From assembly GCA_963677485.1 (NCBI GenBank), contig OY781964.1, positions 1,472,001 through 1,536,000 of the forward strand: a stretch of DNA of 64,000 bases, in the 5' to 3' direction. Source of the DNA: Armatimonadota bacterium. Its GTDB lineage: Bacteria > Armatimonadota > HRBIN16. Below the pieces are notes generated by a model. The model was not told the DNA's origin. It did no database searches and saw only the letters and a program-made list of their open reading frames with translations. Positions 1 through 64,000 of this stretch are shown in pieces. Numbering within the stretch: position 1 is the first letter of the stretch; each line of letters starts with the position of its first letter. Both the position numbers and the translations under genes were made by a program.

Positions 1-1662
1 GGCCTGCGACTCTGGGAAGGTGAATGGGCTGGGCGCAAACTTGAGTTGATGGCGTGGCAGCGGAGAACCATCCGGGATATCTTCGGGTGGGTGGACCGCA
101 ACACCGGTATGCGCCGGTTTCGGTATGTGCTGATTGTTGTGCCGCGCAAGAATGGCAAAACCACCTTCAACGCGCCGATCGCAAGCTACATGATGATGGC
201 AGACGGCGAGCCAGGCGCCCAGGTGTATGCAGCCGCGGGCGATTTGCCGCAGGCTACCATTGTATTTAACTCCACGCTCAATATGCTAGAGGCGCAGCCG
301 TCTCTGTGGAAAATGTTGCGGCCGATCAAAAGCTCCAACACCGTCGTCTATCCCAAAAAGCACAGCAGTTTCACGGCTATATCAAAGATCGCTGATGCTC
401 AGCTTGGCAAGAACCCTCACTTCGTTGTCTATGATGAGCTACTGGTGGCCAAAAGCAGGGAACTGTTTGTCGCACTCGAAGGTGGTATGGCGGCGCGGCG
501 GCAGCCGATGATGATGATGCTGACCACCGCTGGACTGGACCGGAGCACCTTGTGCTGGGAGCAGTATGACTACGGCAAGAGGATTCTAGCAGGCAAAATC
601 AAGAATGACCGCTGGTATCCGGTGATTTATGAGGCCGAAGAAGGCGCGGACTGGACATCTGTCGACGTGTGGAAGGCCGCCAACCCGAGTTGGGGTGTGA
701 CCATCAACCAGGAATACATGGAAACGAGGTGTCAAAAGGCCAAAGATCAGCCCAGTAACCAGGCTGATTTCAAGAGATTCCACCTGAATATCTGGACGAA
801 CAGCTCCGAAAGATGGCTGGATATGAGCAAATGGGATGCCTGCCAGGCGGAACCGCTTGAGCCGCTGGAAGGTCGGGCATGTTATGGCGGGCTGGACCTG
901 TCGAGCACCATCGACCTGAGCAGTTTGTGCCTGGTGTTTCCGAATGATGATGGATCGTATGATGTGATCTGGCGGACATGGACGCCGGAGGCGACGATGG
1001 CGGAGCGGGCGCAGCATGACAGCGTGGAATATGACGAGTGGGCACGGGCAGGCTGGTTGAGCACGACTCCCGGGGAGCGTCTGGACTACCGATACATCCG
1101 GTCCGAGATCAATGCCCTGGCGGAGAAATACGACATCATTGAGCTGGCCTATGACCCCTGGGGTGCGGCGCATCTGGCCACCGAGCTAAGTGAAGAGGAT
1201 GGAATCCAGATGGTGCAGTGTAGGCAGGGGTTCATCACGCTGTCGAGCCCATCGAAAGAACTAGAGGCTGGGGTGGTTCTAGGGGCATCAACACCGGAGC
1301 AGGTTGAAGAATACCGAATCAAATTTGAGGCCGATCAGGATCGCCGGTTTGAGGAATACCAGATCGCTTTTGAGCAATTAAAAGCAGCGGGTGAAGATAT
1401 CAGCGTGTGCAAACCATTCGTCCGGCAGGAATGGAAATACAATGCTCTGCGTCATAATGGGGACCCCGTGGCGCGCTGGTGCGCCAACAATGTGGCGATC
1501 GTGAGAGATGATGCGGACAATATCAAGCCCACGAAATCCAAATCGAGCGGAAGGATTGACTGCATTGTGGCGCTGGTGACGGCGATGAGCCGCGCGATGA
1601 TGAAGGGCGGCCAGCCTAAGCGGAGCGTTTATGAGGATCGGGCGCCGTATGTTCCGGAGTGA
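1..1662 (+). CDS. terL: Terminase large subunit (5' truncated by window edge)
   Basis: Frame open from base 1; Walker A VPRKNGKT, Walker B VVYDE, nuclease GGLDLS, C-terminal RIDCIVAL. Confidence 0.95.
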   Translation, partial: GLRLWEGEWAGRKLELMAWQRRTIRDIFGWVDRNTGMRRFRYVLIVVPRKNGKTTFNAPIASYMMMADGEPGAQVYAAAGDLPQATIVFNSTLNMLEAQPSLWKMLRPIKSSNTVVYPKKHSSFTAISKIADAQLGKNPHFVVYDELLVAKSRELFVALEGGMAARRQPMMMMLTTAGLDRSTLCWEQYDYGKRILAGKIKNDRWYPVIYEAEEGADWTSVDVWKAANPSWGVTINQEYMETRCQKAKDQPSNQADFKRFHLNIWTNSSERWLDMSKWDACQAEPLEPLEGRACYGGLDLSSTIDLSSLCLVFPNDDGSYDVIWRTWTPEATMAERAQHDSVEYDEWARAGWLSTTPGERLDYRYIRSEINALAEKYDIIELAYDPWGAAHLATELSEEDGIQMVQCRQGFITLSSPSKELEAGVVLGASTPEQVEEYRIKFEADQDRRFEEYQIAFEQLKAAGEDISVCKPFVRQEWKYNALRHNGDPVARWCANNVAIVRDDADNIKPTKSKSSGRIDCIVALVTAMSRAMMKGGQPKRSVYEDRAPYVPE

Positions 1663-1775
1663 GGAGTCAGGAGACAGGAGTTAGGAGACGGGAGGATTCC
1701 CGGAGGCCAATCAGGAGATTGGCGTTCCCAGGGGCGTTCCCTATTCTGACTCCTGACTCCTATCTCCTGTCTCCT
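1662..1775. repeat. AGGAGnn heptamer array with inverted counter-arm (element E1)
   Basis: aggagtc-aggagac-aggagtt-aggagac ... gactcct-gactcct-atctcct-gtctcct; loop holds gccaatcaggagattggc palindrome. Confidence 0.9.
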
Positions 1776-1831
1776 TCCCCCAGTTCCCAAAATGTGAGTT
1801 AACCGCCCTAGTAATTGGAGGGCTTCATATT

Positions 1832-3028
1832 TTGAGATGGCCGTGGCAGAAGGAAAAGCGAGCAGCGGTAACCCACCCGTTTTATATTGGCGGGTCCGAC
1901 CGGCTTGGCCGTCCGAGTAATGCGGCGATTCAGATCGCGGCACTGCATCGGTGCGTGGCCGTGATCAGCGAGAACATCGCGTCGCTTCCAATCCACGTAT
2001 ATCAAAACACTAAAGATGGTTCGGTTCCCAAACCAAACCACCCACTACAATCCCTCCTTTATTTGACCCCAAACAAGCGGATGATCCCGTTCACTTTTTG
2101 GCAGACCACAGTTGAGAACACCGTGCTGCTTGGCGACGGCTTTGTGGAAATTTTGAGAGACCAGGCGGCTCGACCATATGAGCTTTGGCCGCTGGACACG
2201 AAAGCCACACGAGTGGAAACAGAGGATGACGGGACCCCCAGATACACATTTACAAAAGACAAATCCGAATACCGGCTTAAAGACCGGGATGTGATGCACA
2301 TCCCTGGTTCTGGATACGACGGTCTGCGCGGGACTTCGATGCTCGAGCGGTTTCGGACCGTGTTCGGGATCACGGTGAGCGCGGATGTGCTGGCTGAGAG
2401 TTATTTCCGGCAAGGCGCAAAACCGAGCGGCGTGCTGAGCACTCCGGATTCGATGAGCCCAGAAGCCGAGAAGAATTTGATCGACGGCTGGCGGCGGTTG
2501 TATGAGGGCGCGCACAATGCGGGGCGGATCATGATGCTTCAGCAGGGCATCAAGTTCGATCCCCTCTCTGTCAACTTTTCCGATTCTGAGTTCCTGAAGA
2601 ACCGCGAGTTTCAAGTGGCGGAGGTGTGCCGCGTTTTCGGCGTGCCGATGCACATGGTGATGGCGGCGGGTGGAACCTATGCCAGCGACGAAGCGCGCAC
2701 GCGGGACTTTTACGCGTTGACGCTGCGGCCTTGGATTGTGCGGCTGGAGCAGGCGATTAACAAAAGTCTGCTGATGCCGAGTGAGCGTGGTCGGCTGTTT
2801 GTGAAGTTTGAGGTTGGGGGCTTGCTTCGGGCGGATGTGGATAAGCGGAACGCGGCTTATGCGATCGCGAAGCAGAACGGCTGGATGAGCACGAACGAGA
2901 TCAGGCGGCTGGAGGACCTTGCTCCGATTGAGGGCGGAGACACGTATTATGTGCCGCTGAACATGGTGCCGGTGGGCGAGGCGGCGAAGCTGATTGGGGA
3001 CGGCGAGCCGGGGAGCGTGAGGAAGTGA
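1832..3028 (+). CDS. HK97-family portal protein
   Basis: CVAVISENIASLP, VMHIPG..DGLRG, EVCRVFGVP, NEIRRLEDL motifs; follows terL. Confidence 0.95.
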   Translation: MRWPWQKEKRAAVTHPFYIGGSDRLGRPSNAAIQIAALHRCVAVISENIASLPIHVYQNTKDGSVPKPNHPLQSLLYLTPNKRMIPFTFWQTTVENTVLLGDGFVEILRDQAARPYELWPLDTKATRVETEDDGTPRYTFTKDKSEYRLKDRDVMHIPGSGYDGLRGTSMLERFRTVFGITVSADVLAESYFRQGAKPSGVLSTPDSMSPEAEKNLIDGWRRLYEGAHNAGRIMMLQQGIKFDPLSVNFSDSEFLKNREFQVAEVCRVFGVPMHMVMAAGGTYASDEARTRDFYALTLRPWIVRLEQAINKSLLMPSERGRLFVKFEVGGLLRADVDKRNAAYAIAKQNGWMSTNEIRRLEDLAPIEGGDTYYVPLNMVPVGEAAKLIGDGEPGSVRK

Positions 3029-3031
3029 GCA

Positions 3032-3071
3032 AGGAGACATCCTGGGAGACAGGAGTCAGGAGGCGGAGGGG
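3032..3071 (+). repeat. AGGAGnn array, forward arm only (E2)
   Basis: aggagacatcctgggagacaggagtcaggaggc between portal and protease. Confidence 0.8.
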
Positions 3072-3076
3072 AAGAT

Positions 3077-3691
3077 ATGGGGAAATTGGCAACTGATCTT
3101 CAGTTTCGGTGGATGGTGCCGGATGCTGAGATGCGGATGGCGGGGGATGAGGGCCGGACTATTACGGGGTATGCGGCTGTGTTTGACAGCGAGGCGAAGA
3201 TTTGGGGCGACATGACCGAGGTGATCAGGCGCGGGGCGTTTGATGCTACCGACATGAGTAAGGTGGTGTGTTTGTTTAACCACTCCTATGACCAAATGCT
3301 GGCGAGTGTGAAGGGCGGGACGCTGAAGCTTGCTGTGGATGAGCGCGGGTTGAGGTTTGAGGCCGATGTGGCCAGGACCGCGATGGGCGATCAGGTGATT
3401 GAGCTTGTGAAGCGCGGCGACCTTCAGGGGTGCAGCTTTGCGTTTTGGACGAAACACGATTCCTGGACCGATATGGGTAACGGGCAGATGCTTCGGGAGC
3501 TGCTTGATATCAGCGCGATTGATGATGTGGGTCCGGTGGTTCGGCCGGCCTATGAGGCCACCAGCGTGGCCATGCGGAGCTACTACGAAAGTCAGCTCAA
3601 ACAACCGGAGGCGGAACCCGACACACGGGCGAGCCTAAACGACGACTGGCGAATATTGATCGCCGCAATGGAGGAAACGCATAATGCGTGA
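3077..3691 (+). CDS. HK97-family prohead protease
   Basis: ITGYAAVF, LFNH, DERGLRFE, GCSFAF, PAYEAT motifs. Confidence 0.93.
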   Translation: MGKLATDLQFRWMVPDAEMRMAGDEGRTITGYAAVFDSEAKIWGDMTEVIRRGAFDATDMSKVVCLFNHSYDQMLASVKGGTLKLAVDERGLRFEADVARTAMGDQVIELVKRGDLQGCSFAFWTKHDSWTDMGNGQMLRELLDISAIDDVGPVVRPAYEATSVAMRSYYESQLKQPEAEPDTRASLNDDWRILIAAMEETHNA

Positions 3692-4862
3692 GAAATTGAT
3701 GGAGCGACGCCAGGCGTTGCTTGATGGCATCCAGGAGATGCTTGCTACTGCCGAGGCCGCCGGGCGCGACCTGACCGAAGATGAGCGTGCGAAGCGCGAC
3801 AAGAACTTGACCGATGTAAAAGCGATGACCGCGGACCTGAAGGCGATGGATGAAGCCGAAGAGCTTCGCAGTTTGGTGACCCCTACCCCTGCGCGGCGTG
3901 CTGTTGGTGCGAGTCATGGCCCGAGCGTGGCAGAAAACCAGAAGCTGATGATCAGCCCTGAATACAGGTCTGCATTTGAGGGCTGGATGAAGTCAGGAGA
4001 TGACCGAGAGATGCGTCTGCTTGGTGCCACTACCGGATCGAGCGGCGGATTCCTGGTTCCCACCGTCATCTATGATGAGATTTTTGACGCGACACTGAAG
4101 CTATCTCCAGTGCTGGCCCAGGTCAAACACATCAACAGCACCGACGACAAGCTGGCATTGCCGATCAAAACCACGGCAGGCGGATTTGCCTACGTAACCG
4201 AAGGCAATAAGCCGAACGCGAATGACCCTGCGTTGAGCCAGTTGATCCTTGGATCGCTCAAGGGGCAGTGGAACATAACCGTCGACGAGAACCTCAGGAA
4301 CAGCACTGTGGATGTGGCATCCTGGATGAGCGGTCTGTTTGCCGAAGGGCTAGCTGAGTTCTTGGAGGCTGAGATCATCACCGGTGTGGACACCACCGCA
4401 CTGGCTGGAATACTGGTGGGTGGCACCGTCGCATTGACCACGGCCAGTGCAACCGCGATCACACGGGCTGAAATTGAAAAGTGCTATTTCGCGATGCCAT
4501 CCAAATATCTCGGCACCGCGATGTGGGTGCTGAGTGGAACTGTGGCTGAGAAAATAGCCGCGATCGCGAACAGTGTGACTGGAGACTTCCTGTGGGCCCC
4601 AAGCCTTGCTGATGGCTATGCCTGGAAAATTCTTGGCAGACCGGCTTTGGTCACCGATGGTGCCCCCGCTTGGGCCGCGAACAAAAACTTGATCGCATTT
4701 TTCAACCCTGGCAGCTATCTGCTTAAGGATGGCGGGCTGGAGATTAAGGTAAGTGAGCACGCCGCGTTTGAGAGCTGCGGGTTGGTTTACCGCGCGGTGT
4801 GGGTTGGAGACGGCGGACTGGCCGCAGCCACCCACGCGCAGATCATCAAGAGCAAGGCCTAG
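3684..4862 (+). CDS. Major capsid protein (HK97 fold, N-terminal coiled-coil delta domain)
   Basis: Coiled-coil N-terminus, GGFLVPT motif, ILGRP; position after protease. Confidence 0.9.
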   Translation: MREKLMERRQALLDGIQEMLATAEAAGRDLTEDERAKRDKNLTDVKAMTADLKAMDEAEELRSLVTPTPARRAVGASHGPSVAENQKLMISPEYRSAFEGWMKSGDDREMRLLGATTGSSGGFLVPTVIYDEIFDATLKLSPVLAQVKHINSTDDKLALPIKTTAGGFAYVTEGNKPNANDPALSQLILGSLKGQWNITVDENLRNSTVDVASWMSGLFAEGLAEFLEAEIITGVDTTALAGILVGGTVALTTASATAITRAEIEKCYFAMPSKYLGTAMWVLSGTVAEKIAAIANSVTGDFLWAPSLADGYAWKILGRPALVTDGAPAWAANKNLIAFFNPGSYLLKDGGLEIKVSEHAAFESCGLVYRAVWVGDGGLAAATHAQIIKSKA

Positions 4863-4880
4863 CTTTTAAGGAGTTAGAAG

Positions 4881-4944
4881 ACCGTAGGGGCGCGGTGACC
4901 CCGCCCCTACGGTAAGGCGAGGCCAATCATGAGATTGGCGTTCC
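4881..4944. repeat. GTAG-type REP-like hairpin plus gccaatc..gattggc palindrome
   Basis: accgtaggggcg...cgcccctacggt (4881-4913) and gccaatcatgagattggcgttcc (4922-4944); both motif types recur in host DNA. Confidence 0.75.
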
Positions 4945-4965
4945 TATGGAAAGGACCGTAAAATC

Positions 4966-6861
4966 ATGGCAGATAATTATATAGGCAGGGTAACGATAGA
5001 TGGGAACGCGCCAGCGGCACCAGTTTCAGTTCAGCCGATTGTGAATGGTGCGCCGGTTAGTGCAACTAATCCTCAACCGACAACTACCGCCATTACCTTC
5101 CCCTCCGCCCTCACCACCACCGACAGCGGCGTGCGGAGGATGCAGCCGCTGACCTGGGAGGCGGGCGCATCGGTTAGCAACATGGTTGGGCTTGGAAATC
5201 GAGAGCGCGTCAGCTCGCTGTTGATACCTGCCTCCGGCTGGGCAGCCACGGCCACGAGGATTTATTTTGACATCTCGGACGATGGAACCACATGGTATCC
5301 TGCACGCGACTTGGCTGGTAACTTGATCTACGCTCAAGTAGGAGCTTCTGCGGCGTCATACGGGATTGGGCTCTCTGATGAAGAGCGTGCCCGTATCAGC
5401 CGTAAATTCGTGCGCATGAAAAGCGCAACGGACGCTGCTGCTCCCGTGACGCAGGCGGCGGCCGTGAGCTGTGTGCTTGGCAGCATGAACGCCGGCACAG
5501 TGAACCCATACAGCACATGGAGCTTCCGTGTGGCGGCGGGGGGCTCAATCAATGCGGAGGTCATCAGCGCAGGGCGTGTGACGTGGGCGGTCTCAGACGG
5601 AACGGGCACCACTACCACGATCTCAAGTGCATTAGTGTTGACCACAATCGCGAAAACTGTGGATGTCGTCTGCACTGCGGCGTTTGCTTATGAGGGAAGT
5701 TATATCAATGTCAACAGCAGCATATATCTGACATTTAAGCTGCTGGACCTCCCGAATAATCTAGAAAGATTAAGGCTCTCCAACACCCCACTGGTGACGG
5801 GCGCGTTGAATGACCTGAGCAAGGTTCTGACCTCTCTCACCCTCTCCAACACCCCACTCGTAACGGGCGCGTTGAATGACCTGAGCAAGGTTCTGACCTA
5901 TCTCTACCTCTCCACCCCACTCGTAACGGGCGCGTTGAATGACCTGAGCAAGGTTCTGACCTATCTCTACCTCTCCACGCCACTGGTGACGGGCGCGTTG
6001 AATGACCTGAGCAAGGTTCTGACCTCTCTCACCCTCTCCAACACCCCACTCGTAACGGGCGCGTTGAATGACCTGAGCAAGGTTCTGACCTCTCTCACCC
6101 TCTACAACACCCCACTCGTAACGGGCGCGTTGAATGACCTGAGCAAGGTTCTGACCTCTCTCACCCTCTCCAACACCCCACTGGTGACGGGCGCGTTGAA
6201 TGACCTGAGCAAGGTTCTGACCTATCTCTACCTCTCCACCCCACTCGTAACGGGCGCGTTGAATGACCTGAGCAAGGTTCTGACCTATCTCTACCTCTCC
6301 ACGCCACTCGTAACGGGCGCGTTGAATGACCTGAGCAAGGTTCTGACCTCTCTCACCCTCTCCAACACCCCACTCGTAACGGGCGCGTTGAATGACCTGA
6401 GCAAGGTTCTGACCTATCTCTACCTCTCCACCCCACTCGTAACGGGCGCGTTGAATGACCTGAGCAAGGTTCTGACCTATCTCTACCTCTCCACGCCACT
6501 GGTGACGGGCGCGTTGAATGACCTGAGCAAGGTTCTGACCACTCTCTACCTCTACAACACCCCACTCGTGACGGGCGCGTTGTCTACTGATTTACCGACT
6601 GCGCTAACTGTTGAGTTGAGGCTTGTCGGGCTTACGTTGGTGACAGGCTCTTTCACAGCCACACAAGTTCCTGCCAGCAACAAGGCAGTGAGGTGCTATG
6701 ATTGCGGATTTAGCCCGACTGACACCGACAATATGATCATAACTCTTGAAAGTGTGGGTAGTTCAAACGGTGTAGCCGTGTTCGAGACCAACCGCACAGC
6801 GGCATCTGACGCAGCGTTGACTGCACTTCAGGGTCGCGGTTGGACTGTGACTTTCGCCTAG
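4966..6861 (+). CDS. Leucine-rich-repeat protein (putative virion surface or accessory protein)
   Basis: 12 units of PLVTGALNDLSKVLTxLxLx(N)T matching the LxxLxLxxT/N LRR pattern; beta-rich N-terminus. Confidence 0.8.
   Translation: MADNYIGRVTIDGNAPAAPVSVQPIVNGAPVSATNPQPTTTAITFPSALTTTDSGVRRMQPLTWEAGASVSNMVGLGNRERVSSLLIPASGWAATATRIYFDISDDGTTWYPARDLAGNLIYAQVGASAASYGIGLSDEERARISRKFVRMKSATDAAAPVTQAAAVSCVLGSMNAGTVNPYSTWSFRVAAGGSINAEVISAGRVTWAVSDGTGTTTTISSALVLTTIAKTVDVVCTAAFAYEGSYINVNSSIYLTFKLLDLPNNLERLRLSNTPLVTGALNDLSKVLTSLTLSNTPLVTGALNDLSKVLTYLYLSTPLVTGALNDLSKVLTYLYLSTPLVTGALNDLSKVLTSLTLSNTPLVTGALNDLSKVLTSLTLYNTPLVTGALNDLSKVLTSLTLSNTPLVTGALNDLSKVLTYLYLSTPLVTGALNDLSKVLTYLYLSTPLVTGALNDLSKVLTSLTLSNTPLVTGALNDLSKVLTYLYLSTPLVTGALNDLSKVLTYLYLSTPLVTGALNDLSKVLTTLYLYNTPLVTGALSTDLPTALTVELRLVGLTLVTGSFTATQVPASNKAVRCYDCGFSPTDTDNMIITLESVGSSNGVAVFETNRTAASDAALTALQGRGWTVTFA
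5776..6582 (+). repeat. Intragenic tandem array of 63/66-bp units
   Basis: Units start at 5788, 5854, 5917, 5980, 6046, 6112, 6178, 6241, 6304, 6370, 6433, 6496; partial at 6562. Confidence 0.95.
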
Positions 6862-6885
6862 AGGCGCGCCTGAAGGAGGGCATAA

Positions 6886-7101
6886 ATGGCATATCAAGTA
6901 AGTTTCTATGACGGGCTAGAAATCGACGTGGCCGAGGATGTGGACGGCTTTATCGAAATTGCATCCAGCGCTGACATCACAGGCCAGCCGGACGTTCCAG
7001 ACGGCGTATGGCCAGACCGCACCGGTGACTACGCCTTTGTGATGTATCGCCCGACTGCCACCGGCGCGGTTGCGATTGTGGCTATGGAGGTAACCGAATG
7101 A
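6886..7101 (+). CDS. Hypothetical phage protein
   Basis: Strong SD (aaggagg); ATGA overlap with next gene. Confidence 0.7.
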   Translation: MAYQVSFYDGLEIDVAEDVDGFIEIASSADITGQPDVPDGVWPDRTGDYAFVMYRPTATGAVAIVAMEVTE

Positions 7102-7442
7102 GCTGGTTATCGAGTTTAATGAGCGGGCTAACGAAGTGGTGGAAAAAAAACAACAGCGGCGGAGATGTGGTTCGCAATAACAAGGCACTCGTTCGACGCA
7201 CGGTGACCGCCGTGGTGGCGGAGGTGTGGGCGTTGAAGGCGCAGGGCGAGGTATCGGCCAACACGTTCGCGCAGAAGCTGATCGCGCGCGTGCTGGCGCC
7301 GCTACCTGACGGCGTGGAGCTGCTGGCTTCGGTGCTGGTTGAACCCAAGGTGCGCACCTGGTGCCACGCGGTGTTCACACTGCGGTGTTCGGAGGCTGAG
7401 GCTGTGGAGTATCTGATGGCGAAGCTGGTGGGACTGCCATGA
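7098..7442 (+). CDS. Hypothetical phage protein
   Basis: SD ggaggt; coupled to previous ORF. Confidence 0.65.
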   Translation: MSWLSSLMSGLTKWWKKNNSGGDVVRNNKALVRRTVTAVVAEVWALKAQGEVSANTFAQKLIARVLAPLPDGVELLASVLVEPKVRTWCHAVFTLRCSEAEAVEYLMAKLVGLP

Positions 7443-7446
7443 TGGG

Positions 7447-7481
7447 AGGAGTCAGGAGGCAGGAGATAGGAGACAGGAGTG
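7447..7481 (+). repeat. AGGAGnn array x5 (E4) running into the holin start
   Basis: aggagtc aggaggc aggagat aggagac aggagtg. Confidence 0.85.
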
Positions 7482-7877
7482 GATAAGGCGTGGCGCGATG
7501 TAATCAACGCCGTGTCTGTGGGTGCTCTGGCGGCGTTTGTGTGGATTCCTGATCTGGTGTCGATGCTTCTTGGCTTGATCGTGATGGATATCGCCACTGG
7601 GATGGCATATGCTTACTGCAACGGCAAGGTGTGCAGCTCGATCCAGCGAAAGGGGCTGGTGAAGAAATCTCAAGTGTTGCTACTGGTGACCGCTGGATAT
7701 TGGGTCCAGCACTGGGCCGGCGGCGGCATTCCGGTAGGTCCAGCCATCGCCGCATTCTATTGCGGCAACGAACTGCTGTCTATTATTGAAAACGCGGGGC
7801 GCTTGGGTATCCCCATCGCCCCTGCTCTTCGCAAGGGCTTGGCGGCGCTGAACAAAGAGGATGACGAAAAAGAATGA
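7479..7877 (+). CDS. Phage holin (holin_4_1-like)
   Basis: DIATG, KGLVKK, NELLSIIENAGRLGIPIA motifs; TM helices. Confidence 0.9.
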   Translation: MDKAWRDVINAVSVGALAAFVWIPDLVSMLLGLIVMDIATGMAYAYCNGKVCSSIQRKGLVKKSQVLLLVTAGYWVQHWAGGGIPVGPAIAAFYCGNELLSIIENAGRLGIPIAPALRKGLAALNKEDDEKE

Positions 7878-8458
7878 TTACAATGAGCTCCGCGGAAACC
7901 CCTGTGCTTCCGCTGGCGACGACTGCCGAGGCGGTGGCGCACATGAGGTTAGTGACATCCGATGCGGGTGAGTTGGCTTACATCCAGGCGTTGATTGATG
8001 CAGCTACGGAGTTCATTGAGAGCGCGGCGAATGCGAGCCTGAGCGTTCGGGAGCGGGTGTTTGAGATCAATGCGCAGGGGTGTTGTGGGGATTACATGAG
8101 GGCGACCAGCCGGTCGCCCCTACGTGAGAGGCTGCCGTATATGCCATTTTACACTGGGGCGCTGGATGTGGACGCGCCGGCGATGGTGGCGGTGGATGAT
8201 GACGGCGTGGAGACGGCGGAGACGGTGAACGCGGAGCAGTTGCGGCGCGGGTATGTGGACCTTCCTGCGGTTGGGCGGTATATCCTGACGGCGACAATGG
8301 GACCGGTGACGATCAACCCGATGGCGAAGCAGGCGTGTCTGCTGCTGGTGGGGCACTGGTATGAGCACCGTGAGGCTGTGGATGACGGTCGGGCGCTTTC
8401 CGAGGTGCCGATGACTGTGAACACGCTGGTGAAGCAGCTGTGGAGACCGATGTCTTGA
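7874..8458 (+). CDS. Head-tail connector (gp6-like)
   Basis: AHMRL, LIDAATEFIE, KQACLLLVGHWYEHREAV. Confidence 0.9.
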   Translation: MITMSSAETPVLPLATTAEAVAHMRLVTSDAGELAYIQALIDAATEFIESAANASLSVRERVFEINAQGCCGDYMRATSRSPLRERLPYMPFYTGALDVDAPAMVAVDDDGVETAETVNAEQLRRGYVDLPAVGRYILTATMGPVTINPMAKQACLLLVGHWYEHREAVDDGRALSEVPMTVNTLVKQLWRPMS

Positions 8459-8593
8459 GAATACAGAAGGCAGGAGATAGGAGACATGTTGAGGAGTAAG
8501 GAGACAGGAGATAGGAGTCAGGAGAATACCCGGACCTGCGGATCCGGTTCCTTCCCTGTTCCCATTCTGACTCCTGACTCCTGTCTTCTTCCT
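8459..8593. repeat. AGGAGnn array with counter-arm (E5)
   Basis: Forward heptamers 8472-8526, ctcct counter-arm 8566-8593; 31 bp identical to E6. Confidence 0.9.
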
Positions 8594-8609
8594 TCCAGGA
8601 GGCCGACAG

Positions 8610-9065
8610 TTGGCTGAACAGACGTGCAACGATTGGATGATTGACCAGGCTGGGGTGAACGCGGTGGCGGCGCGGAAGTTCAAGGCGGTGCTTTCAGATG
8701 TCAGAGGCCACGGGTATCAGGTGATGGTGACGCAGGTGCTGCGGAGTAAGGAAGTGCAGCGGAAGCTGTATTGTGCGGGACGATCCGATGCGGAGCTGCT
8801 GGAGGATGGTTTGAGTAAGGTGGAGATTAAGGCGGCACGATCGGCGGGGTATGCGGCTGATGAGAAGCCGGTGACGGGCACGGTGAACAGTATGCACTGC
8901 AAGGGGCGGGCGATGGATGTGGTGGTGCTGAACGATGGCAAGGTGACGTGGAACACGAAGCACCCTGCGTGGGCGGTTTATGCGGCGGCGGCGAAGGCGC
9001 ACGGTCTGGTGGCGGGGGCGAGTTTTCGGATGAGGGACTGGCCGCACGTTGAATACAGAATATAG
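8610..9065 (+). CDS. Endolysin, M15-family peptidase
   Basis: RSKEVQRKLY, SMHCKGRAMD (SxHxxGxAxD), DWPHVE; start uncertain. Confidence 0.88.
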   Translation: MAEQTCNDWMIDQAGVNAVAARKFKAVLSDVRGHGYQVMVTQVLRSKEVQRKLYCAGRSDAELLEDGLSKVEIKAARSAGYAADEKPVTGTVNSMHCKGRAMDVVVLNDGKVTWNTKHPAWAVYAAAAKAHGLVAGASFRMRDWPHVEYRI

Positions 9066-9205
9066 GAGTCAGGAGAGAGGAGACATCATGAGGAGGCAGG
9101 AGTTAGGAGATAGGAGTCAGGAGAATACCCGGACCAGATATCCGTATCCCGTCCCTATTCTGACTCCTGTCTTCTGCCTCCTATCTCCAAAGATGTCTCC
9201 TTCCT
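9051..9205. repeat. AGGAGnn array with counter-arm (E6)
   Basis: Starts with gaatacagaa like E5; supplies endolysin TAG; counter-arm 9157-9201. Confidence 0.9.
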
Positions 9206-9219
9206 ACTAGGAGAAATAG

Positions 9220-9534
9220 ATGGAAGCTGGGCGGTTGAGACATATGGGAACGGTGTTTCAGAATATGGGCATTGAGGACGGTCGGGCCGGGGTGACGGAT
9301 GACTGGACGGCAATTGGGACGGTGCCGCTGGCGATCCAGTCGATCAGTGTGAAGGACCGGATGGCGAGCGGGTTTCCGATTTTGGATGCGATGGTGAAGC
9401 TGGAGTGCCGGCCAAATGCGATTTTGGCGATCGGTAGACAAGTGTCTGCGAACGGGCACCGGTACGAGGTTACGACGATTGACACGGACGAAAGAGGGCG
9501 CACGATGATAGCGCTGGCGAAGGAGATTTTCTGA
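9220..9534 (+). CDS. Head closure / head-tail adaptor
   Basis: MEAGRLRH N-terminus typical of head-tail joining proteins. Confidence 0.8.
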   Translation: MEAGRLRHMGTVFQNMGIEDGRAGVTDDWTAIGTVPLAIQSISVKDRMASGFPILDAMVKLECRPNAILAIGRQVSANGHRYEVTTIDTDERGRTMIALAKEIF

Positions 9535-10016
9535 TGGGCAATCTGGTTGGCAATATTACGCTTGGTGCGCACCTGCGGTATTCGGATGCCGCACTTGGCA
9601 CTGCGTCGTGGTCTCTTGATGTGGACCATTCGAAAACACTGGTGCCAGGCAGCGGCGCAGGAAAGGTAAATCAAGGCTGCATTTACTCTTTGACAGTGGG
9701 CTCGAGTGACGTCACTGTAGATTTGAAGACGTTGCCTTCAGAATCGCTGGAGTCAAACCGGGCGGTGCAGACGAACGGCGGTCCAAATATCTCAGGCATC
9801 GCTGGGCTGGTGATCAGGAACAAGAGCGCCACAGCCACAGTGACCGTAACGAAGCCGATGGCGGCGGGGTTTGTGGGACTCACTTGCAAGCTGCCGCCAC
9901 TGGCTGCGGTGGCCATAGATTATGCAGTGGGGTTTGACATGGGCAGTGCTTCCAACCTGACATTTGTGAGCAACGTGCCCGGAGCGGTGGTTGAGATCAC
10001 CGCCTTCGGGAGCTAG
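9534..10016 (+). CDS. Hypothetical virion protein
   Basis: TGATG coupling; beta-rich 160 aa. Confidence 0.7.
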   Translation: MGNLVGNITLGAHLRYSDAALGTASWSLDVDHSKTLVPGSGAGKVNQGCIYSLTVGSSDVTVDLKTLPSESLESNRAVQTNGGPNISGIAGLVIRNKSATATVTVTKPMAAGFVGLTCKLPPLAAVAIDYAVGFDMGSASNLTFVSNVPGAVVEITAFGS

Positions 10017-10393
10017 TGATGAGCGACCCCACCGATGCTGTGATGGCTGCGCTGGCCAGCACGCTGAATCTGGCGCTGGATATACCGGTGGTGGATGGGT
10101 GGCCGGAACCGAAACCGGCGCCGGTGTGCGTGATCGGCGAGGCTGACAGTGAGCCGGATGAAGAGGAAGGCAGCGACGCGTGGATCGTGACGGCCTACAT
10201 CAATGTGATCATCAGCGATAAGGCAATGAAGCGGCTAAATGAGGTGCTACGGCAGATCACGGACGCGATGCGGGAGTTCACGATGAGCAACCTGGTGTGG
10301 GTTTCGGTGAGCGTGCAGCGCAAACGGATGGCGGACGGTGCGACGCGGATCGGGACGGTGACCGTGAAGATGGAGATTGAAGATGGCACTTAA
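10016..10393 (+). CDS. Putative tail terminator/completion protein
   Basis: PVVDGWP..PVCVIGE pattern; position. Confidence 0.65.
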   Translation: MMSDPTDAVMAALASTLNLALDIPVVDGWPEPKPAPVCVIGEADSEPDEEEGSDAWIVTAYINVIISDKAMKRLNEVLRQITDAMREFTMSNLVWVSVSVQRKRMADGATRIGTVTVKMEIEDGT

Positions 10394-10751
10394 GGAGGGC
10401 ACGCTTGACCTGCAGTTTGCGGATCGCGAGATCATACGGGCACTTGGAGAGGCGTGCGATAAGGCCGTATACGGTGCAGCGGTAGCGACACTGGCTGATG
10501 CTAACTCGATGATACCTATCGAAACTGGTGAAGCGCAGGCCTCAGGTTATGTAGAGATGAAACCAGGCGACTTTCCGACTGCCTTGATAGGGTATCGGGT
10601 ATCTTACGCAAGGCGATTGAACTACGATAAGGCGCAGATGCTAAGAAGTGGGCGACACTACTTCCTTAGTCAAGCACGCAGGCGAACTGGGGCAAAGCTA
10701 CTGCGCCAGTTTATCAAACAAAATGTAGCTGATATGACAGGAGGCCAATAA
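10383..10751 (+). CDS. Putative neck/tail component (HK97 gp10-like)
   Basis: IPIETG...SYARRLNY...HYFL pattern; position. Confidence 0.6.
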   Translation: MALKEGTLDLQFADREIIRALGEACDKAVYGAAVATLADANSMIPIETGEAQASGYVEMKPGDFPTALIGYRVSYARRLNYDKAQMLRSGRHYFLSQARRRTGAKLLRQFIKQNVADMTGGQ

Positions 10752-11159
10752 TTGGCGAGAGTTGAGTTGAAGGATATTCGTCTGTGGGAAGGCTCCACGC
10801 CCGCGGCGATTCTGGGTGCGAAGGAGTGCGGGCTGGATATCAGCGTGGAGGAACACGATGTGACCACGCAGGAAGATATCCAAAGCGCGTTTCAGAAGAT
10901 ATATGCGGCGGGTCTGGTGGATTCCACCATGGAGATTAGCGGCGGGGTTGTGGCAGCCACCACTGGCAGCGACACCAAGGCGATTGCTGACAAGGCGATT
11001 GCTGGCACCACGCTGAGTATGAGCTTTAAGATGGGCGCCGATAGCTACACAGCGAGCGCGTTCTTCACGAAGTTCAATGTGAAGGGCGGCACGAGCCGCG
11101 GCGACGCGACGTTCAGCGGGACGCTGCGCGTGATGAACGCACTGACACCGGGCGCCTAG
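10752..11159 (+). CDS. Major tail tube protein
   Basis: SD ggagg + TTG; size, EEHDVTT, ATFSGTL; precedes chaperone and TMP. Confidence 0.75.
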   Translation: MARVELKDIRLWEGSTPAAILGAKECGLDISVEEHDVTTQEDIQSAFQKIYAAGLVDSTMEISGGVVAATTGSDTKAIADKAIAGTTLSMSFKMGADSYTASAFFTKFNVKGGTSRGDATFSGTLRVMNALTPGA

Positions 11160-11160
11160 G

Positions 11161-11469
11161 ATGATTATCACCTGGGGAGACCGGACGATTGAGGCGCCCA
11201 TTACGGCGGGCGACCTGAAGCGGGCAGGCGAGGCGGCGGGTTTCAACCTGCTGGAAGTCGACAAACTGAACTCGAGCGAGATGCTGACCGCGGCGTGTGC
11301 TGTGGTGTGGTGCATTCTTCGGCGGCGCGGCGTGGATATCTCGCTTGAGGCGATGATGGACGAAAGCGCTCTGGCGCAGGTGGTGGAGTGGAGCAACCAA
11401 TTCAACAGTGAATTGAGCGGGGACATAGAACCGCCTGCGAACCCTCCGACGGCGACTCCGAGCCCGTAA
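11161..11469 (+). CDS. Tail assembly chaperone (gpG-like)
   Basis: Between tail tube and TMP; overlapping -1 frame ORF follows. Confidence 0.7.
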   Translation: MIITWGDRTIEAPITAGDLKRAGEAAGFNLLEVDKLNSSEMLTAACAVVWCILRRRGVDISLEAMMDESALAQVVEWSNQFNSELSGDIEPPANPPTATPSP

Positions 11470-11693
11470 GCTGGGGTCGCCTAAAGTCTATCTGTTATGG
11501 ACCGCTGCGGATGCAAGCCGGGCGGTTCTATGACACCGAGTTTCGGGAGATTGTGGACGCCATTACGGCTTTCACGATTTGGCAGATTGAGCAGAGCGGC
11601 GGGCGCGTGGTGACACAAAGCGAGATGAACGAGCTGAGCGACCAACTACACAAGGAATTGAAGGAGCGCAAGGAATGGCCAACCAAAGTTTAA
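11412..11693 (+). CDS. Tail chaperone -1 frameshift extension (gpT-like)
   Basis: -1 frame open from 11412; WGRLKSICYGPLRMQAGRFYDTEFREI resembles gpT segments. Confidence 0.6.
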   Translation: MERGHRTACEPSDGDSEPVSWGRLKSICYGPLRMQAGRFYDTEFREIVDAITAFTIWQIEQSGGRVVTQSEMNELSDQLHKELKERKEWPTKV

Positions 11694-13204
11694 TACTGGC
11701 GTTGAAATGCGATCTTAGACCGTTCCGCAAAGCGCTAGGCGAGGCGAAGGGCGCGGCGACCATTGCGGGCACTGATATACTGAAGGCGACCACGGTGACG
11801 CCGGATGTGAAAGGGATACAAAAGGCGCAGGCGAAGCTAAAGGAGCTGAAAGAAGAGGCGAAATTAGCCCGCGATGTATTGAGTGAAGCACTACAAGGTA
11901 AAGGAGGCGGGATTGATACCAGCTCAGTGCAGAAGGATATCGATAAGCTCAGTATTAAGATCAAAAAACTAAGCAGCGACACCGCGATAGCCAAAGCGGA
12001 GATGAACGCCAGCCTGAACGGGATGATAGACGGTTGGGGCAAAGTGTCCAGGGCGATTGGCGTGGGTTTGGCGGCGCTGGGAATGGCGGCGTTTGCCAGC
12101 GCGAAGAAGCTGGGTGATGAAGCGGAGGCGATGGACAACCTGGCGGCGAAGACTGGGATGCCTGTGAAAGCTCTGGCGGAGCTGGGGTTTGTGGCCAGCC
12201 AAAGCGGGCTGGACATTAACGCGATAGGCAACGGCGTGGGCGCGCTGGAGCGGAAGCTGTTCAGCATGGATGAAGGTGGTGGAGCAGCCGCGGACGCGCT
12301 GGCACAACTTGGCGTTAAGACGAAGGATGTGAACGGGCAGTTCCTGCCGATGGGTAAGATATTTGAGGAGACCGTGGACGCGCTGCGGAATGTGGAAAAC
12401 GCCACTACGCGGAACACCACCGCCGCGCAGATATTCGGCAAGGGGTTTGGGGAGCTGACTCCGATACTGGCCATGGGGCGCAATGAGTATAACGCGCTGG
12501 TGGAGAGCGGATACAAGGCGGGTGCGGTGCTGACTGGGACCGCACTTGAGCAGGCGAGAGGCGTGGACAACCTGATGGACAAGCTGAACGCTTACGCCCG
12601 AGGCTTGCAGATCACACTGGCCACGGCGATAGTGCCAGCGATGGAGAGCATTGCGCCGCTGATTGTTGGGCTGGTAAACGGATTGAGTGTGCTGGTCGGC
12701 GGGATCGGGCGGGTGTTCAGCGGCAAGAGCCCGTTCGTGACCTTCCTGGCCAGCTTTATTGTGGCCGCGCCAGTGACCATTGTGTGGGCATTAAAACTGG
12801 TGGCCGCATTCAATGCGATCCGAACCGCTATTGCCACCGCTGGCGGAATCGCCGCGGCGCTTTCCGGTAACTGGGGAGCGTTGGCGGCTGGACTTGCGGC
12901 GGCGGTTGGGATTGGTGCCGGCATGGTATACCTCACCAAGCAGTCCGAAAAGGGACTGGCGAGCGGGATGAAGAGCGCTGAGAGCTTCGGAACAAATAGA
13001 GGAAGCGGCGGCGCACTGGCGGCGTTGAACGCGATACCGTCCAGCTCACTGCCTGCGGTGTCGAGCATGATCAACTCCCCGCAATCCACCGTGATGCAAT
13101 CCCCGCCTGAGTTGGCAGTGATCCGTGATGCGGTGTTGGTGGTGCGGGACCTGGTGAACAGGATCGTGTGGAACCAGAACCGGATGATGGGGGTTGGTGC
13201 TTAA
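11675..13204 (+). CDS. Tape measure protein (short, 509 aa)
   Basis: Ala/Gly-rich helical; LAQLGV..D.NG, AAQIFGKG; hydrophobic segments. Confidence 0.88.
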   Translation: MANQSLILALKCDLRPFRKALGEAKGAATIAGTDILKATTVTPDVKGIQKAQAKLKELKEEAKLARDVLSEALQGKGGGIDTSSVQKDIDKLSIKIKKLSSDTAIAKAEMNASLNGMIDGWGKVSRAIGVGLAALGMAAFASAKKLGDEAEAMDNLAAKTGMPVKALAELGFVASQSGLDINAIGNGVGALERKLFSMDEGGGAAADALAQLGVKTKDVNGQFLPMGKIFEETVDALRNVENATTRNTTAAQIFGKGFGELTPILAMGRNEYNALVESGYKAGAVLTGTALEQARGVDNLMDKLNAYARGLQITLATAIVPAMESIAPLIVGLVNGLSVLVGGIGRVFSGKSPFVTFLASFIVAAPVTIVWALKLVAAFNAIRTAIATAGGIAAALSGNWGALAAGLAAAVGIGAGMVYLTKQSEKGLASGMKSAESFGTNRGSGGALAALNAIPSSSLPAVSSMINSPQSTVMQSPPELAVIRDAVLVVRDLVNRIVWNQNRMMGVGA

Positions 13205-14115
13205 TGCCCAGGATAGGGACCGAGCTGGCGCAGGGTTCGCGAAAGATGCAGTGTTCGCAAGACGGGCTGACTGGGGTGATCACGCACCTGGTGCAATGGC
13301 AGCAAATTGAGCCGTTTTACGATCCATATCTGACAGGATTACCAGATATCGGTGATTTATGGCCTGGTATCTCACAACCTCAACTTAGAGTGGTGAAAAT
13401 CGACTATGATGAGGCGATGACGCTTGGCTACGATAATTCGATGTGCATGGTGACCGTGCAGTATTCGACCGAGCGGAACCTGGGCAATGAGAACGAATAC
13501 TGGGCACGGTGGAGTTTTAGCGGCACGCACGAACAGATTGATGTGGGCAAGGGCGGCTGGGTTTGGGAGACGGCTGGGACGCGGCTGGATGACGGCGTGC
13601 AGGTGACGGTGCAGGAGACTCGATGCACAGCGGAGTTAAAACTGAGGGTCGATCAGTTCAATCGCGACCTGATTATGGAAGTTGATGGGTGCATTAATGA
13701 CAGACGCGTATTTGGATGGCCTACGGGGTGCGTAAGATGCGATGCTTGCGACGCGGTGCCGCAATACAACATGGTTGGTCAGATCATTTCGTGGGCGGTG
13801 CGGTATGAGTTTGTGGGGCGCAAGATTGAGTGGAATAAGAGCTGGAGAGAGGGCACGCAGGCGCGGGATGTGCATGGCGGTCTGCTGTTCTGGCAGAACG
13901 AAGATGCGGCGGCGGATTGGTATACCACCACGGCGACGCTAGTCGGTCAGCCCGTTTGGGTGAGCGACCTACCGGGGCAGAGTTCCAACCCGGCTGGCAC
14001 TGGCGGATGGGACACCCCGATGCTGGGCACCACACGCAAATATGAGAGCGTAGACTTTGGGACGCTGACGAATATACCGCTATGGACCGGAGATGACCCC
14101 ATTGGGACGCCTTAA
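13204..14115 (+). CDS. Putative tail tip protein
   Basis: TAATG coupling to TMP; position only. Confidence 0.6.
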   Translation: MPRIGTELAQGSRKMQCSQDGLTGVITHLVQWQQIEPFYDPYLTGLPDIGDLWPGISQPQLRVVKIDYDEAMTLGYDNSMCMVTVQYSTERNLGNENEYWARWSFSGTHEQIDVGKGGWVWETAGTRLDDGVQVTVQETRCTAELKLRVDQFNRDLIMEVDGCINDRRVFGWPTGCVRCDACDAVPQYNMVGQIISWAVRYEFVGRKIEWNKSWREGTQARDVHGGLLFWQNEDAAADWYTTTATLVGQPVWVSDLPGQSSNPAGTGGWDTPMLGTTRKYESVDFGTLTNIPLWTGDDPIGTP

Positions 14116-14587
14116 CAGCCGGATCGCGAACCTTGGCCGCATGTTCCGCGGGATGGTGAGCATGGAGATGTGGCGTGAGCTGATCGACCTGCTGCGAGAG
14201 CTGGACGCTGCGAGCGACATTCGGGTGGGGCGAGGGTTGGAGATGAGCCGCGGGCCGAACGGCACGGCGATATCGAGCAGGTTGAGGGCTGGTGAAAGCA
14301 CTGGGCGGGTGGTGGACGAAACCGACGGGCCAGTGACAGAGCTTGGGCACACGCACGGCACCAGGGACACGGACACGTGGACGATGGGCGGGGCGAACAA
14401 CGCGCGGGTGTATGCGGTGACAGATATCTGGTATGACCCTGTGACGTTTAAGCAGATGTTCAGGATGCGGCCGGTGGAGATCACAGCCAGTGGGCGTTGG
14501 AAGCACATTGCTGGCGAGGATGACCCGGGTTCGATTGTGTTCCAGGCGGCGGAGTGCCAGGCGCAGCCGGACGAGGCGCCGGCGTAG
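14093..14587 (+). CDS. Hypothetical tail protein
   Basis: Overlaps previous gene; SD ggag. Confidence 0.6.
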   Translation: MTPLGRLNSRIANLGRMFRGMVSMEMWRELIDLLRELDAASDIRVGRGLEMSRGPNGTAISSRLRAGESTGRVVDETDGPVTELGHTHGTRDTDTWTMGGANNARVYAVTDIWYDPVTFKQMFRMRPVEITASGRWKHIAGEDDPGSIVFQAAECQAQPDEAPA

Positions 14588-14688
14588 GAGACATCCTGAG
14601 GAGTCAGGAGATAGGAGTCAGGAGATAGGAGGGGAAGGCTCCCGTCCCGTCCCCATTCTGTCTCCTAACTCCTGTCTCCTGACTGCCT
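14586..14688. repeat. AGGAGnn array with counter-arm (E7)
   Basis: taggagacatcctgaggagtcaggagataggagtcaggagatagg ... ctgtctcctaactcctgtctcctgact. Confidence 0.9.
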
Positions 14689-14704
14689 GCTTCAAGGAGA
14701 AAAT

Positions 14705-17569
14705 ATGGCTGCAATAAAGATTGATGATATAGTCGTTTCCTGGTCGGTTGGGTTTGAGCATGCGGCGAAGATCGAGGTGTATAGTGACGCGTTCATGCCG
14801 TTTCTGCACTCCCGCATCACGGCGAACGGGACGCTATCCGCTGCTACGCCTTTGGCCGTTGGCGCGTTTTCGATAGGTGCTATCAGCGCAGGGGCTTACC
14901 CTGATGTGAGCTGGCCATATACGGACAAACTGCCTTTTGAATACACCTTAACCTACCCCACCGGTCTGCCTGCGCCGTTTGAGTTCACCTCTGAAAGTAT
15001 TCGGTTTGGGCTGCCGGTGGGCGTGCATGTGAGGCCGAACGTTGGGCAACTGGTGTTCACGGCGTTGTGTGAGGTGTGGGCGGATCTGATAGATATCGGG
15101 GATGGGTTTTGTGGATTCCACCATGACGGATTTCAGCGGGATATGCCTGACCGCAAGACGTGCAAAATATGGCTGAAGCTTGCGGAAGTGGCCGACTGGG
15201 CACTGACCACCAGCTATGACACCTACACCGGGACGTGCGGGACCGTTGGGCAGGATTTCATCAACACGCTAGCGTGTGCCGGGGCTGTGACCGCCGTGGC
15301 AGGAACCGAGTCGGCCTCTGGCCAAGTGTCGATAGGGTGCAGCCTGAGCACTTACCTGTGTGATGGCGAGAGTGAAACATGGAGTGAGGATGGCGGGACG
15401 TGCACGGGCTCCGCGGGAAATGGGACGGTTGAAGCCACGGCATCACCGGCATCGGCAGGAGTGATGAGCTCATCTATGAGCTGCACGTGGTGTCTTGGCA
15501 GGAACTGCGCGTTGGAATGCGCTGTTTTGGACCCCAACAGCGGAGGAATCGCGGCGGGGCTGGCCATCGCACGGTATGGAAATGACACGCAGCCTGCGAC
15601 AGTGACGTGTGACAGCGGCGGGGAGTATAACGAGGGCATCACCCACAAGCAATGGACTTGGAGTTTTAGCGCGTTTCGGATTGGCGGAGGCAGTTACAGC
15701 CAGGGCGGGAACTGGACGAACTGGGGAAAGCTGGCGGTGGGGCTGAACCCGGCGTGGAGCGTGGGGCCGGAGTATCAGGATTTGCCGGATGAATTTGCGG
15801 GCCCAGTGTATTCCCCCTACCTGAACTGGCACGATAACCGGCTGCTGATGAAGCTGTGGCACACCACGGGTCCGAGTTTCGCGCACGCATCGATGAGCAG
15901 CTTGGGGCTGGGGTGGAGCGTGGACGGCTACACGCCTGTAGGCGCGGCGTTGGAGGCGGTGGAGCCGAACCGGTACGGGCGGTGGACTATTGTGAACGGC
16001 ACGATGGTGGACAACACCACCAGCCTTCTGCTGGTGCCTGCCAGCGGAGAGGGCACGATGACCATCCGGCGCACGCTGGAATGGAGTGTGGATCAGACGG
16101 GGGGCAGCCCCACACGCAGTCCGCGGCCTACGTTCGCGGGGTATCGGTATCTGTATATCACACTCAAGCGGACCAGCATCACGCCTATCCCTGGCGACAC
16201 CGTGACCGTGCGCATCCGGCAGGATGACATGGCTGGTCTGTTCCCTGACCCGGCACTGCAGACGTGGGACAACGCGGGATATCGAGACAAGACATTTACC
16301 GGCGTGGTGAACAGCAGCGGCGTGGTGGTGATTGATTTGGCACGGCCGCAGGTGGTTGGTCTGACCGGCGAGGGAGACAACCCGCCGCCGACCGGCAACT
16401 ACGGGGAGCTGGCGCACCCGAACACACTGAGCCGGTGGCCACAACCCACCATGGACGGCAACCTGAGCGGCGTGACCGTGCCGATGTGGGTAGAGATAGA
16501 AATGCCCAACCCCGCGGGGGACGTGTGGGAGCTGGGCAGTATGGAGCTGGGGCGGCAGAGCGAGCCGGTGCTGTATATATTGCCCGCGCTGAACCAGTGG
16601 ATACGCGAAGAACGGCATGATTTGGCACAAGAGGGCGACACCACCAAGCGCAAGCACTGGCGGAGGAGATTGGTGACGGGGGTATGCGACGGTCTGCCCA
16701 ATCTGGAGCTGTTTGACATGGTGCGCACCAGCAGCCACATGGTGAGCGAGGAGCTGGGGGAATACGACATTTGGGAGTGGACGCTGCACAGCGTGGGCAA
16801 TACGGCGGTGCAGGCTGTTGAGGTGCATGAGCATGAGCACTGGGAGTATGGAACACCAGACACATATACACCTGTGGGCGCATTGGAGCGGTGGCCGGGT
16901 TGGAGCGCGAGTATGCCCACGCCAGCCAGCGGGAGCCTGGACGAATGGGTGCTGGCGGGTGAGGGCTGCCGAATGGGCGCGCATGGGGTGGTTTGGATAG
17001 GCAGCACGCGGGCGGTGCAGAGCGGGATCGCGCTGGGAACCGGCACCAAAGTGCAGAATATGGCGGATGAACTGGATTGGTTCGGCGGTTTGGTGGACCC
17101 GTTTAATATGGGCGACACGGCGTTTACCCTGCGCGCGGCGACTGTGCTGCATGGTCTGGCCGTGGGCGCCGGGATTGATAATGATGACGCGAACATCTGC
17201 ACTGTGCTGGCCACGATACAGAGCTTCAACACGGGCGCTGATGGCAGCTATGTGGCACGGAACCCGGGCGGGTGCCACGGGATCGCGCACAAGCTGGTGC
17301 GGCACGGGCGGACGCTGGTGCAGTGGGAGCCGCAGGTGATTGACTGGACGTTCAGACCATCGCTGTATCTGACGGCCATCTATACGCTGACTGAGGCGCC
17401 GCTGTGGTGGCACGGTCGGGGGGTGCATGTGGGTCACTGGTGGAAGCTGCTTGGTCCGCCCTGGATACGGCATGACAAGCAGGGGCGGATACTGTGCCAG
17501 CGGGCGGAGTTTGAGGGCGCGGGGTTGTGCTTGCAGTGCAGGCAGGGGCCGGGGCCGCCAGCGGCCTAG
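14705..17569 (+). CDS. Large hypothetical protein, last gene of the late operon (possible receptor-binding or tail protein)
   Basis: 954-aa ORF, SD aaggag; Trp/Gly/Cys-rich; no family recognised. Confidence 0.7.
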   Translation: MAAIKIDDIVVSWSVGFEHAAKIEVYSDAFMPFLHSRITANGTLSAATPLAVGAFSIGAISAGAYPDVSWPYTDKLPFEYTLTYPTGLPAPFEFTSESIRFGLPVGVHVRPNVGQLVFTALCEVWADLIDIGDGFCGFHHDGFQRDMPDRKTCKIWLKLAEVADWALTTSYDTYTGTCGTVGQDFINTLACAGAVTAVAGTESASGQVSIGCSLSTYLCDGESETWSEDGGTCTGSAGNGTVEATASPASAGVMSSSMSCTWCLGRNCALECAVLDPNSGGIAAGLAIARYGNDTQPATVTCDSGGEYNEGITHKQWTWSFSAFRIGGGSYSQGGNWTNWGKLAVGLNPAWSVGPEYQDLPDEFAGPVYSPYLNWHDNRLLMKLWHTTGPSFAHASMSSLGLGWSVDGYTPVGAALEAVEPNRYGRWTIVNGTMVDNTTSLLLVPASGEGTMTIRRTLEWSVDQTGGSPTRSPRPTFAGYRYLYITLKRTSITPIPGDTVTVRIRQDDMAGLFPDPALQTWDNAGYRDKTFTGVVNSSGVVVIDLARPQVVGLTGEGDNPPPTGNYGELAHPNTLSRWPQPTMDGNLSGVTVPMWVEIEMPNPAGDVWELGSMELGRQSEPVLYILPALNQWIREERHDLAQEGDTTKRKHWRRRLVTGVCDGLPNLELFDMVRTSSHMVSEELGEYDIWEWTLHSVGNTAVQAVEVHEHEHWEYGTPDTYTPVGALERWPGWSASMPTPASGSLDEWVLAGEGCRMGAHGVVWIGSTRAVQSGIALGTGTKVQNMADELDWFGGLVDPFNMGDTAFTLRAATVLHGLAVGAGIDNDDANICTVLATIQSFNTGADGSYVARNPGGCHGIAHKLVRHGRTLVQWEPQVIDWTFRPSLYLTAIYTLTEAPLWWHGRGVHVGHWWKLLGPPWIRHDKQGRILCQRAEFEGAGLCLQCRQGPGPPAA

Positions 17570-17660
17570 GAGTCAGGAGGCAGGAGAGAGGAGAAAGGAG
17601 ACAGGAGGGGGACGGGACCGCGGGTCCGGGTATTCTCCTGACTCCTGTCTCCTATCTCCT
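17568..17660. repeat. AGGAGnn array with counter-arm (E8)
   Basis: Contains an inverted near-copy of the aggagtcaggagaatacccggacc segment of E5/E6. Confidence 0.9.
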
Positions 17661-17780
17661 ATATACTTATGCGCTATAATATATCTAGTTGTAAGCGTGC
17701 CACTCCAATCACACGCGAGCATTAGGGGCGGCTGGTCAATACGTTGGCTGGTTGCCCTGCATTCTTCTGTCTCCTTCCTC

Positions 17781-17957
17781 CTAACTCCTGTCTCCTGATC
17801 GCCCACGCCACCAGTCGGCCAGGCCGTAGAGTAGGATGGTGATGAGCATGGCGGCGATGACGTAGGGGCGATAAGGCAGATCGTGCCTTTGGAGGATGCC
17901 GAAGAATATGATGAGGCACCAGATGAGTGACATGGGTATTTGGGTGTTTGTGTTCAT
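17781..17957 (-). CDS. Small two-TM membrane protein (58 aa, not in ORF track)
   Basis: SD aaggag; MNTNTQIPMSLIWCLIIFFGILQRHDLPYRPYVIAAMLITILLYGLADWWRGRSGDRS; stop lies in a heptamer arm. Confidence 0.6.
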   Translation of the reverse strand: MNTNTQIPMSLIWCLIIFFGILQRHDLPYRPYVIAAMLITILLYGLADWWRGRSGDRS

Positions 17958-18012
17958 GGCGCGGCTCCTTGGTGGATGTGGGCGACCGCCGGCCGCCCAT
18001 TCGATGGGCTAT

Positions 18013-18660
18013 TTAGTAGCTTGTTATATCCGATAGTTTTGCAGACTTCGCATCATCTTCAATAACTATGGCCTTGAATTTCCATGTGGCGTCAGGGTCA
18101 AGATAATTCATGGATGATATAGCAGTGCCTACCTGGTTATTATCAGCATCATATAGTTTGAATGTAATCCCCACATAGTTCGCTTTTTTTGTGCCGTTGT
18201 TTTTGACAACGCCCTCGATATACCTGAACGTCCCATCGTTCGACCAATCCCATGACACCAGTTGAAGCTTATCTTCAGTGTTTATAGTTGATGCAGCATC
18301 CACTACCTTACCAGCACATGAGTAAAATGGTGCGCCGACAATGATCATTAGCAGAATGAATGACACGGCGACGAACACCGTGACCCGTTGCATAAACTGC
18401 TTCGTGCGAAATACTATTTTGTCACTGCCACACCGACCGCATCTATCGACGCTTATGTGATGCACAAAACTGCACTTGGCGCATATCCATTGCCCATCGG
18501 TCTGATCTACTGCTGGCGGCGCAGCTTGTGCAGGTGTGGCTTGTGGTTGTGGCGCGTTCGATCCGTCAGTCGCGCGCCCGCACTTCGGGCAGAATGGGGT
18601 GGTGGATGGGCGCGTAAGGCCGCATCCTGTGCATGTGTGCATTCCAGGGTTCTGATCCAT
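18013..18660 (-). CDS. Zinc-ribbon, TM and FxLYD-domain protein
   Basis: Four CxxC pairs, one TM helix, IEGVVKN..ITFKLYD..WKFKA. Confidence 0.85.
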   Translation of the reverse strand: MDQNPGMHTCTGCGLTRPSTTPFCPKCGRATDGSNAPQPQATPAQAAPPAVDQTDGQWICAKCSFVHHISVDRCGRCGSDKIVFRTKQFMQRVTVFVAVSFILLMIIVGAPFYSCAGKVVDAASTINTEDKLQLVSWDWSNDGTFRYIEGVVKNNGTKKANYVGITFKLYDADNNQVGTAISSMNYLDPDATWKFKAIVIEDDAKSAKLSDITSY

Positions 18661-18743
18661 TGGACGGCTCCTTTAAGTGGTGGTGATGTGTTGCGCGGTA
18701 ACCTTCACCAGCGGGCGCGGGGAATCCTTCTTTTGTGGATGAA

Positions 18744-19292
18744 TTAGTAGGGGTTATTCAGATCAATGGATTCCGCTATGCGCGGCCGTGGGATGGCTGC
18801 CTGCGGGTCGCTGAATAAATGGTTGAAGATATAGGCCTCGCCAAGCTTGTTGCTTAGGCTTGTTCTGCCTACTATACGCATGTCTGCGGTAAATTCCTTT
18901 GACATGTGAACCACGAGTATACCGCACTCGATGAGCTCTGCTACTTCGGGCTCATCCAAAGGTAAGCGCAGGGTGCCCTTATTGCGAAGCTTGAACTCGT
19001 GGATGATTGACACCTCTTCAGGCGTGAGCCGTTTCAGTTTCCGCTTGGCTGTAAATGTGTCTACCATAGCTTTTATTCTACTCCCTTTGCGGACATCTTC
19101 AAATATAGAATAACACGCAATTATGAACACTATCCATACGACGGCTATGGTGCTATTTAGGAATCGGCTTAGGGGGTGCTGCGGCAGCAGACCGCAAATG
19201 AGAATGAAGGTTCCGGTGGATGCTGCCATCACTACTTTGTGTTTGGACATCCACGGCAGTATTTTGCCAAGGTCCAAACCCGATACGCACAC
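18744..19292 (-). CDS. Superinfection exclusion B (SieB)-like membrane protein
   Basis: Two N-terminal TMs then LKRLTPEE..I...F...LPLDEPEVAELIECGIL; downstream of cI. Confidence 0.65.
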   Translation of the reverse strand: MCVSGLDLGKILPWMSKHKVVMAASTGTFILICGLLPQHPLSRFLNSTIAVVWIVFIIACYSIFEDVRKGSRIKAMVDTFTAKRKLKRLTPEEVSIIHEFKLRNKGTLRLPLDEPEVAELIECGILVVHMSKEFTADMRIVGRTSLSNKLGEAYIFNHLFSDPQAAIPRPRIAESIDLNNPY

Positions 19293-19948
19293 TATATTCC
19301 GCCCTTACCGCGGGTGAGTGCCACGCCGACGCCGATGACGCGGCAGCCTTCTGCGGGGATGGCGTATTCACCGGCGGCCTCGTTGTCTGGTGCGAAGAAG
19401 CGGCGGCCCTTAATCATGACCGATCGCTTGATCATGCGGTCACCAGTTTCAAGCACCTCTATTAACGCCACTTCTCCGGTACCACAGAAGGGCTGGCGCT
19501 TGATACCCAGGTAGTCGCCGCGGCAGACGCGGGGCTCCATGCAGACGCCGGTAATGTGCGCCACAAACTCGGCGCCGGTGTCTGCAGGGAAGCTGATGTA
19601 ACCATCGGGCTCATCTACGTCGGGGCTGCGTCCGTTGAGCGGATCGGCGGGGACATCCCAATATGGCAGCTTGACCATTTTGGGCACGCCCATGACATAT
19701 ATCTCGTTGCGGTTGTCGAAGGCGGCACAAGCCTGCTCAATGGATAGATCGCCGGTGAAATACCCCATGTCCACTCCTATAGATTTCGAGAACTGAGACA
19801 ACAGATCAATTGAGGGTAGTCGCTTGCCGTTTACCCAGTTGTTCAAAGTGCTATAGCCAATATCACTAGCTATTGCAGCCGCTCTCAGCGACCGAAACTT
19901 ACGGTATAGAGCAGCTAGTCTGATCCTCTCCCCGATTTCTGTATTCAT
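19292..19948 (-). CDS. cI: CI-like repressor (XRE HTH + S24 domain)
   Basis: HTH IGYSTLNNWVNGKRLPS; C-terminal GVCMEP..GD..MIKR; divergent from cro. Confidence 0.88.
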   Translation of the reverse strand: MNTEIGERIRLAALYRKFRSLRAAAIASDIGYSTLNNWVNGKRLPSIDLLSQFSKSIGVDMGYFTGDLSIEQACAAFDNRNEIYVMGVPKMVKLPYWDVPADPLNGRSPDVDEPDGYISFPADTGAEFVAHITGVCMEPRVCRGDYLGIKRQPFCGTGEVALIEVLETGDRMIKRSVMIKGRRFFAPDNEAAGEYAIPAEGCRVIGVGVALTRGKGGI

Positions 19949-20050
19949 ATTAGTAATTTACTCCCAATATGGTGTTATTAGTATTGACAATATATCTACG
20001 TTAGTGATAATCTAGTCCTGTAAGTAGTAATATTCAAACAAGGAGGGACC
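19949..20050. promoter_or_regulatory. cI/cro divergent control region
   Basis: AT-rich; TTGACA 19984-19989, GATAAT 20006-20011 (16-bp spacer); repeated tagt words as possible operators. Confidence 0.7.
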
Positions 20051-20254
20051 ATGAAGAGCCTGAAAGAGCTTCGAGAACAGCGAAACATGAGCCAGGTAGA
20101 GCTAAGTCAGCGTGCCGGGTGCAGCCCCACAACGATTTTACGGATTGAGAAATGGGGTCACCGCCCCCGTGTTGAGGTCTGCCAGCGCATTGTTACAGCT
20201 TTGGGGGTAAATGTAACGGACGTATGGGGGGAGGGAGCAGGAGATGGGAGATAG
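20051..20254 (+). CDS. cro: Cro-like HTH regulator
   Basis: LKELRE..MSQVELSQRAGCSPTTILRIE; SD aaggagg. Confidence 0.88.
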   Translation: MKSLKELREQRNMSQVELSQRAGCSPTTILRIEKWGHRPRVEVCQRIVTALGVNVTDVWGEGAGDGR

Positions 20255-20314
20255 GAGTCAGGAGACAGGAGATGACGGAGGAGACAGGAGTGAGGAGTGA
20301 GGAGTCAGGAGGGG
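20232..20314 (+). repeat. AGGAGnn array (E10) overlapping cro end and next gene start
   Basis: About 10 degenerate heptamers; contains cro TAG and the next ATG. Confidence 0.85.
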
Positions 20315-20844
20315 AGGCGCCGCAGCCGTTGACCGTGTGGGTTTTCGACGTGCCGATGCAAAGCCACCTTAAGGTGGACGCACAGAGCGCGAGGGCGTAT
20401 GTGGCACTGCTGAGATCGACACACTATCATGTCTCAGATTTGACCGATGCCTGCATTAACACGCCGCGATACGGAGACAACCAATACTGCCTGCGGATGT
20501 TTCGACGCCCGGAAGATTTCGTAACGGGTTCCGAAACCTTCCTGGACTGCATTGTCTACGAAAAGCCTGCCGTTGATCCTGCCGCGCCCATCACCGTGAA
20601 GCAGATCGTGAGCGACTGGTTGCGCGGGAACGGGTTTGACGGTCTGTGCAGTGTGGACTGCGGTTATGATGCGTGCGGATGCACGGTGGATCACCTGGCC
20701 CCATGCGGAGGCGGATGCTGGCGCGGGAGCATCATGGACTGCCAGCCTGCGTTTGTGGATAGTGATGGGATGCTGTGGTCCACAAAGGCCGCGGCGGACG
20801 AAGCGAGCCAGGCACTTCATGGCGCGGATGAGGAACCCCAATGA
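20272..20844 (+). CDS. Hypothetical phage protein with Cys-rich C-terminus
   Basis: GFDGLCSVDCGYDACGC...LAPC; start chosen by SD. Confidence 0.7.
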   Translation: MTEETGVRSEESGGEAPQPLTVWVFDVPMQSHLKVDAQSARAYVALLRSTHYHVSDLTDACINTPRYGDNQYCLRMFRRPEDFVTGSETFLDCIVYEKPAVDPAAPITVKQIVSDWLRGNGFDGLCSVDCGYDACGCTVDHLAPCGGGCWRGSIMDCQPAFVDSDGMLWSTKAAADEASQALHGADEEPQ

Positions 20845-21275
20845 GCGTGTGGGTTTATGACGTGGTGAGTAAGAGCCACCGGAAGGTAGAGGCTGATAGC
20901 GTGGCGGAGTTTGTGGTCGGCCTTGAGAAGATGTATGAGCACGTGATGGATGATGCCCGTGAGTGCGAGAAATACGGTGAGAACCAGCGCAACCTGCTGG
21001 TATTTACCACCAACGACAGTTGGGCCCACATGAACCTGAGCGTTTACGAGAAGCATGAGCTGGGCGATGTGCGGGTGCTGTCTAAAGGCGAGGTTGAGGT
21101 AGTGGAGAAGCTGATGGGCGGTCCAACCGACGCCGGCGACTACATACTTGAGATCAACAACCACGCATACAAAATACCGATGGCTTCCATGCTGGAGCTG
21201 GCGGTTACAACCATCGCGCTTGACCGCGCGATCAAGGCGCTAGATGAGGAGAAATACCGATGCGCAATAAACTGA
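20841..21275 (+). CDS. Hypothetical phage protein
   Basis: ATGA coupling; N-terminus similar to previous gene. Confidence 0.7.
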   Translation: MSVWVYDVVSKSHRKVEADSVAEFVVGLEKMYEHVMDDARECEKYGENQRNLLVFTTNDSWAHMNLSVYEKHELGDVRVLSKGEVEVVEKLMGGPTDAGDYILEINNHAYKIPMASMLELAVTTIALDRAIKALDEEKYRCAIN

Positions 21276-21360
21276 AGTCGCAATACCCCGGTCGGCCGCT
21301 GAGTGAGCGGATTGATGACTGGGTGTTCTCGGCGATAGTGGTGATGGCACCTGTGATTTT

Positions 21361-21753
21361 GTGGAACATCGCTTACTATGTGGGGCAGATGGCCGTGGAG
21401 AGGGTGGCAAGCAAGTGAGCGGAAAGATTGAGATCAAGCGGTATATCCCGGGATCGATAAACCAGGTGGATAACCAATGCATTCTGATCCATTGCGCGAT
21501 TGAGACCATGAGGGCATCATTCGTTTACACTGTTATCAAGTGCGATGACGTGTATATCAAGGAGCGGGGCTGTTTCGGTCCGCTGCTGGTAAGTAAGAGC
21601 CTGGCGCAGCACATGCAGTGGATGATGGACTTCCTGACGAAGCTGGAAGATGTGCGGGATTTCAGCATCACACTTTACAGCCCAACCGAGGATGAAAGCG
21701 GGGTTGTCGGCAATGTGTGGGCTGAATGGCAGAAGGGGAACCTCGATGAGTAG
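21361..21753 (+). CDS. Hypothetical phage protein
   Basis: In early operon; start uncertain. Confidence 0.5.
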   Translation: MEHRLLCGADGRGEGGKQVSGKIEIKRYIPGSINQVDNQCILIHCAIETMRASFVYTVIKCDDVYIKERGCFGPLLVSKSLAQHMQWMMDFLTKLEDVRDFSITLYSPTEDESGVVGNVWAEWQKGNLDE

Positions 21754-21925
21754 CCAGAAGATAAGCGTGAAGGCGCAGGGCGATGCGCTACGGATCAAAG
21801 CCGCCCGGGAGCGTGTAGTGGATAGTGACGTGCTGCTGGATATGGAGCCGGCTGAAGAGATGGCTTTGAAGGTGCTTGAGGAAGTAGCGCAATGGCGAAT
21901 GCGGAAGGCGGCGGGCGATGAGTGA
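21746..21925 (+). CDS. Hypothetical phage protein
   Basis: Overlapping starts and stops with neighbours. Confidence 0.55.
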   Translation: MSSQKISVKAQGDALRIKAARERVVDSDVLLDMEPAEEMALKVLEEVAQWRMRKAAGDE

Positions 21926-22124
21926 ATTTAATACTGTCGACCAAGACACCATGATTTGCCCATACTGCGGTCATGACCTCGGACTGTTATTGGGTAGTGG
22001 AGGCTATGAGATTTGCAACAAGTGTGACAAGCCTTTCAAGGTTGATGTCATTATCACAAAACTAAATGAGCATTGGCCTCATGAATACAAAACCTCTACA
22101 GAGAAAATACTGGGGGTAATGTAA
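21918..22124 (+). CDS. Small zinc-ribbon protein
   Basis: CPYCG...CNKCDKPF. Confidence 0.7.
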   Translation: MSEFNTVDQDTMICPYCGHDLGLLLGSGGYEICNKCDKPFKVDVIITKLNEHWPHEYKTSTEKILGVM

Positions 22125-22372
22125 TGAGTGAGCAGACAACTGCCGCGATCTATCCGGACCCGCGGAACCCGAAGATACTGCTAAAGGTGCGCAGTGCAAT
22201 GGGCGGGAGCCCTTATATGGTGGGTCGGTGGAGTGTGGACCGCAACGACTGGGCGCGGCCTGCGAAGTTTGCGCCGATCGCGCCGTATGCCAGCCGCGAG
22301 GATTGCCAGAGGGCGCTGTACCGCTGGGCGCATTTGCGGGGAGTGAAGGCGATTGAGGAGGTGGTGGCGTGA
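22124..22372 (+). CDS. Hypothetical phage protein
   Basis: TAATG coupling. Confidence 0.65.
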   Translation: MSEQTTAAIYPDPRNPKILLKVRSAMGGSPYMVGRWSVDRNDWARPAKFAPIAPYASREDCQRALYRWAHLRGVKAIEEVVA

Positions 22373-23001
22373 GCGACAAAGTGATCCTATATGATAGCGA
22401 TGATGCGGCAGTTTACAGGACCGACATCAAAGGATGGGTGTCACATGACGGTCTGTATTTCGGAGAGAACGAAGATGGCGCAAGACGTCACAGCTTAACA
22501 CATGTTGAGTGTGAAAACTGCCACGAGCTAAAAGTGCGCGATTACAGTAGGTTCTACGATGCGTGTGCCAGGATATCGCTAATCAATAAGTGGAATGACA
22601 TGCTGAAGCGCGTATGGGATGGCGATACTCCTGTATTTGTGTTCGTCAGCCCAGAACAGACTGATGACGATTCGTTCACTATACCAGAGTGGTTTGACAG
22701 TGGCGATGATCTGTGTGATTACGTCTATGACCACGGAATTGACCCATCTGCCTTAATGTTGGTGCATAGCACTCCGATGAGCGTGCCCGCTATAACGTCA
22801 GATATTTTTGAAGGCTACACCCCGGACGACTGGGATGACCGCATGTTGCCTGATAGCGTGACTGAAGCCATGGATGCACTCAACGCAGCCATCGGTGAGA
22901 TGGGCAGTTTGGGGTTCGAAATGTCGAAATATGCAGTGGTGTTTAGCGATAGATTAATGGCCGAGTTCGAGAAGATCAAAAAGCAAACGCCTGAGAACTG
23001 A
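22369..23001 (+). CDS. Hypothetical phage protein
   Basis: GTGA coupling, SD gaggagg; YDSDDAA..GWVS.DG..FG.NE..AR pattern recalled from phage early proteins. Confidence 0.75.
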   Translation: MSDKVILYDSDDAAVYRTDIKGWVSHDGLYFGENEDGARRHSLTHVECENCHELKVRDYSRFYDACARISLINKWNDMLKRVWDGDTPVFVFVSPEQTDDDSFTIPEWFDSGDDLCDYVYDHGIDPSALMLVHSTPMSVPAITSDIFEGYTPDDWDDRMLPDSVTEAMDALNAAIGEMGSLGFEMSKYAVVFSDRLMAEFEKIKKQTPEN

Positions 23002-23075
23002 CATTCTCAGGCGATCTATTCGAGGTGGACGGTGTGGTAACTATCCACCTCCATTATACCCCCAGGAGGGAAACT

Positions 23076-23375
23076 ATGGAAGAAGTTAGGAGTAAGGAGT
23101 CAGGAGCAGATCGGACCGCTAACTGCCCACAGAGGGCGCTGGCGCTTGTTATCCAGGCATTTGATGATGGCGTTGAGCAGTATGGTGATGCCAATGACAT
23201 GGCTGCCGAAGAATTCTACGTTATGGCAGGATTGGCACTAGTAACATTGAACGAAATATCACCCAATACACCCAATCATGATCTGGCGGATCGATATGCC
23301 AAGGTGGCAGGTTGGTGTATGTGCTGCAGCGAGCTGTGCGCGCGGGCTGCGGAGATGGAGGCCGACCATGATTAA
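23076..23375 (+). CDS. Hypothetical phage protein
   Basis: SD aggagg; N-terminus encoded by heptamer repeats. Confidence 0.6.
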   Translation: MEEVRSKESGADRTANCPQRALALVIQAFDDGVEQYGDANDMAAEEFYVMAGLALVTLNEISPNTPNHDLADRYAKVAGWCMCCSELCARAAEMEADHD

Positions 23376-23598
23376 CCTTGAGACGGCGGATGCGGGCGAC
23401 CTGCTGCTTGAGCTGGTGCGGGTGAGAGCATCGCTGCACCGACTGCACTCAGAGCTTTGTGCGGAACAAGGCCGCGAGGCGGCGGTTTATGCCGCGATCG
23501 AAGCGAAGGCCCACAAATTGAATGACATCGTGCATAGCATGAGCAACCAGCCGCTTGAGACGGCGGTGGCGGGAGCTCGAAGGAGGTCGGCGAAGTGA
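23368..23598 (+). CDS. Hypothetical phage protein
   Basis: SD ggagg; overlaps neighbours. Confidence 0.6.
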   Translation: MINLETADAGDLLLELVRVRASLHRLHSELCAEQGREAAVYAAIEAKAHKLNDIVHSMSNQPLETAVAGARRRSAK

Positions 23599-23732
23599 GT
23601 ATTTTTCATATTGGCATGCTGGCGGGCGACGTGATCGGGATGTTGATCGGCATCGCGGTGATGGCTTGTGTGAGCTTCAGCGCGATGGAGAGTGCCCGTG
23701 AGCGGTGGCTTGAGGAGGCGCGAAGGCGATGA
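23595..23732 (+). CDS. Small single-TM phage protein (45 aa, not in ORF track)
   Basis: GTGA and ATGA overlaps on both sides; SD aggagg; hydrophobic GMLAGDVIGMLIGIAVMACVSF. Confidence 0.6.
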   Translation: MSIFHIGMLAGDVIGMLIGIAVMACVSFSAMESARERWLEEARRR

Positions 23733-24049
23733 TGGAGGAGAAAGGAGAGAGGAGTCAGGAGATAGGAGGGGAGCTTGAGCGAGCCATACAAAAGAACAAG
23801 GACGGGCGCGCCGAACGGCAGAACAATTTGATGATCTTAGCCTGCAAGCACATAAATACCATGATACGCCATGGCTACGATAGGGCTGAATTCGCGCGCA
23901 CGATCGGTAACGGCGCAGGATTGCCCGTTGATGAACTCATCAGATTAAGCCTGGAATCTGATGGTGCACACAATATCCAAATGCAGGCAACTAGAGACGC
24001 CTCACAACCCATGCAGCTGTCATTATTCGACATGGAGGCCACAAGATGA
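23729..24049 (+). CDS. Hypothetical phage protein
   Basis: Coupled; ends QLSLFD (clamp-binding-like word). Confidence 0.6.
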   Translation: MMEEKGERSQEIGGELERAIQKNKDGRAERQNNLMILACKHINTMIRHGYDRAEFARTIGNGAGLPVDELIRLSLESDGAHNIQMQATRDASQPMQLSLFDMEATR

Positions 24050-24546
24050 CCAAGGAGCTTTTGAAGGCGCATGTGGCAGAGCTGATCAGTGAGTCGATGG
24101 CGGTGCGTGCGATGAATATGCAGCAGTATGGGATGGCTGCGGGGCTGGGCCACAGCACAGTGAGCAATTATGCCAGTGGCAAGAAGCTGCCAATGACAGA
24201 TTCTTGGTCGAAGCTGATGGCGATATTCCCAGAGCTGCCGGACCTGCGCGGGCATATCGCCGTAGCGAATCTGGAAGAGCGGCAGGAGCGATATGCCAGA
24301 AAGGCGTCGCGCCGGTCGGGCATCGAGTGCTACGACAGCAGCCTTTATGACATCATGCCGCAGGAACGGGACCGCGTGGTGCGGCGGGTGTTTGGGTGCC
24401 ACGCGCGACAGGTGGCGGGATATGATGATATCAGCATGTTCGTGCTGGTGCGGCTGAAGAAGACGCCGCTGGCGGAGTTGCGGCAGAACCGGATGCAGGT
24501 GCTCTGCAAGCTGTTTGCGGAGGCTCGCCATGCAGTGCAGCAATAA
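24046..24546 (+). CDS. HTH-containing phage protein
   Basis: AAGLGHSTVSNYASGKKLP XRE-like helix-turn-helix. Confidence 0.7.
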   Translation: MTKELLKAHVAELISESMAVRAMNMQQYGMAAGLGHSTVSNYASGKKLPMTDSWSKLMAIFPELPDLRGHIAVANLEERQERYARKASRRSGIECYDSSLYDIMPQERDRVVRRVFGCHARQVAGYDDISMFVLVRLKKTPLAELRQNRMQVLCKLFAEARHAVQQ

Positions 24547-24742
24547 CCGGTGTGACCATTGCAAGCAGCAGCGGTTCAGTCTGCACCTGCTGAAGCAGGG
24601 GGCGTTCTGCCATTACTGCCTGGCGGACTTAGCACAATGCGAGCTCGATAGGCGTGAGCATCGCGAGGGTGGCCGGGTTCAAACCGCTGCCGGTTTGGGC
24701 GCAAGTACCGGCCACCGCAAGACGATTGGAGGGGCCAAGTGA
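24530..24742 (+). CDS. Small zinc-finger protein
   Basis: CDHC...CHYC; SD ggagg. Confidence 0.55.
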   Translation: MQCSNNRCDHCKQQRFSLHLLKQGAFCHYCLADLAQCELDRREHREGGRVQTAAGLGASTGHRKTIGGAK

Positions 24743-24985
24743 GTAAGAAGCCATATCCGATAGTCGGGCTGCTTCCTGAGGTTGTTGATGACGATCCGGC
24801 TGATCTGCCGGACCTTCTGACGCTGGCGGAGGCGGCCAAGCAACTGAAGTGCAGCGCAAAGCACCTGCGTGATCATGTGGCGGCTGGAGGACCTTGCTCA
24901 TTATAAGATCGGGCGCGGCTATATGGTGGCCAGGTGCGACCTTGTGAATTGGGCGCGATCACGCAGGGTGGCCAACCATGCGTAG
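24739..24985 (+). pseudogene. xis: Excisionase (HTH_17-like) with a one-base frameshift
   Basis: LLTLAEAAKQLKCS..LR stops at 24906; removing one G at 24889-24890 gives AAGDLAHYKIGRGYMVARCDLVNW ending at 24985, overlapping the int ATG. Confidence 0.8.
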
Positions 24986-26048
24986 AGACAAACATGAGGG
25001 CAGCATTACGCGGATGCCGAATGGACGGTACCGCCTTCGGGTGATGATCTCTGGCAAGATATTCAGCCACACGGCGGATTCTAAAGTGGAGCTAAACAAG
25101 TGGCGGCGGGAACTGCTGATACAGATCGAGAGCGGCATCAAGCCTCACGCCACCAGGATGACAGTCACAGAGGCGTTTCATGAGTGGTTCGTGGATTATG
25201 CGCCGACGGTGCGGCGGTCCACATCCTGCAACATCGCCTCTGCGATCAAGATGTGGGAGCGGCTGATGCCGGGCATGAAGCTGACACACCTAAACAAGGG
25301 CATATTACAGCACGCGGTAGATGTTGGACTTGCCAGCGGATATTCAGCGCGAACACTGTCATGTCGGGCGACCATTCTGGGCATGATGTGCTCCTGGGCG
25401 GTTGAGAAGGGGTATATTCTGCGCAGCCCGAATGATGGGATACGGTTGCCTGCGACTCGCACTAAGGTGGATCGGAATGTGGTGGACTACGCGGAGAGGA
25501 TCATCGAGTATTTCGACGAGCAGCACGATGAGCTAATGGCCGCGCGGTGCAGGCTCCTGGTGTATACCGGCCTGCGGATTTCCGAGGCGTGTGGGCTGAA
25601 GTGGAGTGATGTGGATATGGACCGTCAGAGCATATCGGTCAGCCGGCAGGCCTACAAAGGCCGTATCAGCGTGCCTAAGACCCTGAGCAGCTATCGCACG
25701 ATCACGCTGCCCAACAGTGCTATTGGGGTGCTGGAGTATTTCCAGGCGCAGAGCAAGGGGCCTTATATCATCTCAACCACCGATAAGCCGTGCAGCGGGA
25801 ACAATGTTTCAAAAAACATATCCCGCGCTGGAAAGGCGTTGGGCTTTGAGTTCAAGTGTCATTGGTTCCGGCACGCTCACAGCAGCTTTTGTTTGCACCA
25901 CGGCGTGAACATCGCGGCCATCAGCGCGCGGTTAGGGCATGCCTCCATCAGCACCACGTTGAACATCTATTCTCACATGCTTCCAGGGGCCGATGACGCG
26001 GTTAGGGAGCTGTGGGCGGTCAAACATGTCGTTAAAAAAGTCGAATAG
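24978..26048 (+). CDS. int: Tyrosine integrase
   Basis: TGLRISE, PKT, HWFRH, LGH, IYSH catalytic set; EGSI N-terminus. Confidence 0.95.
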   Translation: MRRDKHEGSITRMPNGRYRLRVMISGKIFSHTADSKVELNKWRRELLIQIESGIKPHATRMTVTEAFHEWFVDYAPTVRRSTSCNIASAIKMWERLMPGMKLTHLNKGILQHAVDVGLASGYSARTLSCRATILGMMCSWAVEKGYILRSPNDGIRLPATRTKVDRNVVDYAERIIEYFDEQHDELMAARCRLLVYTGLRISEACGLKWSDVDMDRQSISVSRQAYKGRISVPKTLSSYRTITLPNSAIGVLEYFQAQSKGPYIISTTDKPCSGNNVSKNISRAGKALGFEFKCHWFRHAHSSFCLHHGVNIAAISARLGHASISTTLNIYSHMLPGADDAVRELWAVKHVVKKVE

Positions 26049-26175
26049 ACTCAGAATTAGACTCAAGGGGGAAAATCTGATGAGATATCAGCACGTAAAG
26101 CGCGGAGCTAATCATATTTTATATTATACCCCGTAGAGGGTATCCCAGGCTGAGACACCCCCGTACGGAGCTATT
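26020..26175. other. Candidate attR region
   Basis: tagactca direct repeat (26046, 26058), AT-rich tract, ataccc-N6-gggtat palindrome; core not verifiable without attL. Confidence 0.45.
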
Positions 26176-26218
26176 CTATGCTACGATATAGTGGAATTAC
26201 CAACTGCGGAGGCACCCC

Positions 26219-27223
26219 ATGACATCTCGCGAACGCGTATACCGCACCTTGAACCATCAATCGGTGGACCGAACCCCCCGTGAGCTCTGGGCATTACCGG
26301 GCATCCCCATGTTTCACGCTGACGAGTTCGAGAAGGTGATGCAGGCCTGGCCATCGGATTTCGGTGGACCATGTGTGCGTTACGGCACCGCGCTGCGGGC
26401 GAAAGGCGAGCCTTGCCAGGTAGGCCATTACACCGATGAGTGGGGCTGCGGCTGGGAAGTGGGTGAGCCGGGCGTGGTGGGCGAGGTGAAACACTATCCC
26501 CTGGCGGAGTGGAGCAGTCTGGACAGCTACGAGCTGCCATGGGAACTGCTGAAAGAGGCTGACTTCAGTTTGGCTAACCGTAGTTGCGCGGAGAGCGATC
26601 TGTTCATGAAGGCTGGCACGCACACACGCCCCTTCGAACGGATGCAGTTCCTGCGCGGAACCCAAAACCTGATGATGGACCTGGCTTACGGCGAAAAAGA
26701 GATCTACCAACTACGTGACCGCCTGCATGAGTTCTTCTGCGCCGAAATGGAGATGTGGGCCAAGACCGATGTGGATGGCGTGAGCTTCATGGATGACTGG
26801 GGCAGCCAGATCTCACTGCTGATATCACCCGCCATGTGGAGGGAGTTCTTCAAGCCGCTCTACCGCGACTACTGCCAGATACTGAAGAGTGCGGGCAAAA
26901 AAGTGTTCTTCCACAGCGATGGTCATATTTCCAGCATCTACCCCGACCTGATCGAGATCGGTGTGGATGCGGTGAACTCGCAGTTGTTCTGCATGGACAT
27001 CGAAGAAGTAGCCCGGAAACACCGCGGCCAGATCACCTTCTGGGGCGAGATCGACCGGCAGAATATCCTGCCCTTCGGCAGCGTGGATGACGTGACGCAG
27101 GCAGTGCGCCGGGTTCGCAAGGCACTGGATAACGGTCAGGGCGGTGTGATCGCACAGTGCGAGTGGGGCAACGACACCCCGATGGAGAACGTGCTGGCCG
27201 TGTTCGAAGCCTGGATGGAGTAG
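26219..27223 (+). CDS. Uroporphyrinogen decarboxylase / methyltransferase superfamily protein
   Basis: MTSRERV, DEWG, DDWGSQ..LLISP, FHSDG, FWGEIDRQ. Confidence 0.9.
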   Translation: MTSRERVYRTLNHQSVDRTPRELWALPGIPMFHADEFEKVMQAWPSDFGGPCVRYGTALRAKGEPCQVGHYTDEWGCGWEVGEPGVVGEVKHYPLAEWSSLDSYELPWELLKEADFSLANRSCAESDLFMKAGTHTRPFERMQFLRGTQNLMMDLAYGEKEIYQLRDRLHEFFCAEMEMWAKTDVDGVSFMDDWGSQISLLISPAMWREFFKPLYRDYCQILKSAGKKVFFHSDGHISSIYPDLIEIGVDAVNSQLFCMDIEEVARKHRGQITFWGEIDRQNILPFGSVDDVTQAVRRVRKALDNGQGGVIAQCEWGNDTPMENVLAVFEAWME

Positions 27224-27232
27224 GGAATATCA

Positions 27233-27392
27233 ATCCACAGATTACACAGATGACGCAGATGAGGATGAGACGACGACCGGGGCGGTTTGGCGGTTAATCT
27301 ACCCTGTCCTACTCGTCCTGCTCATCCAACACGTCCTATTTGAGGCTCTAGAACCACAAAGTGACACGAATGCGGAACTGTCTCACGCGAAG
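27233..27392. repeat. Composite 9-mer intergenic repeat element
   Basis: ccacagattacacagatgacgcagat; gtcctactcgtcctgctcatcc; tctcacgcgaag. Confidence 0.7.
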
Positions 27393-27479
27393 AGGGATAT
27401 CGACCGGTGCGGTTATCCCTTTTCCGATCTGTTCTAGCCTACCAGGGGCAACCGGCCGATTGCCCCTTCTCCTCTTCTC

Positions 27480-28565
27480 CTAGCTCTTCCCCCGAATCAC
27501 CTCGGCGCAGTCGCGCGCGATGGAAGGCGTGCCGCCCATCTGCTCCGCCACAACCGCGATGCGCTCGCACTCCTCTATCGCCAACTGAGCATTCAGCTTG
27601 CGGGGTTCGCCGCCGAATAGCCGCTGGATATTTCCGCGCAGGATCTTTTCGACCACCTCAGCAGGCAGCTTTAACCCATGCAGATTTCCGCTGCCGGTTT
27701 CACCAAGCAGATAGTCAGCCTCGGCGGGAATCCCATACTGGTCGTCGGTGGTCAGCCAGCGGGTCACGATGTCCGAACGAGCACCCGCACCCGGCACATC
27801 CTGATCGGCCATAATGTCGGTGCCGAACACGATGCGGTCCGCGTACTTGATGAAAAACTCCCGTGCCTCCTGGTGTTTTAGGGACATGACGGTGTACATC
27901 TCGATGCCCGGGGTGAGGTCAAAATGCACGCCAGGGTAGGTGTCGAACAGCTCAGCGGCTTCCGGAAGGTGCTTAGACATAAAGAAGAAGTGCGCGAAGA
28001 TCACCTTCAACTTCGGATGGCGCTTCAGCACGTTGGCCACCTCGGCATACACCATCTCGGGCGTGACATCGGTGGGATGGTAGCCCCAGTCGTTCGCCTT
28101 CGCCCAGTCGGGGGTGGTGTCAGGGTTCCAGAACTCGTCGGGGTCGGCCACATGCCATACCATTGGTAGTCCCAGCTCCTCGATCCGCGCGAACATGGCG
28201 TCGTAGTAGTCGCTGTCAATCGGCACATCCAGCACGCGACGCTCGGTCGGCTTTGTCTCCAGCAGCTTCATCCCGTCGGCACCAATCGCCACCATGCGGT
28301 CTACCTGCTCAACCAGCGTGGGCGTGCTGACGGTGCCGCCGCTTAGGTAGGCACTGTGATCCAGTCCGGCCCCCACGTAGCACCACTCCGGGTAACATGC
28401 TTTGGCCGCATAGCAGGCCGGGTTGTTGTTGACCTCAGACTTATTAAAGACCGAAATCACCGTCATATGCGAGGCGTTCAGCCTTTCGCGAATCGGCAAC
28501 AAGTTGGGGATATCCGCCGCGGTGATGATATGCACATGGCCATCGATGGGTTGTATATGTGTCAT
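27480..28565 (-). CDS. Amidohydrolase_2 family protein
   Basis: IDGHVH, WHVAD, IFAHF, FGTD. Confidence 0.9.
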   Translation of the reverse strand: MTHIQPIDGHVHIITAADIPNLLPIRERLNASHMTVISVFNKSEVNNNPACYAAKACYPEWCYVGAGLDHSAYLSGGTVSTPTLVEQVDRMVAIGADGMKLLETKPTERRVLDVPIDSDYYDAMFARIEELGLPMVWHVADPDEFWNPDTTPDWAKANDWGYHPTDVTPEMVYAEVANVLKRHPKLKVIFAHFFFMSKHLPEAAELFDTYPGVHFDLTPGIEMYTVMSLKHQEAREFFIKYADRIVFGTDIMADQDVPGAGARSDIVTRWLTTDDQYGIPAEADYLLGETGSGNLHGLKLPAEVVEKILRGNIQRLFGGEPRKLNAQLAIEECERIAVVAEQMGGTPSIARDCAEVIRGKS

Positions 28566-28600
28566 TGAAGACCTCCGAATTGATCGCACTCTGCTCTATT

Positions 28601-29689
28601 TTATCGCACCAGGATATCTGGCCGGGCGACTGACTGCGTGGCACACATCGGCCAGCCGGTGATGGCACTGATCACCTGCGGACCGTCGGAGGTGATGACC
28701 ACCGTGTCTTCGCTCTTGGTGCCCGCGATGGAGGGGTTCCAAGCGTAGACCTGCCCAGTCTTGACCTCCCCGGCTACCGATAAGCTTCCGCGGAATTCGC
28801 GCGCCTTATACCCGGTGGGGCCGCCCTGATGGTGATGATGCCATTCGCCTTCAAAACCCGCCTGCTTGTATGCCTCCACACCCGCTTCAAACACCGATGC
28901 GATGGGTGTACCGGCAGTGGTGTGGGTAATGAAAGCAGCGTCTACCTCCGTCACAGCATCATGCCTGCGGCGCAGCTCTACAGGTAAGGCTCCGAAATGT
29001 ACCAGCCGTGTCATGGAGACAACAAGTCCCCACTTGCGTGCGCCGGTGACCAGCATCACCAACTTCTCCAGACGCTTTTCCGAGGGGATGGGATGGCGGT
29101 ATTTGGCGATGCGTTCGTCGGAGGCGATCAAGCTGACTTGCGGCACGATTCCGTGGTTCAACAGCTCGCGGTTGAGCAGTGATGCCACCTGGTGCTCGCT
29201 CATGCCGGGTTTGACCGCCATGCAGGCGGTGTTCATGCTTTCCGCCGTCATGCGACCGAGTTGGTGGTAGCGCACGATCTCCTGCCCGCAGAGCACCATC
29301 CTGAGCGGCATGAGCTGCGGCTCCAGGCTGGGCTTGCCGAACTGCTCCATGTCGCTGCCCCAGTTAGCACTGCCTACGAATTGGTCAATGGCAGTTGGCA
29401 TTGATGCCTCCCACCAGTTCAGGCTGATCACCGGGCAGTCCAGCTCCTGCAGCTCCTCATCAAGAATGCGGGGTGCCTCGATGTTTTCGCAGATCACCGC
29501 GCAGCGGTCGGCCGTGACGACCAGATGCGCCACACCCGCTTCGGTGGCGGTGGAGACGTAGCTGCTGCCTCCACAGGTGGCCCAGGCGAAGTTTGCTTGC
29601 GAGCTGATCACCAGCCCATCCAGCTTCTGCTGCTCCAGGACGCTGCGCAGTTGAGTCAACTTTGTAGTGAATTCATGTTTGCGGCTCAT
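28601..29689 (-). CDS. M24 family peptidase (Xaa-Pro peptidase-like)
   Basis: YRHP, SMTR, HHQGG.TGY..RE, WNPS..GTKSEDT. Confidence 0.9.
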   Translation of the reverse strand: MSRKHEFTTKLTQLRSVLEQQKLDGLVISSQANFAWATCGGSSYVSTATEAGVAHLVVTADRCAVICENIEAPRILDEELQELDCPVISLNWWEASMPTAIDQFVGSANWGSDMEQFGKPSLEPQLMPLRMVLCGQEIVRYHQLGRMTAESMNTACMAVKPGMSEHQVASLLNRELLNHGIVPQVSLIASDERIAKYRHPIPSEKRLEKLVMLVTGARKWGLVVSMTRLVHFGALPVELRRRHDAVTEVDAAFITHTTAGTPIASVFEAGVEAYKQAGFEGEWHHHHQGGPTGYKAREFRGSLSVAGEVKTGQVYAWNPSIAGTKSEDTVVITSDGPQVISAITGWPMCATQSVARPDILVR

Positions 29690-29802
29690 GGCATCTCCTT
29701 TTTGGCGTTACGCCAGCGTTAGTATTGGACGGATTGGGTTAATCCGTCTGAGGTGTAGTCACATCTGCGACTTCGGTTATTTGCCGGTGACTGATTCATA
29801 TG

Positions 29803-31173
29803 TTAATCACCTTCGTGAACCGCAAGGTACTTCTTGTTGGGATCATAGGTGTTCTTGCCTATCGCAACAACACGATTAGTGTTAATCAGGCGTGCGAGAT
29901 GGCGTCTTACTGAACGTGCGACAAGACCCGTGGCATTTGTCAAATCATCCATAGAGGCTCCTCCGGAACCTTGTTTCTGTAAAATACACGAGAGTATCTG
30001 CTGCTCAATCGGATCCATGGTTACCTTGCTATTACGGGTCAACGGTAACGTCACGCGGAAATGATACCCTACTTCCTCAAATATCGGAACAGGAAAGCTG
30101 CCTTGCTCACAATCAGCGTACATACGCTCAAATCCACTGCCCCATTGTTCAATCAGGTTGAGGTCTTTGAATATCCGGCCTATCACTCGGTTACGGAGTT
30201 TGGACACACCCAACCTTAGGTTCTCTATCGTCAATCCACTCACTAATAATCCCGGATTTTCGATCTCGATTCTGTCATCATAGATAGCGATACGGATGGG
30301 TGACCCAACTTGCGAGTAATCTGCATGAACAATCGCATTTGTTAAGGCTTCACGAACAGCGGCTAATGGCACGGACCAAATATCCGTACGACGGAGTTCG
30401 CCAAATACTGCAGCACGCGATGCATGTTTCTTGACAAATTCAAACGATATTTCCAGAGCCTGTGGCAGGTGTTCTCTCAAATCCTGCTGGTCAAGGATTA
30501 CTGCTTTATTGGTACCACGAAACCGCCCGCATTGAATCCAGGCATCAGGAAAATGGCGTTCACGATCCTTACCAAATAGTAGCACTCCACCCACTGTTGG
30601 TACCAATCGCCCCTGGTATCTACATACTAGATGCAGACTCTCAGGCGTAGAATCACTCCACTCCTTGAACCCGGAAAACAACCCGGACGCTACCCGGACG
30701 TCCAAACTGTCCGGGTTGATGTCCGGCATAGGCTCTTCGTCATAGGACAGGTTCAATGCAGAACGGCGCATCTCTGCAATGAGTGGTTTGTCCGCTTGCC
30801 TGTTTGTAGAGCCAACGCGCACAAGCACGCCGTTCTCTATACCGCCTGTCTTCAGCCAATGCGGCCGAAGGGCACTGGGGTATACCTCTACCGCCAGCAG
30901 AGTACGCCCCTTCCAGTTGAGCAACTCGACATTGGGCACAAGACGAGGTTCGATCAAATCCGCAATCATGCTGCAAAGACGCTCTTCTTCATCTAGCGGG
31001 TTTGCCAGACCAAGCACCGCTTTGGTGCCGTCCTCAATCCCGATCAGGATCACCCCGCCTGCCGTGTTGGCGAAGGCAGTGATCGTCTTTATGATGTTTC
31101 GTGGAGAGGAAACATCCTGCTTGAATTCGAGTGTTTTGCCCTCAGTGCGGGTTAACAGCTCCTCTACCTTCAT
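29803..31173 (-). CDS. AlbA_2 (Schlafen-like) + HATPase_c_4 + wHTH protein
   Basis: EGKTLEFK, AFANTAGGVILIG, REALTNAIVHADY, RIEIENPG, EQWGSG. Confidence 0.92.
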   Translation of the reverse strand: MKVEELLTRTEGKTLEFKQDVSSPRNIIKTITAFANTAGGVILIGIEDGTKAVLGLANPLDEEERLCSMIADLIEPRLVPNVELLNWKGRTLLAVEVYPSALRPHWLKTGGIENGVLVRVGSTNRQADKPLIAEMRRSALNLSYDEEPMPDINPDSLDVRVASGLFSGFKEWSDSTPESLHLVCRYQGRLVPTVGGVLLFGKDRERHFPDAWIQCGRFRGTNKAVILDQQDLREHLPQALEISFEFVKKHASRAAVFGELRRTDIWSVPLAAVREALTNAIVHADYSQVGSPIRIAIYDDRIEIENPGLLVSGLTIENLRLGVSKLRNRVIGRIFKDLNLIEQWGSGFERMYADCEQGSFPVPIFEEVGYHFRVTLPLTRNSKVTMDPIEQQILSCILQKQGSGGASMDDLTNATGLVARSVRRHLARLINTNRVVAIGKNTYDPNKKYLAVHEGD

Positions 31174-31299
31174 GCAACCTCCTCAGAAATGATGATGTCT
31201 AGTTCCGATACCTCAGGCTCCAGTGAGACCGATTATGTAACGGCGGGCACCATATGTTATTGCCCCCCTTATACCATCGACATTGCCAAATGACCTCTC

Positions 31300-31360
31300 T
31301 GCCTCAAATCAACCCGGAAGCTACCCGGAAGTGCAGTGCTTCCGGGTTGATGTCCAACAT
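31300..31360 (-). pseudogene. Short remnant of an AlbA_2/HATPase paralog
   Basis: 31311-31360 matches 30680-30729 at 40/50 nt; MLDINPEALHFRVASGLI vs MPDINPDSLDVRVASGLF. Confidence 0.55.
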
Positions 31361-31623
31361 TGCCTAGTCCTGCATCCAAGCAGACCTCATACCCGAAGCA
31401 TGAAGGCTTCATGCAACACTAATGCTCGTATCTGCAGTGAATATCACGTATTGTGTCTCCGTTATTCCAGATGCCGCGGTTTCCGGTTGACCACATTCAC
31501 ACCAGTCGGTTTTATGATCATTTATTGATGGCTCCTGTAATTCGTATTCAACGTCAGACGGGTTCGGCGCATGAGACCGATAGGTAATTCCAGCTAATAC
31601 GTCCGATGTATTGTGCGAGTTCA

Positions 31624-32349
31624 TTATCCTGGCTTGACAGCTTCTATCAGCAAGGTGTGCGGCACTTCAAAGTCATTCTCTTCTTCGTTCGCAAGACATA
31701 CGTTAAATATGTCGGGATAGTTGGTTTCGGTCATCGGACAGCACAGCCGAATGTTGGTAAACCCAACATCCGTCATGAGTTCTTCAAGGAATGAATATGT
31801 CAGAATGGTTAAGTGTTCTTGTCGGCAAAAGATGAAGTTCTCGAATCGTCCGCCGATACTGGTTCGATTATCTGGAAAGTCGCGAAACCACTTTGCATCA
31901 TTTTCAACAAATTTCTTGATGGCGGAATCGCCGTTAGGGCCACCCACACGGTATACCCCTCCGAGCTTCAGGCAGCGTAACACTTCCTCAAAGTGAGCTT
32001 TCAGGTGCGGCAGGTGTTCAATGACATGGTGTGAATAAGCGGCATCAATAGATCCTGTGTTGAATGGCAAGGGGTTTCGCAGGTCGGCCCATACATCACA
32101 TTTCGCCGTAAATCGGTTAGCATCGACATTGATCCATCCGGGGATATATTTGCGTTTACCAGGACCGAGATGAACTTTATGGACGCCAGCACGCGGTGCT
32201 TTCAGGTTCTTGTATAACACACCGTTCAGTTTCAGCAATGGCCCCGCGATCGCATAATATAGAGCCTTAGCGCTACGGCTTATCATTTTCTTCTTAATCG
32301 GTTGGCCAGTGTTGACGTCGATGCTGTTTGGATCTGGACGTGTTGTCAT
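31624..32349 (-). CDS. Class I SAM-dependent methyltransferase-like protein
   Basis: VHLGPG...GWINVD, DLRNPLPF, HVIEHL, RCLKLGG. Confidence 0.85.
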   Translation of the reverse strand: MTTRPDPNSIDVNTGQPIKKKMISRSAKALYYAIAGPLLKLNGVLYKNLKAPRAGVHKVHLGPGKRKYIPGWINVDANRFTAKCDVWADLRNPLPFNTGSIDAAYSHHVIEHLPHLKAHFEEVLRCLKLGGVYRVGGPNGDSAIKKFVENDAKWFRDFPDNRTSIGGRFENFIFCRQEHLTILTYSFLEELMTDVGFTNIRLCCPMTETNYPDIFNVCLANEEENDFEVPHTLLIEAVKPG

Positions 32350-32552
32350 ATAACTCTCTTTCGCTTGACAGGTCGATGACCTCAGGCTCATATGCATCAG
32401 CACGACTGCGTTGATGCGGCAGTCATCTGTGGGTTCTCCTTCGTATGTGTGGTGCCTGAACAGTCACACATCACATTATTACATTGAGTGCCGGTATCAC
32501 TGCAGCGCTTACGGAACGGTTCGATGGTTCATACCATCATTTGACTGCCTGC

Positions 32553-33590
32553 CTACCCCATAGCCTGGCGGGCGAGTTGGAGCGCCGAGGCGAATATCGA
32601 AGCGGTGGCATCCGGCGATGTGGTATACCCCTGCCCGCCGGTTCCCTGGCGCATGACGGCGATCTCCACTTCGCCTTCTTTCTTCAGCTCCACAAGCACC
32701 TCGCCATAACGCGGTATTCGGGCTTCTTTCTGGGTGTTTTTGTCTTTTAGACTCGTCAGGAACCCCGAGATTATCCCATCGTCGGCTTTCGTCAACAGCG
32801 GACGCAAGCGATCGACCAGACCATATGATGGTTTGGCGATGAGCACGCAATAGGTGTACGGATACTTGGTGCTTTGCACTGTGTTCATCGTGGTTTGAAT
32901 CTGGATACCGTAGAAATCCTCAGGTGCTCCAGTCAGTTTCGCCATCATCTTCACGTCCACCGGCACGGAGCCATTGGCTGTCTGTGCGATCTGGATGCTG
33001 GGCTGGAAGGTGACGTCTTTGATATCAGCCATCATGTTGTATATGGGGATGAGCTGGTTGATTTTCGTGCGCATCTCAACTGGTTCCCAGCTTTTCACGA
33101 CGCCACTGACCCACAACGGCAGCAGCAGTGTCAACGAATCCATCACGAACAGCGTGCTCATCGAGCCACCCGCCATGATGGGCACCATTGGCGAGGGATC
33201 AAAATTGTCTGAGCCTGAATTCATCAGGTTCGCGGCCGCTAAAACCAGCAGGATGATGATGCCGATGAACATCAAACATCCAGTTCCCGAGCTCAGCGAA
33301 AACAGACCCGCTGCCTTCTTCACATCGGTGCTTTCGCGCAGCATGTTGAGCAGCCCGTTGAACTCGTTGATGGTCACACTTTTCCATTCGCTGTCGCGGG
33401 TGAACCGGGGCACGTTGGAGCGTCCCTTCAACATCCCCAGCAGTGCGGCTGCCAGCACCCACACCCAGCCGATAATCGGCGCGAAGACGAATTGGACGAT
33501 GATGCCCACTACTGCGCAAATTATCATTAAGGCATAACGCTTCTTGATGGGCATCGTGTTGGCAAAGACGAACTCAGGCGATTTGTTCAT
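32553..33590 (-). CDS. Hypothetical membrane protein, third gene of the rSAM operon
   Basis: About 4 TM segments plus soluble C-domain; start overlaps rSAM stop. Confidence 0.8.
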   Translation of the reverse strand: MNKSPEFVFANTMPIKKRYALMIICAVVGIIVQFVFAPIIGWVWVLAAALLGMLKGRSNVPRFTRDSEWKSVTINEFNGLLNMLRESTDVKKAAGLFSLSSGTGCLMFIGIIILLVLAAANLMNSGSDNFDPSPMVPIMAGGSMSTLFVMDSLTLLLPLWVSGVVKSWEPVEMRTKINQLIPIYNMMADIKDVTFQPSIQIAQTANGSVPVDVKMMAKLTGAPEDFYGIQIQTTMNTVQSTKYPYTYCVLIAKPSYGLVDRLRPLLTKADDGIISGFLTSLKDKNTQKEARIPRYGEVLVELKKEGEVEIAVMRQGTGGQGYTTSPDATASIFASALQLARQAMG

Positions 33591-34911
33591 GCTTCTCCCC
33601 CCGTTTTTGAAGGCTGGTCAGCTCCTGGTAACCCATCGCCTGCCAGTAGATCGGGCAGGCGCCTGTACAGATGTCAAACTGCGGGCAGGCTTTACAGATT
33701 TTGTGTGCATAGCGCTTTTCTCGCCAATAGCGTGCGCGGCGCCCCTCCCACACCCGGTGAAACGGCGTCTGTAGCAGGTTGCCCACTCTTTTTGGCAGGC
33801 TGGAACAGGGCAGCACATCACCGGTAGGCGATATACTGAGCAAACCATCGCAGGCCGCGCAGGACTTTCCGCCAAGTTGCGAGGCCACTGGGTTGAACAG
33901 GCAATACGGAGTGGGCGAGTACCACATGAACTCGATATCCTCGTCACGGGCCGCCTGTTGAATTCCAGCCATCAGACCAGCCATCTCGGTATAACTGATG
34001 GTCACCTCTTCATTGGGTGCGCTGCCGCAGGGGATCACCATGTTCATGGAGAGCCGCTTCATACCAAGTGTTTTCACGAAGGCGATCAACTCGGTCAGAT
34101 GCGCCGCGTTCATGCGGTTCACGGTGGTGTTGGTATGTACATGGAGACCACTTTGCTTCAACAGCTCGATGCCCCGCACGGTGCGATCAAAGGAGCCAGG
34201 GAGCTGCGTCAGACGGTCGTGAACATCAGCATTCGGACCTTCCAGACTCACCTGCGCACTGCGCAAACCCGCCTCTTTCAAACCCGTGACCAGCTCCTCG
34301 GTCAGGTTGGTGCCGTTGGTGATGAGGTTCACCCGAATACCCAACGCGGTGGCGTAAGCTGTCAACTCCACGAGATCTTTCCGCAGGGTGGGTTCGCCGC
34401 CGGTCCAACTGACGCTGGGCGCTTCGGCGTCCTGCTTGATGATCTGCAGCACCCGTTTGATTTCGTCTGTGCTCATCTCAGCGCAGTCAGGCCGCTTCTT
34501 GCACTGGCAGCCTGCGTAGCAAAACCGGCAGCTCAGGTTGCAGCGATAGGTCATTGCGATCTCCGAAAGCACCGGCAAGGTGTTGAAGGGCCTTTGATAG
34601 GGCACCACATCCACCGCGATGCGGTCCTGCCCTTCCCCGAGGCAGCCCATGACCATCGCCCGGATGTCGCTGAAGAAGTCGCTGATGTCCTTCATTTTGG
34701 CATCATCATGCGCCATCTTCGGACTACGGCTTGATATCACCTCGTGTATGGAACGCCCATTCAGCGTCTCCTTCAAGAGCAGCAAGCCGGTTTTGTTGAT
34801 CTTATAGGCCTGGTTGGGCAGCAGGATCAGCAGGCTGTCGCGCTCGCGCACGGTCACATGCGGTTTGATGCTGTCCACAAAGCTGTCGATCCAGTCGATG
34901 CGGCTCTCCAT
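33574..34911 (-). CDS. Radical SAM/SPASM protein with PqqD/RRE-like N-terminus
   Basis: CNLSCRFC, TGGEP, SPASM CAAC..GDVLPC..CKAC..CTGAC; ATG at 34911 overlaps upstream TGA. Confidence 0.92.
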   Translation of the reverse strand: MESRIDWIDSFVDSIKPHVTVRERDSLLILLPNQAYKINKTGLLLLKETLNGRSIHEVISSRSPKMAHDDAKMKDISDFFSDIRAMVMGCLGEGQDRIAVDVVPYQRPFNTLPVLSEIAMTYRCNLSCRFCYAGCQCKKRPDCAEMSTDEIKRVLQIIKQDAEAPSVSWTGGEPTLRKDLVELTAYATALGIRVNLITNGTNLTEELVTGLKEAGLRSAQVSLEGPNADVHDRLTQLPGSFDRTVRGIELLKQSGLHVHTNTTVNRMNAAHLTELIAFVKTLGMKRLSMNMVIPCGSAPNEEVTISYTEMAGLMAGIQQAARDEDIEFMWYSPTPYCLFNPVASQLGGKSCAACDGLLSISPTGDVLPCSSLPKRVGNLLQTPFHRVWEGRRARYWREKRYAHKICKACPQFDICTGACPIYWQAMGYQELTSLQKRGEKHEQIA

Positions 34912-36617
34912 CAGTGCGCGCCTCCACTGACGCAGGCACTGTGACATGCCGAGTGGCACGCGCTGTGACAAGCACTGTGACACGCGGAGTGACAGGCACT
35001 GTGGCAGGCATCATGACATGCGGTATGCACATAGCAGGCTGAATGGCAAGCCGTCGAGCTCATGAAGGAGCTGAAGTCCTGGCTCTCAATCAGTTCATCA
35101 CCCTTGATGCCCTGGGCGATCTCATCAGGGCGTGATTCCACATACCGGTTGGTGGTGTTGTAGTGGGTGGTTCCATACCAGTAGTGCGCATAATACCGAG
35201 GATAGCGGTGCTCGTGCATCATGAAGCCCTCATCACGTTGCTCTGGGGCCTCCTCGACTTTCTTATACTGTTCGGCTATGACTTGCCGATACCACTCTTT
35301 AGTCGCTTCCAGGTCGCAGTCCCAGGCTTTTTTCTGGATTTGGTCCACCATATCTTGGAACATCGCCTCAAAATCGGCTGCCAATAACGAGCCATCGCCA
35401 CGGATTCGGCTCAGAAGCATCTCCTCATACCGGTTATCAGCCGACTGGTCTATCGGATAGAGCCGCTCCAGCTTAATGGGCTGCACCTGCAGAACCTTCA
35501 CCAGCGACACCGACTCCATGCGGGAGATGATGGCACCCAGAATGCGCGGGAGGGGAACATCCAGCAGCATCGCCGCTTCGATCATATCCAGCTCTGCGAT
35601 TTTGCCGGGGATACGGTAGCTGGAGACCTCGATTTTCGGAGGTACCCACTCGCCGCGCTCCCAGTCCACTTCGCTCAACTCGTTCAACGCCGACGCGGTG
35701 GTCTTCATTTTGGAGTTAAGCAGCAGCAGCGACACCAGCACCACCCCAATCAGCAAACCACTGCCAAGCACCACCCGTCCCATATCCGGTTGCACCCTTT
35801 GCTGGACGGGCAGTGGCTCATCGTCGACTGGCATGTTGGGCTGCGAGTCCGTCTGGCCTATCAGTGGTTCGCTGGGCAGTGGTCCGCTTGACTGGGGCGA
35901 TGGAGCAGATTTCTTCAACGCAAACAGGTTCGCATTGATGTAGCTGGAGATACGCATGTGATACTGAGGTGGCGGGTTATTCTTGTGGAAGCGTACCGTC
36001 AGCCAGTCCTTACCGTTGGCGGGTTGACCATAGTAGCTGATGAGATACTCGGAGTTGACATATTTCTCAGTGCGAAACCCCAGCTTTTTCAATAGCGGCT
36101 GAGAAACCGTCTTGCTTGCTGTGCTGACCGGGTAGTGCAGATACACCGTCATATGCTCAGCGGCGACATCGAACTGACACGGTGCCCAGTCAAAGAAGAC
36201 CAGTTTACCGAATTTGCTTTGAGTGGTTCCCAAATATCCGGCAGCCGCCAGGTCGGTGGCATAAGGGACGATATAAGTCACTTCACCGGAGCTCACGGAG
36301 GCCCCATTGGCCAATATCACATCGAACTTACCGCCGACATCCGTGATGGAGAGCCCGTACCGACGCCCTGCGGAGTCGATTGCCGCCGCCTTGCCGTAAT
36401 CAAAGCGTGGGGCGGCACTGCCGAAGCCCTCAAGGTAGAATCCGTGCAGCTCCCCGCTCAGTACCTTGTAACGCACTTTGTATACCACAACCGCGCGGCC
36501 GTCTTTCGTGGGAGAGATATCTACCTCAACCCACTTGAGCGCAACCTCGGTGGCCATCGCACAGGTGGCCAGCAGGCACAGAACCATGGCGATCAACAGT
36601 TTCCAGGCATTTCTCAA
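34911..36617 (-). CDS. Signal-peptide, single-TM membrane protein with C-terminal (CHSA)n tail
   Basis: Signal peptide, Pro-rich linker, TM VVLGSGLLIGVVLVSLLLL, tail CHSACYVHTACHDA(CHSA)6CVSGGAH. Confidence 0.88.
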   Translation of the reverse strand: MRNAWKLLIAMVLCLLATCAMATEVALKWVEVDISPTKDGRAVVVYKVRYKVLSGELHGFYLEGFGSAAPRFDYGKAAAIDSAGRRYGLSITDVGGKFDVILANGASVSSGEVTYIVPYATDLAAAGYLGTTQSKFGKLVFFDWAPCQFDVAAEHMTVYLHYPVSTASKTVSQPLLKKLGFRTEKYVNSEYLISYYGQPANGKDWLTVRFHKNNPPPQYHMRISSYINANLFALKKSAPSPQSSGPLPSEPLIGQTDSQPNMPVDDEPLPVQQRVQPDMGRVVLGSGLLIGVVLVSLLLLNSKMKTTASALNELSEVDWERGEWVPPKIEVSSYRIPGKIAELDMIEAAMLLDVPLPRILGAIISRMESVSLVKVLQVQPIKLERLYPIDQSADNRYEEMLLSRIRGDGSLLAADFEAMFQDMVDQIQKKAWDCDLEATKEWYRQVIAEQYKKVEEAPEQRDEGFMMHEHRYPRYYAHYWYGTTHYNTTNRYVESRPDEIAQGIKGDELIESQDFSSFMSSTACHSACYVHTACHDACHSACHSACHSACHSACHSACHSACVSGGAH

Positions 36618-36872
36618 CTCAGTATGTCCCCTTTGCCAGAATCAAGCATATGTCAATATTCTGACATATATGCGCGGATTCCTGCGTAGAGATGAAAACC
36701 AGATGGGGTTTTTACGTCACCTAGTCAGCCACAACCGCCCCTCTCAGCCCTACCGTTACCAGCTTGATTTTTGCCGGGAAGCGGTTCAATCTGTTATAAT
36801 ATAGTGGGAATTTTAGTCAATTTCGGCTCAAACAGGCCCATCTCCGCACCCAGGAAAGGACGTCACGCACCG

Positions 36873-39488
36873 ATGTCAGAAGACGAAACCCAGCAGTCAA
36901 TGCCGCTCGCGAGTATAGCCAATGTTTCATTAGAGAAGGAGCTTGCCTCGTCGTATCTCGGATACGCCATGAGCACTATTATTGCACGTGCATTACCGGA
37001 TGTTCGAGACGGCATGAAGCCGGTGCAGAGGCGCATCCTCTTTGCCATGCGTGAACAGGGGTTTGGGCCTAATACCGCCCATGTGAAATGTTCTGCCGTT
37101 GTCGGCGAAACAATGAAGCGTTTCCATCCACACGGTGACAGTGCCATCTATATGACTCTAGCGCGTATGGCGCAGGAGTTCTCTCTACGATATCCGCTCA
37201 TCTCAGGCCAGGGTAACTTCGGATCCATTGACGGTGACAGCCCGGCTGCCATGCGGTATACGGAATGCCGTCTTAGCCAGGTCGCCATGGAGATGATGGA
37301 CGATATTGACAAGGAGACGGTCGACTGGGAAGACAACTATGACCAGTCCACCAAAGAACCTACCATCCTCACCGGCAAGTTCCCTAACTTCCTGTGCAAC
37401 GGCGGTCAGGGTATCGCCGTAGGCATGGCTACCAACCTCGCGCCGCATAACCTGCGCGAAATCGTGGATGCGTTGAACCTGTTGATCGATCACCCTGACA
37501 GCACCATCCCAGAGCTGATGCAGGTGGTCACCGGTCCTGACTTCCCAACCTACGGCCTGATCTTGGGCACAAAGGGAATCCAGGGAGCCTATGAAAAAGG
37601 CCGTGGTCAGGTGATCATGCAGGCCAAAACGCAATTTGAGCCGATGGACAACGGCAAGCACTGCATTGTCATCACCGAGCTTCCCTACCAGGTGAACAAG
37701 GCTCGCTTGATTGAGCAGATTGCCGACCTTGTGAAGCAGAAGCGTGTAGACGGCATCACCGGGCTGGACGACTTTACCGACCGAACCGGTATGCGCGTGG
37801 TGATTGAACTTCGCCGCGACGCTAACCCGCACAAGATTCTGAACTTCCTTCTGAAGCATACCCCGATGCGCAGCACATTCGGCCTGATCATGCTGGCTCT
37901 CGATGCCAACACCCCGCGCGTCATGAACCTAAAGCAAGTTTTGAATCACTACCTGATGCACCGGCACCAGGTGATTACCCGCCGCACTATATACGAAGTG
38001 TTCCGTGCTCAGCAGCGTGCCCACGTGCTCGAAGGTTTGCAGATTGTTGTCCGCGAACTGGATGAGATCATCAAAATCATTCGCCATTCGAGTAACTCAG
38101 AAACCGCGCGCCGTGAGATCATGAAGCGGTTTGACCTCACGCAGATTCAAGCTGAAGCCATTCTGAGCATGCAGCTCCGCCAGTTGACCGGTCTTGAACA
38201 GACACGCCTGGAAGACGAGTATAAAGACCTTCTACGCAATATTGCCCACCTGGAAGATATCCTCGTGGATGATGCTCGCGTTTGGTCTATGATAAAAGGC
38301 GAACTGAAAGAGATGCGCGACAAATTCGGCGACGACCGCCGAACCCGCATCATCGCCACAGAAGCCAGTGACATCGGTGAAGAGGATATGATCCCTGAAG
38401 AGGACATGCTGATCACCATCACCCGTGATGGTTATATCAAGCGTCTTCCGATGGACTCTTTCAAAATCCAGCACCGAGGCGGTAAAGGTGTCATTGCTGC
38501 GAACAAGAAGGAAGAGGACAGCCTTGAGCACATCTTCCAGATCAGCACGCACCACTACATCCTGTTCTTCACCAACAGAGGCCGTGTCTACCGACTGAAG
38601 GCTTACGAAGTGCCGCAGTCCAGCCGGCAAGCCAAGGGTATGCCCATCATCAACCTGATTCGCATTGAATCCGATGATGTGCTGACCGCAGTGGTGAGCG
38701 TGAAGGACTTCCGCGATGACCGATTCCTGATGATGGCCACCCAGAAGGGTGAGGTGAAGCGCACTTCACTGAGCAACCTGGCGAACCTTCGAGCCAACGG
38801 CCTGTTCTGCTTCAACGTGGAAGAGGGCGATGAGCTGGGATGGGTGACTTGCACCGATGGCGACGAGGAGCTGGTGCTCATCACTGCCGAGGGTATGAGC
38901 CTGCGCTTTAAGGAGACCGATGTGCGTGCCTCTGGACGACAGTCTGGCGGTGTGCGCGGTATCCGGCTGGAGGAGAACGACCAGCTTGTGGCGATGGTGA
39001 AGCTGCAGGAAGACCGCGATCTGCTGGTCATCAGCGAGAACGGCTTTGGCAAACGCACCCCGCTGAACAGCTACCGCCAGCAAACGCGCGGCGGTAAGGG
39101 CATCATCACCATGAATGTCACCAGCAAGACAGGCACGGTTGTGGGTGCCCGAGCGGTAGTGCCCGATGAGCAGGTGATCCTGGTCACGGCGGGCGGTAAG
39201 GCGATCCGCTGCAGTGTGGGTGACATCCGGCAAAGCGGGCGTAACGCCTCCGGCGTGCGCATCATGCGAATCGGCGAGGGCGAACGGGTGAGTGCTGTGG
39301 CGAGAATTAACAACGCCATAGACGAAGAGAGCCCGGAAGCAGCAACCGCACCGGCCACCAAGAAGGCCAAAGCGGTCAGTGCCGATGATGAGACCGAGTT
39401 GATGGACGATGTGGACATCATCGATGAAGAGCTTCTGGACGATGAGGAGCTTGACGACACCGAAGATACCACAGAGGACGAAGAGTAG
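36873..39488 (+). CDS. gyrA: DNA gyrase subunit A
   Basis: RALPDVRDGMKPVQRR, HPHGD, AAMRYTE, GyrA-box QHRGGKG, pinwheel repeats, acidic tail. Confidence 0.97.
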   Translation: MSEDETQQSMPLASIANVSLEKELASSYLGYAMSTIIARALPDVRDGMKPVQRRILFAMREQGFGPNTAHVKCSAVVGETMKRFHPHGDSAIYMTLARMAQEFSLRYPLISGQGNFGSIDGDSPAAMRYTECRLSQVAMEMMDDIDKETVDWEDNYDQSTKEPTILTGKFPNFLCNGGQGIAVGMATNLAPHNLREIVDALNLLIDHPDSTIPELMQVVTGPDFPTYGLILGTKGIQGAYEKGRGQVIMQAKTQFEPMDNGKHCIVITELPYQVNKARLIEQIADLVKQKRVDGITGLDDFTDRTGMRVVIELRRDANPHKILNFLLKHTPMRSTFGLIMLALDANTPRVMNLKQVLNHYLMHRHQVITRRTIYEVFRAQQRAHVLEGLQIVVRELDEIIKIIRHSSNSETARREIMKRFDLTQIQAEAILSMQLRQLTGLEQTRLEDEYKDLLRNIAHLEDILVDDARVWSMIKGELKEMRDKFGDDRRTRIIATEASDIGEEDMIPEEDMLITITRDGYIKRLPMDSFKIQHRGGKGVIAANKKEEDSLEHIFQISTHHYILFFTNRGRVYRLKAYEVPQSSRQAKGMPIINLIRIESDDVLTAVVSVKDFRDDRFLMMATQKGEVKRTSLSNLANLRANGLFCFNVEEGDELGWVTCTDGDEELVLITAEGMSLRFKETDVRASGRQSGGVRGIRLEENDQLVAMVKLQEDRDLLVISENGFGKRTPLNSYRQQTRGGKGIITMNVTSKTGTVVGARAVVPDEQVILVTAGGKAIRCSVGDIRQSGRNASGVRIMRIGEGERVSAVARINNAIDEESPEAATAPATKKAKAVSADDETELMDDVDIIDEELLDDEELDDTEDTTEDEE

Positions 39489-39516
39489 TCCGGTAATCAC
39501 CGGCTAGCGATCCCAG

Positions 39517-39546
39517 CAGGGGCGGTTTCCCAACCGCCCCTGTTTT
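39517..39546 (+). terminator. Intrinsic terminator
   Basis: caggggcggtt-tccc-aaccgcccctg followed by T run. Confidence 0.8.
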
Positions 39547-39664
39547 GCGTACTAATGACAACGCCGGACGTCGGTAGTTTACGAATGACCGGGGCGGTCT
39601 GGCTACCGGCTAGCGGTTGCAGAAACCTCAAGACCGCGCCGGTCTGGCGGATAGCCTGTAACCC

Positions 39665-40230
39665 ATACCTCACCGCCGCGCCCTGAAGGACTGCGGCTTC
39701 TTAACCGAAAAGCCGTCTAAAGACGTCTGAGATATCAATCCACTGGGCGTACAGATTCTATGCTTGACCGTTTCAACCCGTTCTCAAACTAAATAACATG
39801 CCTGCAGCCGGCTTCCAGCCGGCTTTTTGGATAATAAGCCGCCATCCTTCAGGGCGCGGCAGGGAATTGTGGGTAATAGATAGACATAAATGTCTCGGCT
39901 GTTGATCTATTAACACTCGCCCGTGAAGGCACGGCAGCCCAGGCTGTAACTGATACGGTCGTAGGGGCGTCCCTTGTGGGTGCCCTAATCGTTGATCATC
40001 CGATAGTTTAAGTATAAGGCGCCCACAAGGGACGCCCCTACGACCAGCTATATACAAGCCCGCTAAACCGGGCTGCGGAGATCCTTGCCGACAAAGATAA
40101 CGTTAATGAAGACTGCTTCAGCAGTCTTGGTGTTCAATAGCCGAGACATTTATGTCGCGGAATCGGTGACCTACTGGCCATGCGATATTTATGGGTCATA
40201 GACTGTCCTTTAGGGCGCGGGGGTGAGTCA
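39665..40230. repeat. Nested REP/REPIN-like palindromic cluster
   Basis: Inverted pairs near 39670/40203, 39882/40139 and GTAG REP pair 39958/40017. Confidence 0.75.
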
Positions 40231-40366
40231 TAGTCTGGGCTGAGTAGCGAATCTCATGTTGATATCGGCACACCGGTGATAGGGATACCAGCCGCCAGCG
40301 TCTCACGATACACTATGATGGGGTTTGTTCGGAAACCCCACACAACACAAAATGATTAGGAGTTCC

Positions 40367-40807
40367 ATGGATAAATCCGCTTTGGGTAGCATACTGACCG
40401 TGACTTCAATCCTCGGGATTGGACTTTACGGTGTCAGTTTCAAGTATATATCGCTGAAGAGGCTGCACCTGCCCTCCGTGAATGTGGGGATGTACATCGC
40501 ATCCACCACCGCCATCGCGATCGCTGCCATGATGCTGGGCGGGTTCCCGCACACCTGGCAGTTTTTCGCCTTCGGTATCGCCATGGGATTGGGGGCATAC
40601 GGCTTTGTCTCTTTTCTGCGAGTGGCCAGTTCGCTGGGTTCGACCGCGATCTGCTGGACAATCACGCAGATGGCCATCGTGATGCCATTCCTGGCCTCTT
40701 TTCTGGTTTACCACGAGCTGCCATAATGGAACCACTGGCTGGGTCTTCTCATCACTGGCGTGGGAGTGGCCATGCTGGGTGCTGATGTGAAGGAGAAACA
40801 GCAATGA
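40367..40807 (+). pseudogene. EamA/DMT half-transporter with internal TAA
   Basis: TAA at 40724-40726; frame continues WNHWLGLLITGVGVAMLG to TGA at 40807 overlapping the next ATG. Confidence 0.75.
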
Positions 40808-41229
40808 AATACATGCAGGCGGTGACCGCCGTATTTTTGACCAACGGATTTGTGATGCTGCTGATGCAATATCTGCCCAAAAGCGGTGTGACGGATGGGT
40901 ATGTGGTGCCATGCCTGGCACTGATGTGCGGCACAGGCATGATTTTCAGCTTCTTTGTGAAAGGCGAAAAGCAGCCTGAAGGTGGGGCCTCGAAACTTGG
41001 CTCGTTGGCCGCCGGAGTGATGGCTGGTCTGTTTTGGGCCGCCGGCCTGACCACGCAGGTGCTGGCGGTGCCGCTGGTCCCAGGCTACATCTTGTTCCCG
41101 GTGATCGCCGGGGCCAACACTCTGCTGGTCACCGTTGCCTCTCGCTACGTGTTCAAAGAGCACATCGGCAGGCGTGGGGTGATCGGCATCGGTTTGTGTA
41201 TGCTGGCGATTGTGCTGCTCAGCGTGTAG
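40804..41229 (+). CDS. EamA/DMT family half-transporter
   Basis: Multiple TMs; VFKEHIGRRGVIGIGL typical EamA C-terminus. Confidence 0.85.
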   Translation: MKYMQAVTAVFLTNGFVMLLMQYLPKSGVTDGYVVPCLALMCGTGMIFSFFVKGEKQPEGGASKLGSLAAGVMAGLFWAAGLTTQVLAVPLVPGYILFPVIAGANTLLVTVASRYVFKEHIGRRGVIGIGLCMLAIVLLSV

Positions 41230-41246
41230 CGGTGGAGTGGACAGGT

Positions 41247-41362
41247 GGGATCCAACGCAATGACGCAAAGAAGCAAAGGCGCAGGGGGGGATTTATCTGC
41301 ACCACGGGTTATCAGCACCCTCCCTTTGCGTCCTTGCCCCCTTGCGCCTTGGCGTTTGGTCC
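41247..41362. repeat. 8-mer arm hairpin element, near-copy of 43092-43220
   Basis: gggatccaacgcaatgacgcaaagaagcaaag ... ccctttgcgtccttgccccttgcgcctt shared. Confidence 0.85.
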
Positions 41363-41522
41363 CTCTCCACACCAAGCCGGATGTAAACCAAAACTAGAGA
41401 AACCAGACCCGTTTTTAGAAATTGGCATAAAAACCTCTTGACTCGCAATACTTAACAAGTATAATGATCACATGACAGGCGATTGTGGCCTGTGTACGAT
41501 CCAAATTAATAGGAGTACCGCG

Positions 41523-41760
41523 ATGAAGAATTGCCTCGCCGTTCCGGTTGCGTTGTGCCTCTTGCAATTTATGGGGGGGGGCAGCACACGCTATGCCCAA
41601 TATGTGGAGTACGGGACAACCGATTAGTGCCACCATGACCGAATCCCCTGCGGGAACAGTCCATGCCCCCGGCACCAAAAGTTACACCATTACCGCCACC
41701 GACACAGACACCGCCTTTCCAGGTCATGTGGGCCCCGTGCCCCACCTTACAGTGCTATAG
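41523..41760 (+). pseudogene. Small secreted-protein gene interrupted at a G9 tract
   Basis: SD aggag; MKNCLAVPVALCLLQFMGG joins AAHA-MPNMWSTGQ only with G8. Confidence 0.5.
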
Positions 41761-41774
41761 GGAGGCACATTGAT

Positions 41775-42980
41775 ATGAGAAAGCTAATTCCGTTCATTCT
41801 TGCTGCTACAGTTGTCATATCGGCCACTATTCCCATGCAATCCGCGATCACGCAGCAGCAAGCGATTCAGGCAGTCAGGAACTTTATAGGTGACCAGAAT
41901 GCTCAGGTGTCCATGACGCCAGGAGTGACTGAGATGACAACATCCACACCCTCGGAATCGTTCCTCGACTTTTGGGATGATAACAACCCTTATTACGATT
42001 TGACCAGCGGCAACTACCAGTATTTCGTGGATGGGAACAGCGGATTGATCAGAACGGTGATCGTGACATCTGACCTGAACGTCTATCCCGCCGATGCACT
42101 CAACTGCGAAACGATGTGGGCAAGATATAGTATGATGCCAAGAAACCACATGCAGCAGCCATCATCTGATACCTGGGTGCTTCGATTTCCAGATGGCTCG
42201 TGGGATCCGAGTGTTCAACTCAGTTTCTCAAGAACCGACGGTGGGCTAGTCGATCAGGTCACTGCATTCTATACACCAGTAGCTAGCACAAGACCAACCA
42301 TCACCGTTACCATAAAACAAGCCATCTCCATCGCTAAAACAATTGCCGGATCATATGCCTGGCAGGGTGAGGATGAGATTGTATATACATACCCCTATTT
42401 CGACATGGAGGACGCCGATGGTGTTGACTGGCGGACCAATGATCAAGGTCTGCCTGAACCTGTATATACCATCACTTTCATCGTGTCATCAGATCCGACA
42501 GTCAGTGCTGCATGGATTAACTCTGAGTCATCTCATGGCATGATGGACTGCGCAACATTCATCGTGTATGTTAACGCAGCGAATGGGTCTATTGTATATT
42601 CAGACGGCAGTGAATACCTTTGCTCCTCAGAAACAACGGGTGTGAAAGCAGACACCGGACTTATCGGAAAACAAAAGTCTGCCCGTTTGGTACCGTTCAC
42701 TACATTACAGGCTTTAGCTGGGAATCACAAACTAGCAGCGACTAAAGGTACCAAACTACTTCTCATTAATGGTAAGCGTATGGCTCTACCAGGCAGGGTG
42801 ATTTCAATCAAGAATAGGCTCTACCTACCATGGCAAGCACTGAATTACATACCAGGAGTGAAGGCCACCTATAAGGCGGAGTTGAATTCACTCGCGATAT
42901 CAACGACCGGGAAATCCGTAGCTGTAAAGATGCCGGTCGGCAAAAGTGTATCAACACCGGCGGTGAAGAAGGCGAAGTAG
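41775..42980 (+). CDS. Secreted hypothetical protein (PepSY-like segments, stalk-like C-terminus)
   Basis: Signal peptide; ITQQQAI..V and VTIKQAISIAK; VYVNAANG; NRLYLP. Confidence 0.8.
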   Translation: MRKLIPFILAATVVISATIPMQSAITQQQAIQAVRNFIGDQNAQVSMTPGVTEMTTSTPSESFLDFWDDNNPYYDLTSGNYQYFVDGNSGLIRTVIVTSDLNVYPADALNCETMWARYSMMPRNHMQQPSSDTWVLRFPDGSWDPSVQLSFSRTDGGLVDQVTAFYTPVASTRPTITVTIKQAISIAKTIAGSYAWQGEDEIVYTYPYFDMEDADGVDWRTNDQGLPEPVYTITFIVSSDPTVSAAWINSESSHGMMDCATFIVYVNAANGSIVYSDGSEYLCSSETTGVKADTGLIGKQKSARLVPFTTLQALAGNHKLAATKGTKLLLINGKRMALPGRVISIKNRLYLPWQALNYIPGVKATYKAELNSLAISTTGKSVAVKMPVGKSVSTPAVKKAK

Positions 42981-42994
42981 ACACCAACACCCAT

Positions 42995-43026
42995 AACCGG
43001 CGCGGGCACCCCGCGCCGGTTTTTTC
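42995..43026 (+). terminator. Intrinsic terminator
   Basis: aaccggcgcggg-cac-cccgcgccggtt + T run. Confidence 0.85.
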
Positions 43027-43091
43027 GTTTGGGGGTATGCAACACGTTGCAACGGGTCGGGCTATTTATCTGAACCAATGATGCCCCGGAT

Positions 43092-43382
43092 GGGATCCAA
43101 CGCAATGACGCAAAGAAGCAAAGACGCAGGGGATGCGAACCCGTTGGTCATTATCTGAACCACGGATTATCAGCACCCTCCCTTTGCGTCCTTGCCCCCT
43201 TGCGCCTTTGCGTTAGTTCCCTCCAGGCCATAATTCGTCTGAACCACGGATTTCACAGATGACACGCATAGGTTCGGATGGGAAGGGGTGCCAATCGGGA
43301 GATTGGCGTTCCTAGGTGAAGCGTCTTTGCGTTAGTTCCCTCTCCAGGCCCTGATCTGCGCCATCTGCGAAATCTGTGGATG
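43092..43382. repeat. Composite 8/9-mer repeat cluster
   Basis: Copy of the 41247 element, two tctgaaccacggatt motifs, gccaatcgggagattggc palindrome, atctgcg arm. Confidence 0.85.
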
Positions 43383-43461
43383 CATATTCACGGTTGCCAA
43401 TCCACCACCAAGTCGCCTACACTGTATTTAATAACCAAGAACGAACTCAGGAGGTCATCCC

Positions 43462-44115
43462 ATGCGCACAGGTAAATATATCCTGCTATTGGCATTCATG
43501 GTGAGCAGCGTTTCAGCAATGGTGTGTGCGGCTGCCCCGAATTACACACCCGAGGTGGAGCAGATCAACGCGATGATACGTCGTGGTGACTGGAAACCGG
43601 TCATGGACAAAATACGTCAGCAGCCGATCCTCGCGCAGAGCAAAGATGCGATGGGTGCCACACCACTGCACACGGCCGCACAGCAGGGATATGTGCAAAT
43701 GGGGGCATGGCTGCTCACGATTGGCGCCAATGTCAACAGTAAAGACTACAGCGACCAAACCCCGCTTCACATGGCCGCCGATACCGGTCATGCCGAGATG
43801 TGCCGGATGTTGATCAAGCATGGCGCATCTGTGCGGGCTACGGACATCGACGGGCTGACACCTTTGCATGTAGCCACAAAAGGCAGGTGCGTAGCCGCGC
43901 TGGCATCGGCAGGAGCCTCGGTCGATGCACGTGACAAACTGAGCTTGACACCGCTCTTCTATGCTGTGGCCAGTGCCAGGGCGGATGTCGTGAAGGCGTT
44001 GATTCAAGCCCATGCGAATGTGAACATTCGTGACCAAAAAGGCAAGACCGCTTTAGTCTGGGCGCAGGAACGCAAACTGACCGAAATCGCCTCCTTACTA
44101 GAAGACGCTGAATAA
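43462..44115 (+). CDS. Secreted ankyrin-repeat protein
   Basis: Signal peptide; repeated TPLH/TPLF..A motifs. Confidence 0.92.
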   Translation: MRTGKYILLLAFMVSSVSAMVCAAAPNYTPEVEQINAMIRRGDWKPVMDKIRQQPILAQSKDAMGATPLHTAAQQGYVQMGAWLLTIGANVNSKDYSDQTPLHMAADTGHAEMCRMLIKHGASVRATDIDGLTPLHVATKGRCVAALASAGASVDARDKLSLTPLFYAVASARADVVKALIQAHANVNIRDQKGKTALVWAQERKLTEIASLLEDAE

Positions 44116-44138
44116 ATAGCAGCTTAATCGGAGAATAA

Positions 44139-45407
44139 GTGATCATGACCAGATGGAATATTCCGGACACCGACCGCGACCGCTTGCGGGAACTGGCAAG
44201 GAAACAGGCCGAATATGCTGCGCTGCCAATCATGCAAGAACGCATCAAGCGGTGGTATGCACACAACGACATGCAGGGTGACCGGCCTATGGTGCATATC
44301 GAGGTCGGCACATTCGTCTCAGAGGTCATGCCTCCGCTGCTGTGCGGTTCGAATGCGGCCCGCGCCATTGAGAGCCAGTTGATAATGAACATGATCAACC
44401 ACGAGCTGATTGATGACGACCGTGTGGTAGCCGATCACTTCGGAATAGGCTGGTGGAGCGGCTTCCGTCTGTTCGACATCGATATCCAAAGGTCGTATGC
44501 TAAAGACTCACGCGGGCAGAACCTGGGATTTCACATCGACTACCCCATCACCGACCTGGAGGCCCAGATCGATGGGCTGCAGCCCAGCGTGTACAGCGTG
44601 GATAAACCCGGAAGTCTGGAGTATAAGCAGTTTGTCGAGGAGATATTTGGCGATATCCTGCCGGTGCGGTTTGTGGGGGGCACCCCTGGCAACAACCCCA
44701 GTTACCGGTTGATTGAGCTGATGGGCATGGAAAACGTGATGTGCGCCATGAAAGAGTGCCCGGATGCTTTGCACCGGCTGATGCGCATGGTCACGGATGA
44801 CATCAAGACCTACCACCAGTTCTGCGAGCAGAACGACCTGCTGATAGTGAACAACGGCAACGACTGGGCGGGTCAGGGCACTTTCAGCTTCACCAATGAA
44901 CTGCCTGCTGAGGGTTATAACCCGGCACATGTTCGGCTGAAAGATATGTGGGGATACTCCGATTCGCAGGAGTCGGTGGGGTATTCGCCTGCTGCCTACC
45001 ATGAGTTTGTGGGCCCATATTACCATGAACTAATGGAGCTATTCGGCCTGAACAACTACGGCTGTTGTGAACCGGTGCATCCCTATTGGGAGAAAGATAT
45101 CCAACACTTCCCCAATCTGCGCAAAGTGTCGATATCTCCCTGGTGCGATGAGGCCTTCATGGGCGAAGCGCTGCGTGGACGGCGAACCATATTCCACCGT
45201 AAACCGAGCCCGCAGTATCTCAGTGCCGAAGGCAAGCTGGACGAAGAGGCATATGGCAAGCACATTCTGGCTACCATGACGGCGGCCAAGGGCTGCAAGC
45301 TGGAGTTCAGCTACCGCGATGTGTATATGCTGGGCGGTGATGTGAATAAACCGCGCGAGGCTGTGGCCCTGATGCGCCGCCTGTTTGATAAATACTGGCA
45401 ACCGTAG
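44139..45407 (+). CDS. URO-D-like superfamily hypothetical protein
   Basis: SQESVGYSP..YHEF, YGCCEPVH, LRKVSISPW, HRKPSP. Confidence 0.8.
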   Translation: MIMTRWNIPDTDRDRLRELARKQAEYAALPIMQERIKRWYAHNDMQGDRPMVHIEVGTFVSEVMPPLLCGSNAARAIESQLIMNMINHELIDDDRVVADHFGIGWWSGFRLFDIDIQRSYAKDSRGQNLGFHIDYPITDLEAQIDGLQPSVYSVDKPGSLEYKQFVEEIFGDILPVRFVGGTPGNNPSYRLIELMGMENVMCAMKECPDALHRLMRMVTDDIKTYHQFCEQNDLLIVNNGNDWAGQGTFSFTNELPAEGYNPAHVRLKDMWGYSDSQESVGYSPAAYHEFVGPYYHELMELFGLNNYGCCEPVHPYWEKDIQHFPNLRKVSISPWCDEAFMGEALRGRRTIFHRKPSPQYLSAEGKLDEEAYGKHILATMTAAKGCKLEFSYRDVYMLGGDVNKPREAVALMRRLFDKYWQP

Positions 45408-45627
45408 ACGGAAAACCCTCGATTGACGGGTCGGCACCTGATGGCAGCAGACATTCGTGAATTATACGGTATAATTTGAGGTACCGGAGCCCTGACGTTC
45501 CGGCCCCAAACGAGACGGTTAGACATGACTGTCCACGCGGCACCCACGACGGAAAGTATCTTGTAAGACTACCGAGCGATCGGTAAGTCTGAGTCATCCC
45601 TCACCATATAGATTAGGGGTAACACTC

Positions 45628-45858
45628 ATGTTACAAGCGTTGCTTTCCCCCGGGTTGCAAAGTCGATCCACACAGGTTCGGGTTCAGCAGTTGCTGTTCC
45701 AGATCCGCTTGTTCTTTCGAGGGCTACTGTGGGCATTCAGCGCGATCGCGGTCATGGTGTTCCTGTTCTTAGTGCTGTATAGCTCCAAGAGCCTGTTGGG
45801 AATAGATTTCTTTCCCAGCGTGCATTTCAGGGATATCGTAGCTACGTTCACGATGTAG
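45628..45858 (+). CDS. Small membrane protein
   Basis: One long TM then YSSKSLLGIDFFP; SD-like agggg. Confidence 0.65.
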   Translation: MLQALLSPGLQSRSTQVRVQQLLFQIRLFFRGLLWAFSAIAVMVFLFLVLYSSKSLLGIDFFPSVHFRDIVATFTM

Positions 45859-45931
45859 TGTATGGCAACTGCATCATGCGGCCTTCCTTCGGGAAGGCCG
45901 CCCGGATTTTTAGAGCACGGGGGCGTCTCCC

Positions 45932-46215
45932 CTGGGCACGCCAATCTCCCGATTGGCTCCCTCTCCATCCGAACCTATCCGTGCCATCCGCTTAATCCGC
46001 GGTTCAGACAATCCGGGCATCGGACGGATAGGACGGATGGGACCGATCGTGTGGGGGTGACCGGCGGTCACCCTCGTCAGACGGCGACGTGTAGGGGCGC
46101 GGTTTCCGCGCCCAGGGGCGGGGAAACCCCGCCCCTACAACGGTTCAACGGGCGACCTCCGGTCGCACCGATTGTTATACGACCATCAAGAGGGCGAGGC
46201 ACGCCTCGCCCCTAC
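45932..46215. repeat. REP-like and 9-mer composite cluster
   Basis: gccaatctcccgattggc, atccg arm, ggacggata arm, gtaggggcg...cgcccctac. Confidence 0.75.
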
Positions 46216-49200
46216 TCGATGATGCTGAACTCCGCGAGGCCGCTGAACTGCTGGCCGGCTTGTTCACTGAGGGCCACCAGCTTGATATACCTCGCCTCGA
46301 CCGCGCCGTTGAAAAGAACCTGCTGAGGTATCGCGGTGTTGGCCAGGCGTCCTTTGGCGATACAGGAACCCCAGCCAAGACCATCTTTGCTGATATACAC
46401 CTCGTAATCCGCAATGCGGCCGTTGACCATATCGACGCGGCTGGTCAGCAAAAGCCCCTTGATACTGCGCATCTGCCCCATGTCCACCGCGACCCAGTGC
46501 GGCAGCATATCGATCTGTGCGCCCCATCTGGTGTGCCAGTAGCTGCCTTGCCGTCCATCCAGGATGTTGTTCACGCTTTCGGGGCCACCTTGGTCGCTGT
46601 CACAGCCAAGCACACGCCAGCCCGAACGATCTACTAGATAGATCCGCGGGACGCTCTGTATCAGCACGGGCAGACTGTGTTTGCTGACATTCACAGTCAG
46701 CGGCTCTTTGCCCACCAGTTTAATCGGCTGTGTATAGGCAAGCTCGGGTTGACCGTCCACGGAATAGCTCACTTTCGCGGAGCTGTCGGGGTTGATCAGT
46801 TGTATCAAGCCCGCGCCGTCCTGCCACATCGCGACGGGTTTCACGCGCTCCGGCGCAGACTGCTGGCTCAGGGTCTGTGCCTGCTTTTGTCCGCCGGACA
46901 ATGGCTTGATGATGAAGCTGAAGGTGGCTGGGTCATTGTAGAGCGTATATTGCGGCAACGGACCGGGCCCGCAAGCTGCAGAACCCACACCCATCGTGCC
47001 GGCACTGACGCACAACGCGGTGAGCTGACTGGTCGGCAACAGATGCCGATAATTCACGCTGCCCAGTTGCTCATCAATATATGGCAAGGCCGAGAAGGCG
47101 AAAGGCGATCCGCTGCTCTGCACCATCACACCCTGACCTGTGCGGTCGGTGAGGGCAGTCCAGCGGGTATCCATATGGTTGCCGCACTCCATAGATGCAA
47201 CGTATTGGGTGAGTTGCTGTGCCACGCTGCTGCGATAGAGGCCCAGGTCAGCTCCGCGCATCCGGTCCGGGTAGTTCTCCTGAGGTCCACGCCCGTAGTA
47301 ACTCAGCTGGTTCAGTGCGGGGTTCAACAGCATCCGCATACCCATCCTGGCGATCACGCCGCGAGGGGTGAGCGGGATGACGCTGATATCCACCGCGATG
47401 CTGCCATCGGCCTGAATTAGGTAGCAGACGGTTTGGTGGAAGACCGGCACGCCGTCGCCAAGCCAGTCGATCTCTGCATCAACCCGGATGCTCGATGGCG
47501 ATATCGGCTCCACAGAAACCCTGCTGGCTTTGGCTTTCAGATCGTTCAGCCCCATCGCCTTCCAGTCGGATGCGGCCCAGAAGTCATCATTCACATGCGG
47601 GGCGCGATAGGTCCACAGTCCAAAACCACCCTTTGGGTCCAGCAGTGGCCGTCCATGGTAGGCGAGTTTAGTGAGCATTCCGGTCTGACGATCGATGCTG
47701 GCTTGCAGTTCCTTCGTGCTAAACTCCAGTTGCGCGGCGCTCTGCTTCAGTGTGATGGCATTCGTCACCACTGGCGCTGCCATTGCGGTCTGTTTGATGG
47801 GCAGCACCCACTGACCGCTGGCCAGCTCGTAGCCTTTCGGTGCCCAGAGGGTGGCGTTCTTCAGCCGAAATCCCAGTTCCAGCAGATACTCCGTGCCAGG
47901 AAGGGCCGTCATTGAGCCGATCGGGATTTGCATATCGCGGCTGGCTCCAGGCTCCAGTGACAGGCTGGGTAGTGTGCCTTCTCGCAGCAGCACGCCCTGC
48001 TGTTTGACCCGCCAGACCATCTCAAACTGGTCAGTATTCGTGAACGCATAGCGGTTGGTGACACGGATGCTGGGCTTGCTCAGGTCTGCCGCTGCCATCT
48101 TGATCCACTGGTAGACACGCTTCACCTCATAGTATTTTGGCGTGGGTGTGCGGTCGGAAAACACCACTCCCTTGATGATGAACGCCCCGTGGTTGGGCTC
48201 ATCGCCAAAACCGCCGCCCATCGCCAGGAAGGGTTTGCTGGGGTCACGGCGGTTCCAAAGCACTTGGTCCTGCCACTCCCAAATCGCCCCACCCATCAGC
48301 GCCGGGTTCTCATCGATGATGTCGTTGTATTCACCCAGCGCGCCCATGCTGTTGTTCATCGCATGGGCATACTCGCACAGGTAGAAGGGCTTGGTGAAGT
48401 CCCCTTTGGCCACAGAGGCACACTCGGCCGGCGAGCTATACATTTGGCTGTCGATATCGGTGGGGTTGTTTTTGCCATACGGATAGCCCTGGTAGTGGCT
48501 GGGACGCGAGTCATCCAGCAGCTTAAGGCGGGCCAACTCCGTGTCCAGGTTCGAGCCGCTGTAGCTCTCGTTGCCCAGCGACCAGATGACCACGCTGGGA
48601 TGGTTGCGGTCGCGCATGACCGAGTTGGTGATGCGCGCCTCATACTGAGCGCGCCATTCGGGCGATTTGCTGATGCCCTGGGCGTAGTCGCCGTGGCACT
48701 CCACATTCGCCTCGGCTACGAGGTAGATGCCGTATTGGTCGCAAAGCTCATACCAGCGCGGGTCATTGCTGTAGTGGCTGGTGCGCACGTGGTTGCAGTT
48801 GGCCTGTTTCAGCAGCTTGAGGTCGCGGATGCGCTGGGCATCGGTCTCCACATGGCCGGTGTCAGGCCAGTTCTCGTGCCTGTTGGAGCCCTTCAGCTTG
48901 ACCGGCACACCGTTAATGCAGAACAGCCGGCCCTTCACCTCCACCTTTCGGAAGCCTGTGCGGCAACTGACGATCTGCTTTGTCTCAGCGTCACCTTTGA
49001 GTGTCAGCACCGTGGTGTAGAGGTAAGGATGCTCCGCATTCCACTTGGTGGGAGCCTTGACCAACATCGTCACATCGTAATGGCATGTTGAGTTCACCGT
49101 CAGAGCGGGTATTATCACGGTTCTTTGCACCCCGGTCGGTTTACCAGCGGCGTCATACAGCTCCACCATCAGCTCGCGTGATGGGGTTGGCTCCGACGAG

Positions 49201-50051
49201 GTGTTATTTACCTCGAGCTGCACGTTCAGAATGCCATTTTTGTAGTCAGAGTCCAGGTCGCCATTCACAAAGAAGTCCTGTATGTGCTGCTTGGGGGTGC
49301 TCCAAAGACGCACGCTGCGGAAAATCCCGCTGAGGAACCACATATCCTGGTCCTCCAGATAGCTGCCCGCGCTGAAGCGGTAGACCTGCGCGGCCAGAAG
49401 GTTCTTGCCGGGCTTGAGGAAGGGCGTGATGTCAAACTCCGCCACCGTGCGGCTGTCGGTGCTGTAGCCCACATATTGGCCGTTGACCCACAAAAACAGG
49501 TTGGAGTCCACCCCATCAAAGGAGATCAGCGTGCGGCGCGACTTCCAGTTGGCCGGCAGGTCGAACCATCGCCGATAACTGCCCACCGGGTTGCGCTCGG
49601 TGTAGGTGGTCCAGTTCTTGTCCGGCGTGCCCATCACATGCGGCGGATCGGTCTTGAATACAAACCCTGAGCATAGATAGTTCGGGGTTCCGTAACCCTT
49701 CATCTGCCAGTTGGATGGCACCGCGATGCTCTTCCACTTCGAGGCATCATACCCGGGCTGCTCAAAGCCGATCGGACGCATCTCTGGCGAGGACACCCAG
49801 TGGAACTGCCACTGGCCATCCAGCATACGGCAATATGGCGAGTTGGTCCGGTCGGCCTTTAATGCCTGTGACAGGCTGCCATACGGCATCATCGTGGCAT
49901 GAGGCGGCAGCTTGTTGATGCCTGTGATGGTGGGGTCTTCTATCTCGCGCGGAAAGGGCAGCTCATCGGGCGAGGCCCAAGCCACGGCGAGAGGTCCCAG
50001 CAGCAGACCGAAGAGCGCTGCGCAGAATGTAAGTGTGGGAAACAGCTTCAT
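46212..50051 (-). CDS. Secreted GH2 beta-galactosidase with C-terminal F5/8 (CBM32) domain
   Basis: NRHE, VRTSHY, WSLGNES, CEYAHAM, Bgal_small domain, YWHT..PHW..DMG; signal peptide. Confidence 0.93.
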   Translation of the reverse strand: MKLFPTLTFCAALFGLLLGPLAVAWASPDELPFPREIEDPTITGINKLPPHATMMPYGSLSQALKADRTNSPYCRMLDGQWQFHWVSSPEMRPIGFEQPGYDASKWKSIAVPSNWQMKGYGTPNYLCSGFVFKTDPPHVMGTPDKNWTTYTERNPVGSYRRWFDLPANWKSRRTLISFDGVDSNLFLWVNGQYVGYSTDSRTVAEFDITPFLKPGKNLLAAQVYRFSAGSYLEDQDMWFLSGIFRSVRLWSTPKQHIQDFFVNGDLDSDYKNGILNVQLEVNNTSSEPTPSRELMVELYDAAGKPTGVQRTVIIPALTVNSTCHYDVTMLVKAPTKWNAEHPYLYTTVLTLKGDAETKQIVSCRTGFRKVEVKGRLFCINGVPVKLKGSNRHENWPDTGHVETDAQRIRDLKLLKQANCNHVRTSHYSNDPRWYELCDQYGIYLVAEANVECHGDYAQGISKSPEWRAQYEARITNSVMRDRNHPSVVIWSLGNESYSGSNLDTELARLKLLDDSRPSHYQGYPYGKNNPTDIDSQMYSSPAECASVAKGDFTKPFYLCEYAHAMNNSMGALGEYNDIIDENPALMGGAIWEWQDQVLWNRRDPSKPFLAMGGGFGDEPNHGAFIIKGVVFSDRTPTPKYYEVKRVYQWIKMAAADLSKPSIRVTNRYAFTNTDQFEMVWRVKQQGVLLREGTLPSLSLEPGASRDMQIPIGSMTALPGTEYLLELGFRLKNATLWAPKGYELASGQWVLPIKQTAMAAPVVTNAITLKQSAAQLEFSTKELQASIDRQTGMLTKLAYHGRPLLDPKGGFGLWTYRAPHVNDDFWAASDWKAMGLNDLKAKASRVSVEPISPSSIRVDAEIDWLGDGVPVFHQTVCYLIQADGSIAVDISVIPLTPRGVIARMGMRMLLNPALNQLSYYGRGPQENYPDRMRGADLGLYRSSVAQQLTQYVASMECGNHMDTRWTALTDRTGQGVMVQSSGSPFAFSALPYIDEQLGSVNYRHLLPTSQLTALCVSAGTMGVGSAACGPGPLPQYTLYNDPATFSFIIKPLSGGQKQAQTLSQQSAPERVKPVAMWQDGAGLIQLINPDSSAKVSYSVDGQPELAYTQPIKLVGKEPLTVNVSKHSLPVLIQSVPRIYLVDRSGWRVLGCDSDQGGPESVNNILDGRQGSYWHTRWGAQIDMLPHWVAVDMGQMRSIKGLLLTSRVDMVNGRIADYEVYISKDGLGWGSCIAKGRLANTAIPQQVLFNGAVEARYIKLVALSEQAGQQFSGLAEFSIIE

Positions 50052-50751
50052 GAAGACTCCTTTGTTGAGACCTGACCGTATCCGTACCGGCGGGCAGGAT
50101 GGGATGATACGTAAACTCACCTGTTCTCATGATATAACTAACTGCCACCACAGCGTTACCAAGCAGGCGATCATTTACCTATAATACGAGCCTGAACCTG
50201 CATAAGACGTAAATCCTTAGTAGCTCGATTGCGGGCTGGCATCCTTCGACAAGGCTGACCGGCCCCGCTCGGGCTATCGTCTGAACCACGGATTACACGG
50301 ATTGACAGGATGACACAGATGGGAAGATCGCCGCCCGCGTCGCTTTGCGCCTGCGGGCGCTTTCGGGGAAGGCCTTGCGCCCGCTTGCGGGCTGCAAATG
50401 CCTAGACGCGCGGTGAGGGAACCCCGTTTAGGGACGCCAGTCCCGTGGGGTGACTAAACCCGCGGCAGTGTGGGCTGGTAACCCCCGATATTTACGATCA
50501 GCCCCGTGTCGATGGGTTCCATCTCATCATCCGCCGCTGATGGCTGAGGTGTTATATCGGGCAATGGGTAGGCCCAATAAGTGGCTACCATCGGGTCTCT
50601 GACAAGCCTGTGACCGTGAATCGCTTCCGCTACCGCCGGCAAATCACATCCCGCATGATGCCGCCCTCGACTTCATCTGGCAATATCCGGTATAACAAGC
50701 ATGACACACCATCAAAACCATGATCAGCCCGACCGCACCAAGGAGTCCATA

Positions 50752-51945
50752 ATGGCAGATGAACGGCAGTTAGAGATACTGAACCAGGGCGTGGATGTAT
50801 GGAATGATTGGCGCGGGAAGAACCCCGGTGTAGTTGTAGACCTGATGAATGCTGAGTTAAACGGCAAGGTGCTGAGCTCGGTGAACCTCAAGCACGCCAA
50901 CCTCATTGGGGCTGAGCTGAATGGAGCGGACCTGAGTGAAGCCGACCTGAGGGAGGCGCGCCTGAACGTGGCGGACCTCAGCACGGCCAACCTGCTAGGG
51001 GCCAACCTGAGCGGGGCCTATCTGCTGTTTGTGCACCTTAACGGAGCCGATCTGGCCGGAGCGGACCTCAGTGGGGCATATCTTGAAAAGGCGGACATGC
51101 AGGAGACGCATCTATATAAGGCGAACCTCAGCGGGGCCAACCTGACCGATGCCAGCTTGATCGGAGCGGACCTTACGGGTGTGGATATCACGGGTGCCAC
51201 ATTGATTGGTGCGAATCTTGGCATCACCAACGTCACAGACATCATATACGATCTTAAGTCGATGGCCGGGAAATATAAGGGCATCTGCGTAGACAGTTGC
51301 TTCGGCTACGCCGTTTTCAAACGCGACGCACAAGACCAGGACTATATCGACACGCTGTGGGCCAATGCAAAAAACCAGTGTCCACTATACGACCGGATCA
51401 CAAAGGTTCACACCTGGTTTATAGAGCTGTGGGCGAAATGGGTTGGCTGTAAGTGGCTGCCGTTGTTCAAACACATCCACAATACCACAGGTTTGTTTTG
51501 CGGCATCAAGCACAGACGCCAGCAGCCGCTGCGGATTATCGGCATATGGTTATGGGGTTTCCTCACGGATTACGGCCGCAGCATTCCGCGGTTATCGCTT
51601 GTAGCGGCTATGGTCATCGCGGGGTTTGGGTACTATTACCAGTGCCATCCAGAACTTGTGAACATCAACGCCCCCGTGCAGCACAGCATGCCGCCAGCAA
51701 GCTCGGGGGGGAGCACTCTGAACGATTATCTGTTCGGTACACCTGAACCAGCCAGCACACCGGCGATGTCGGGGTTCACACCGTATTACTTTTCTGTGGT
51801 TATTTTCACCACACTTGGTCTGGGCGACATATCACCCCACGGCACGGGGGGGCAATTGGCGGTGATTTCCGAGGTGGTGCTGGGCTATGTCACGCTGGGT
51901 CTGCTGCTGTCGATCCTGGGCAACAAGGTCGCCCGTCGGAGCTGA
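50752..51945 (+). CDS. Pentapeptide-repeat protein with C-terminal 2-TM ion-channel domain
   Basis: WNDWR, A(N/D)LSGA repeats, DYGRS, YFSVVIFTTLGLGDISP. Confidence 0.9.
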   Translation: MADERQLEILNQGVDVWNDWRGKNPGVVVDLMNAELNGKVLSSVNLKHANLIGAELNGADLSEADLREARLNVADLSTANLLGANLSGAYLLFVHLNGADLAGADLSGAYLEKADMQETHLYKANLSGANLTDASLIGADLTGVDITGATLIGANLGITNVTDIIYDLKSMAGKYKGICVDSCFGYAVFKRDAQDQDYIDTLWANAKNQCPLYDRITKVHTWFIELWAKWVGCKWLPLFKHIHNTTGLFCGIKHRRQQPLRIIGIWLWGFLTDYGRSIPRLSLVAAMVIAGFGYYYQCHPELVNINAPVQHSMPPASSGGSTLNDYLFGTPEPASTPAMSGFTPYYFSVVIFTTLGLGDISPHGTGGQLAVISEVVLGYVTLGLLLSILGNKVARRS

Positions 51946-51997
51946 GGGGGGGGCGCCGTCGCGTGAGGTGTTGCGTGAAACACCCCAGTTACACCTA

Positions 51998-53265
51998 CAG
52001 CCCCGCTGCGACGGGTTCCATCGCCGCAGTCCGCATGCGGGCGCAGGACCTCCCCAACGCCCGCCGGAACGCGGGCCGGTACTGATCAGCGACGGTTGAC
52101 AGCGCCCGTACCGGGACGCAGTCACGGACGGGCCGCCGAACCCGTCGCACAATGGCTCGCAGGTAACCATGATCACCAGTGGCCTTGTGCCGCGGGTTTA
52201 GTCACCCACACGACTACGTTCCGGGAGCTGGCGCTCCGGGAACTGCGTCTAGTGCGGGTTCCTGCACCGCACGGCTGATCAATATCGGCCGGTGTCGCTT
52301 TGCTCCGACCGGCGACCGTAATAGCGCAGTATCGGTCTGGCGGATCGCCTTGCTCCGCTTGCGGGCAGCCAACTCATCAGACGCGCGGTGGTCTTGAATG
52401 CCTATGTCCGGGCGGTTTTCCCCTAACCGCGCCGGTCTGGCGGTTAGCCTGGTATCTATGGACCAGTATGCCGCGCATTCTCCGGGCACCCACGAAGTGG
52501 GTAAGATTCTTTATAGCCAGGGGTGAGCGAAGCGATACCCCTGGAAAAGGCCACGAAACCCTACCCACGAAGTGGGTCGTCCGATGACGATGTGGCTGAT
52601 CGCCTCCGATACCAACCACCAGCCCCGCTGCGACGGGTTCCATCGCCCCGTGAACGGGCGCAAGACTACTCCAACGCCCGCCGGAACGCGGGCCGGTACT
52701 GATCAGCGACGGGTGACAGCGCCCGTACCGGGACGCAGTCACGGACGGGCCGCCGAACCCGTCGCATAATGGCCAGTAGATAACCATGATCACCAGTGGC
52801 CCAGTGCCGCGGGTTTAGTCACCCACACGACTACGTTCCGGGAGCTGACGCTCCGGGAACTGCGTCTAGTGCGGGTTCCTGCACCGCACGGCTGATCATT
52901 AGCGGCCGGTGTCGCTTCGCTCCGACCGGCGACCGTAATAGCGCAGTATCGGTCTGGCGGATCGCCTTGCTCCGCTTGCGGGCAGCCAACTCATCAGACG
53001 CGCGGTGGTCTTGAACGCCTATGTCCGGGGCGGTTTTCCCTAAACGCGCAGGTCTTGCGGTTAGCCTGGTACCTATGAACCAGTATGCCGCGCATTCTCC
53101 GGGCACCCAAGAGGTGGGTAAGATTCTTTATAGCCAGGGGTGAGCGAAGCGATACCCCTGGCAAAGGCCGCGAAACCCTACCCCGAAGTGGGTCGTCCGA
53201 TGACGATGTGGCTGATCGCCTCCGATACAAACCACCAGCCACACTGCGACGGGTTCCATCGTCCC
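51998..53265. repeat. Tandem duplication of an approximately 620-bp non-coding unit
   Basis: cagcc..ctgcgacgggttccatcg at 51998, 52620, 53236; internal sequence highly similar between copies. Confidence 0.92.
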
Positions 53266-53281
53266 CACAGCAGTTGTCGGC

Positions 53282-54298
53282 CTACAACCCCGCCGCTTTG
53301 CGTATCCTGGCAAAACCACGGTCACGCAATTCGCTGCTGTACAGCTCCAGCCCTATCCAGACAAATACGAAACTGACCAACGGCAATACCTGAAGTGCGA
53401 TCTGCGGATCACCACCTGCTATATGGTAAAACCCCTTCAACAAAAAGAAAAAGCCGATCCACAACCCTACAATCCATTGGGTGAGCACCCCGCTTGATGC
53501 TGGCTTAGGCATCGGATTTTCATCTAGCTGGATCACAGGAACTTCGCGCTGCAAGGTTACGTTGTGTAGTTGCTCAATGGCCGCCTGGTTCCCCTCTTGA
53601 TCATAGCAAACCGGGATCACCCCATTGGCACTTACCAGGTAAAGCGACGCACTGCGGTCTGATATCGCATATGAAAGCGCAGGTTGTGTGTCATCTACGG
53701 GGCAAGAGACAAGATAGACGCTGACATATGAGGGCAACATATACCACTCCAACGAAGGCAACACCCAAAGGATGTGATAGCCATTCGTTTGCCACGCACA
53801 GGTCGCTTTGAGCTTAGACCGCCGCATGCACCTCACCAGACGAAGCATATGCATGGCGGGATACATCGATATATATACAACGATACAAGCTACGCCACTC
53901 ATGCCCATGACATAAAACGGCGAGACATAAAACAAGACTAGAAAGCCTATTGTAGACATCATAGCGTCGTAGTAAAAATCTGATGGCAGCGTAGCTTGAT
54001 TAATCTCCCAGGAATATACGCGAGCGCTGGTTTCACCCTTCGTTCCGTACAGCAATCTATATGGGTACCGATCATGCGGCCCGAAAAACGCCCCGTTTTT
54101 GATGATGATCCACGCACTGCATGCTATCCCCAACAAAAAGCCAAAAGCAAAGAATAATGGGGAAATATGTCCAAAAGGCCACATGGCGATCATTCCAACA
54201 CCAATCCATAATTTTGGCAACTGTGCATTTTGATAGAACCAGAGTTTCATATCATTCATCTTTCTGGGATGCTGCATCTTAAAAACACTCGGCACCAA
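53282..54298 (-). CDS. Hypothetical membrane protein
   Basis: 338-aa ORF with several TMs, lower GC; start uncertain. Confidence 0.7.
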   Translation of the reverse strand: MVPSVFKMQHPRKMNDMKLWFYQNAQLPKLWIGVGMIAMWPFGHISPLFFAFGFLLGIACSAWIIIKNGAFFGPHDRYPYRLLYGTKGETSARVYSWEINQATLPSDFYYDAMMSTIGFLVLFYVSPFYVMGMSGVACIVVYISMYPAMHMLRLVRCMRRSKLKATCAWQTNGYHILWVLPSLEWYMLPSYVSVYLVSCPVDDTQPALSYAISDRSASLYLVSANGVIPVCYDQEGNQAAIEQLHNVTLQREVPVIQLDENPMPKPASSGVLTQWIVGLWIGFFFLLKGFYHIAGGDPQIALQVLPLVSFVFVWIGLELYSSELRDRGFARIRKAAGL

Positions 54299-54447
54299 CT
54301 GAAATCTAAGTCATGATGCACTAACCCGACCGGCATGGTTTTTATTGTATTGCTGTTAGTGTATACGAGGGATGCTCCGATGTCAAGCCTGGTTGTATAT
54401 CGTTTAAGTAACTGTATCGAATGCACCCCGGCCAACGCGGTTTTTGA

Positions 54448-54660
54448 CTGAACCACGAATGGACACGAATAGGAAAGGTCTCACGCGAAGACGCGAAGAC
54501 GCGAAGGGTGGTTCAATCACCTCCACATCCGTGTCATCCGACTAATCCGCGTCATCCGTGGTTAAGACAACTCCGTGCCCCTGTCGGTACCTAATCTGTG
54601 CCATCTGTGTAATCTGTGGATGTGAATCCCCTCCGCGCCCTCCGCGTCTCCGCGTGAGAT
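54448..54660. repeat. Nested 8/9-mer arm element
   Basis: aaccacgaatggacacgaat; tctcacgcgaagacgcgaag ... ctccgcgtctccgcgtgaga; atctgtg arm. Confidence 0.8.
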
Positions 54661-54723
54661 GGTTCCATCCCCCTGCAATTACCAGCTTGCGAGGGTATTC
54701 CGCATACAGGTATCATAACTCTA

Positions 54724-55047
54724 GTGTCTCACCTAATTTCGAGAGGTAGCTCATTGAACATCAAGGGCGGTGTAACCGGAAGGCTTCTGGGTGCGGTGGT
54801 ATTCATCGGCGGCATTGCGCTGCTGGTATGGACTTTTCAGCTCGCGTTCCGCTTCTACTCAGAACCCATCCCCTCGGCAAAATCTGATGTGGCCCAGTTA
54901 GGCATCATCGGCATGAATATGGTCAAGAAGATCATCATGATGCTGGTAATGCTGCTCGCCGGTTCGCTGATCACAGGTAAAGGGATCAATCTCTACTTGG
55001 CCGGACAAGCACCTCGCAACAACAGCAACCCGGCACCAAAACCATAA
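54724..55047 (+). CDS. Small two-TM protein
   Basis: Two hydrophobic helices; probable TTG start at 54754. Confidence 0.7.
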   Translation: MSHLISRGSSLNIKGGVTGRLLGAVVFIGGIALLVWTFQLAFRFYSEPIPSAKSDVAQLGIIGMNMVKKIIMMLVMLLAGSLITGKGINLYLAGQAPRNNSNPAPKP

Positions 55048-55085
55048 CCCACAAGTTAACCCTCAAGCAGCAAGGATGGCAATCC

Positions 55086-55826
55086 ATGGCAAATCTACTT
55101 CCACGTCGCATCGTCTCGCTTACCCCTGGTATTACGGAGATACTCTACGCCATCGGCTGTGAGCCGCAGATCGCGGCCGTGACGGTCAACTGCGACTATC
55201 CCACCATCGCCAAACGCAAACCCAAAGTGGGCGACATGCGGGCCAGTGTGGAGCGTATCATAAGCTTCCGGCCAGATATGATCATAGCCGACTCACTGTT
55301 CAACGCCTCCCAGGTTCGCAGGCTAAAGGCGCTGAAACAGCCGTTGGTAGAGATATCATGCACCAGCTTCGGCAGTGTGGGCCGCGAGATCGCGCGCTTA
55401 GGCCGTCTGACTGGGCACGCCAAACAGGCTGATGCCATCGCTGCCAAGTTTGTAGAAGCGGAACGGAAACCGAAGCGAGGCACCCGCCGGGCACTGTTCA
55501 TTTTGTCACCCAACCCGCTGCCGCTGTGGGTGGCGGGACACGACACCTACGCCAACGAGATGTTGAAGCTGGCGGGATACATCAACACCTCGGAAAAAGG
55601 CGGCAGGAACTATTATCAGCTCAGTACGGAGTCGGTGATGAAGCTCAACCCTGATGTGATTTTCGTGGTGGGCTCGGCCGCCGATGTGCAGCTTCTGCGT
55701 CATCACCCGGTGTTCAAACAGATGAATGCCGTGAAGCGGGGGGCAGTCTACACTGTGGAACCCAACCTGTATGTGCGTAATAGTCCGCGCCTGTTACAGG
55801 GTTTGGAGTTTCTGAAACGCCATTAG
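55086..55826 (+). CDS. BtuF-like cobalamin/iron ABC substrate-binding protein
   Basis: RIVSLTPGITEILYAIG, CDYP, ERIISFRPD, NPDVI, AVKRGAVY. Confidence 0.9.
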   Translation: MANLLPRRIVSLTPGITEILYAIGCEPQIAAVTVNCDYPTIAKRKPKVGDMRASVERIISFRPDMIIADSLFNASQVRRLKALKQPLVEISCTSFGSVGREIARLGRLTGHAKQADAIAAKFVEAERKPKRGTRRALFILSPNPLPLWVAGHDTYANEMLKLAGYINTSEKGGRNYYQLSTESVMKLNPDVIFVVGSAADVQLLRHHPVFKQMNAVKRGAVYTVEPNLYVRNSPRLLQGLEFLKRH

Positions 55827-55900
55827 ATGAATCCCATCAACGATGTCAGGTATCTTAAGAATGGGCAACTTCAGTCTGTTCCTATGATAAGGAGAATCAC

Positions 55901-56752
55901 ATGATCCCCAAAAGGCCATACGGTAAACACGGCGATAAGCTATCGATCATCGGGTTCGGAGGCATTGTGGTGATGAACACACCACAAGAGCAAGCCAACC
56001 GAGCCGCACGCGAGGCCTTTGATCAAGGCGTCAACTACTACGATGTCGCACCCTCATACGGTAACGCCCAGGAGATACTGGGACCGGCCATAGAGCCATT
56101 CCGCAACAAGATATTTTTAGCCTGTAAAACGGAAAAGCGCACCGCGAAAGAGGCGCAGGTGGCTATGGAAGACTCCTTCCGCAAGCTGCGGACCGACCAT
56201 TTCGACCTCTACCAGTTGCACGCCATGACCACCAAAGACGACCTTGAGCAGGCATTTGGGCCGGGTGGTGTGATGGAGACTGTGGTGAAGGCAAAAGAGC
56301 AGGGCAAAATCCGGCACATCGGCTTCAGCGCACACAGCGAGGAGCTCGCTTTGGAACTGCTGAACCGCTTCCCATTTGAAAGCGTGCTTTTTCCGTTAAA
56401 CTTTGTCACGTTGTTCCATGGCAACTTCGGTTGGAAACTGCTGGAAGAGGCCCCCAAACGTGGTGTGACCCTTCTATCACTGAAGGCGATGGCCAAAACA
56501 CCCTGGAAAGAGGGGCAGCCACACACGGTTGAAAAGACCTGGTATGAGCCGCTAACCGACGCCGCCACCGCAGAGCTGGCCGTGCGGTATGTGCTGTCAC
56601 TTCCGGTGACCGCCTACCTGCCTCCGGGTGATGAGAAGCTGTTCCGAATGGCCCTGCCCTTTGCCCACCGTCACAAACCGGTGACGGAAGCCGAGAAGGC
56701 CAAGCTGAAGAAGCTGGCCATGAGCATGGTGCCCATTTTCCCGCAAGGCTGA
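55901..56752 (+). CDS. Aldo/keto reductase
   Basis: IGFGG, YDVAPSYG, LACKT, DLYQLH, IRHIGFSAH. Confidence 0.93.
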   Translation: MIPKRPYGKHGDKLSIIGFGGIVVMNTPQEQANRAAREAFDQGVNYYDVAPSYGNAQEILGPAIEPFRNKIFLACKTEKRTAKEAQVAMEDSFRKLRTDHFDLYQLHAMTTKDDLEQAFGPGGVMETVVKAKEQGKIRHIGFSAHSEELALELLNRFPFESVLFPLNFVTLFHGNFGWKLLEEAPKRGVTLLSLKAMAKTPWKEGQPHTVEKTWYEPLTDAATAELAVRYVLSLPVTAYLPPGDEKLFRMALPFAHRHKPVTEAEKAKLKKLAMSMVPIFPQG

Positions 56753-56772
56753 TCCTGGCTGCAACCCGTATC

Positions 56773-56808
56773 AACGCCCCGGCCATCACGGCCGGGGCGT
56801 TTTGTTTT
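56773..56808 (+). terminator. Intrinsic terminator
   Basis: aacgccccggcc-atcac-ggccggggcgtt + T-rich tail. Confidence 0.8.
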
Positions 56809-56879
56809 GTGGTAGTTATAAGACGGGCAAGATGAGTAGGACGAGTAGGACATGGGTTAACGACCTGCAGTTTGCGGCC

Positions 56880-57290
56880 CATTCGTGTGCATTCGCGGTT
56901 GCTTACGAACTATACCAGCGCGACCAAATACCTTTGCACCATTGCACCTTTGCGTTGGATCCCATCTGCGTTCAACCGTGTGCATCCGCGGTTACTTCCG
57001 AACTATACCAGCGCGGCCAAACACCCTTGCGCCTTTGCACCATTGCGCCTTTGCGTTGGATCCCATCCGCGTTCATCCGTGTTCATCCGCGGTTACTTCC
57101 GAACCATACCAGCGCGTCAAAATGCCCTTGCGCCTTTGCACCATTGCGCCTTTGCGTTGGATCCCATCCGCGTTCATCCGTGTTCATCCGCGGTTACTTC
57201 CGAACCATACCAGCGCGTCAAAATGCCCTTGCGCCTTTGCACCATTGCGCCTTTGCGTTGGATCCCATCCGTGTGCATTCGTGGTTGAAA
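56880..57290. repeat. Tandem array, four units of 93-101 bp
   Basis: gcggtt anchors at 56895, 56988, 57089, 57190; units built from cctttgcg 8-mers and atccgtgtt 9-mers. Confidence 0.92.
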
Positions 57291-57318
57291 AGATCCCCCA
57301 GTAGCCGCCAACAAACCC

Positions 57319-59256
57319 TCACTTTCCCGCCAGTTTCAGCCACGCCAGGCAATACTCCGCATGGCTCCAGGTCAGCGGTGCCACGTAGATCGCCGCGCCA
57401 GTGAAGGGGTTTACCTGCTCGGGAAGTGCTCCGCCCTCCAGTTGCCGTTCGCACGCCCAGTACAGCCACTGCCTGGCGCTTAAGACATCCTGACTCGTGG
57501 TGCTCATCATAGCCTTCGCCCGCGCCAGCCACAAACTGCATATCACCCAGGGGTTGCCCTGCAGATCCAGGCTCACCCGATGGTAGTAGTCATCTTCATA
57601 CCTCGCCAGCCCGCAGACAGGCGATTTCACCAGCAGGTTCTTCTCCAGACACGCCACCATCCGAACCGCCCTGGGGTCATCAGCCGGTATCAATCCGTAG
57701 AGGATAGCCGCCAATTGCGAGCTGTCCAGGGTGCGGTCGACCGTCAGCTCACCGTCTGAGGCGACGGTGACCATCCGCGCGAAGGCACCCTCATCCTCCA
57801 TCCAAAAATGCTTGATGGTCGCCTGCCTGATCTCCTCTGCCGACTTTTGGAACAAAGCAGCATGAGGCTGCTGCAGCGTCTCTAATAGTTGGCCCACCTC
57901 ATATAGTGCTGCGACGATACAGCAGCAGCTCCAGATGTGCGCGCCACGCCGCTCTTCCCAAAGGTCGTAGCTAGGTTTTGGCAGACCGGTGTTCGGGTCT
58001 ACATAACTCCGCAAGCTGTTTGCGATGGGCAGCAGCAAGGATTGCACCAGCAGCGCACATTCTGCCGTGACAGGATGACGCCGGATGTGCCGGCAAAGCG
58101 CCCATGCCACCAGCGCACTGCCGTCCTCCTGCACCGGCAACTGACTATGCCCGTTCTCAATAAACGGGTGCCAACTCGCCCCCATGCTGCCATCTGGACA
58201 GTATTTTTGCAGCAGAAAATGCGGTTCGTGCGGCAGGATGCGCCCGCAAAAATCAAAGAAGCGTTCCGCGATCTGCATGTATCCCAACTGGCTGAGCGTA
58301 TCGGCCACTATGGCTCCATCGCGAGGCCACATATAGCTGTAATGCGCGCGCGCTGTGGCCATGATGTCGCTATCGTTGGCGGCTAGAATCGCCCCACCGG
58401 CATCGATTTGGTTGCGCATCTGGATGATGCTCTGCTGCAGCAGACTGTCCAGAGTGCTGCAGGCCTTGTGTTCCGGCAGTTTGGCTTGTGCGACCCAGCC
58501 TTTCCATAGGTGGCGGGTTTCCTCAAATAGATGGTCAAACCCACGCTCAAAAATGGTGCGATGCAGCGACTGCACCTCGTGATGACTTCCTCCAGCCACA
58601 ATCCACAACCTGGCGATACGCTCATCGTCCGGGCCTATGTCGGCTTTCCATCCTAATGACGAATCGACAGATCCCTGCTCAATGGCGTTGCCGCCCAACT
58701 CACCATCTTCACAATCGCGCCAGGTTCCTTCGCTGCCCGCCCACCGCTTCATGCCACACGAGTATCCAAACGGGTGTTGGTGGCCAAAATTACCACTTCC
58801 CAGAAGCCACACATCACGTTTATAATGCACGATGCTGTGCGTATTGGGGTCATAGAACACCGTATCGCCGATGTCACTTTCAGAGATGTTGAAGTCATAG
58901 CTCATGAACAGGCGTATTTCTCGGGGATTGTCGACGCGATTTTGGACTTCCACCCAGCGCAGCCAGATGTTTTCGGTACGGCAGAGAGTATCGCGCAGCT
59001 TTAGCTCAATGGCGAGCTCACTGTGTACAGCCTTCACATGGCTGACAGGAGCGTCTGGCTCATTGCTGCCCGTAATCTGCCACACCGGGTCATCCATCCA
59101 GCTAAACTGGCCTTCTGCCCAAACGCCCATGCGCACGCGGTTACCTGCCAAATGGTTCAACTGCCCGACATGCGGGTAGGTTAGGTCGCGGATATTCAGG
59201 CGGGAATCCTCCGCTACCAGCATATTGCCATTAGCGAATGTATAAGGTCTCGGCAA
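57319..59256 (-). CDS. Glycoside hydrolase family 15 protein
   Basis: YMWPRDG, QED, DLWEER, GLARYEDD, LPEQV, PLTWSHAEY. Confidence 0.93.
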   Translation of the reverse strand: MPRPYTFANGNMLVAEDSRLNIRDLTYPHVGQLNHLAGNRVRMGVWAEGQFSWMDDPVWQITGSNEPDAPVSHVKAVHSELAIELKLRDTLCRTENIWLRWVEVQNRVDNPREIRLFMSYDFNISESDIGDTVFYDPNTHSIVHYKRDVWLLGSGNFGHQHPFGYSCGMKRWAGSEGTWRDCEDGELGGNAIEQGSVDSSLGWKADIGPDDERIARLWIVAGGSHHEVQSLHRTIFERGFDHLFEETRHLWKGWVAQAKLPEHKACSTLDSLLQQSIIQMRNQIDAGGAILAANDSDIMATARAHYSYMWPRDGAIVADTLSQLGYMQIAERFFDFCGRILPHEPHFLLQKYCPDGSMGASWHPFIENGHSQLPVQEDGSALVAWALCRHIRRHPVTAECALLVQSLLLPIANSLRSYVDPNTGLPKPSYDLWEERRGAHIWSCCCIVAALYEVGQLLETLQQPHAALFQKSAEEIRQATIKHFWMEDEGAFARMVTVASDGELTVDRTLDSSQLAAILYGLIPADDPRAVRMVACLEKNLLVKSPVCGLARYEDDYYHRVSLDLQGNPWVICSLWLARAKAMMSTTSQDVLSARQWLYWACERQLEGGALPEQVNPFTGAAIYVAPLTWSHAEYCLAWLKLAGK

Positions 59257-59325
59257 GTGTCAACCTCCTAAGGGTGGTACACTAATTATAAAATAGCTTG
59301 ATTGCATCAGGCTAACGGAGTAGTT

Positions 59326-60054
59326 ATGTATCAATCTTCCGGCGGCTTACGCAAGACAACCTTGGACATCCTGAACCATCCCAACCAGGTCACCCTGGAT
59401 ATCGAAACCACCGGTCTAGACCGTGATGGCGACGATATCACCATCGTCACACTCTATACTGAGACCGCGTCACGCAAACAAGGTGCGATATATGTCAATA
59501 CACAGCGTGGTGATGAACTGGAGGCTCTGGCCCCTCTGGCGGAAGGTGCCGAACTCTACGGTTACGACCGTATAGTGGTGAAGCCGTTCGACGAGTTTAT
59601 CGCATGGGCGAGTTCCGAGCGGATTGTAGTGACTTACAACGGTGAGCGGTTTGACTTACCGTTCATACGCTCGTTTATCCGCAGATATCGGCGTCGACAG
59701 TCGGCTCAGCAGTTGAGTCTCTTCGGCGAGGAGATGACAGGCTCGTTGGCGGAAATCCCGCCGGTCGATCTTAGTCACTGGTGTCATTCCGATCTATATC
59801 GCGATATGGCCATGCATATGAAGCCATATCTTAATGTACCCAATTTGCGCCTGAAAACACTGCTTTCGTGCCTAAATATTCCGCGGCATCCCTTAGTGGA
59901 GGACAGCCATGGAGATGACGCGGTGGTGTTGTGGAGTCGCTGGCTGGCCAGCGGCGACCCCGCCTTTTTACAAAAACTCAGCCTCTACGGGCTGGAAGAT
60001 GTGCGCTGCACTCACGCATTAAGCCAGAAGCTTCTGGCCATGCTGCACAAATAA
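59326..60054 (+). CDS. RNase H-like (DEDD) exonuclease, YprB-like
   Basis: LDIETTGL, VTYNGERFDLPFI, YGLEDV. Confidence 0.88.
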   Translation: MYQSSGGLRKTTLDILNHPNQVTLDIETTGLDRDGDDITIVTLYTETASRKQGAIYVNTQRGDELEALAPLAEGAELYGYDRIVVKPFDEFIAWASSERIVVTYNGERFDLPFIRSFIRRYRRRQSAQQLSLFGEEMTGSLAEIPPVDLSHWCHSDLYRDMAMHMKPYLNVPNLRLKTLLSCLNIPRHPLVEDSHGDDAVVLWSRWLASGDPAFLQKLSLYGLEDVRCTHALSQKLLAMLHK

Positions 60055-60068
60055 CGGAGGTTCCATCC

Positions 60069-60563
60069 ATGTATGAGCGTTATTGCGTCGTGAACAGCGA
60101 CCAGGTGACCGCCGTCAGGTCATCCACAGGCGCGCTGCGCGTCACCATCGGTAAAGATTTGAGCATCCTGGATGCGGTCATCATGCGCTGCTACCCGCAG
60201 TCAAATCCTGACGAATGGATCAGTGTGCGTGATGGCGCCAGTAAAGAGGTTTGCCTGCTGGAGACCATGCGGCACATGAAGCCCGATTCGCGCAGGCTGA
60301 TTGAGGAGTACCTCACCGACCGCTACTTTGTGCCGATGATCGAGCAGTTGAAGAGCGTCAGCGTCTCTGCAGGCATTCTCGCGCTCGACGTGGTCACCAA
60401 CCGCGGGGTAGAGACGGTGTTCATCAAAGACTTCGCGCAGAATATCCGCTGGTTGACCGTCTACCACCTTGTGATCACTGACATTGAGGGCAACCGCTTC
60501 GATATCCCAGATAAGCGCAAGCTGGACCCCAAACTGCTGCTGGCACTGGAGCGTGCTCTGTGA
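60069..60563 (+). CDS. DUF1854-like protein
   Basis: RCYPQSNPDEWISVRD..KEV, RYFVP.I, TNRG, DIEGNRF; SD ggagg. Confidence 0.8.
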   Translation: MYERYCVVNSDQVTAVRSSTGALRVTIGKDLSILDAVIMRCYPQSNPDEWISVRDGASKEVCLLETMRHMKPDSRRLIEEYLTDRYFVPMIEQLKSVSVSAGILALDVVTNRGVETVFIKDFAQNIRWLTVYHLVITDIEGNRFDIPDKRKLDPKLLLALERAL

Positions 60564-61297
60564 CATCCGGCGGGTGGGCAGATGCGGTGATGGATCTGCT
60601 TTGCCCACCCCGTTGTGCCGCCTGCCGGTCTTTCGGAACCGGCCACTGGTGCGCCAGCTGCCAACCCCTCATCATTTGGAACAACAACCCCGTGTGCTCG
60701 CGTTGCGGTGCACCGGGCGGCATCCCCTGCGAAGCCTGCCTTACCCGTCCCCCCGCCGGAGCCATGCGCCGCTCAGCCTGTTTATACGCCGGCCCCGTGA
60801 GGCAGGCCATCGTGCAGATGAAGTATGCCAAACGCGACCGATGCGCAGTGGCTTTAGGCGAAGCGATGGCTGAGGCCTGGGTCTGGCCCTCGCTATTGCC
60901 TCTGCACGACGCGGAGCTGGTGATACCCATGCCCACCGGCCGCTGGCGCAGCTTCAGCCGGGGCTTCAACCAGGCGGAGGTGATCGCGGAGGCGTTTGCC
61001 AAACGTGTGGGGATGCCGTTGGAGTTGGGTCTGCTGCGCCGGCGAAGCTTTGGCAGCTCACAAACCCGCTTTGGGGCGTGGCAGCGGATGAGCAACATTC
61101 AGGGTGTGTTTTCCGTGCGTAAGCCGGAGCTGGTGCGGGGACGCAAGATATTATTAATTGACGATGTTTGGACCACCGGGGCGACGCTGAATGAGGCCAC
61201 CGAGGTGCTGATGAGTCACTGTGCCGAGTGCGTGTTCAGCTACACCGCCGCGTATGACGTGAACGCCCTCAGCCGCACCGCCGTCCTGGGCTGGTGA
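60560..61297 (+). CDS. comF: ComF family protein (zinc ribbon + PRTase)
   Basis: CxxC pairs, RGFNQA, LLIDDVWTTGAT. Confidence 0.92.
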   Translation: MTSGGWADAVMDLLCPPRCAACRSFGTGHWCASCQPLIIWNNNPVCSRCGAPGGIPCEACLTRPPAGAMRRSACLYAGPVRQAIVQMKYAKRDRCAVALGEAMAEAWVWPSLLPLHDAELVIPMPTGRWRSFSRGFNQAEVIAEAFAKRVGMPLELGLLRRRSFGSSQTRFGAWQRMSNIQGVFSVRKPELVRGRKILLIDDVWTTGATLNEATEVLMSHCAECVFSYTAAYDVNALSRTAVLGW

Positions 61298-61316
61298 GGG
61301 GGGTGATTCGGGAACG

Positions 61317-61725
61317 ACTCACGCTGAGACGCGGAGGGCGCAGAGGGGTAATGACCGCGGGGGTATTTGTCTGAACCACGGATGACGCGGATTAACAGGA
61401 TTACATGGATGGGAACACTTAACGCAAGGACGCAAGGGTGCAAGGACGCAAAGGGGGTAATGACCCTGGGAACGCCATTCTCCTGAATGGCTCCCTACCC
61501 ATTCGTGTCAATTCGTGTGAATTCGTGGTTAATAAGTCCCGAATCAAAACCACGAAAGAACACAAATGGACACGAATATGGGCCCGCTGCAGATTGCATC
61601 TCCCTCTCCATCCGAGCCATCCATGCCATCCGTGAAATCCGTGGTTCAGCCAAGTGGCCCGGTCTGGCGGATAGCCCACGAAATGTAACGCAAAGGCGCA
61701 AAGGCGCAAAGGTGCAAGGACGCAA
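61317..61725. repeat. Composite 8/9-mer repeat cluster
   Basis: tctgaaccacggat arm, cgcaagga arm, attcgtg/cacgaa pair, atccgtg arm, cgcaaagg arm. Confidence 0.85.
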
Positions 61726-62008
61726 GTTATGTAACAGCGATGTCGACGTCAAGCTCCGTAGGGACGATGCCTTGTGTTCACCCATAATGGTGTTTCGATG
61801 AACGTCCCTGCCGCCGCCGTATTAGTTCCTTTGGCTCGACCGGTACTACCGGTTGGCATACTTGACAACCATATCTGAAAAGGGTACAAATAGCCTGAGC
61901 AGACTAGTCAAGCAAGCGTTCGCTAACCACTAAACCAACTCGCACAAAATGCCCAACGACGTTGGCAACTCACACCATGTGACTAATCGGGTAAAGGACT
62001 GAAACATT

Positions 62009-62527
62009 TTGAAAACAAAGATATGCAGAAACCATGTAAGGATTTCTCTCACTATCATTGGTGTTGCTTTAGCAATAGGACTTGTAGGTTTTATGGTCAA
62101 CAATATCTTGGATGCACATATTTATATAGAGCTTCCTGAAGATTATGTGATTTTCGAGACGGATTCCGGGGCCATATTGAGATATAAACCCGAGATCGTA
62201 GAGGCAAATGTAAAAGATCCGGAGATACGCACAATTGGCCCAAAAGTAGGAGGCTATCGAGTATATCATCAAGTGATAGTGGGACTGATTACACCGCGAA
62301 TGCGTGAACAGGAATACTTGAATTATGGTAGGTCCAACAATGAAGACAGGATGGGCTATTTCATAGTTGATCTGCATACAAAGAGTGTATATGGCAGTTT
62401 GAGTAAACGGGACTGGATGGCGAAGCTTAAAACATATGGGATCACTACGGAACCGGAACTTTTCGATCCTTCCTGGCGTGACGAGAAGCTTGGACGCAAC
62501 AAGCCACAAGCGAATGATGCACGATAA
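62009..62527 (+). CDS. Hypothetical protein with N-terminal TM
   Basis: SD aagga, upstream TTGACA; AT-rich; GYFIVD..T..VYG.L motif. Confidence 0.75.
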   Translation: MKTKICRNHVRISLTIIGVALAIGLVGFMVNNILDAHIYIELPEDYVIFETDSGAILRYKPEIVEANVKDPEIRTIGPKVGGYRVYHQVIVGLITPRMREQEYLNYGRSNNEDRMGYFIVDLHTKSVYGSLSKRDWMAKLKTYGITTEPELFDPSWRDEKLGRNKPQANDAR

Positions 62528-62647
62528 CTACGGCATCGACGCTCGCTATATGTTGACGGTAGTTAATAATGCCTTCAAGTGCAGGTCTGTCACCATCGAA
62601 GGCGGCATCCCATCCATTGCTTCGGTATATGCCGTAACCGCCGCATG

Positions 62648-63180
62648 GTGCCCACCGTCCGCTTCAGCGGACCGGTAATGGTCAGCGATGGGTGACGAGG
62701 CCCACTTTAGTGGGTTGATGGAACCCGTCGCCGATAGCGGTAGGCTTGATATCCGCAGTTCAGACAACAACCGTGCCGAACGCCAACCGACGAGGAAAAA
62801 GACCGGCGCGGTCTTGTGACCACAGTAGCCGCTAACCAGCTGCCAGACCGCCCCGGACATAGCCATTACGGTCGACCCATCCCCAAAATCCGTGGTTCAG
62901 ACAAATAACCGCCGCAGGGTGCCCATCGTCCGCTTCAGCGGACCGGTAATGATCAGCGATGGGTGACGAGGCCCACTTTAACCCGTCGCCGATAGCGGTA
63001 GGCTTGATATCCGTGGTTCAGACAACAACCGTGCCAAACGCCAACCGACGAGGAAAAAGACCTCTGCGCCTTTGCCCCTTTGCGTCTTTGCGTTGAATCC
63101 CATCCGAGTCATCCGTGGTTCAGACACACACCTGCACCGGTCTTAACCTCATCTGCGTAATCTGTGTAATCTGTGGATAA
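62648..63180. repeat. Direct repeat (62648-62805 vs 62919-63062) plus 8/9-mer arms
   Basis: gtgccca.cgtccgcttcagcggaccggtaatg...cgccaaccgacgaggaaaaagacc present twice. Confidence 0.88.
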
Positions 63181-63201
63181 CTCTCCCCATCCCCCGGCCG
63201 A

Positions 63202-64000
63202 CTACTGCCAGAACATGTAGGTGGGGATCTCGTGGATGATCCCAATGATGTTCACAATGCTACCCACGGTGAACTGCCCCAGCATCAGCCCATAGCACAG
63301 CGGCAGCAGCCGCTGGAAGCCCTGCAGACCGCCATACCGGAACACCACGCTTTTGACCATCCATGCGATGAACAGCGGCATCCAAACCAGGTTGATCTCC
63401 CAGTTTCCGCTGATGGCAAACCCCAGCGGGTGGAACGGCCACCAGGGGAAGGCCATGCGCATGCTTTGCAGTATCACCGCGATCAGCAGCCCCACACCCA
63501 GCGCGATGCCCGCCTTGGGGTTGGCTGGGGTGGGTGCTTGAACCCAGCCGTTCATGCGGTTCCAGGCCTCAAAGCCAAAAAACTTCGCAAACACCTTGGC
63601 GTTCATGCCGTAGTGATACCCCAGTTGCAGGATGGCGATGAAGGCGCAGAATATCGCCAGAACACCGGCGTAGATCATCGCCCAGAACCAGGCGCTCTGC
63701 TTGCTGTTGGTGCGCTGCGCCATCTTCATCGCTTCCATCTGGTGGGGCATGGGGTGCGCGCGGTAGGCCCTGTTGAAGCTGTACATAATGCTCATCGCGG
63801 CCAGGTCACTGCCTTTGTAGCCTGAACTGCCCGCCAAGTCGGTCATGATGTAGTCCGGCCCTGTAAAGTGGATGTCATGGATCGGTGTGCCCATCTCGGC
63901 CCGCATGCGGGTGATGGCCACTGCCAGCAGGAAGTAGATGCCAAAGAACACCGGCGGAACCCACCAGCTCATGCCCATGTAGAGGCACAGCAGCATCAAG
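63202..64000 (-). CDS. Polytopic membrane protein, DUF6785/DUF6784-like (5' truncated)
   Basis: RMRAEMG.P, FPWWPFHPLGF, FIAWMVK..V.RYGG. Confidence 0.85.
   Translation of the reverse strand, partial: LMLLCLYMGMSWWVPPVFFGIYFLLAVAITRMRAEMGTPIHDIHFTGPDYIMTDLAGSSGYKGSDLAAMSIMYSFNRAYRAHPMPHQMEAMKMAQRTNSKQSAWFWAMIYAGVLAIFCAFIAILQLGYHYGMNAKVFAKFFGFEAWNRMNGWVQAPTPANPKAGIALGVGLLIAVILQSMRMAFPWWPFHPLGFAISGNWEINLVWMPLFIAWMVKSVVFRYGGLQGFQRLLPLCYGLMLGQFTVGSIVNIIGIIHEIPTYMFWQ

What the first reader, a model, noticed from the sequence alone, without database searches (positions are those of the whole stretch)
1662..23770. Prophage-specific AGGAGnn heptamer arrays with complementary arms punctuate gene boundaries
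Seen: about 12 sites carry tandem 7-mers (aggagtc, aggagac, aggagat, aggagtt, aggaggc): 1662, 3032, 4869, 7447, 8459, 9051, 14586, 17568, 17764, 20232, 23087, 23736. Five of them (1662, 8459, 9051, 14586, 17568) have a downstream ctcct counter-arm able to form a long hairpin around a variable loop. I see no such arrays in the host 38 kb. The core AGGAG is a Shine-Dalgarno word, so each full element reads stop, SD array, loop, anti-SD array, and in most cases a free SD and start. Inference: translation or mRNA-processing switches tuning late-gene stoichiometry, binding arrays for a multimeric RNA-binding protein, or a self-propagating element that promotes module exchange. Heptamer STRR repeats are known in cyanobacteria; I do not know of this use in a phage.
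Basis: partly seen in the sequence, partly recalled or inferred. Interest (0 to 1): 0.78.

Follow-up and report, generated by a model that had tools for sequence, protein, structure and literature searches.

The report
Ribosome-site heptamer hairpins inserted between prophage genes
One of three sister prophages in this bacterium has picked up, at about eleven gene boundaries, runs of a 7-base repeat built on the ribosome-binding word AGGAG, often paired with an inverted copy to form a long hairpin; they look like fast-evolving, dispensable repeat DNA of an already known general kind rather than a phage control system.

Summary
AGGAGNN tandem pairs occur 52 times in the window against 0.12 expected, all at 1662-23768. 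Eleven of the 12 listed sites hold arrays; 4869 does not. Five sites fold into hairpins of -52 to -71 kcal/mol.

"Prophage-specific" is wrong. The chromosome has 40 array loci, 10 in the prophage and 30 elsewhere. A same-genus genome carries arrays at orthologous host loci with different copy numbers. The enrichment in the prophage is nevertheless real, roughly 60- to 80-fold.

The decisive evidence comes from two sister prophages in the same chromosome. They have the same gene order and 32-79% amino-acid identity, and no arrays. At five comparable junctions their genes overlap or lie 5-8 nt apart, where this prophage has 36-154-nt inserts.

The inserts are therefore derived and dispensable. 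They are also copies of one another, because they share motifs found nowhere else in the genome.

I found no terminator signature, Rfam family, CsrA gene or nearby transposase gene. Unrelated viral contigs show the same kind of infestation, but control heptamers are equally common there.

Verdict: a new variant of the known intergenic heptamer repeats and inverted-pair hairpins. Earlier notes of this scan describe the same kind of thing in other prophages. Function is unproven.

The parts
1656..1775 (+). Hairpin element E1 between the large terminase (ends 1662) and portal (starts 1832). The AGGAGNN arm is at 1662-1694 and the CTCCT arm at 1746-1775. The loop holds a copy of a host-wide small hairpin at 1706-1724. 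The terminase stop codon TGA lies inside the first unit.
   Evidence: (-71.4 kcal/mol, z -5.7)
3031..3076 (+). Degenerate single-arm array P between portal (stop at 3028) and prohead protease (ATG at 3077). The sister prophages have a 4-nt overlap here. The insert supplies a new Shine-Dalgarno site and a new ATG.
4866..4960 (+). This is not a heptamer array. After the capsid gene lie a GC-rich hairpin and a second copy of the host-wide small hairpin (4922-4940).
   Evidence: (-45.5 kcal/mol)
7443..7479 (+). Single-arm array H (five units) that fills the whole gap between ORF 7098-7442 and the holin gene (GTG at 7479). The sister prophages have a 1-nt overlap here.
   Evidence: unstructured, -1.4 kcal/mol
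8459..8606 (+). Hairpin element E2 between the head-tail adaptor (stop at 8458) and the endolysin (TTG at 8610). The left arm is at 8472-8526 and the right arm at 8567-8589. It starts with the same 10 nt that encode the endolysin C-terminus just before E3.
   Evidence: -57.7 kcal/mol, z -2.1
9051..9219 (+). Hairpin element E3 between the endolysin (stop TAG at 9063-9065, inside the first unit) and the head-closure gene (ATG at 9220). The left arm is at 9064-9125 and the degenerate right arm at 9158-9205.
   Evidence: -66.5 kcal/mol, z -6.0
14585..14704 (+). Hairpin element E4 between ORF 14093-14587 (stop TAG inside the first unit) and the 954-aa tail protein gene (ATG at 14705, two extra codons compared with the sister prophages). 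The left arm is at 14586-14633 and the right arm at 14658-14689.
   Evidence: -69.5 kcal/mol, z -7.9
17566..17662 (+). Hairpin element E5 at the end of the late operon (stop TAG at 17567-17569, inside the first unit). Its loop side is the reverse complement of the E2/E3 loop side, so this copy is inverted.
   Evidence: (-52.1 kcal/mol, z -3.9)
17763..17797 (-). Single arm of four to five units that reads AGGAG on the minus strand. It lies in the convergent gap downstream of the minus-strand lysogeny genes.
20228..20313 (+). Long degenerate array of about 11 units. It encodes the last 8 residues and the stop of the Cro-like ORF (20051-20254). It also holds the likely ATG (20272) and the first roughly 14 codons of the next ORF.
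23087..23108 (+). Three-unit array inside the likely 5' end of an ORF that starts at ATG 23076 (codons 5-11).
23736..23770 (+). Five-unit array inside the likely 5' end of the ORF that starts at ATG 23729. That ATG overlaps the stop of a 45-aa ORF at 23595-23732.

Best explanation
The AGGAGNN runs are fast-evolving repeat DNA. They are heptamer simple-sequence repeats that occur either as a single run or as an inverted pair (AGGAG run, loop, CTCCT run), which makes a 100-150-nt hairpin.

In this roughly 31-kb siphovirus-like prophage (PhiA) they are insertions. They sit at gene junctions that, in the sister prophages PhiB and PhiC of the same chromosome, are 1-4-nt overlaps or 5-8-nt gaps. This step is shown.

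The PhiA copies are paralogues of one another. They share non-periodic motifs found nowhere else in the genome. One copy (E2) even begins with the 10 nt that encode the endolysin C-terminus next to its sibling E3. They therefore multiplied inside this phage lineage by copying. That they are copies is shown.

How they copy is inferred. I favour recombination or template switching at the short AGGAG homologies present at every gene start, followed by slippage in 7-nt steps. No transposase was identified.

They persist because each insert leaves both neighbouring genes intact. The upstream frame closes at a TAG or TGA formed by the first unit. The downstream gene keeps, or receives, a free Shine-Dalgarno site and a start codon. 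This is shown from the sequence.

The likely consequences are inferred and untested. Translational coupling is replaced by independent initiation. Very stable hairpins enter the late mRNA. Runs of strong 30S-binding words are added. None of this is needed by this type of phage.
For: Arrays are far above chance.

Two syntenic sister prophages lie at 640.6-671.4 kb and 1806-1774.5 kb. Their proteins are 32-79% identical to PhiA's. They have no array of two or more units.

At 5 of 5 comparable junctions the sisters have overlaps or gaps of at most 8 nt, where PhiA has 36-154-nt inserts.

Four more distant relatives of the head genes (L084, L085, L094, L095) also lack arrays.

The PhiA elements align with each other. 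They share motifs found only in PhiA: one in 3 of 3 genome occurrences, one in 3 of 3 on both strands, one in 2 of 2, and one in 4 of 5.

PhiA also carries 2 of the 83 copies of an unrelated host-wide small hairpin. The sisters carry none.

Host loci show turnover typical of simple-sequence repeats. Six of 9 array loci of a same-genus genome have an array at the orthologous place here, with different copy numbers and loops.

The hairpins fold about equally well on both strands, as expected for DNA palindromes.

Arrays also occur inside reading frames, as expected for sequence that spreads wherever it is tolerated.

Literature. Heptamer repeats are over-represented in bacterial intergenic DNA, and 70-75 convergent inverted pairs occur in Xanthomonas (Rehm 2015, PMC4692102, passages read). 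Heptamer runs just upstream of start codons change in 7-nt steps between strains (MacGregor 2015, PMC4679880, passages read).
Against: Neutral or selfish spread does not by itself explain three things. PhiA has arrays at about 10 of 36 junctions, against about 30 in a chromosome of some 4,500 genes (the gene number is my estimate). PhiB and PhiC, in the same cell, have none. An unrelated viral contig is infested in the same way (about 10 sites in 14 kb). These points hint at a phage-linked advantage or a phage-linked mechanism.

All six single arms in PhiA read AGGAG on the strand of the local genes.

Host arrays have been kept at the same loci since the two species split.

All 11 inverted pairs in this genome have the AGGAG arm first.

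No copying enzyme was found, and no target-site duplication is visible.

Only one independent comparator lineage exists, because PhiB and PhiC are 94.5% identical over 16.6 kb. The direction of change (insertion rather than deletion) therefore rests on parsimony and on distant outgroups.
Confidence: 0.6

Rival explanations
1. The elements are adaptive phage expression cassettes. They were recruited to uncouple neighbouring late genes, protect mRNA segments from 3' exonucleases, and offer standby sites for 30S subunits. In this way they would set protein ratios.
For: Each full element reads stop, AGGAG run, loop, CTCCT run, then an unpaired Shine-Dalgarno site and a start codon. The host 16S rRNA ends with the canonical anti-Shine-Dalgarno sequence in 3 gene copies. 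All 6 single arms in PhiA are in the sense orientation. In 5 of 5 hairpins the longer arm is the AGGAG arm, which leaves spare units unpaired. Density is very high in PhiA, and a similar density occurs in an unrelated viral contig.
Against: The sister prophages lack all of them and use overlapping genes instead. In the unrelated contig G041, 2 of 3 single arms read CTCCT in the mRNA and abut the portal and protease start codons. The hairpins have no T-run tail. There is no consistent sense-strand advantage in folding: the sense strand is better in 5 of 5 PhiA hairpins by 0.1-8 kcal/mol, but worse in 5 of 6 G041 hairpins. No RNA data could be had.
Confidence: 0.2
2. The elements are recombination linkers. 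Shared hairpin cassettes at gene boundaries would let phages swap modules, in the way proposed for the promoter-stem-loop cassettes of T4-type phages.
For: Near-identical elements E2 and E3 flank the endolysin gene as direct repeats. E4 and E5 flank the 954-aa tail protein gene. Both flanked genes are more similar to PhiB (64% and 57%) than their neighbours are (37-48%).
Against: Identities of 57-64% are far from recent exchange, and different selective constraint can explain the contrast. Gene order is identical in the sisters that lack the elements, so no exchange event maps to an element. No relatives with alternative cassettes were found. No promoter-like site lies in the elements apart from one weak match at 17638-17667.
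Confidence: 0.08
3. The runs are binding arrays or decoys for a multimeric RNA- or DNA-binding protein. One example would be a CsrA-type sponge, because the units resemble GGA-rich CsrB repeats (a resemblance recalled from memory).
For: The runs have a regular 7-nt phase and a conserved 5-nt core, with variable positions 6 and 7.
Against: No CsrA family match was found in this 97%-complete genome, while the control genomes did score. No protein is shared by BLAST between PhiA and the other array-rich viral contigs examined. Half of each hairpin's core words are paired.
Confidence: 0.04

Closest known systems
Intergenic heptameric simple-sequence repeats, including convergent inverted pairs (GGGAATC in Xanthomonas, GGGGA(C/T)T in Nostoc; Rehm et al. 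2015, PMC4692102, passages read)
   Same: Both are head-to-tail 7-nt units, mostly between genes. Both occur on either strand and often as a plus/minus pair that can form a stem-loop. Length is not conserved between related genomes. Function is unknown.
   Different: Here the unit core is the Shine-Dalgarno word, not a G-quadruplex word. Positions 6 and 7 vary from unit to unit. The densest site is a prophage. That paper does not mention phages (0 occurrences of 'phage') and found none of its Nostoc repeats on that strain's plasmids.
TAACTGA heptamer direct repeats of Beggiatoaceae, Cyanobacteria and Bacteroidetes (MacGregor 2015, PMC4679880, passages read)
   Same: Both are heptamer runs placed just upstream of start codons. 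Both show indels in 7-nt steps between strains. A role in translation was suggested for both.
   Different: Those repeats have little Shine-Dalgarno character and replace the ribosome-binding site. They are almost never inverted (one indirect repeat among 170 sets). They are not reported from phages.
REP / BIME / REPIN palindromes with their RAYT (Y1) transposase
   Same: Both are extragenic hairpin-forming repeats that lie after stop codons and inside operons, are tolerated in mRNA, and are lineage-specific.
   Different: The arms here are periodic 7-mers rather than a fixed 20-40-nt palindrome. There are only about 40 loci. None of the 3 Y1 transposase genes lies within 10 kb of an array.
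PeSL promoter-stem-loop cassettes of T4-type phages (Arbiol et al. 2010, PMC2839356; PMC4122927; search listing and opening lines of the abstracts only)
   Same: Both are repeated stem-loop-bearing intergenic cassettes inside phage genomes, placed at gene boundaries.
   Different: PeSLs carry an early promoter and map to sites of gene gain and loss. Here there is no promoter signature and no gene-content change at the elements.
Short tandemly repeated repetitive (STRR) heptamers of heterocystous cyanobacteria (recalled; mentioned for Calothrix in PMC4692102)
   Same: Both are 7-nt tandem intergenic repeats that occur in several word families within one genome.
   Different: The words and the phylum differ. 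I know of no description of paired hairpin arms or of prophage enrichment for STRR, and I ran no search for either.

Membership tests
Heptameric intergenic simple-sequence repeats (long SSRs) | Head-to-tail repeats of a 7-nt unit, far above chance | tested here: met
   52 tandem pairs against 0.12 expected. Period 7 or 14 reported by Tandem Repeats Finder.
Heptameric intergenic simple-sequence repeats (long SSRs) | Located mainly between genes | tested here: met
   In PhiA, 9 of 12 sites lie between ORFs and 3 lie in likely ORF ends. Of 16 host arms with at least 3 exact units, 15 lie outside ORFs called by a crude caller that covers 71% of the genome.
Heptameric intergenic simple-sequence repeats (long SSRs) | Copy number changes between related genomes at the same locus | tested here: met
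   Six orthologous loci in G000 and G001 carry arrays with different unit numbers. No variation was seen among 4 runs of what is probably the same strain.
Heptameric intergenic simple-sequence repeats (long SSRs) | Convergent inverted pairs, as in Xanthomonas | tested here: met
   11 inverted pairs within 400 nt in this genome, all with the AGGAG arm first.
REP / BIME / REPIN | A cognate RAYT or Y1 transposase gene flanked by the same repeats | tested here: not met
   Three Y1_Tnp matches at 376 kb, 2992 kb and 4122 kb. The nearest arrays are 11-46 kb away.
REP / BIME / REPIN | A fixed short palindromic unit in hundreds of copies | tested here: not met
   About 40 loci. The arms are variable-length periodic runs.
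MITE (miniature inverted-repeat transposable element) | Terminal inverted repeats with a target-site duplication at filled versus empty sites | tested here: not met
   Comparison of filled sites (PhiA) with empty sites (PhiB, PhiC) at 5 junctions shows no duplicated target. The insert ends differ from site to site.
MITE (miniature inverted-repeat transposable element) | A parent insertion sequence with the same ends | not tested
   Only Y1 transposases were looked for.
Intrinsic (Rho-independent) terminator | A GC-rich stem with a short loop, followed by a T-run | tested here: not met
   None of the five hairpins is among the 22 terminator-like sites found at 1-20000. The sequences after the stems are not T-rich.
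Known structured RNA family (Rfam 15) | Score at or above the family's gathering threshold | tested here: not met
   Only sub-threshold matches to animal or viral microRNA hairpin models, at 27-33 bits against thresholds of 47-105.
PeSL cassettes of T4-type phages | A promoter motif joined to the stem-loop, with gene gain or loss at the cassette | tested here: not met
   There is no promoter-like hit in the elements except a weak one at 17638-17667. Gene order is identical in the sisters that lack the elements.
CsrB-type protein sponge | The host or phage encodes CsrA | tested here: not met
   0 matches to PF02599 in the genome, while the controls scored.

The most novel reading that the evidence does not exclude
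AGGAGNN-armed hairpins are a phage-associated, self-copying 'intercistronic cassette'. Each cassette carries its own stop codon (in the first TAGGAG or TGAGGAG unit), a ribosome-binding run and, at some sites, its own Shine-Dalgarno site plus ATG. It can therefore insert into translationally coupled junctions without killing either gene. Folding of the palindrome brings the upstream stop and the downstream start back together. Such cassettes would have arisen or spread repeatedly in unrelated phages (PhiA, G041, G045), perhaps because they give late mRNAs an edge in the competition for ribosomes.
Probability: 0.15. Interest if true: 0.75.

Novelty: new variant of a known kind. Interest (0 to 1): 0.45.

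Why it matters
Heptamer repeats are known to be over-represented between bacterial genes, yet their origin and function remain unknown.

This locus offers an unusually clean natural experiment. Three sister prophages share one chromosome, and only one of them is riddled with the repeats. Filled and empty sites can be compared base by base at five junctions.

The comparison shows that the repeats enter tightly coupled phage operons as insertions that preserve both reading frames. It also shows that a private subfamily multiplied inside one phage.

If the repeats turn out to alter translation or mRNA stability, the PhiA and PhiB junction pairs are ready-made test constructs. If they do not, this is a well-documented case of selfish or neutral repeat DNA colonising a phage. 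That would be a caution against reading regular intergenic hairpins in prophages as regulatory.

Tried and rejected
- **Close relatives of PhiA.** I looked for them to date the insertions. The portal protein in genome contigs, the capsid protein in viral contigs, and the portal alignment in metagenome contigs and viral contigs gave only distant relatives (28-33% identity), all without arrays. A capsid search of 301 genomes of the phylum found only the two sister prophages plus three distant hits.
- **Sequencing runs.** No RNA holder was listed. Contigs of four DNA runs (two studies) match the window exactly in the listed pieces and break at the repeats. They showed no copy-number variants, so they say nothing on instability. 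A single 'A put in behind 7458' is most likely cross-mapping from another array.
- **CsrA sponge idea.** No CsrA was found.
- **RAYT or Y1 transposase link.** Three such genes exist, none near an array.
- **Rfam.** Only sub-threshold microRNA-hairpin noise.
- **Terminator scan.** The hairpins are not terminator-like.
- **Sense versus antisense folding, as a test for RNA-level selection.** The sense strand is slightly better in 5 of 5 PhiA hairpins but worse in 5 of 6 G041 hairpins. The stronger strand was the one on which the longer arm reads AGGAG, so I take this as a composition effect rather than a signal.
- **'AGGAG arrays are special in phages'.** Rejected. Five-unit AGGAGNN runs occur in 78 viral stretches. 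The controls gave 37 for GAGGANN and 82 for ACCACNN. Multi-site contigs are, however, more evident for AGGAGNN (one with 6 loci, three with 3) than for ACCACNN (at most 2).
- **'AGGAG arm always first'.** True for 11 of 11 pairs in this genome but not in all viral contigs (8 of 26 adjacent pairs are the other way round).
- **Literature search for the array words.** 28 papers hold one of four 12-14-nt strings. The 15 listed are all eukaryotic primer or gene contexts, and I did not see the other 13.
- **Phylum.** The protein atlas was uninformative. 'Armatimonadota' comes from earlier notes only and is unverified.

Full report
**Observation**

The pattern AGGAGNNAGGAG occurs 52 times in the 64-kb window. 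The mean of 100 dinucleotide-preserving shuffles is 0.12. Every match lies between 1662 and 23768. Tandem Repeats Finder reports the same period-7 and period-14 arrays.

Site 4869 does not. It carries a GC-rich hairpin and a copy of a different small hairpin.

The five sites said to have counter-arms do have them. As RNA they fold to -71.4, -57.7, -66.5, -69.5 and -52.1 kcal/mol, with z-scores of -5.7, -2.1, -6.0, -7.9 and -3.9. The single arms are unstructured.

Contigs of four public runs from two studies reproduce the region exactly, so the arrays are not an assembly artefact.

**Setting**

Positions 1-26048 belong to a siphovirus-like prophage, which I call PhiA. Its genes include:
- large terminase, portal, S78 prohead protease and capsid
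- holin, head-tail adaptor, M15 endolysin, head-closure and tail-completion proteins
- tape measure protein and a 954-aa tail protein
- SieB and an S24 repressor on the minus strand
- a Cro-like gene, several early ORFs and a tyrosine integrase

The prophage continues about 4.7 kb upstream of the window. That part holds an HTH protein, ASCH, a LuxR-type regulator, an HNH endonuclease and the small terminase, up to a host RelA/SpoT gene. It has no arrays.

The host 16S rRNA genes (3 copies) end in the canonical anti-Shine-Dalgarno sequence, so AGGAG is indeed the ribosome-binding core here.

**Anatomy**

The full elements are E1 at 1656, E2 at 8459, E3 at 9051, E4 at 14585 and E5 at 17566. Each reads as follows:
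- The upstream stop codon is formed by the first unit (TAGGAG or TGAGGAG), except in E2, whose array starts 14 nt after the adaptor gene's own stop codon.
- A run of 4-9 AGGAGNN units follows.
- Then comes a GC-rich loop with its own small stem.
- Then a shorter run of NNCTCCT units.
- Except for E5, there is then an unpaired Shine-Dalgarno site and the next start codon.

The elements are not independent slippage products. They align with each other. They also share non-periodic motifs that occur only in PhiA, out of the whole 5.22-Mb genome. One motif accounts for 3 of 3 occurrences, another for 3 of 3 on both strands together, another for 2 of 2, and another for 4 of 5. E5 carries the loop-side motif in reverse complement, so it is an inverted copy.

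E2 begins with the same 10 nt that, in front of E3, encode the last residues of the endolysin. Those residues are homologous to the endolysin C-terminus of the sister prophages. E2 therefore looks like a copy of 'endolysin 3' end plus E3'.

Single arms lie at 3031, 7443, 17763 (minus strand), 20228, 23087 and 23736. All six read AGGAG on the strand of the local genes.

Three of these are probably translated:
- The last eight residues and the stop of the Cro-like ORF, and the first roughly 14 codons of the next ORF.
- Codons 5-11 of the ORF starting at 23076.
- Codons 3-14 of the ORF starting at 23729.

These start assignments are inferred from Shine-Dalgarno spacing and ATGA overlap, not from homologues.

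**Not prophage-specific, but strongly enriched**

Genome-wide, 98 arms have at least two exact units. Eighteen are in the window, and 15 belong to an unrelated 15-nt repeat at 863 kb.

With at least three units and at most one core mismatch there are 40 loci, 10 in PhiA and 30 elsewhere. That is about 0.45 per kb against 0.006 per kb. It is also about 10 of 36 junctions against roughly 30 of an assumed 4,500 (Fisher p about 2e-13).

Six host loci are hairpins, often with other short-word repeats in the loop. Of 16 host arms with at least three exact units, 15 lie outside ORFs called by a crude caller that covers only 71% of the genome.

Of 12 single host arms, I read 6 as sense to the adjacent gene, 3 as antisense and 3 as unclear.

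**Relatives of the host**

Among 41 related genomes, 5 including this one have runs of at least four units. One of the two other genomes of the same genus (G001) has them at nine loci, and the other has none. None of 15 further genomes of the family has any.

Six of the nine G001 loci have an array at the orthologous place in this genome, with different unit numbers and different loops. Three do not.

The arrays are thus a feature of the host lineage that stays at a locus while its length turns over. This is the behaviour described for heptamer repeats elsewhere (MacGregor 2015, passages).

**The decisive comparison**

A capsid search found two further prophages in the same chromosome. tblastn with 34 PhiA proteins shows that both (PhiB at 640.6-671.4 kb, PhiC at 1806-1774.5 kb) have the same gene order from terminase to integrase. 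Amino-acid identities to PhiA include:
- terminase 79%
- portal 76%
- protease 67%
- capsid 49%
- holin 45%
- adaptor 48%
- endolysin 64%
- head closure 37.5%
- tape measure 32%
- 954-aa tail protein 57%
- repressor 64-72%
- integrase 54-74%

Neither has a single AGGAGNN pair.

At the five junctions that can be compared, PhiB and PhiC have tightly packed genes where PhiA has inserts:

| Junction | PhiB / PhiC | PhiA insert |
|---|---|---|
| portal\|protease | GTGA overlap | 48 nt |
| ORF\|holin | TAGTG overlap | 36 nt |
| adaptor\|endolysin | 7-nt gap | 151 nt |
| endolysin\|head closure | TAATG overlap | 154 nt |
| ORF\|tail protein | ATGA overlap | 117 nt |

At two of these junctions the downstream protein starts at a new ATG inside the insert. 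The protease gains a different seven-residue N-terminus, and the tail protein gains two residues.

PhiB and PhiC are 94.5% identical over 16.6 kb, so they count as one comparator lineage. Four more distant relatives also lack arrays. Insertion into PhiA is therefore the parsimonious direction.

PhiA also holds 2 of the genome's 83 copies of an unrelated small hairpin. The sisters hold none.

**Other phages**

Runs of at least five units occur in 78 stretches of the viral-contig collection. Many are homogeneous microsatellites, but several contigs resemble PhiA.

- G041 is 14.2 kb with 64.7% G+C. Its terminase and portal are only 27-31% identical to PhiA's. It has about ten arrays, seven of them hairpins, between its head genes.
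- G045 (72% G+C) has four hairpins.
- In G043 the runs appear to lie inside reading frames, where they would encode heptad peptide repeats.

In G041 the genes are on the opposite strand. Two of its three single arms therefore read CTCCT in the mRNA, directly abutting the protease and portal starts. That is the opposite of what a ribosome-binding function predicts.

Control heptamers are as frequent in viral contigs as AGGAGNN: 37 stretches for GAGGANN and 82 for ACCACNN. The AGGAG word is therefore not special there, although multi-site contigs are more evident for it.

**Function tests**

- None of the hairpins scores as an intrinsic terminator, and none is followed by a T-run.
- No Rfam family reaches threshold.
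- The genome has no CsrA.
- Its three Y1 transposase genes lie 11-46 kb from the nearest array.
- Folding is nearly symmetric between strands. The small differences follow which arm is longer.
- No RNA run was available, and the DNA runs showed no length variants.

**Reading**

The best-supported account is that these are dispensable, fast-evolving repeat inserts. They are heptamer simple-sequence repeats, often as inverted pairs. A private subfamily has multiplied within the PhiA lineage.

They survive only where they leave the upstream frame closed and the downstream gene with a usable ribosome-binding site and start codon.

Shown:
- They are insertions.
- They are paralogues.
- They are absent from the sister phages.
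- Host arrays turn over in length.

Inferred:
- The copying mechanism (recombination or template switching at AGGAG microhomology, plus slippage).
- Any effect on coupling, mRNA stability or ribosome recruitment.

What this account does not explain is the roughly 60- to 80-fold excess in PhiA, the complete sparing of PhiB and PhiC in the same cell, the sense orientation of all six single arms, and the parallel infestation of unrelated phages. These keep an adaptive or phage-linked reading alive at about 0.2.

**Comparison with what is known**

The closest known class is the intergenic heptameric simple-sequence repeats. These include the 70-75 convergent inverted pairs per genome in Xanthomonas (Rehm 2015, PMC4692102, passages read). 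That paper also cites a 2007 survey for heptamer over-representation, which I did not see.

TAACTGA repeats share the position upstream of start codons and the 7-nt indels (MacGregor 2015, PMC4679880, passages read).

Membership of REP/REPIN, MITE, terminator and PeSL families fails on at least one tested defining feature in each case.

Earlier notes of this scan describe the same kind of repeat-built hairpin between prophage genes in other phyla, and 8-10-nt-unit hairpins elsewhere in this genome. My results agree with them. They add the sister-prophage comparison of filled and empty sites, and the Shine-Dalgarno core.

I found no paper describing AGGAG-core heptamer arrays in bacteria or phages among the hits I could see. 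That is a limited search, not proof of absence.

**Limits**

- There is only one independent comparator lineage.
- Host gene calls are crude.
- Start codons of the small early ORFs are inferred.
- The phylum label is unverified.
- No expression data were available.
- Supplementary tables of the two papers were not consulted.

Noticed in passing
window 5776-6582 (inside ORF 4966-6861): A 63-nt unit repeated about 12.5 times (91% matches) lies inside a 631-aa PhiA-specific ORF. That ORF has no Pfam or PHROG match and no counterpart in the sister prophages.
   Followed up: no
window 1706-1724 and 4922-4940; 83 copies genome-wide: A small 7-bp-stem hairpin with a 4-6-nt loop is a separate host-wide repeat. 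Two copies sit in PhiA and none in PhiB or PhiC. Contig depth jumps about 10-fold over it in all four runs.
   Followed up: partly
G000:C1 642.3-647.2 kb (L089:4352-9060): In sister prophage PhiB the gap between terminase and portal holds an FGE-sulfatase-like gene and a 1018-aa PocR-PAS hybrid histidine kinase, plus a short duplicated terminase fragment. PhiC has a 3.4-kb insert at the same junction. PhiA has hairpin E1 there.
   Followed up: partly
G000:C1 640.6-671.4 kb and 1774.5-1806 kb: PhiB and PhiC are two copies of nearly the same prophage in one chromosome. They are 94.5% identical over 16.6 kb and 99% over 3.2 kb, with divergent lysogeny and early regions.
   Followed up: partly
window 34933-35023, 41255-43376, 54483-54655, 56880-57283, 61422-63175: The host part of the window is full of other short-word tandem arrays with 8-, 9-, 10- and 12-nt units, plus a 101-nt unit repeated 3.8 times. 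None of these words occurs in the prophage part. The same 8-nt word also appears in the unrelated viral contig G041.
   Followed up: no
G000:C1 2357939-2358499: A chromosomal M15 peptidase gene, 41% identical to the PhiA endolysin, ends in a TGAGGAG unit. It is followed by a degenerate AGGAG array and the host small hairpin, the same layout as E1.
   Followed up: no
L082 (G043) 8455-9004: In a 99%-complete 35.8-kb viral contig, all 14 AGGAGNN runs lie on one strand. At least some sit inside long ORFs, where three units would encode a seven-residue peptide repeat.
   Followed up: partly
window 6735-17825 in run X4; 14420-18371 in run X5: Contigs over part of the tail module have about twice the depth of the flanking prophage contigs in two of the four runs. 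The steps fall at array positions. This may indicate a second element sharing that module, or it may be only a property of the assembly graph.
   Followed up: no
whole genome G000: All 11 inverted AGGAGNN pairs within 400 nt have the AGGAG arm first and the CTCCT arm second, and none has the reverse order. The rule fails in some viral contigs. It is unexplained.
   Followed up: partly
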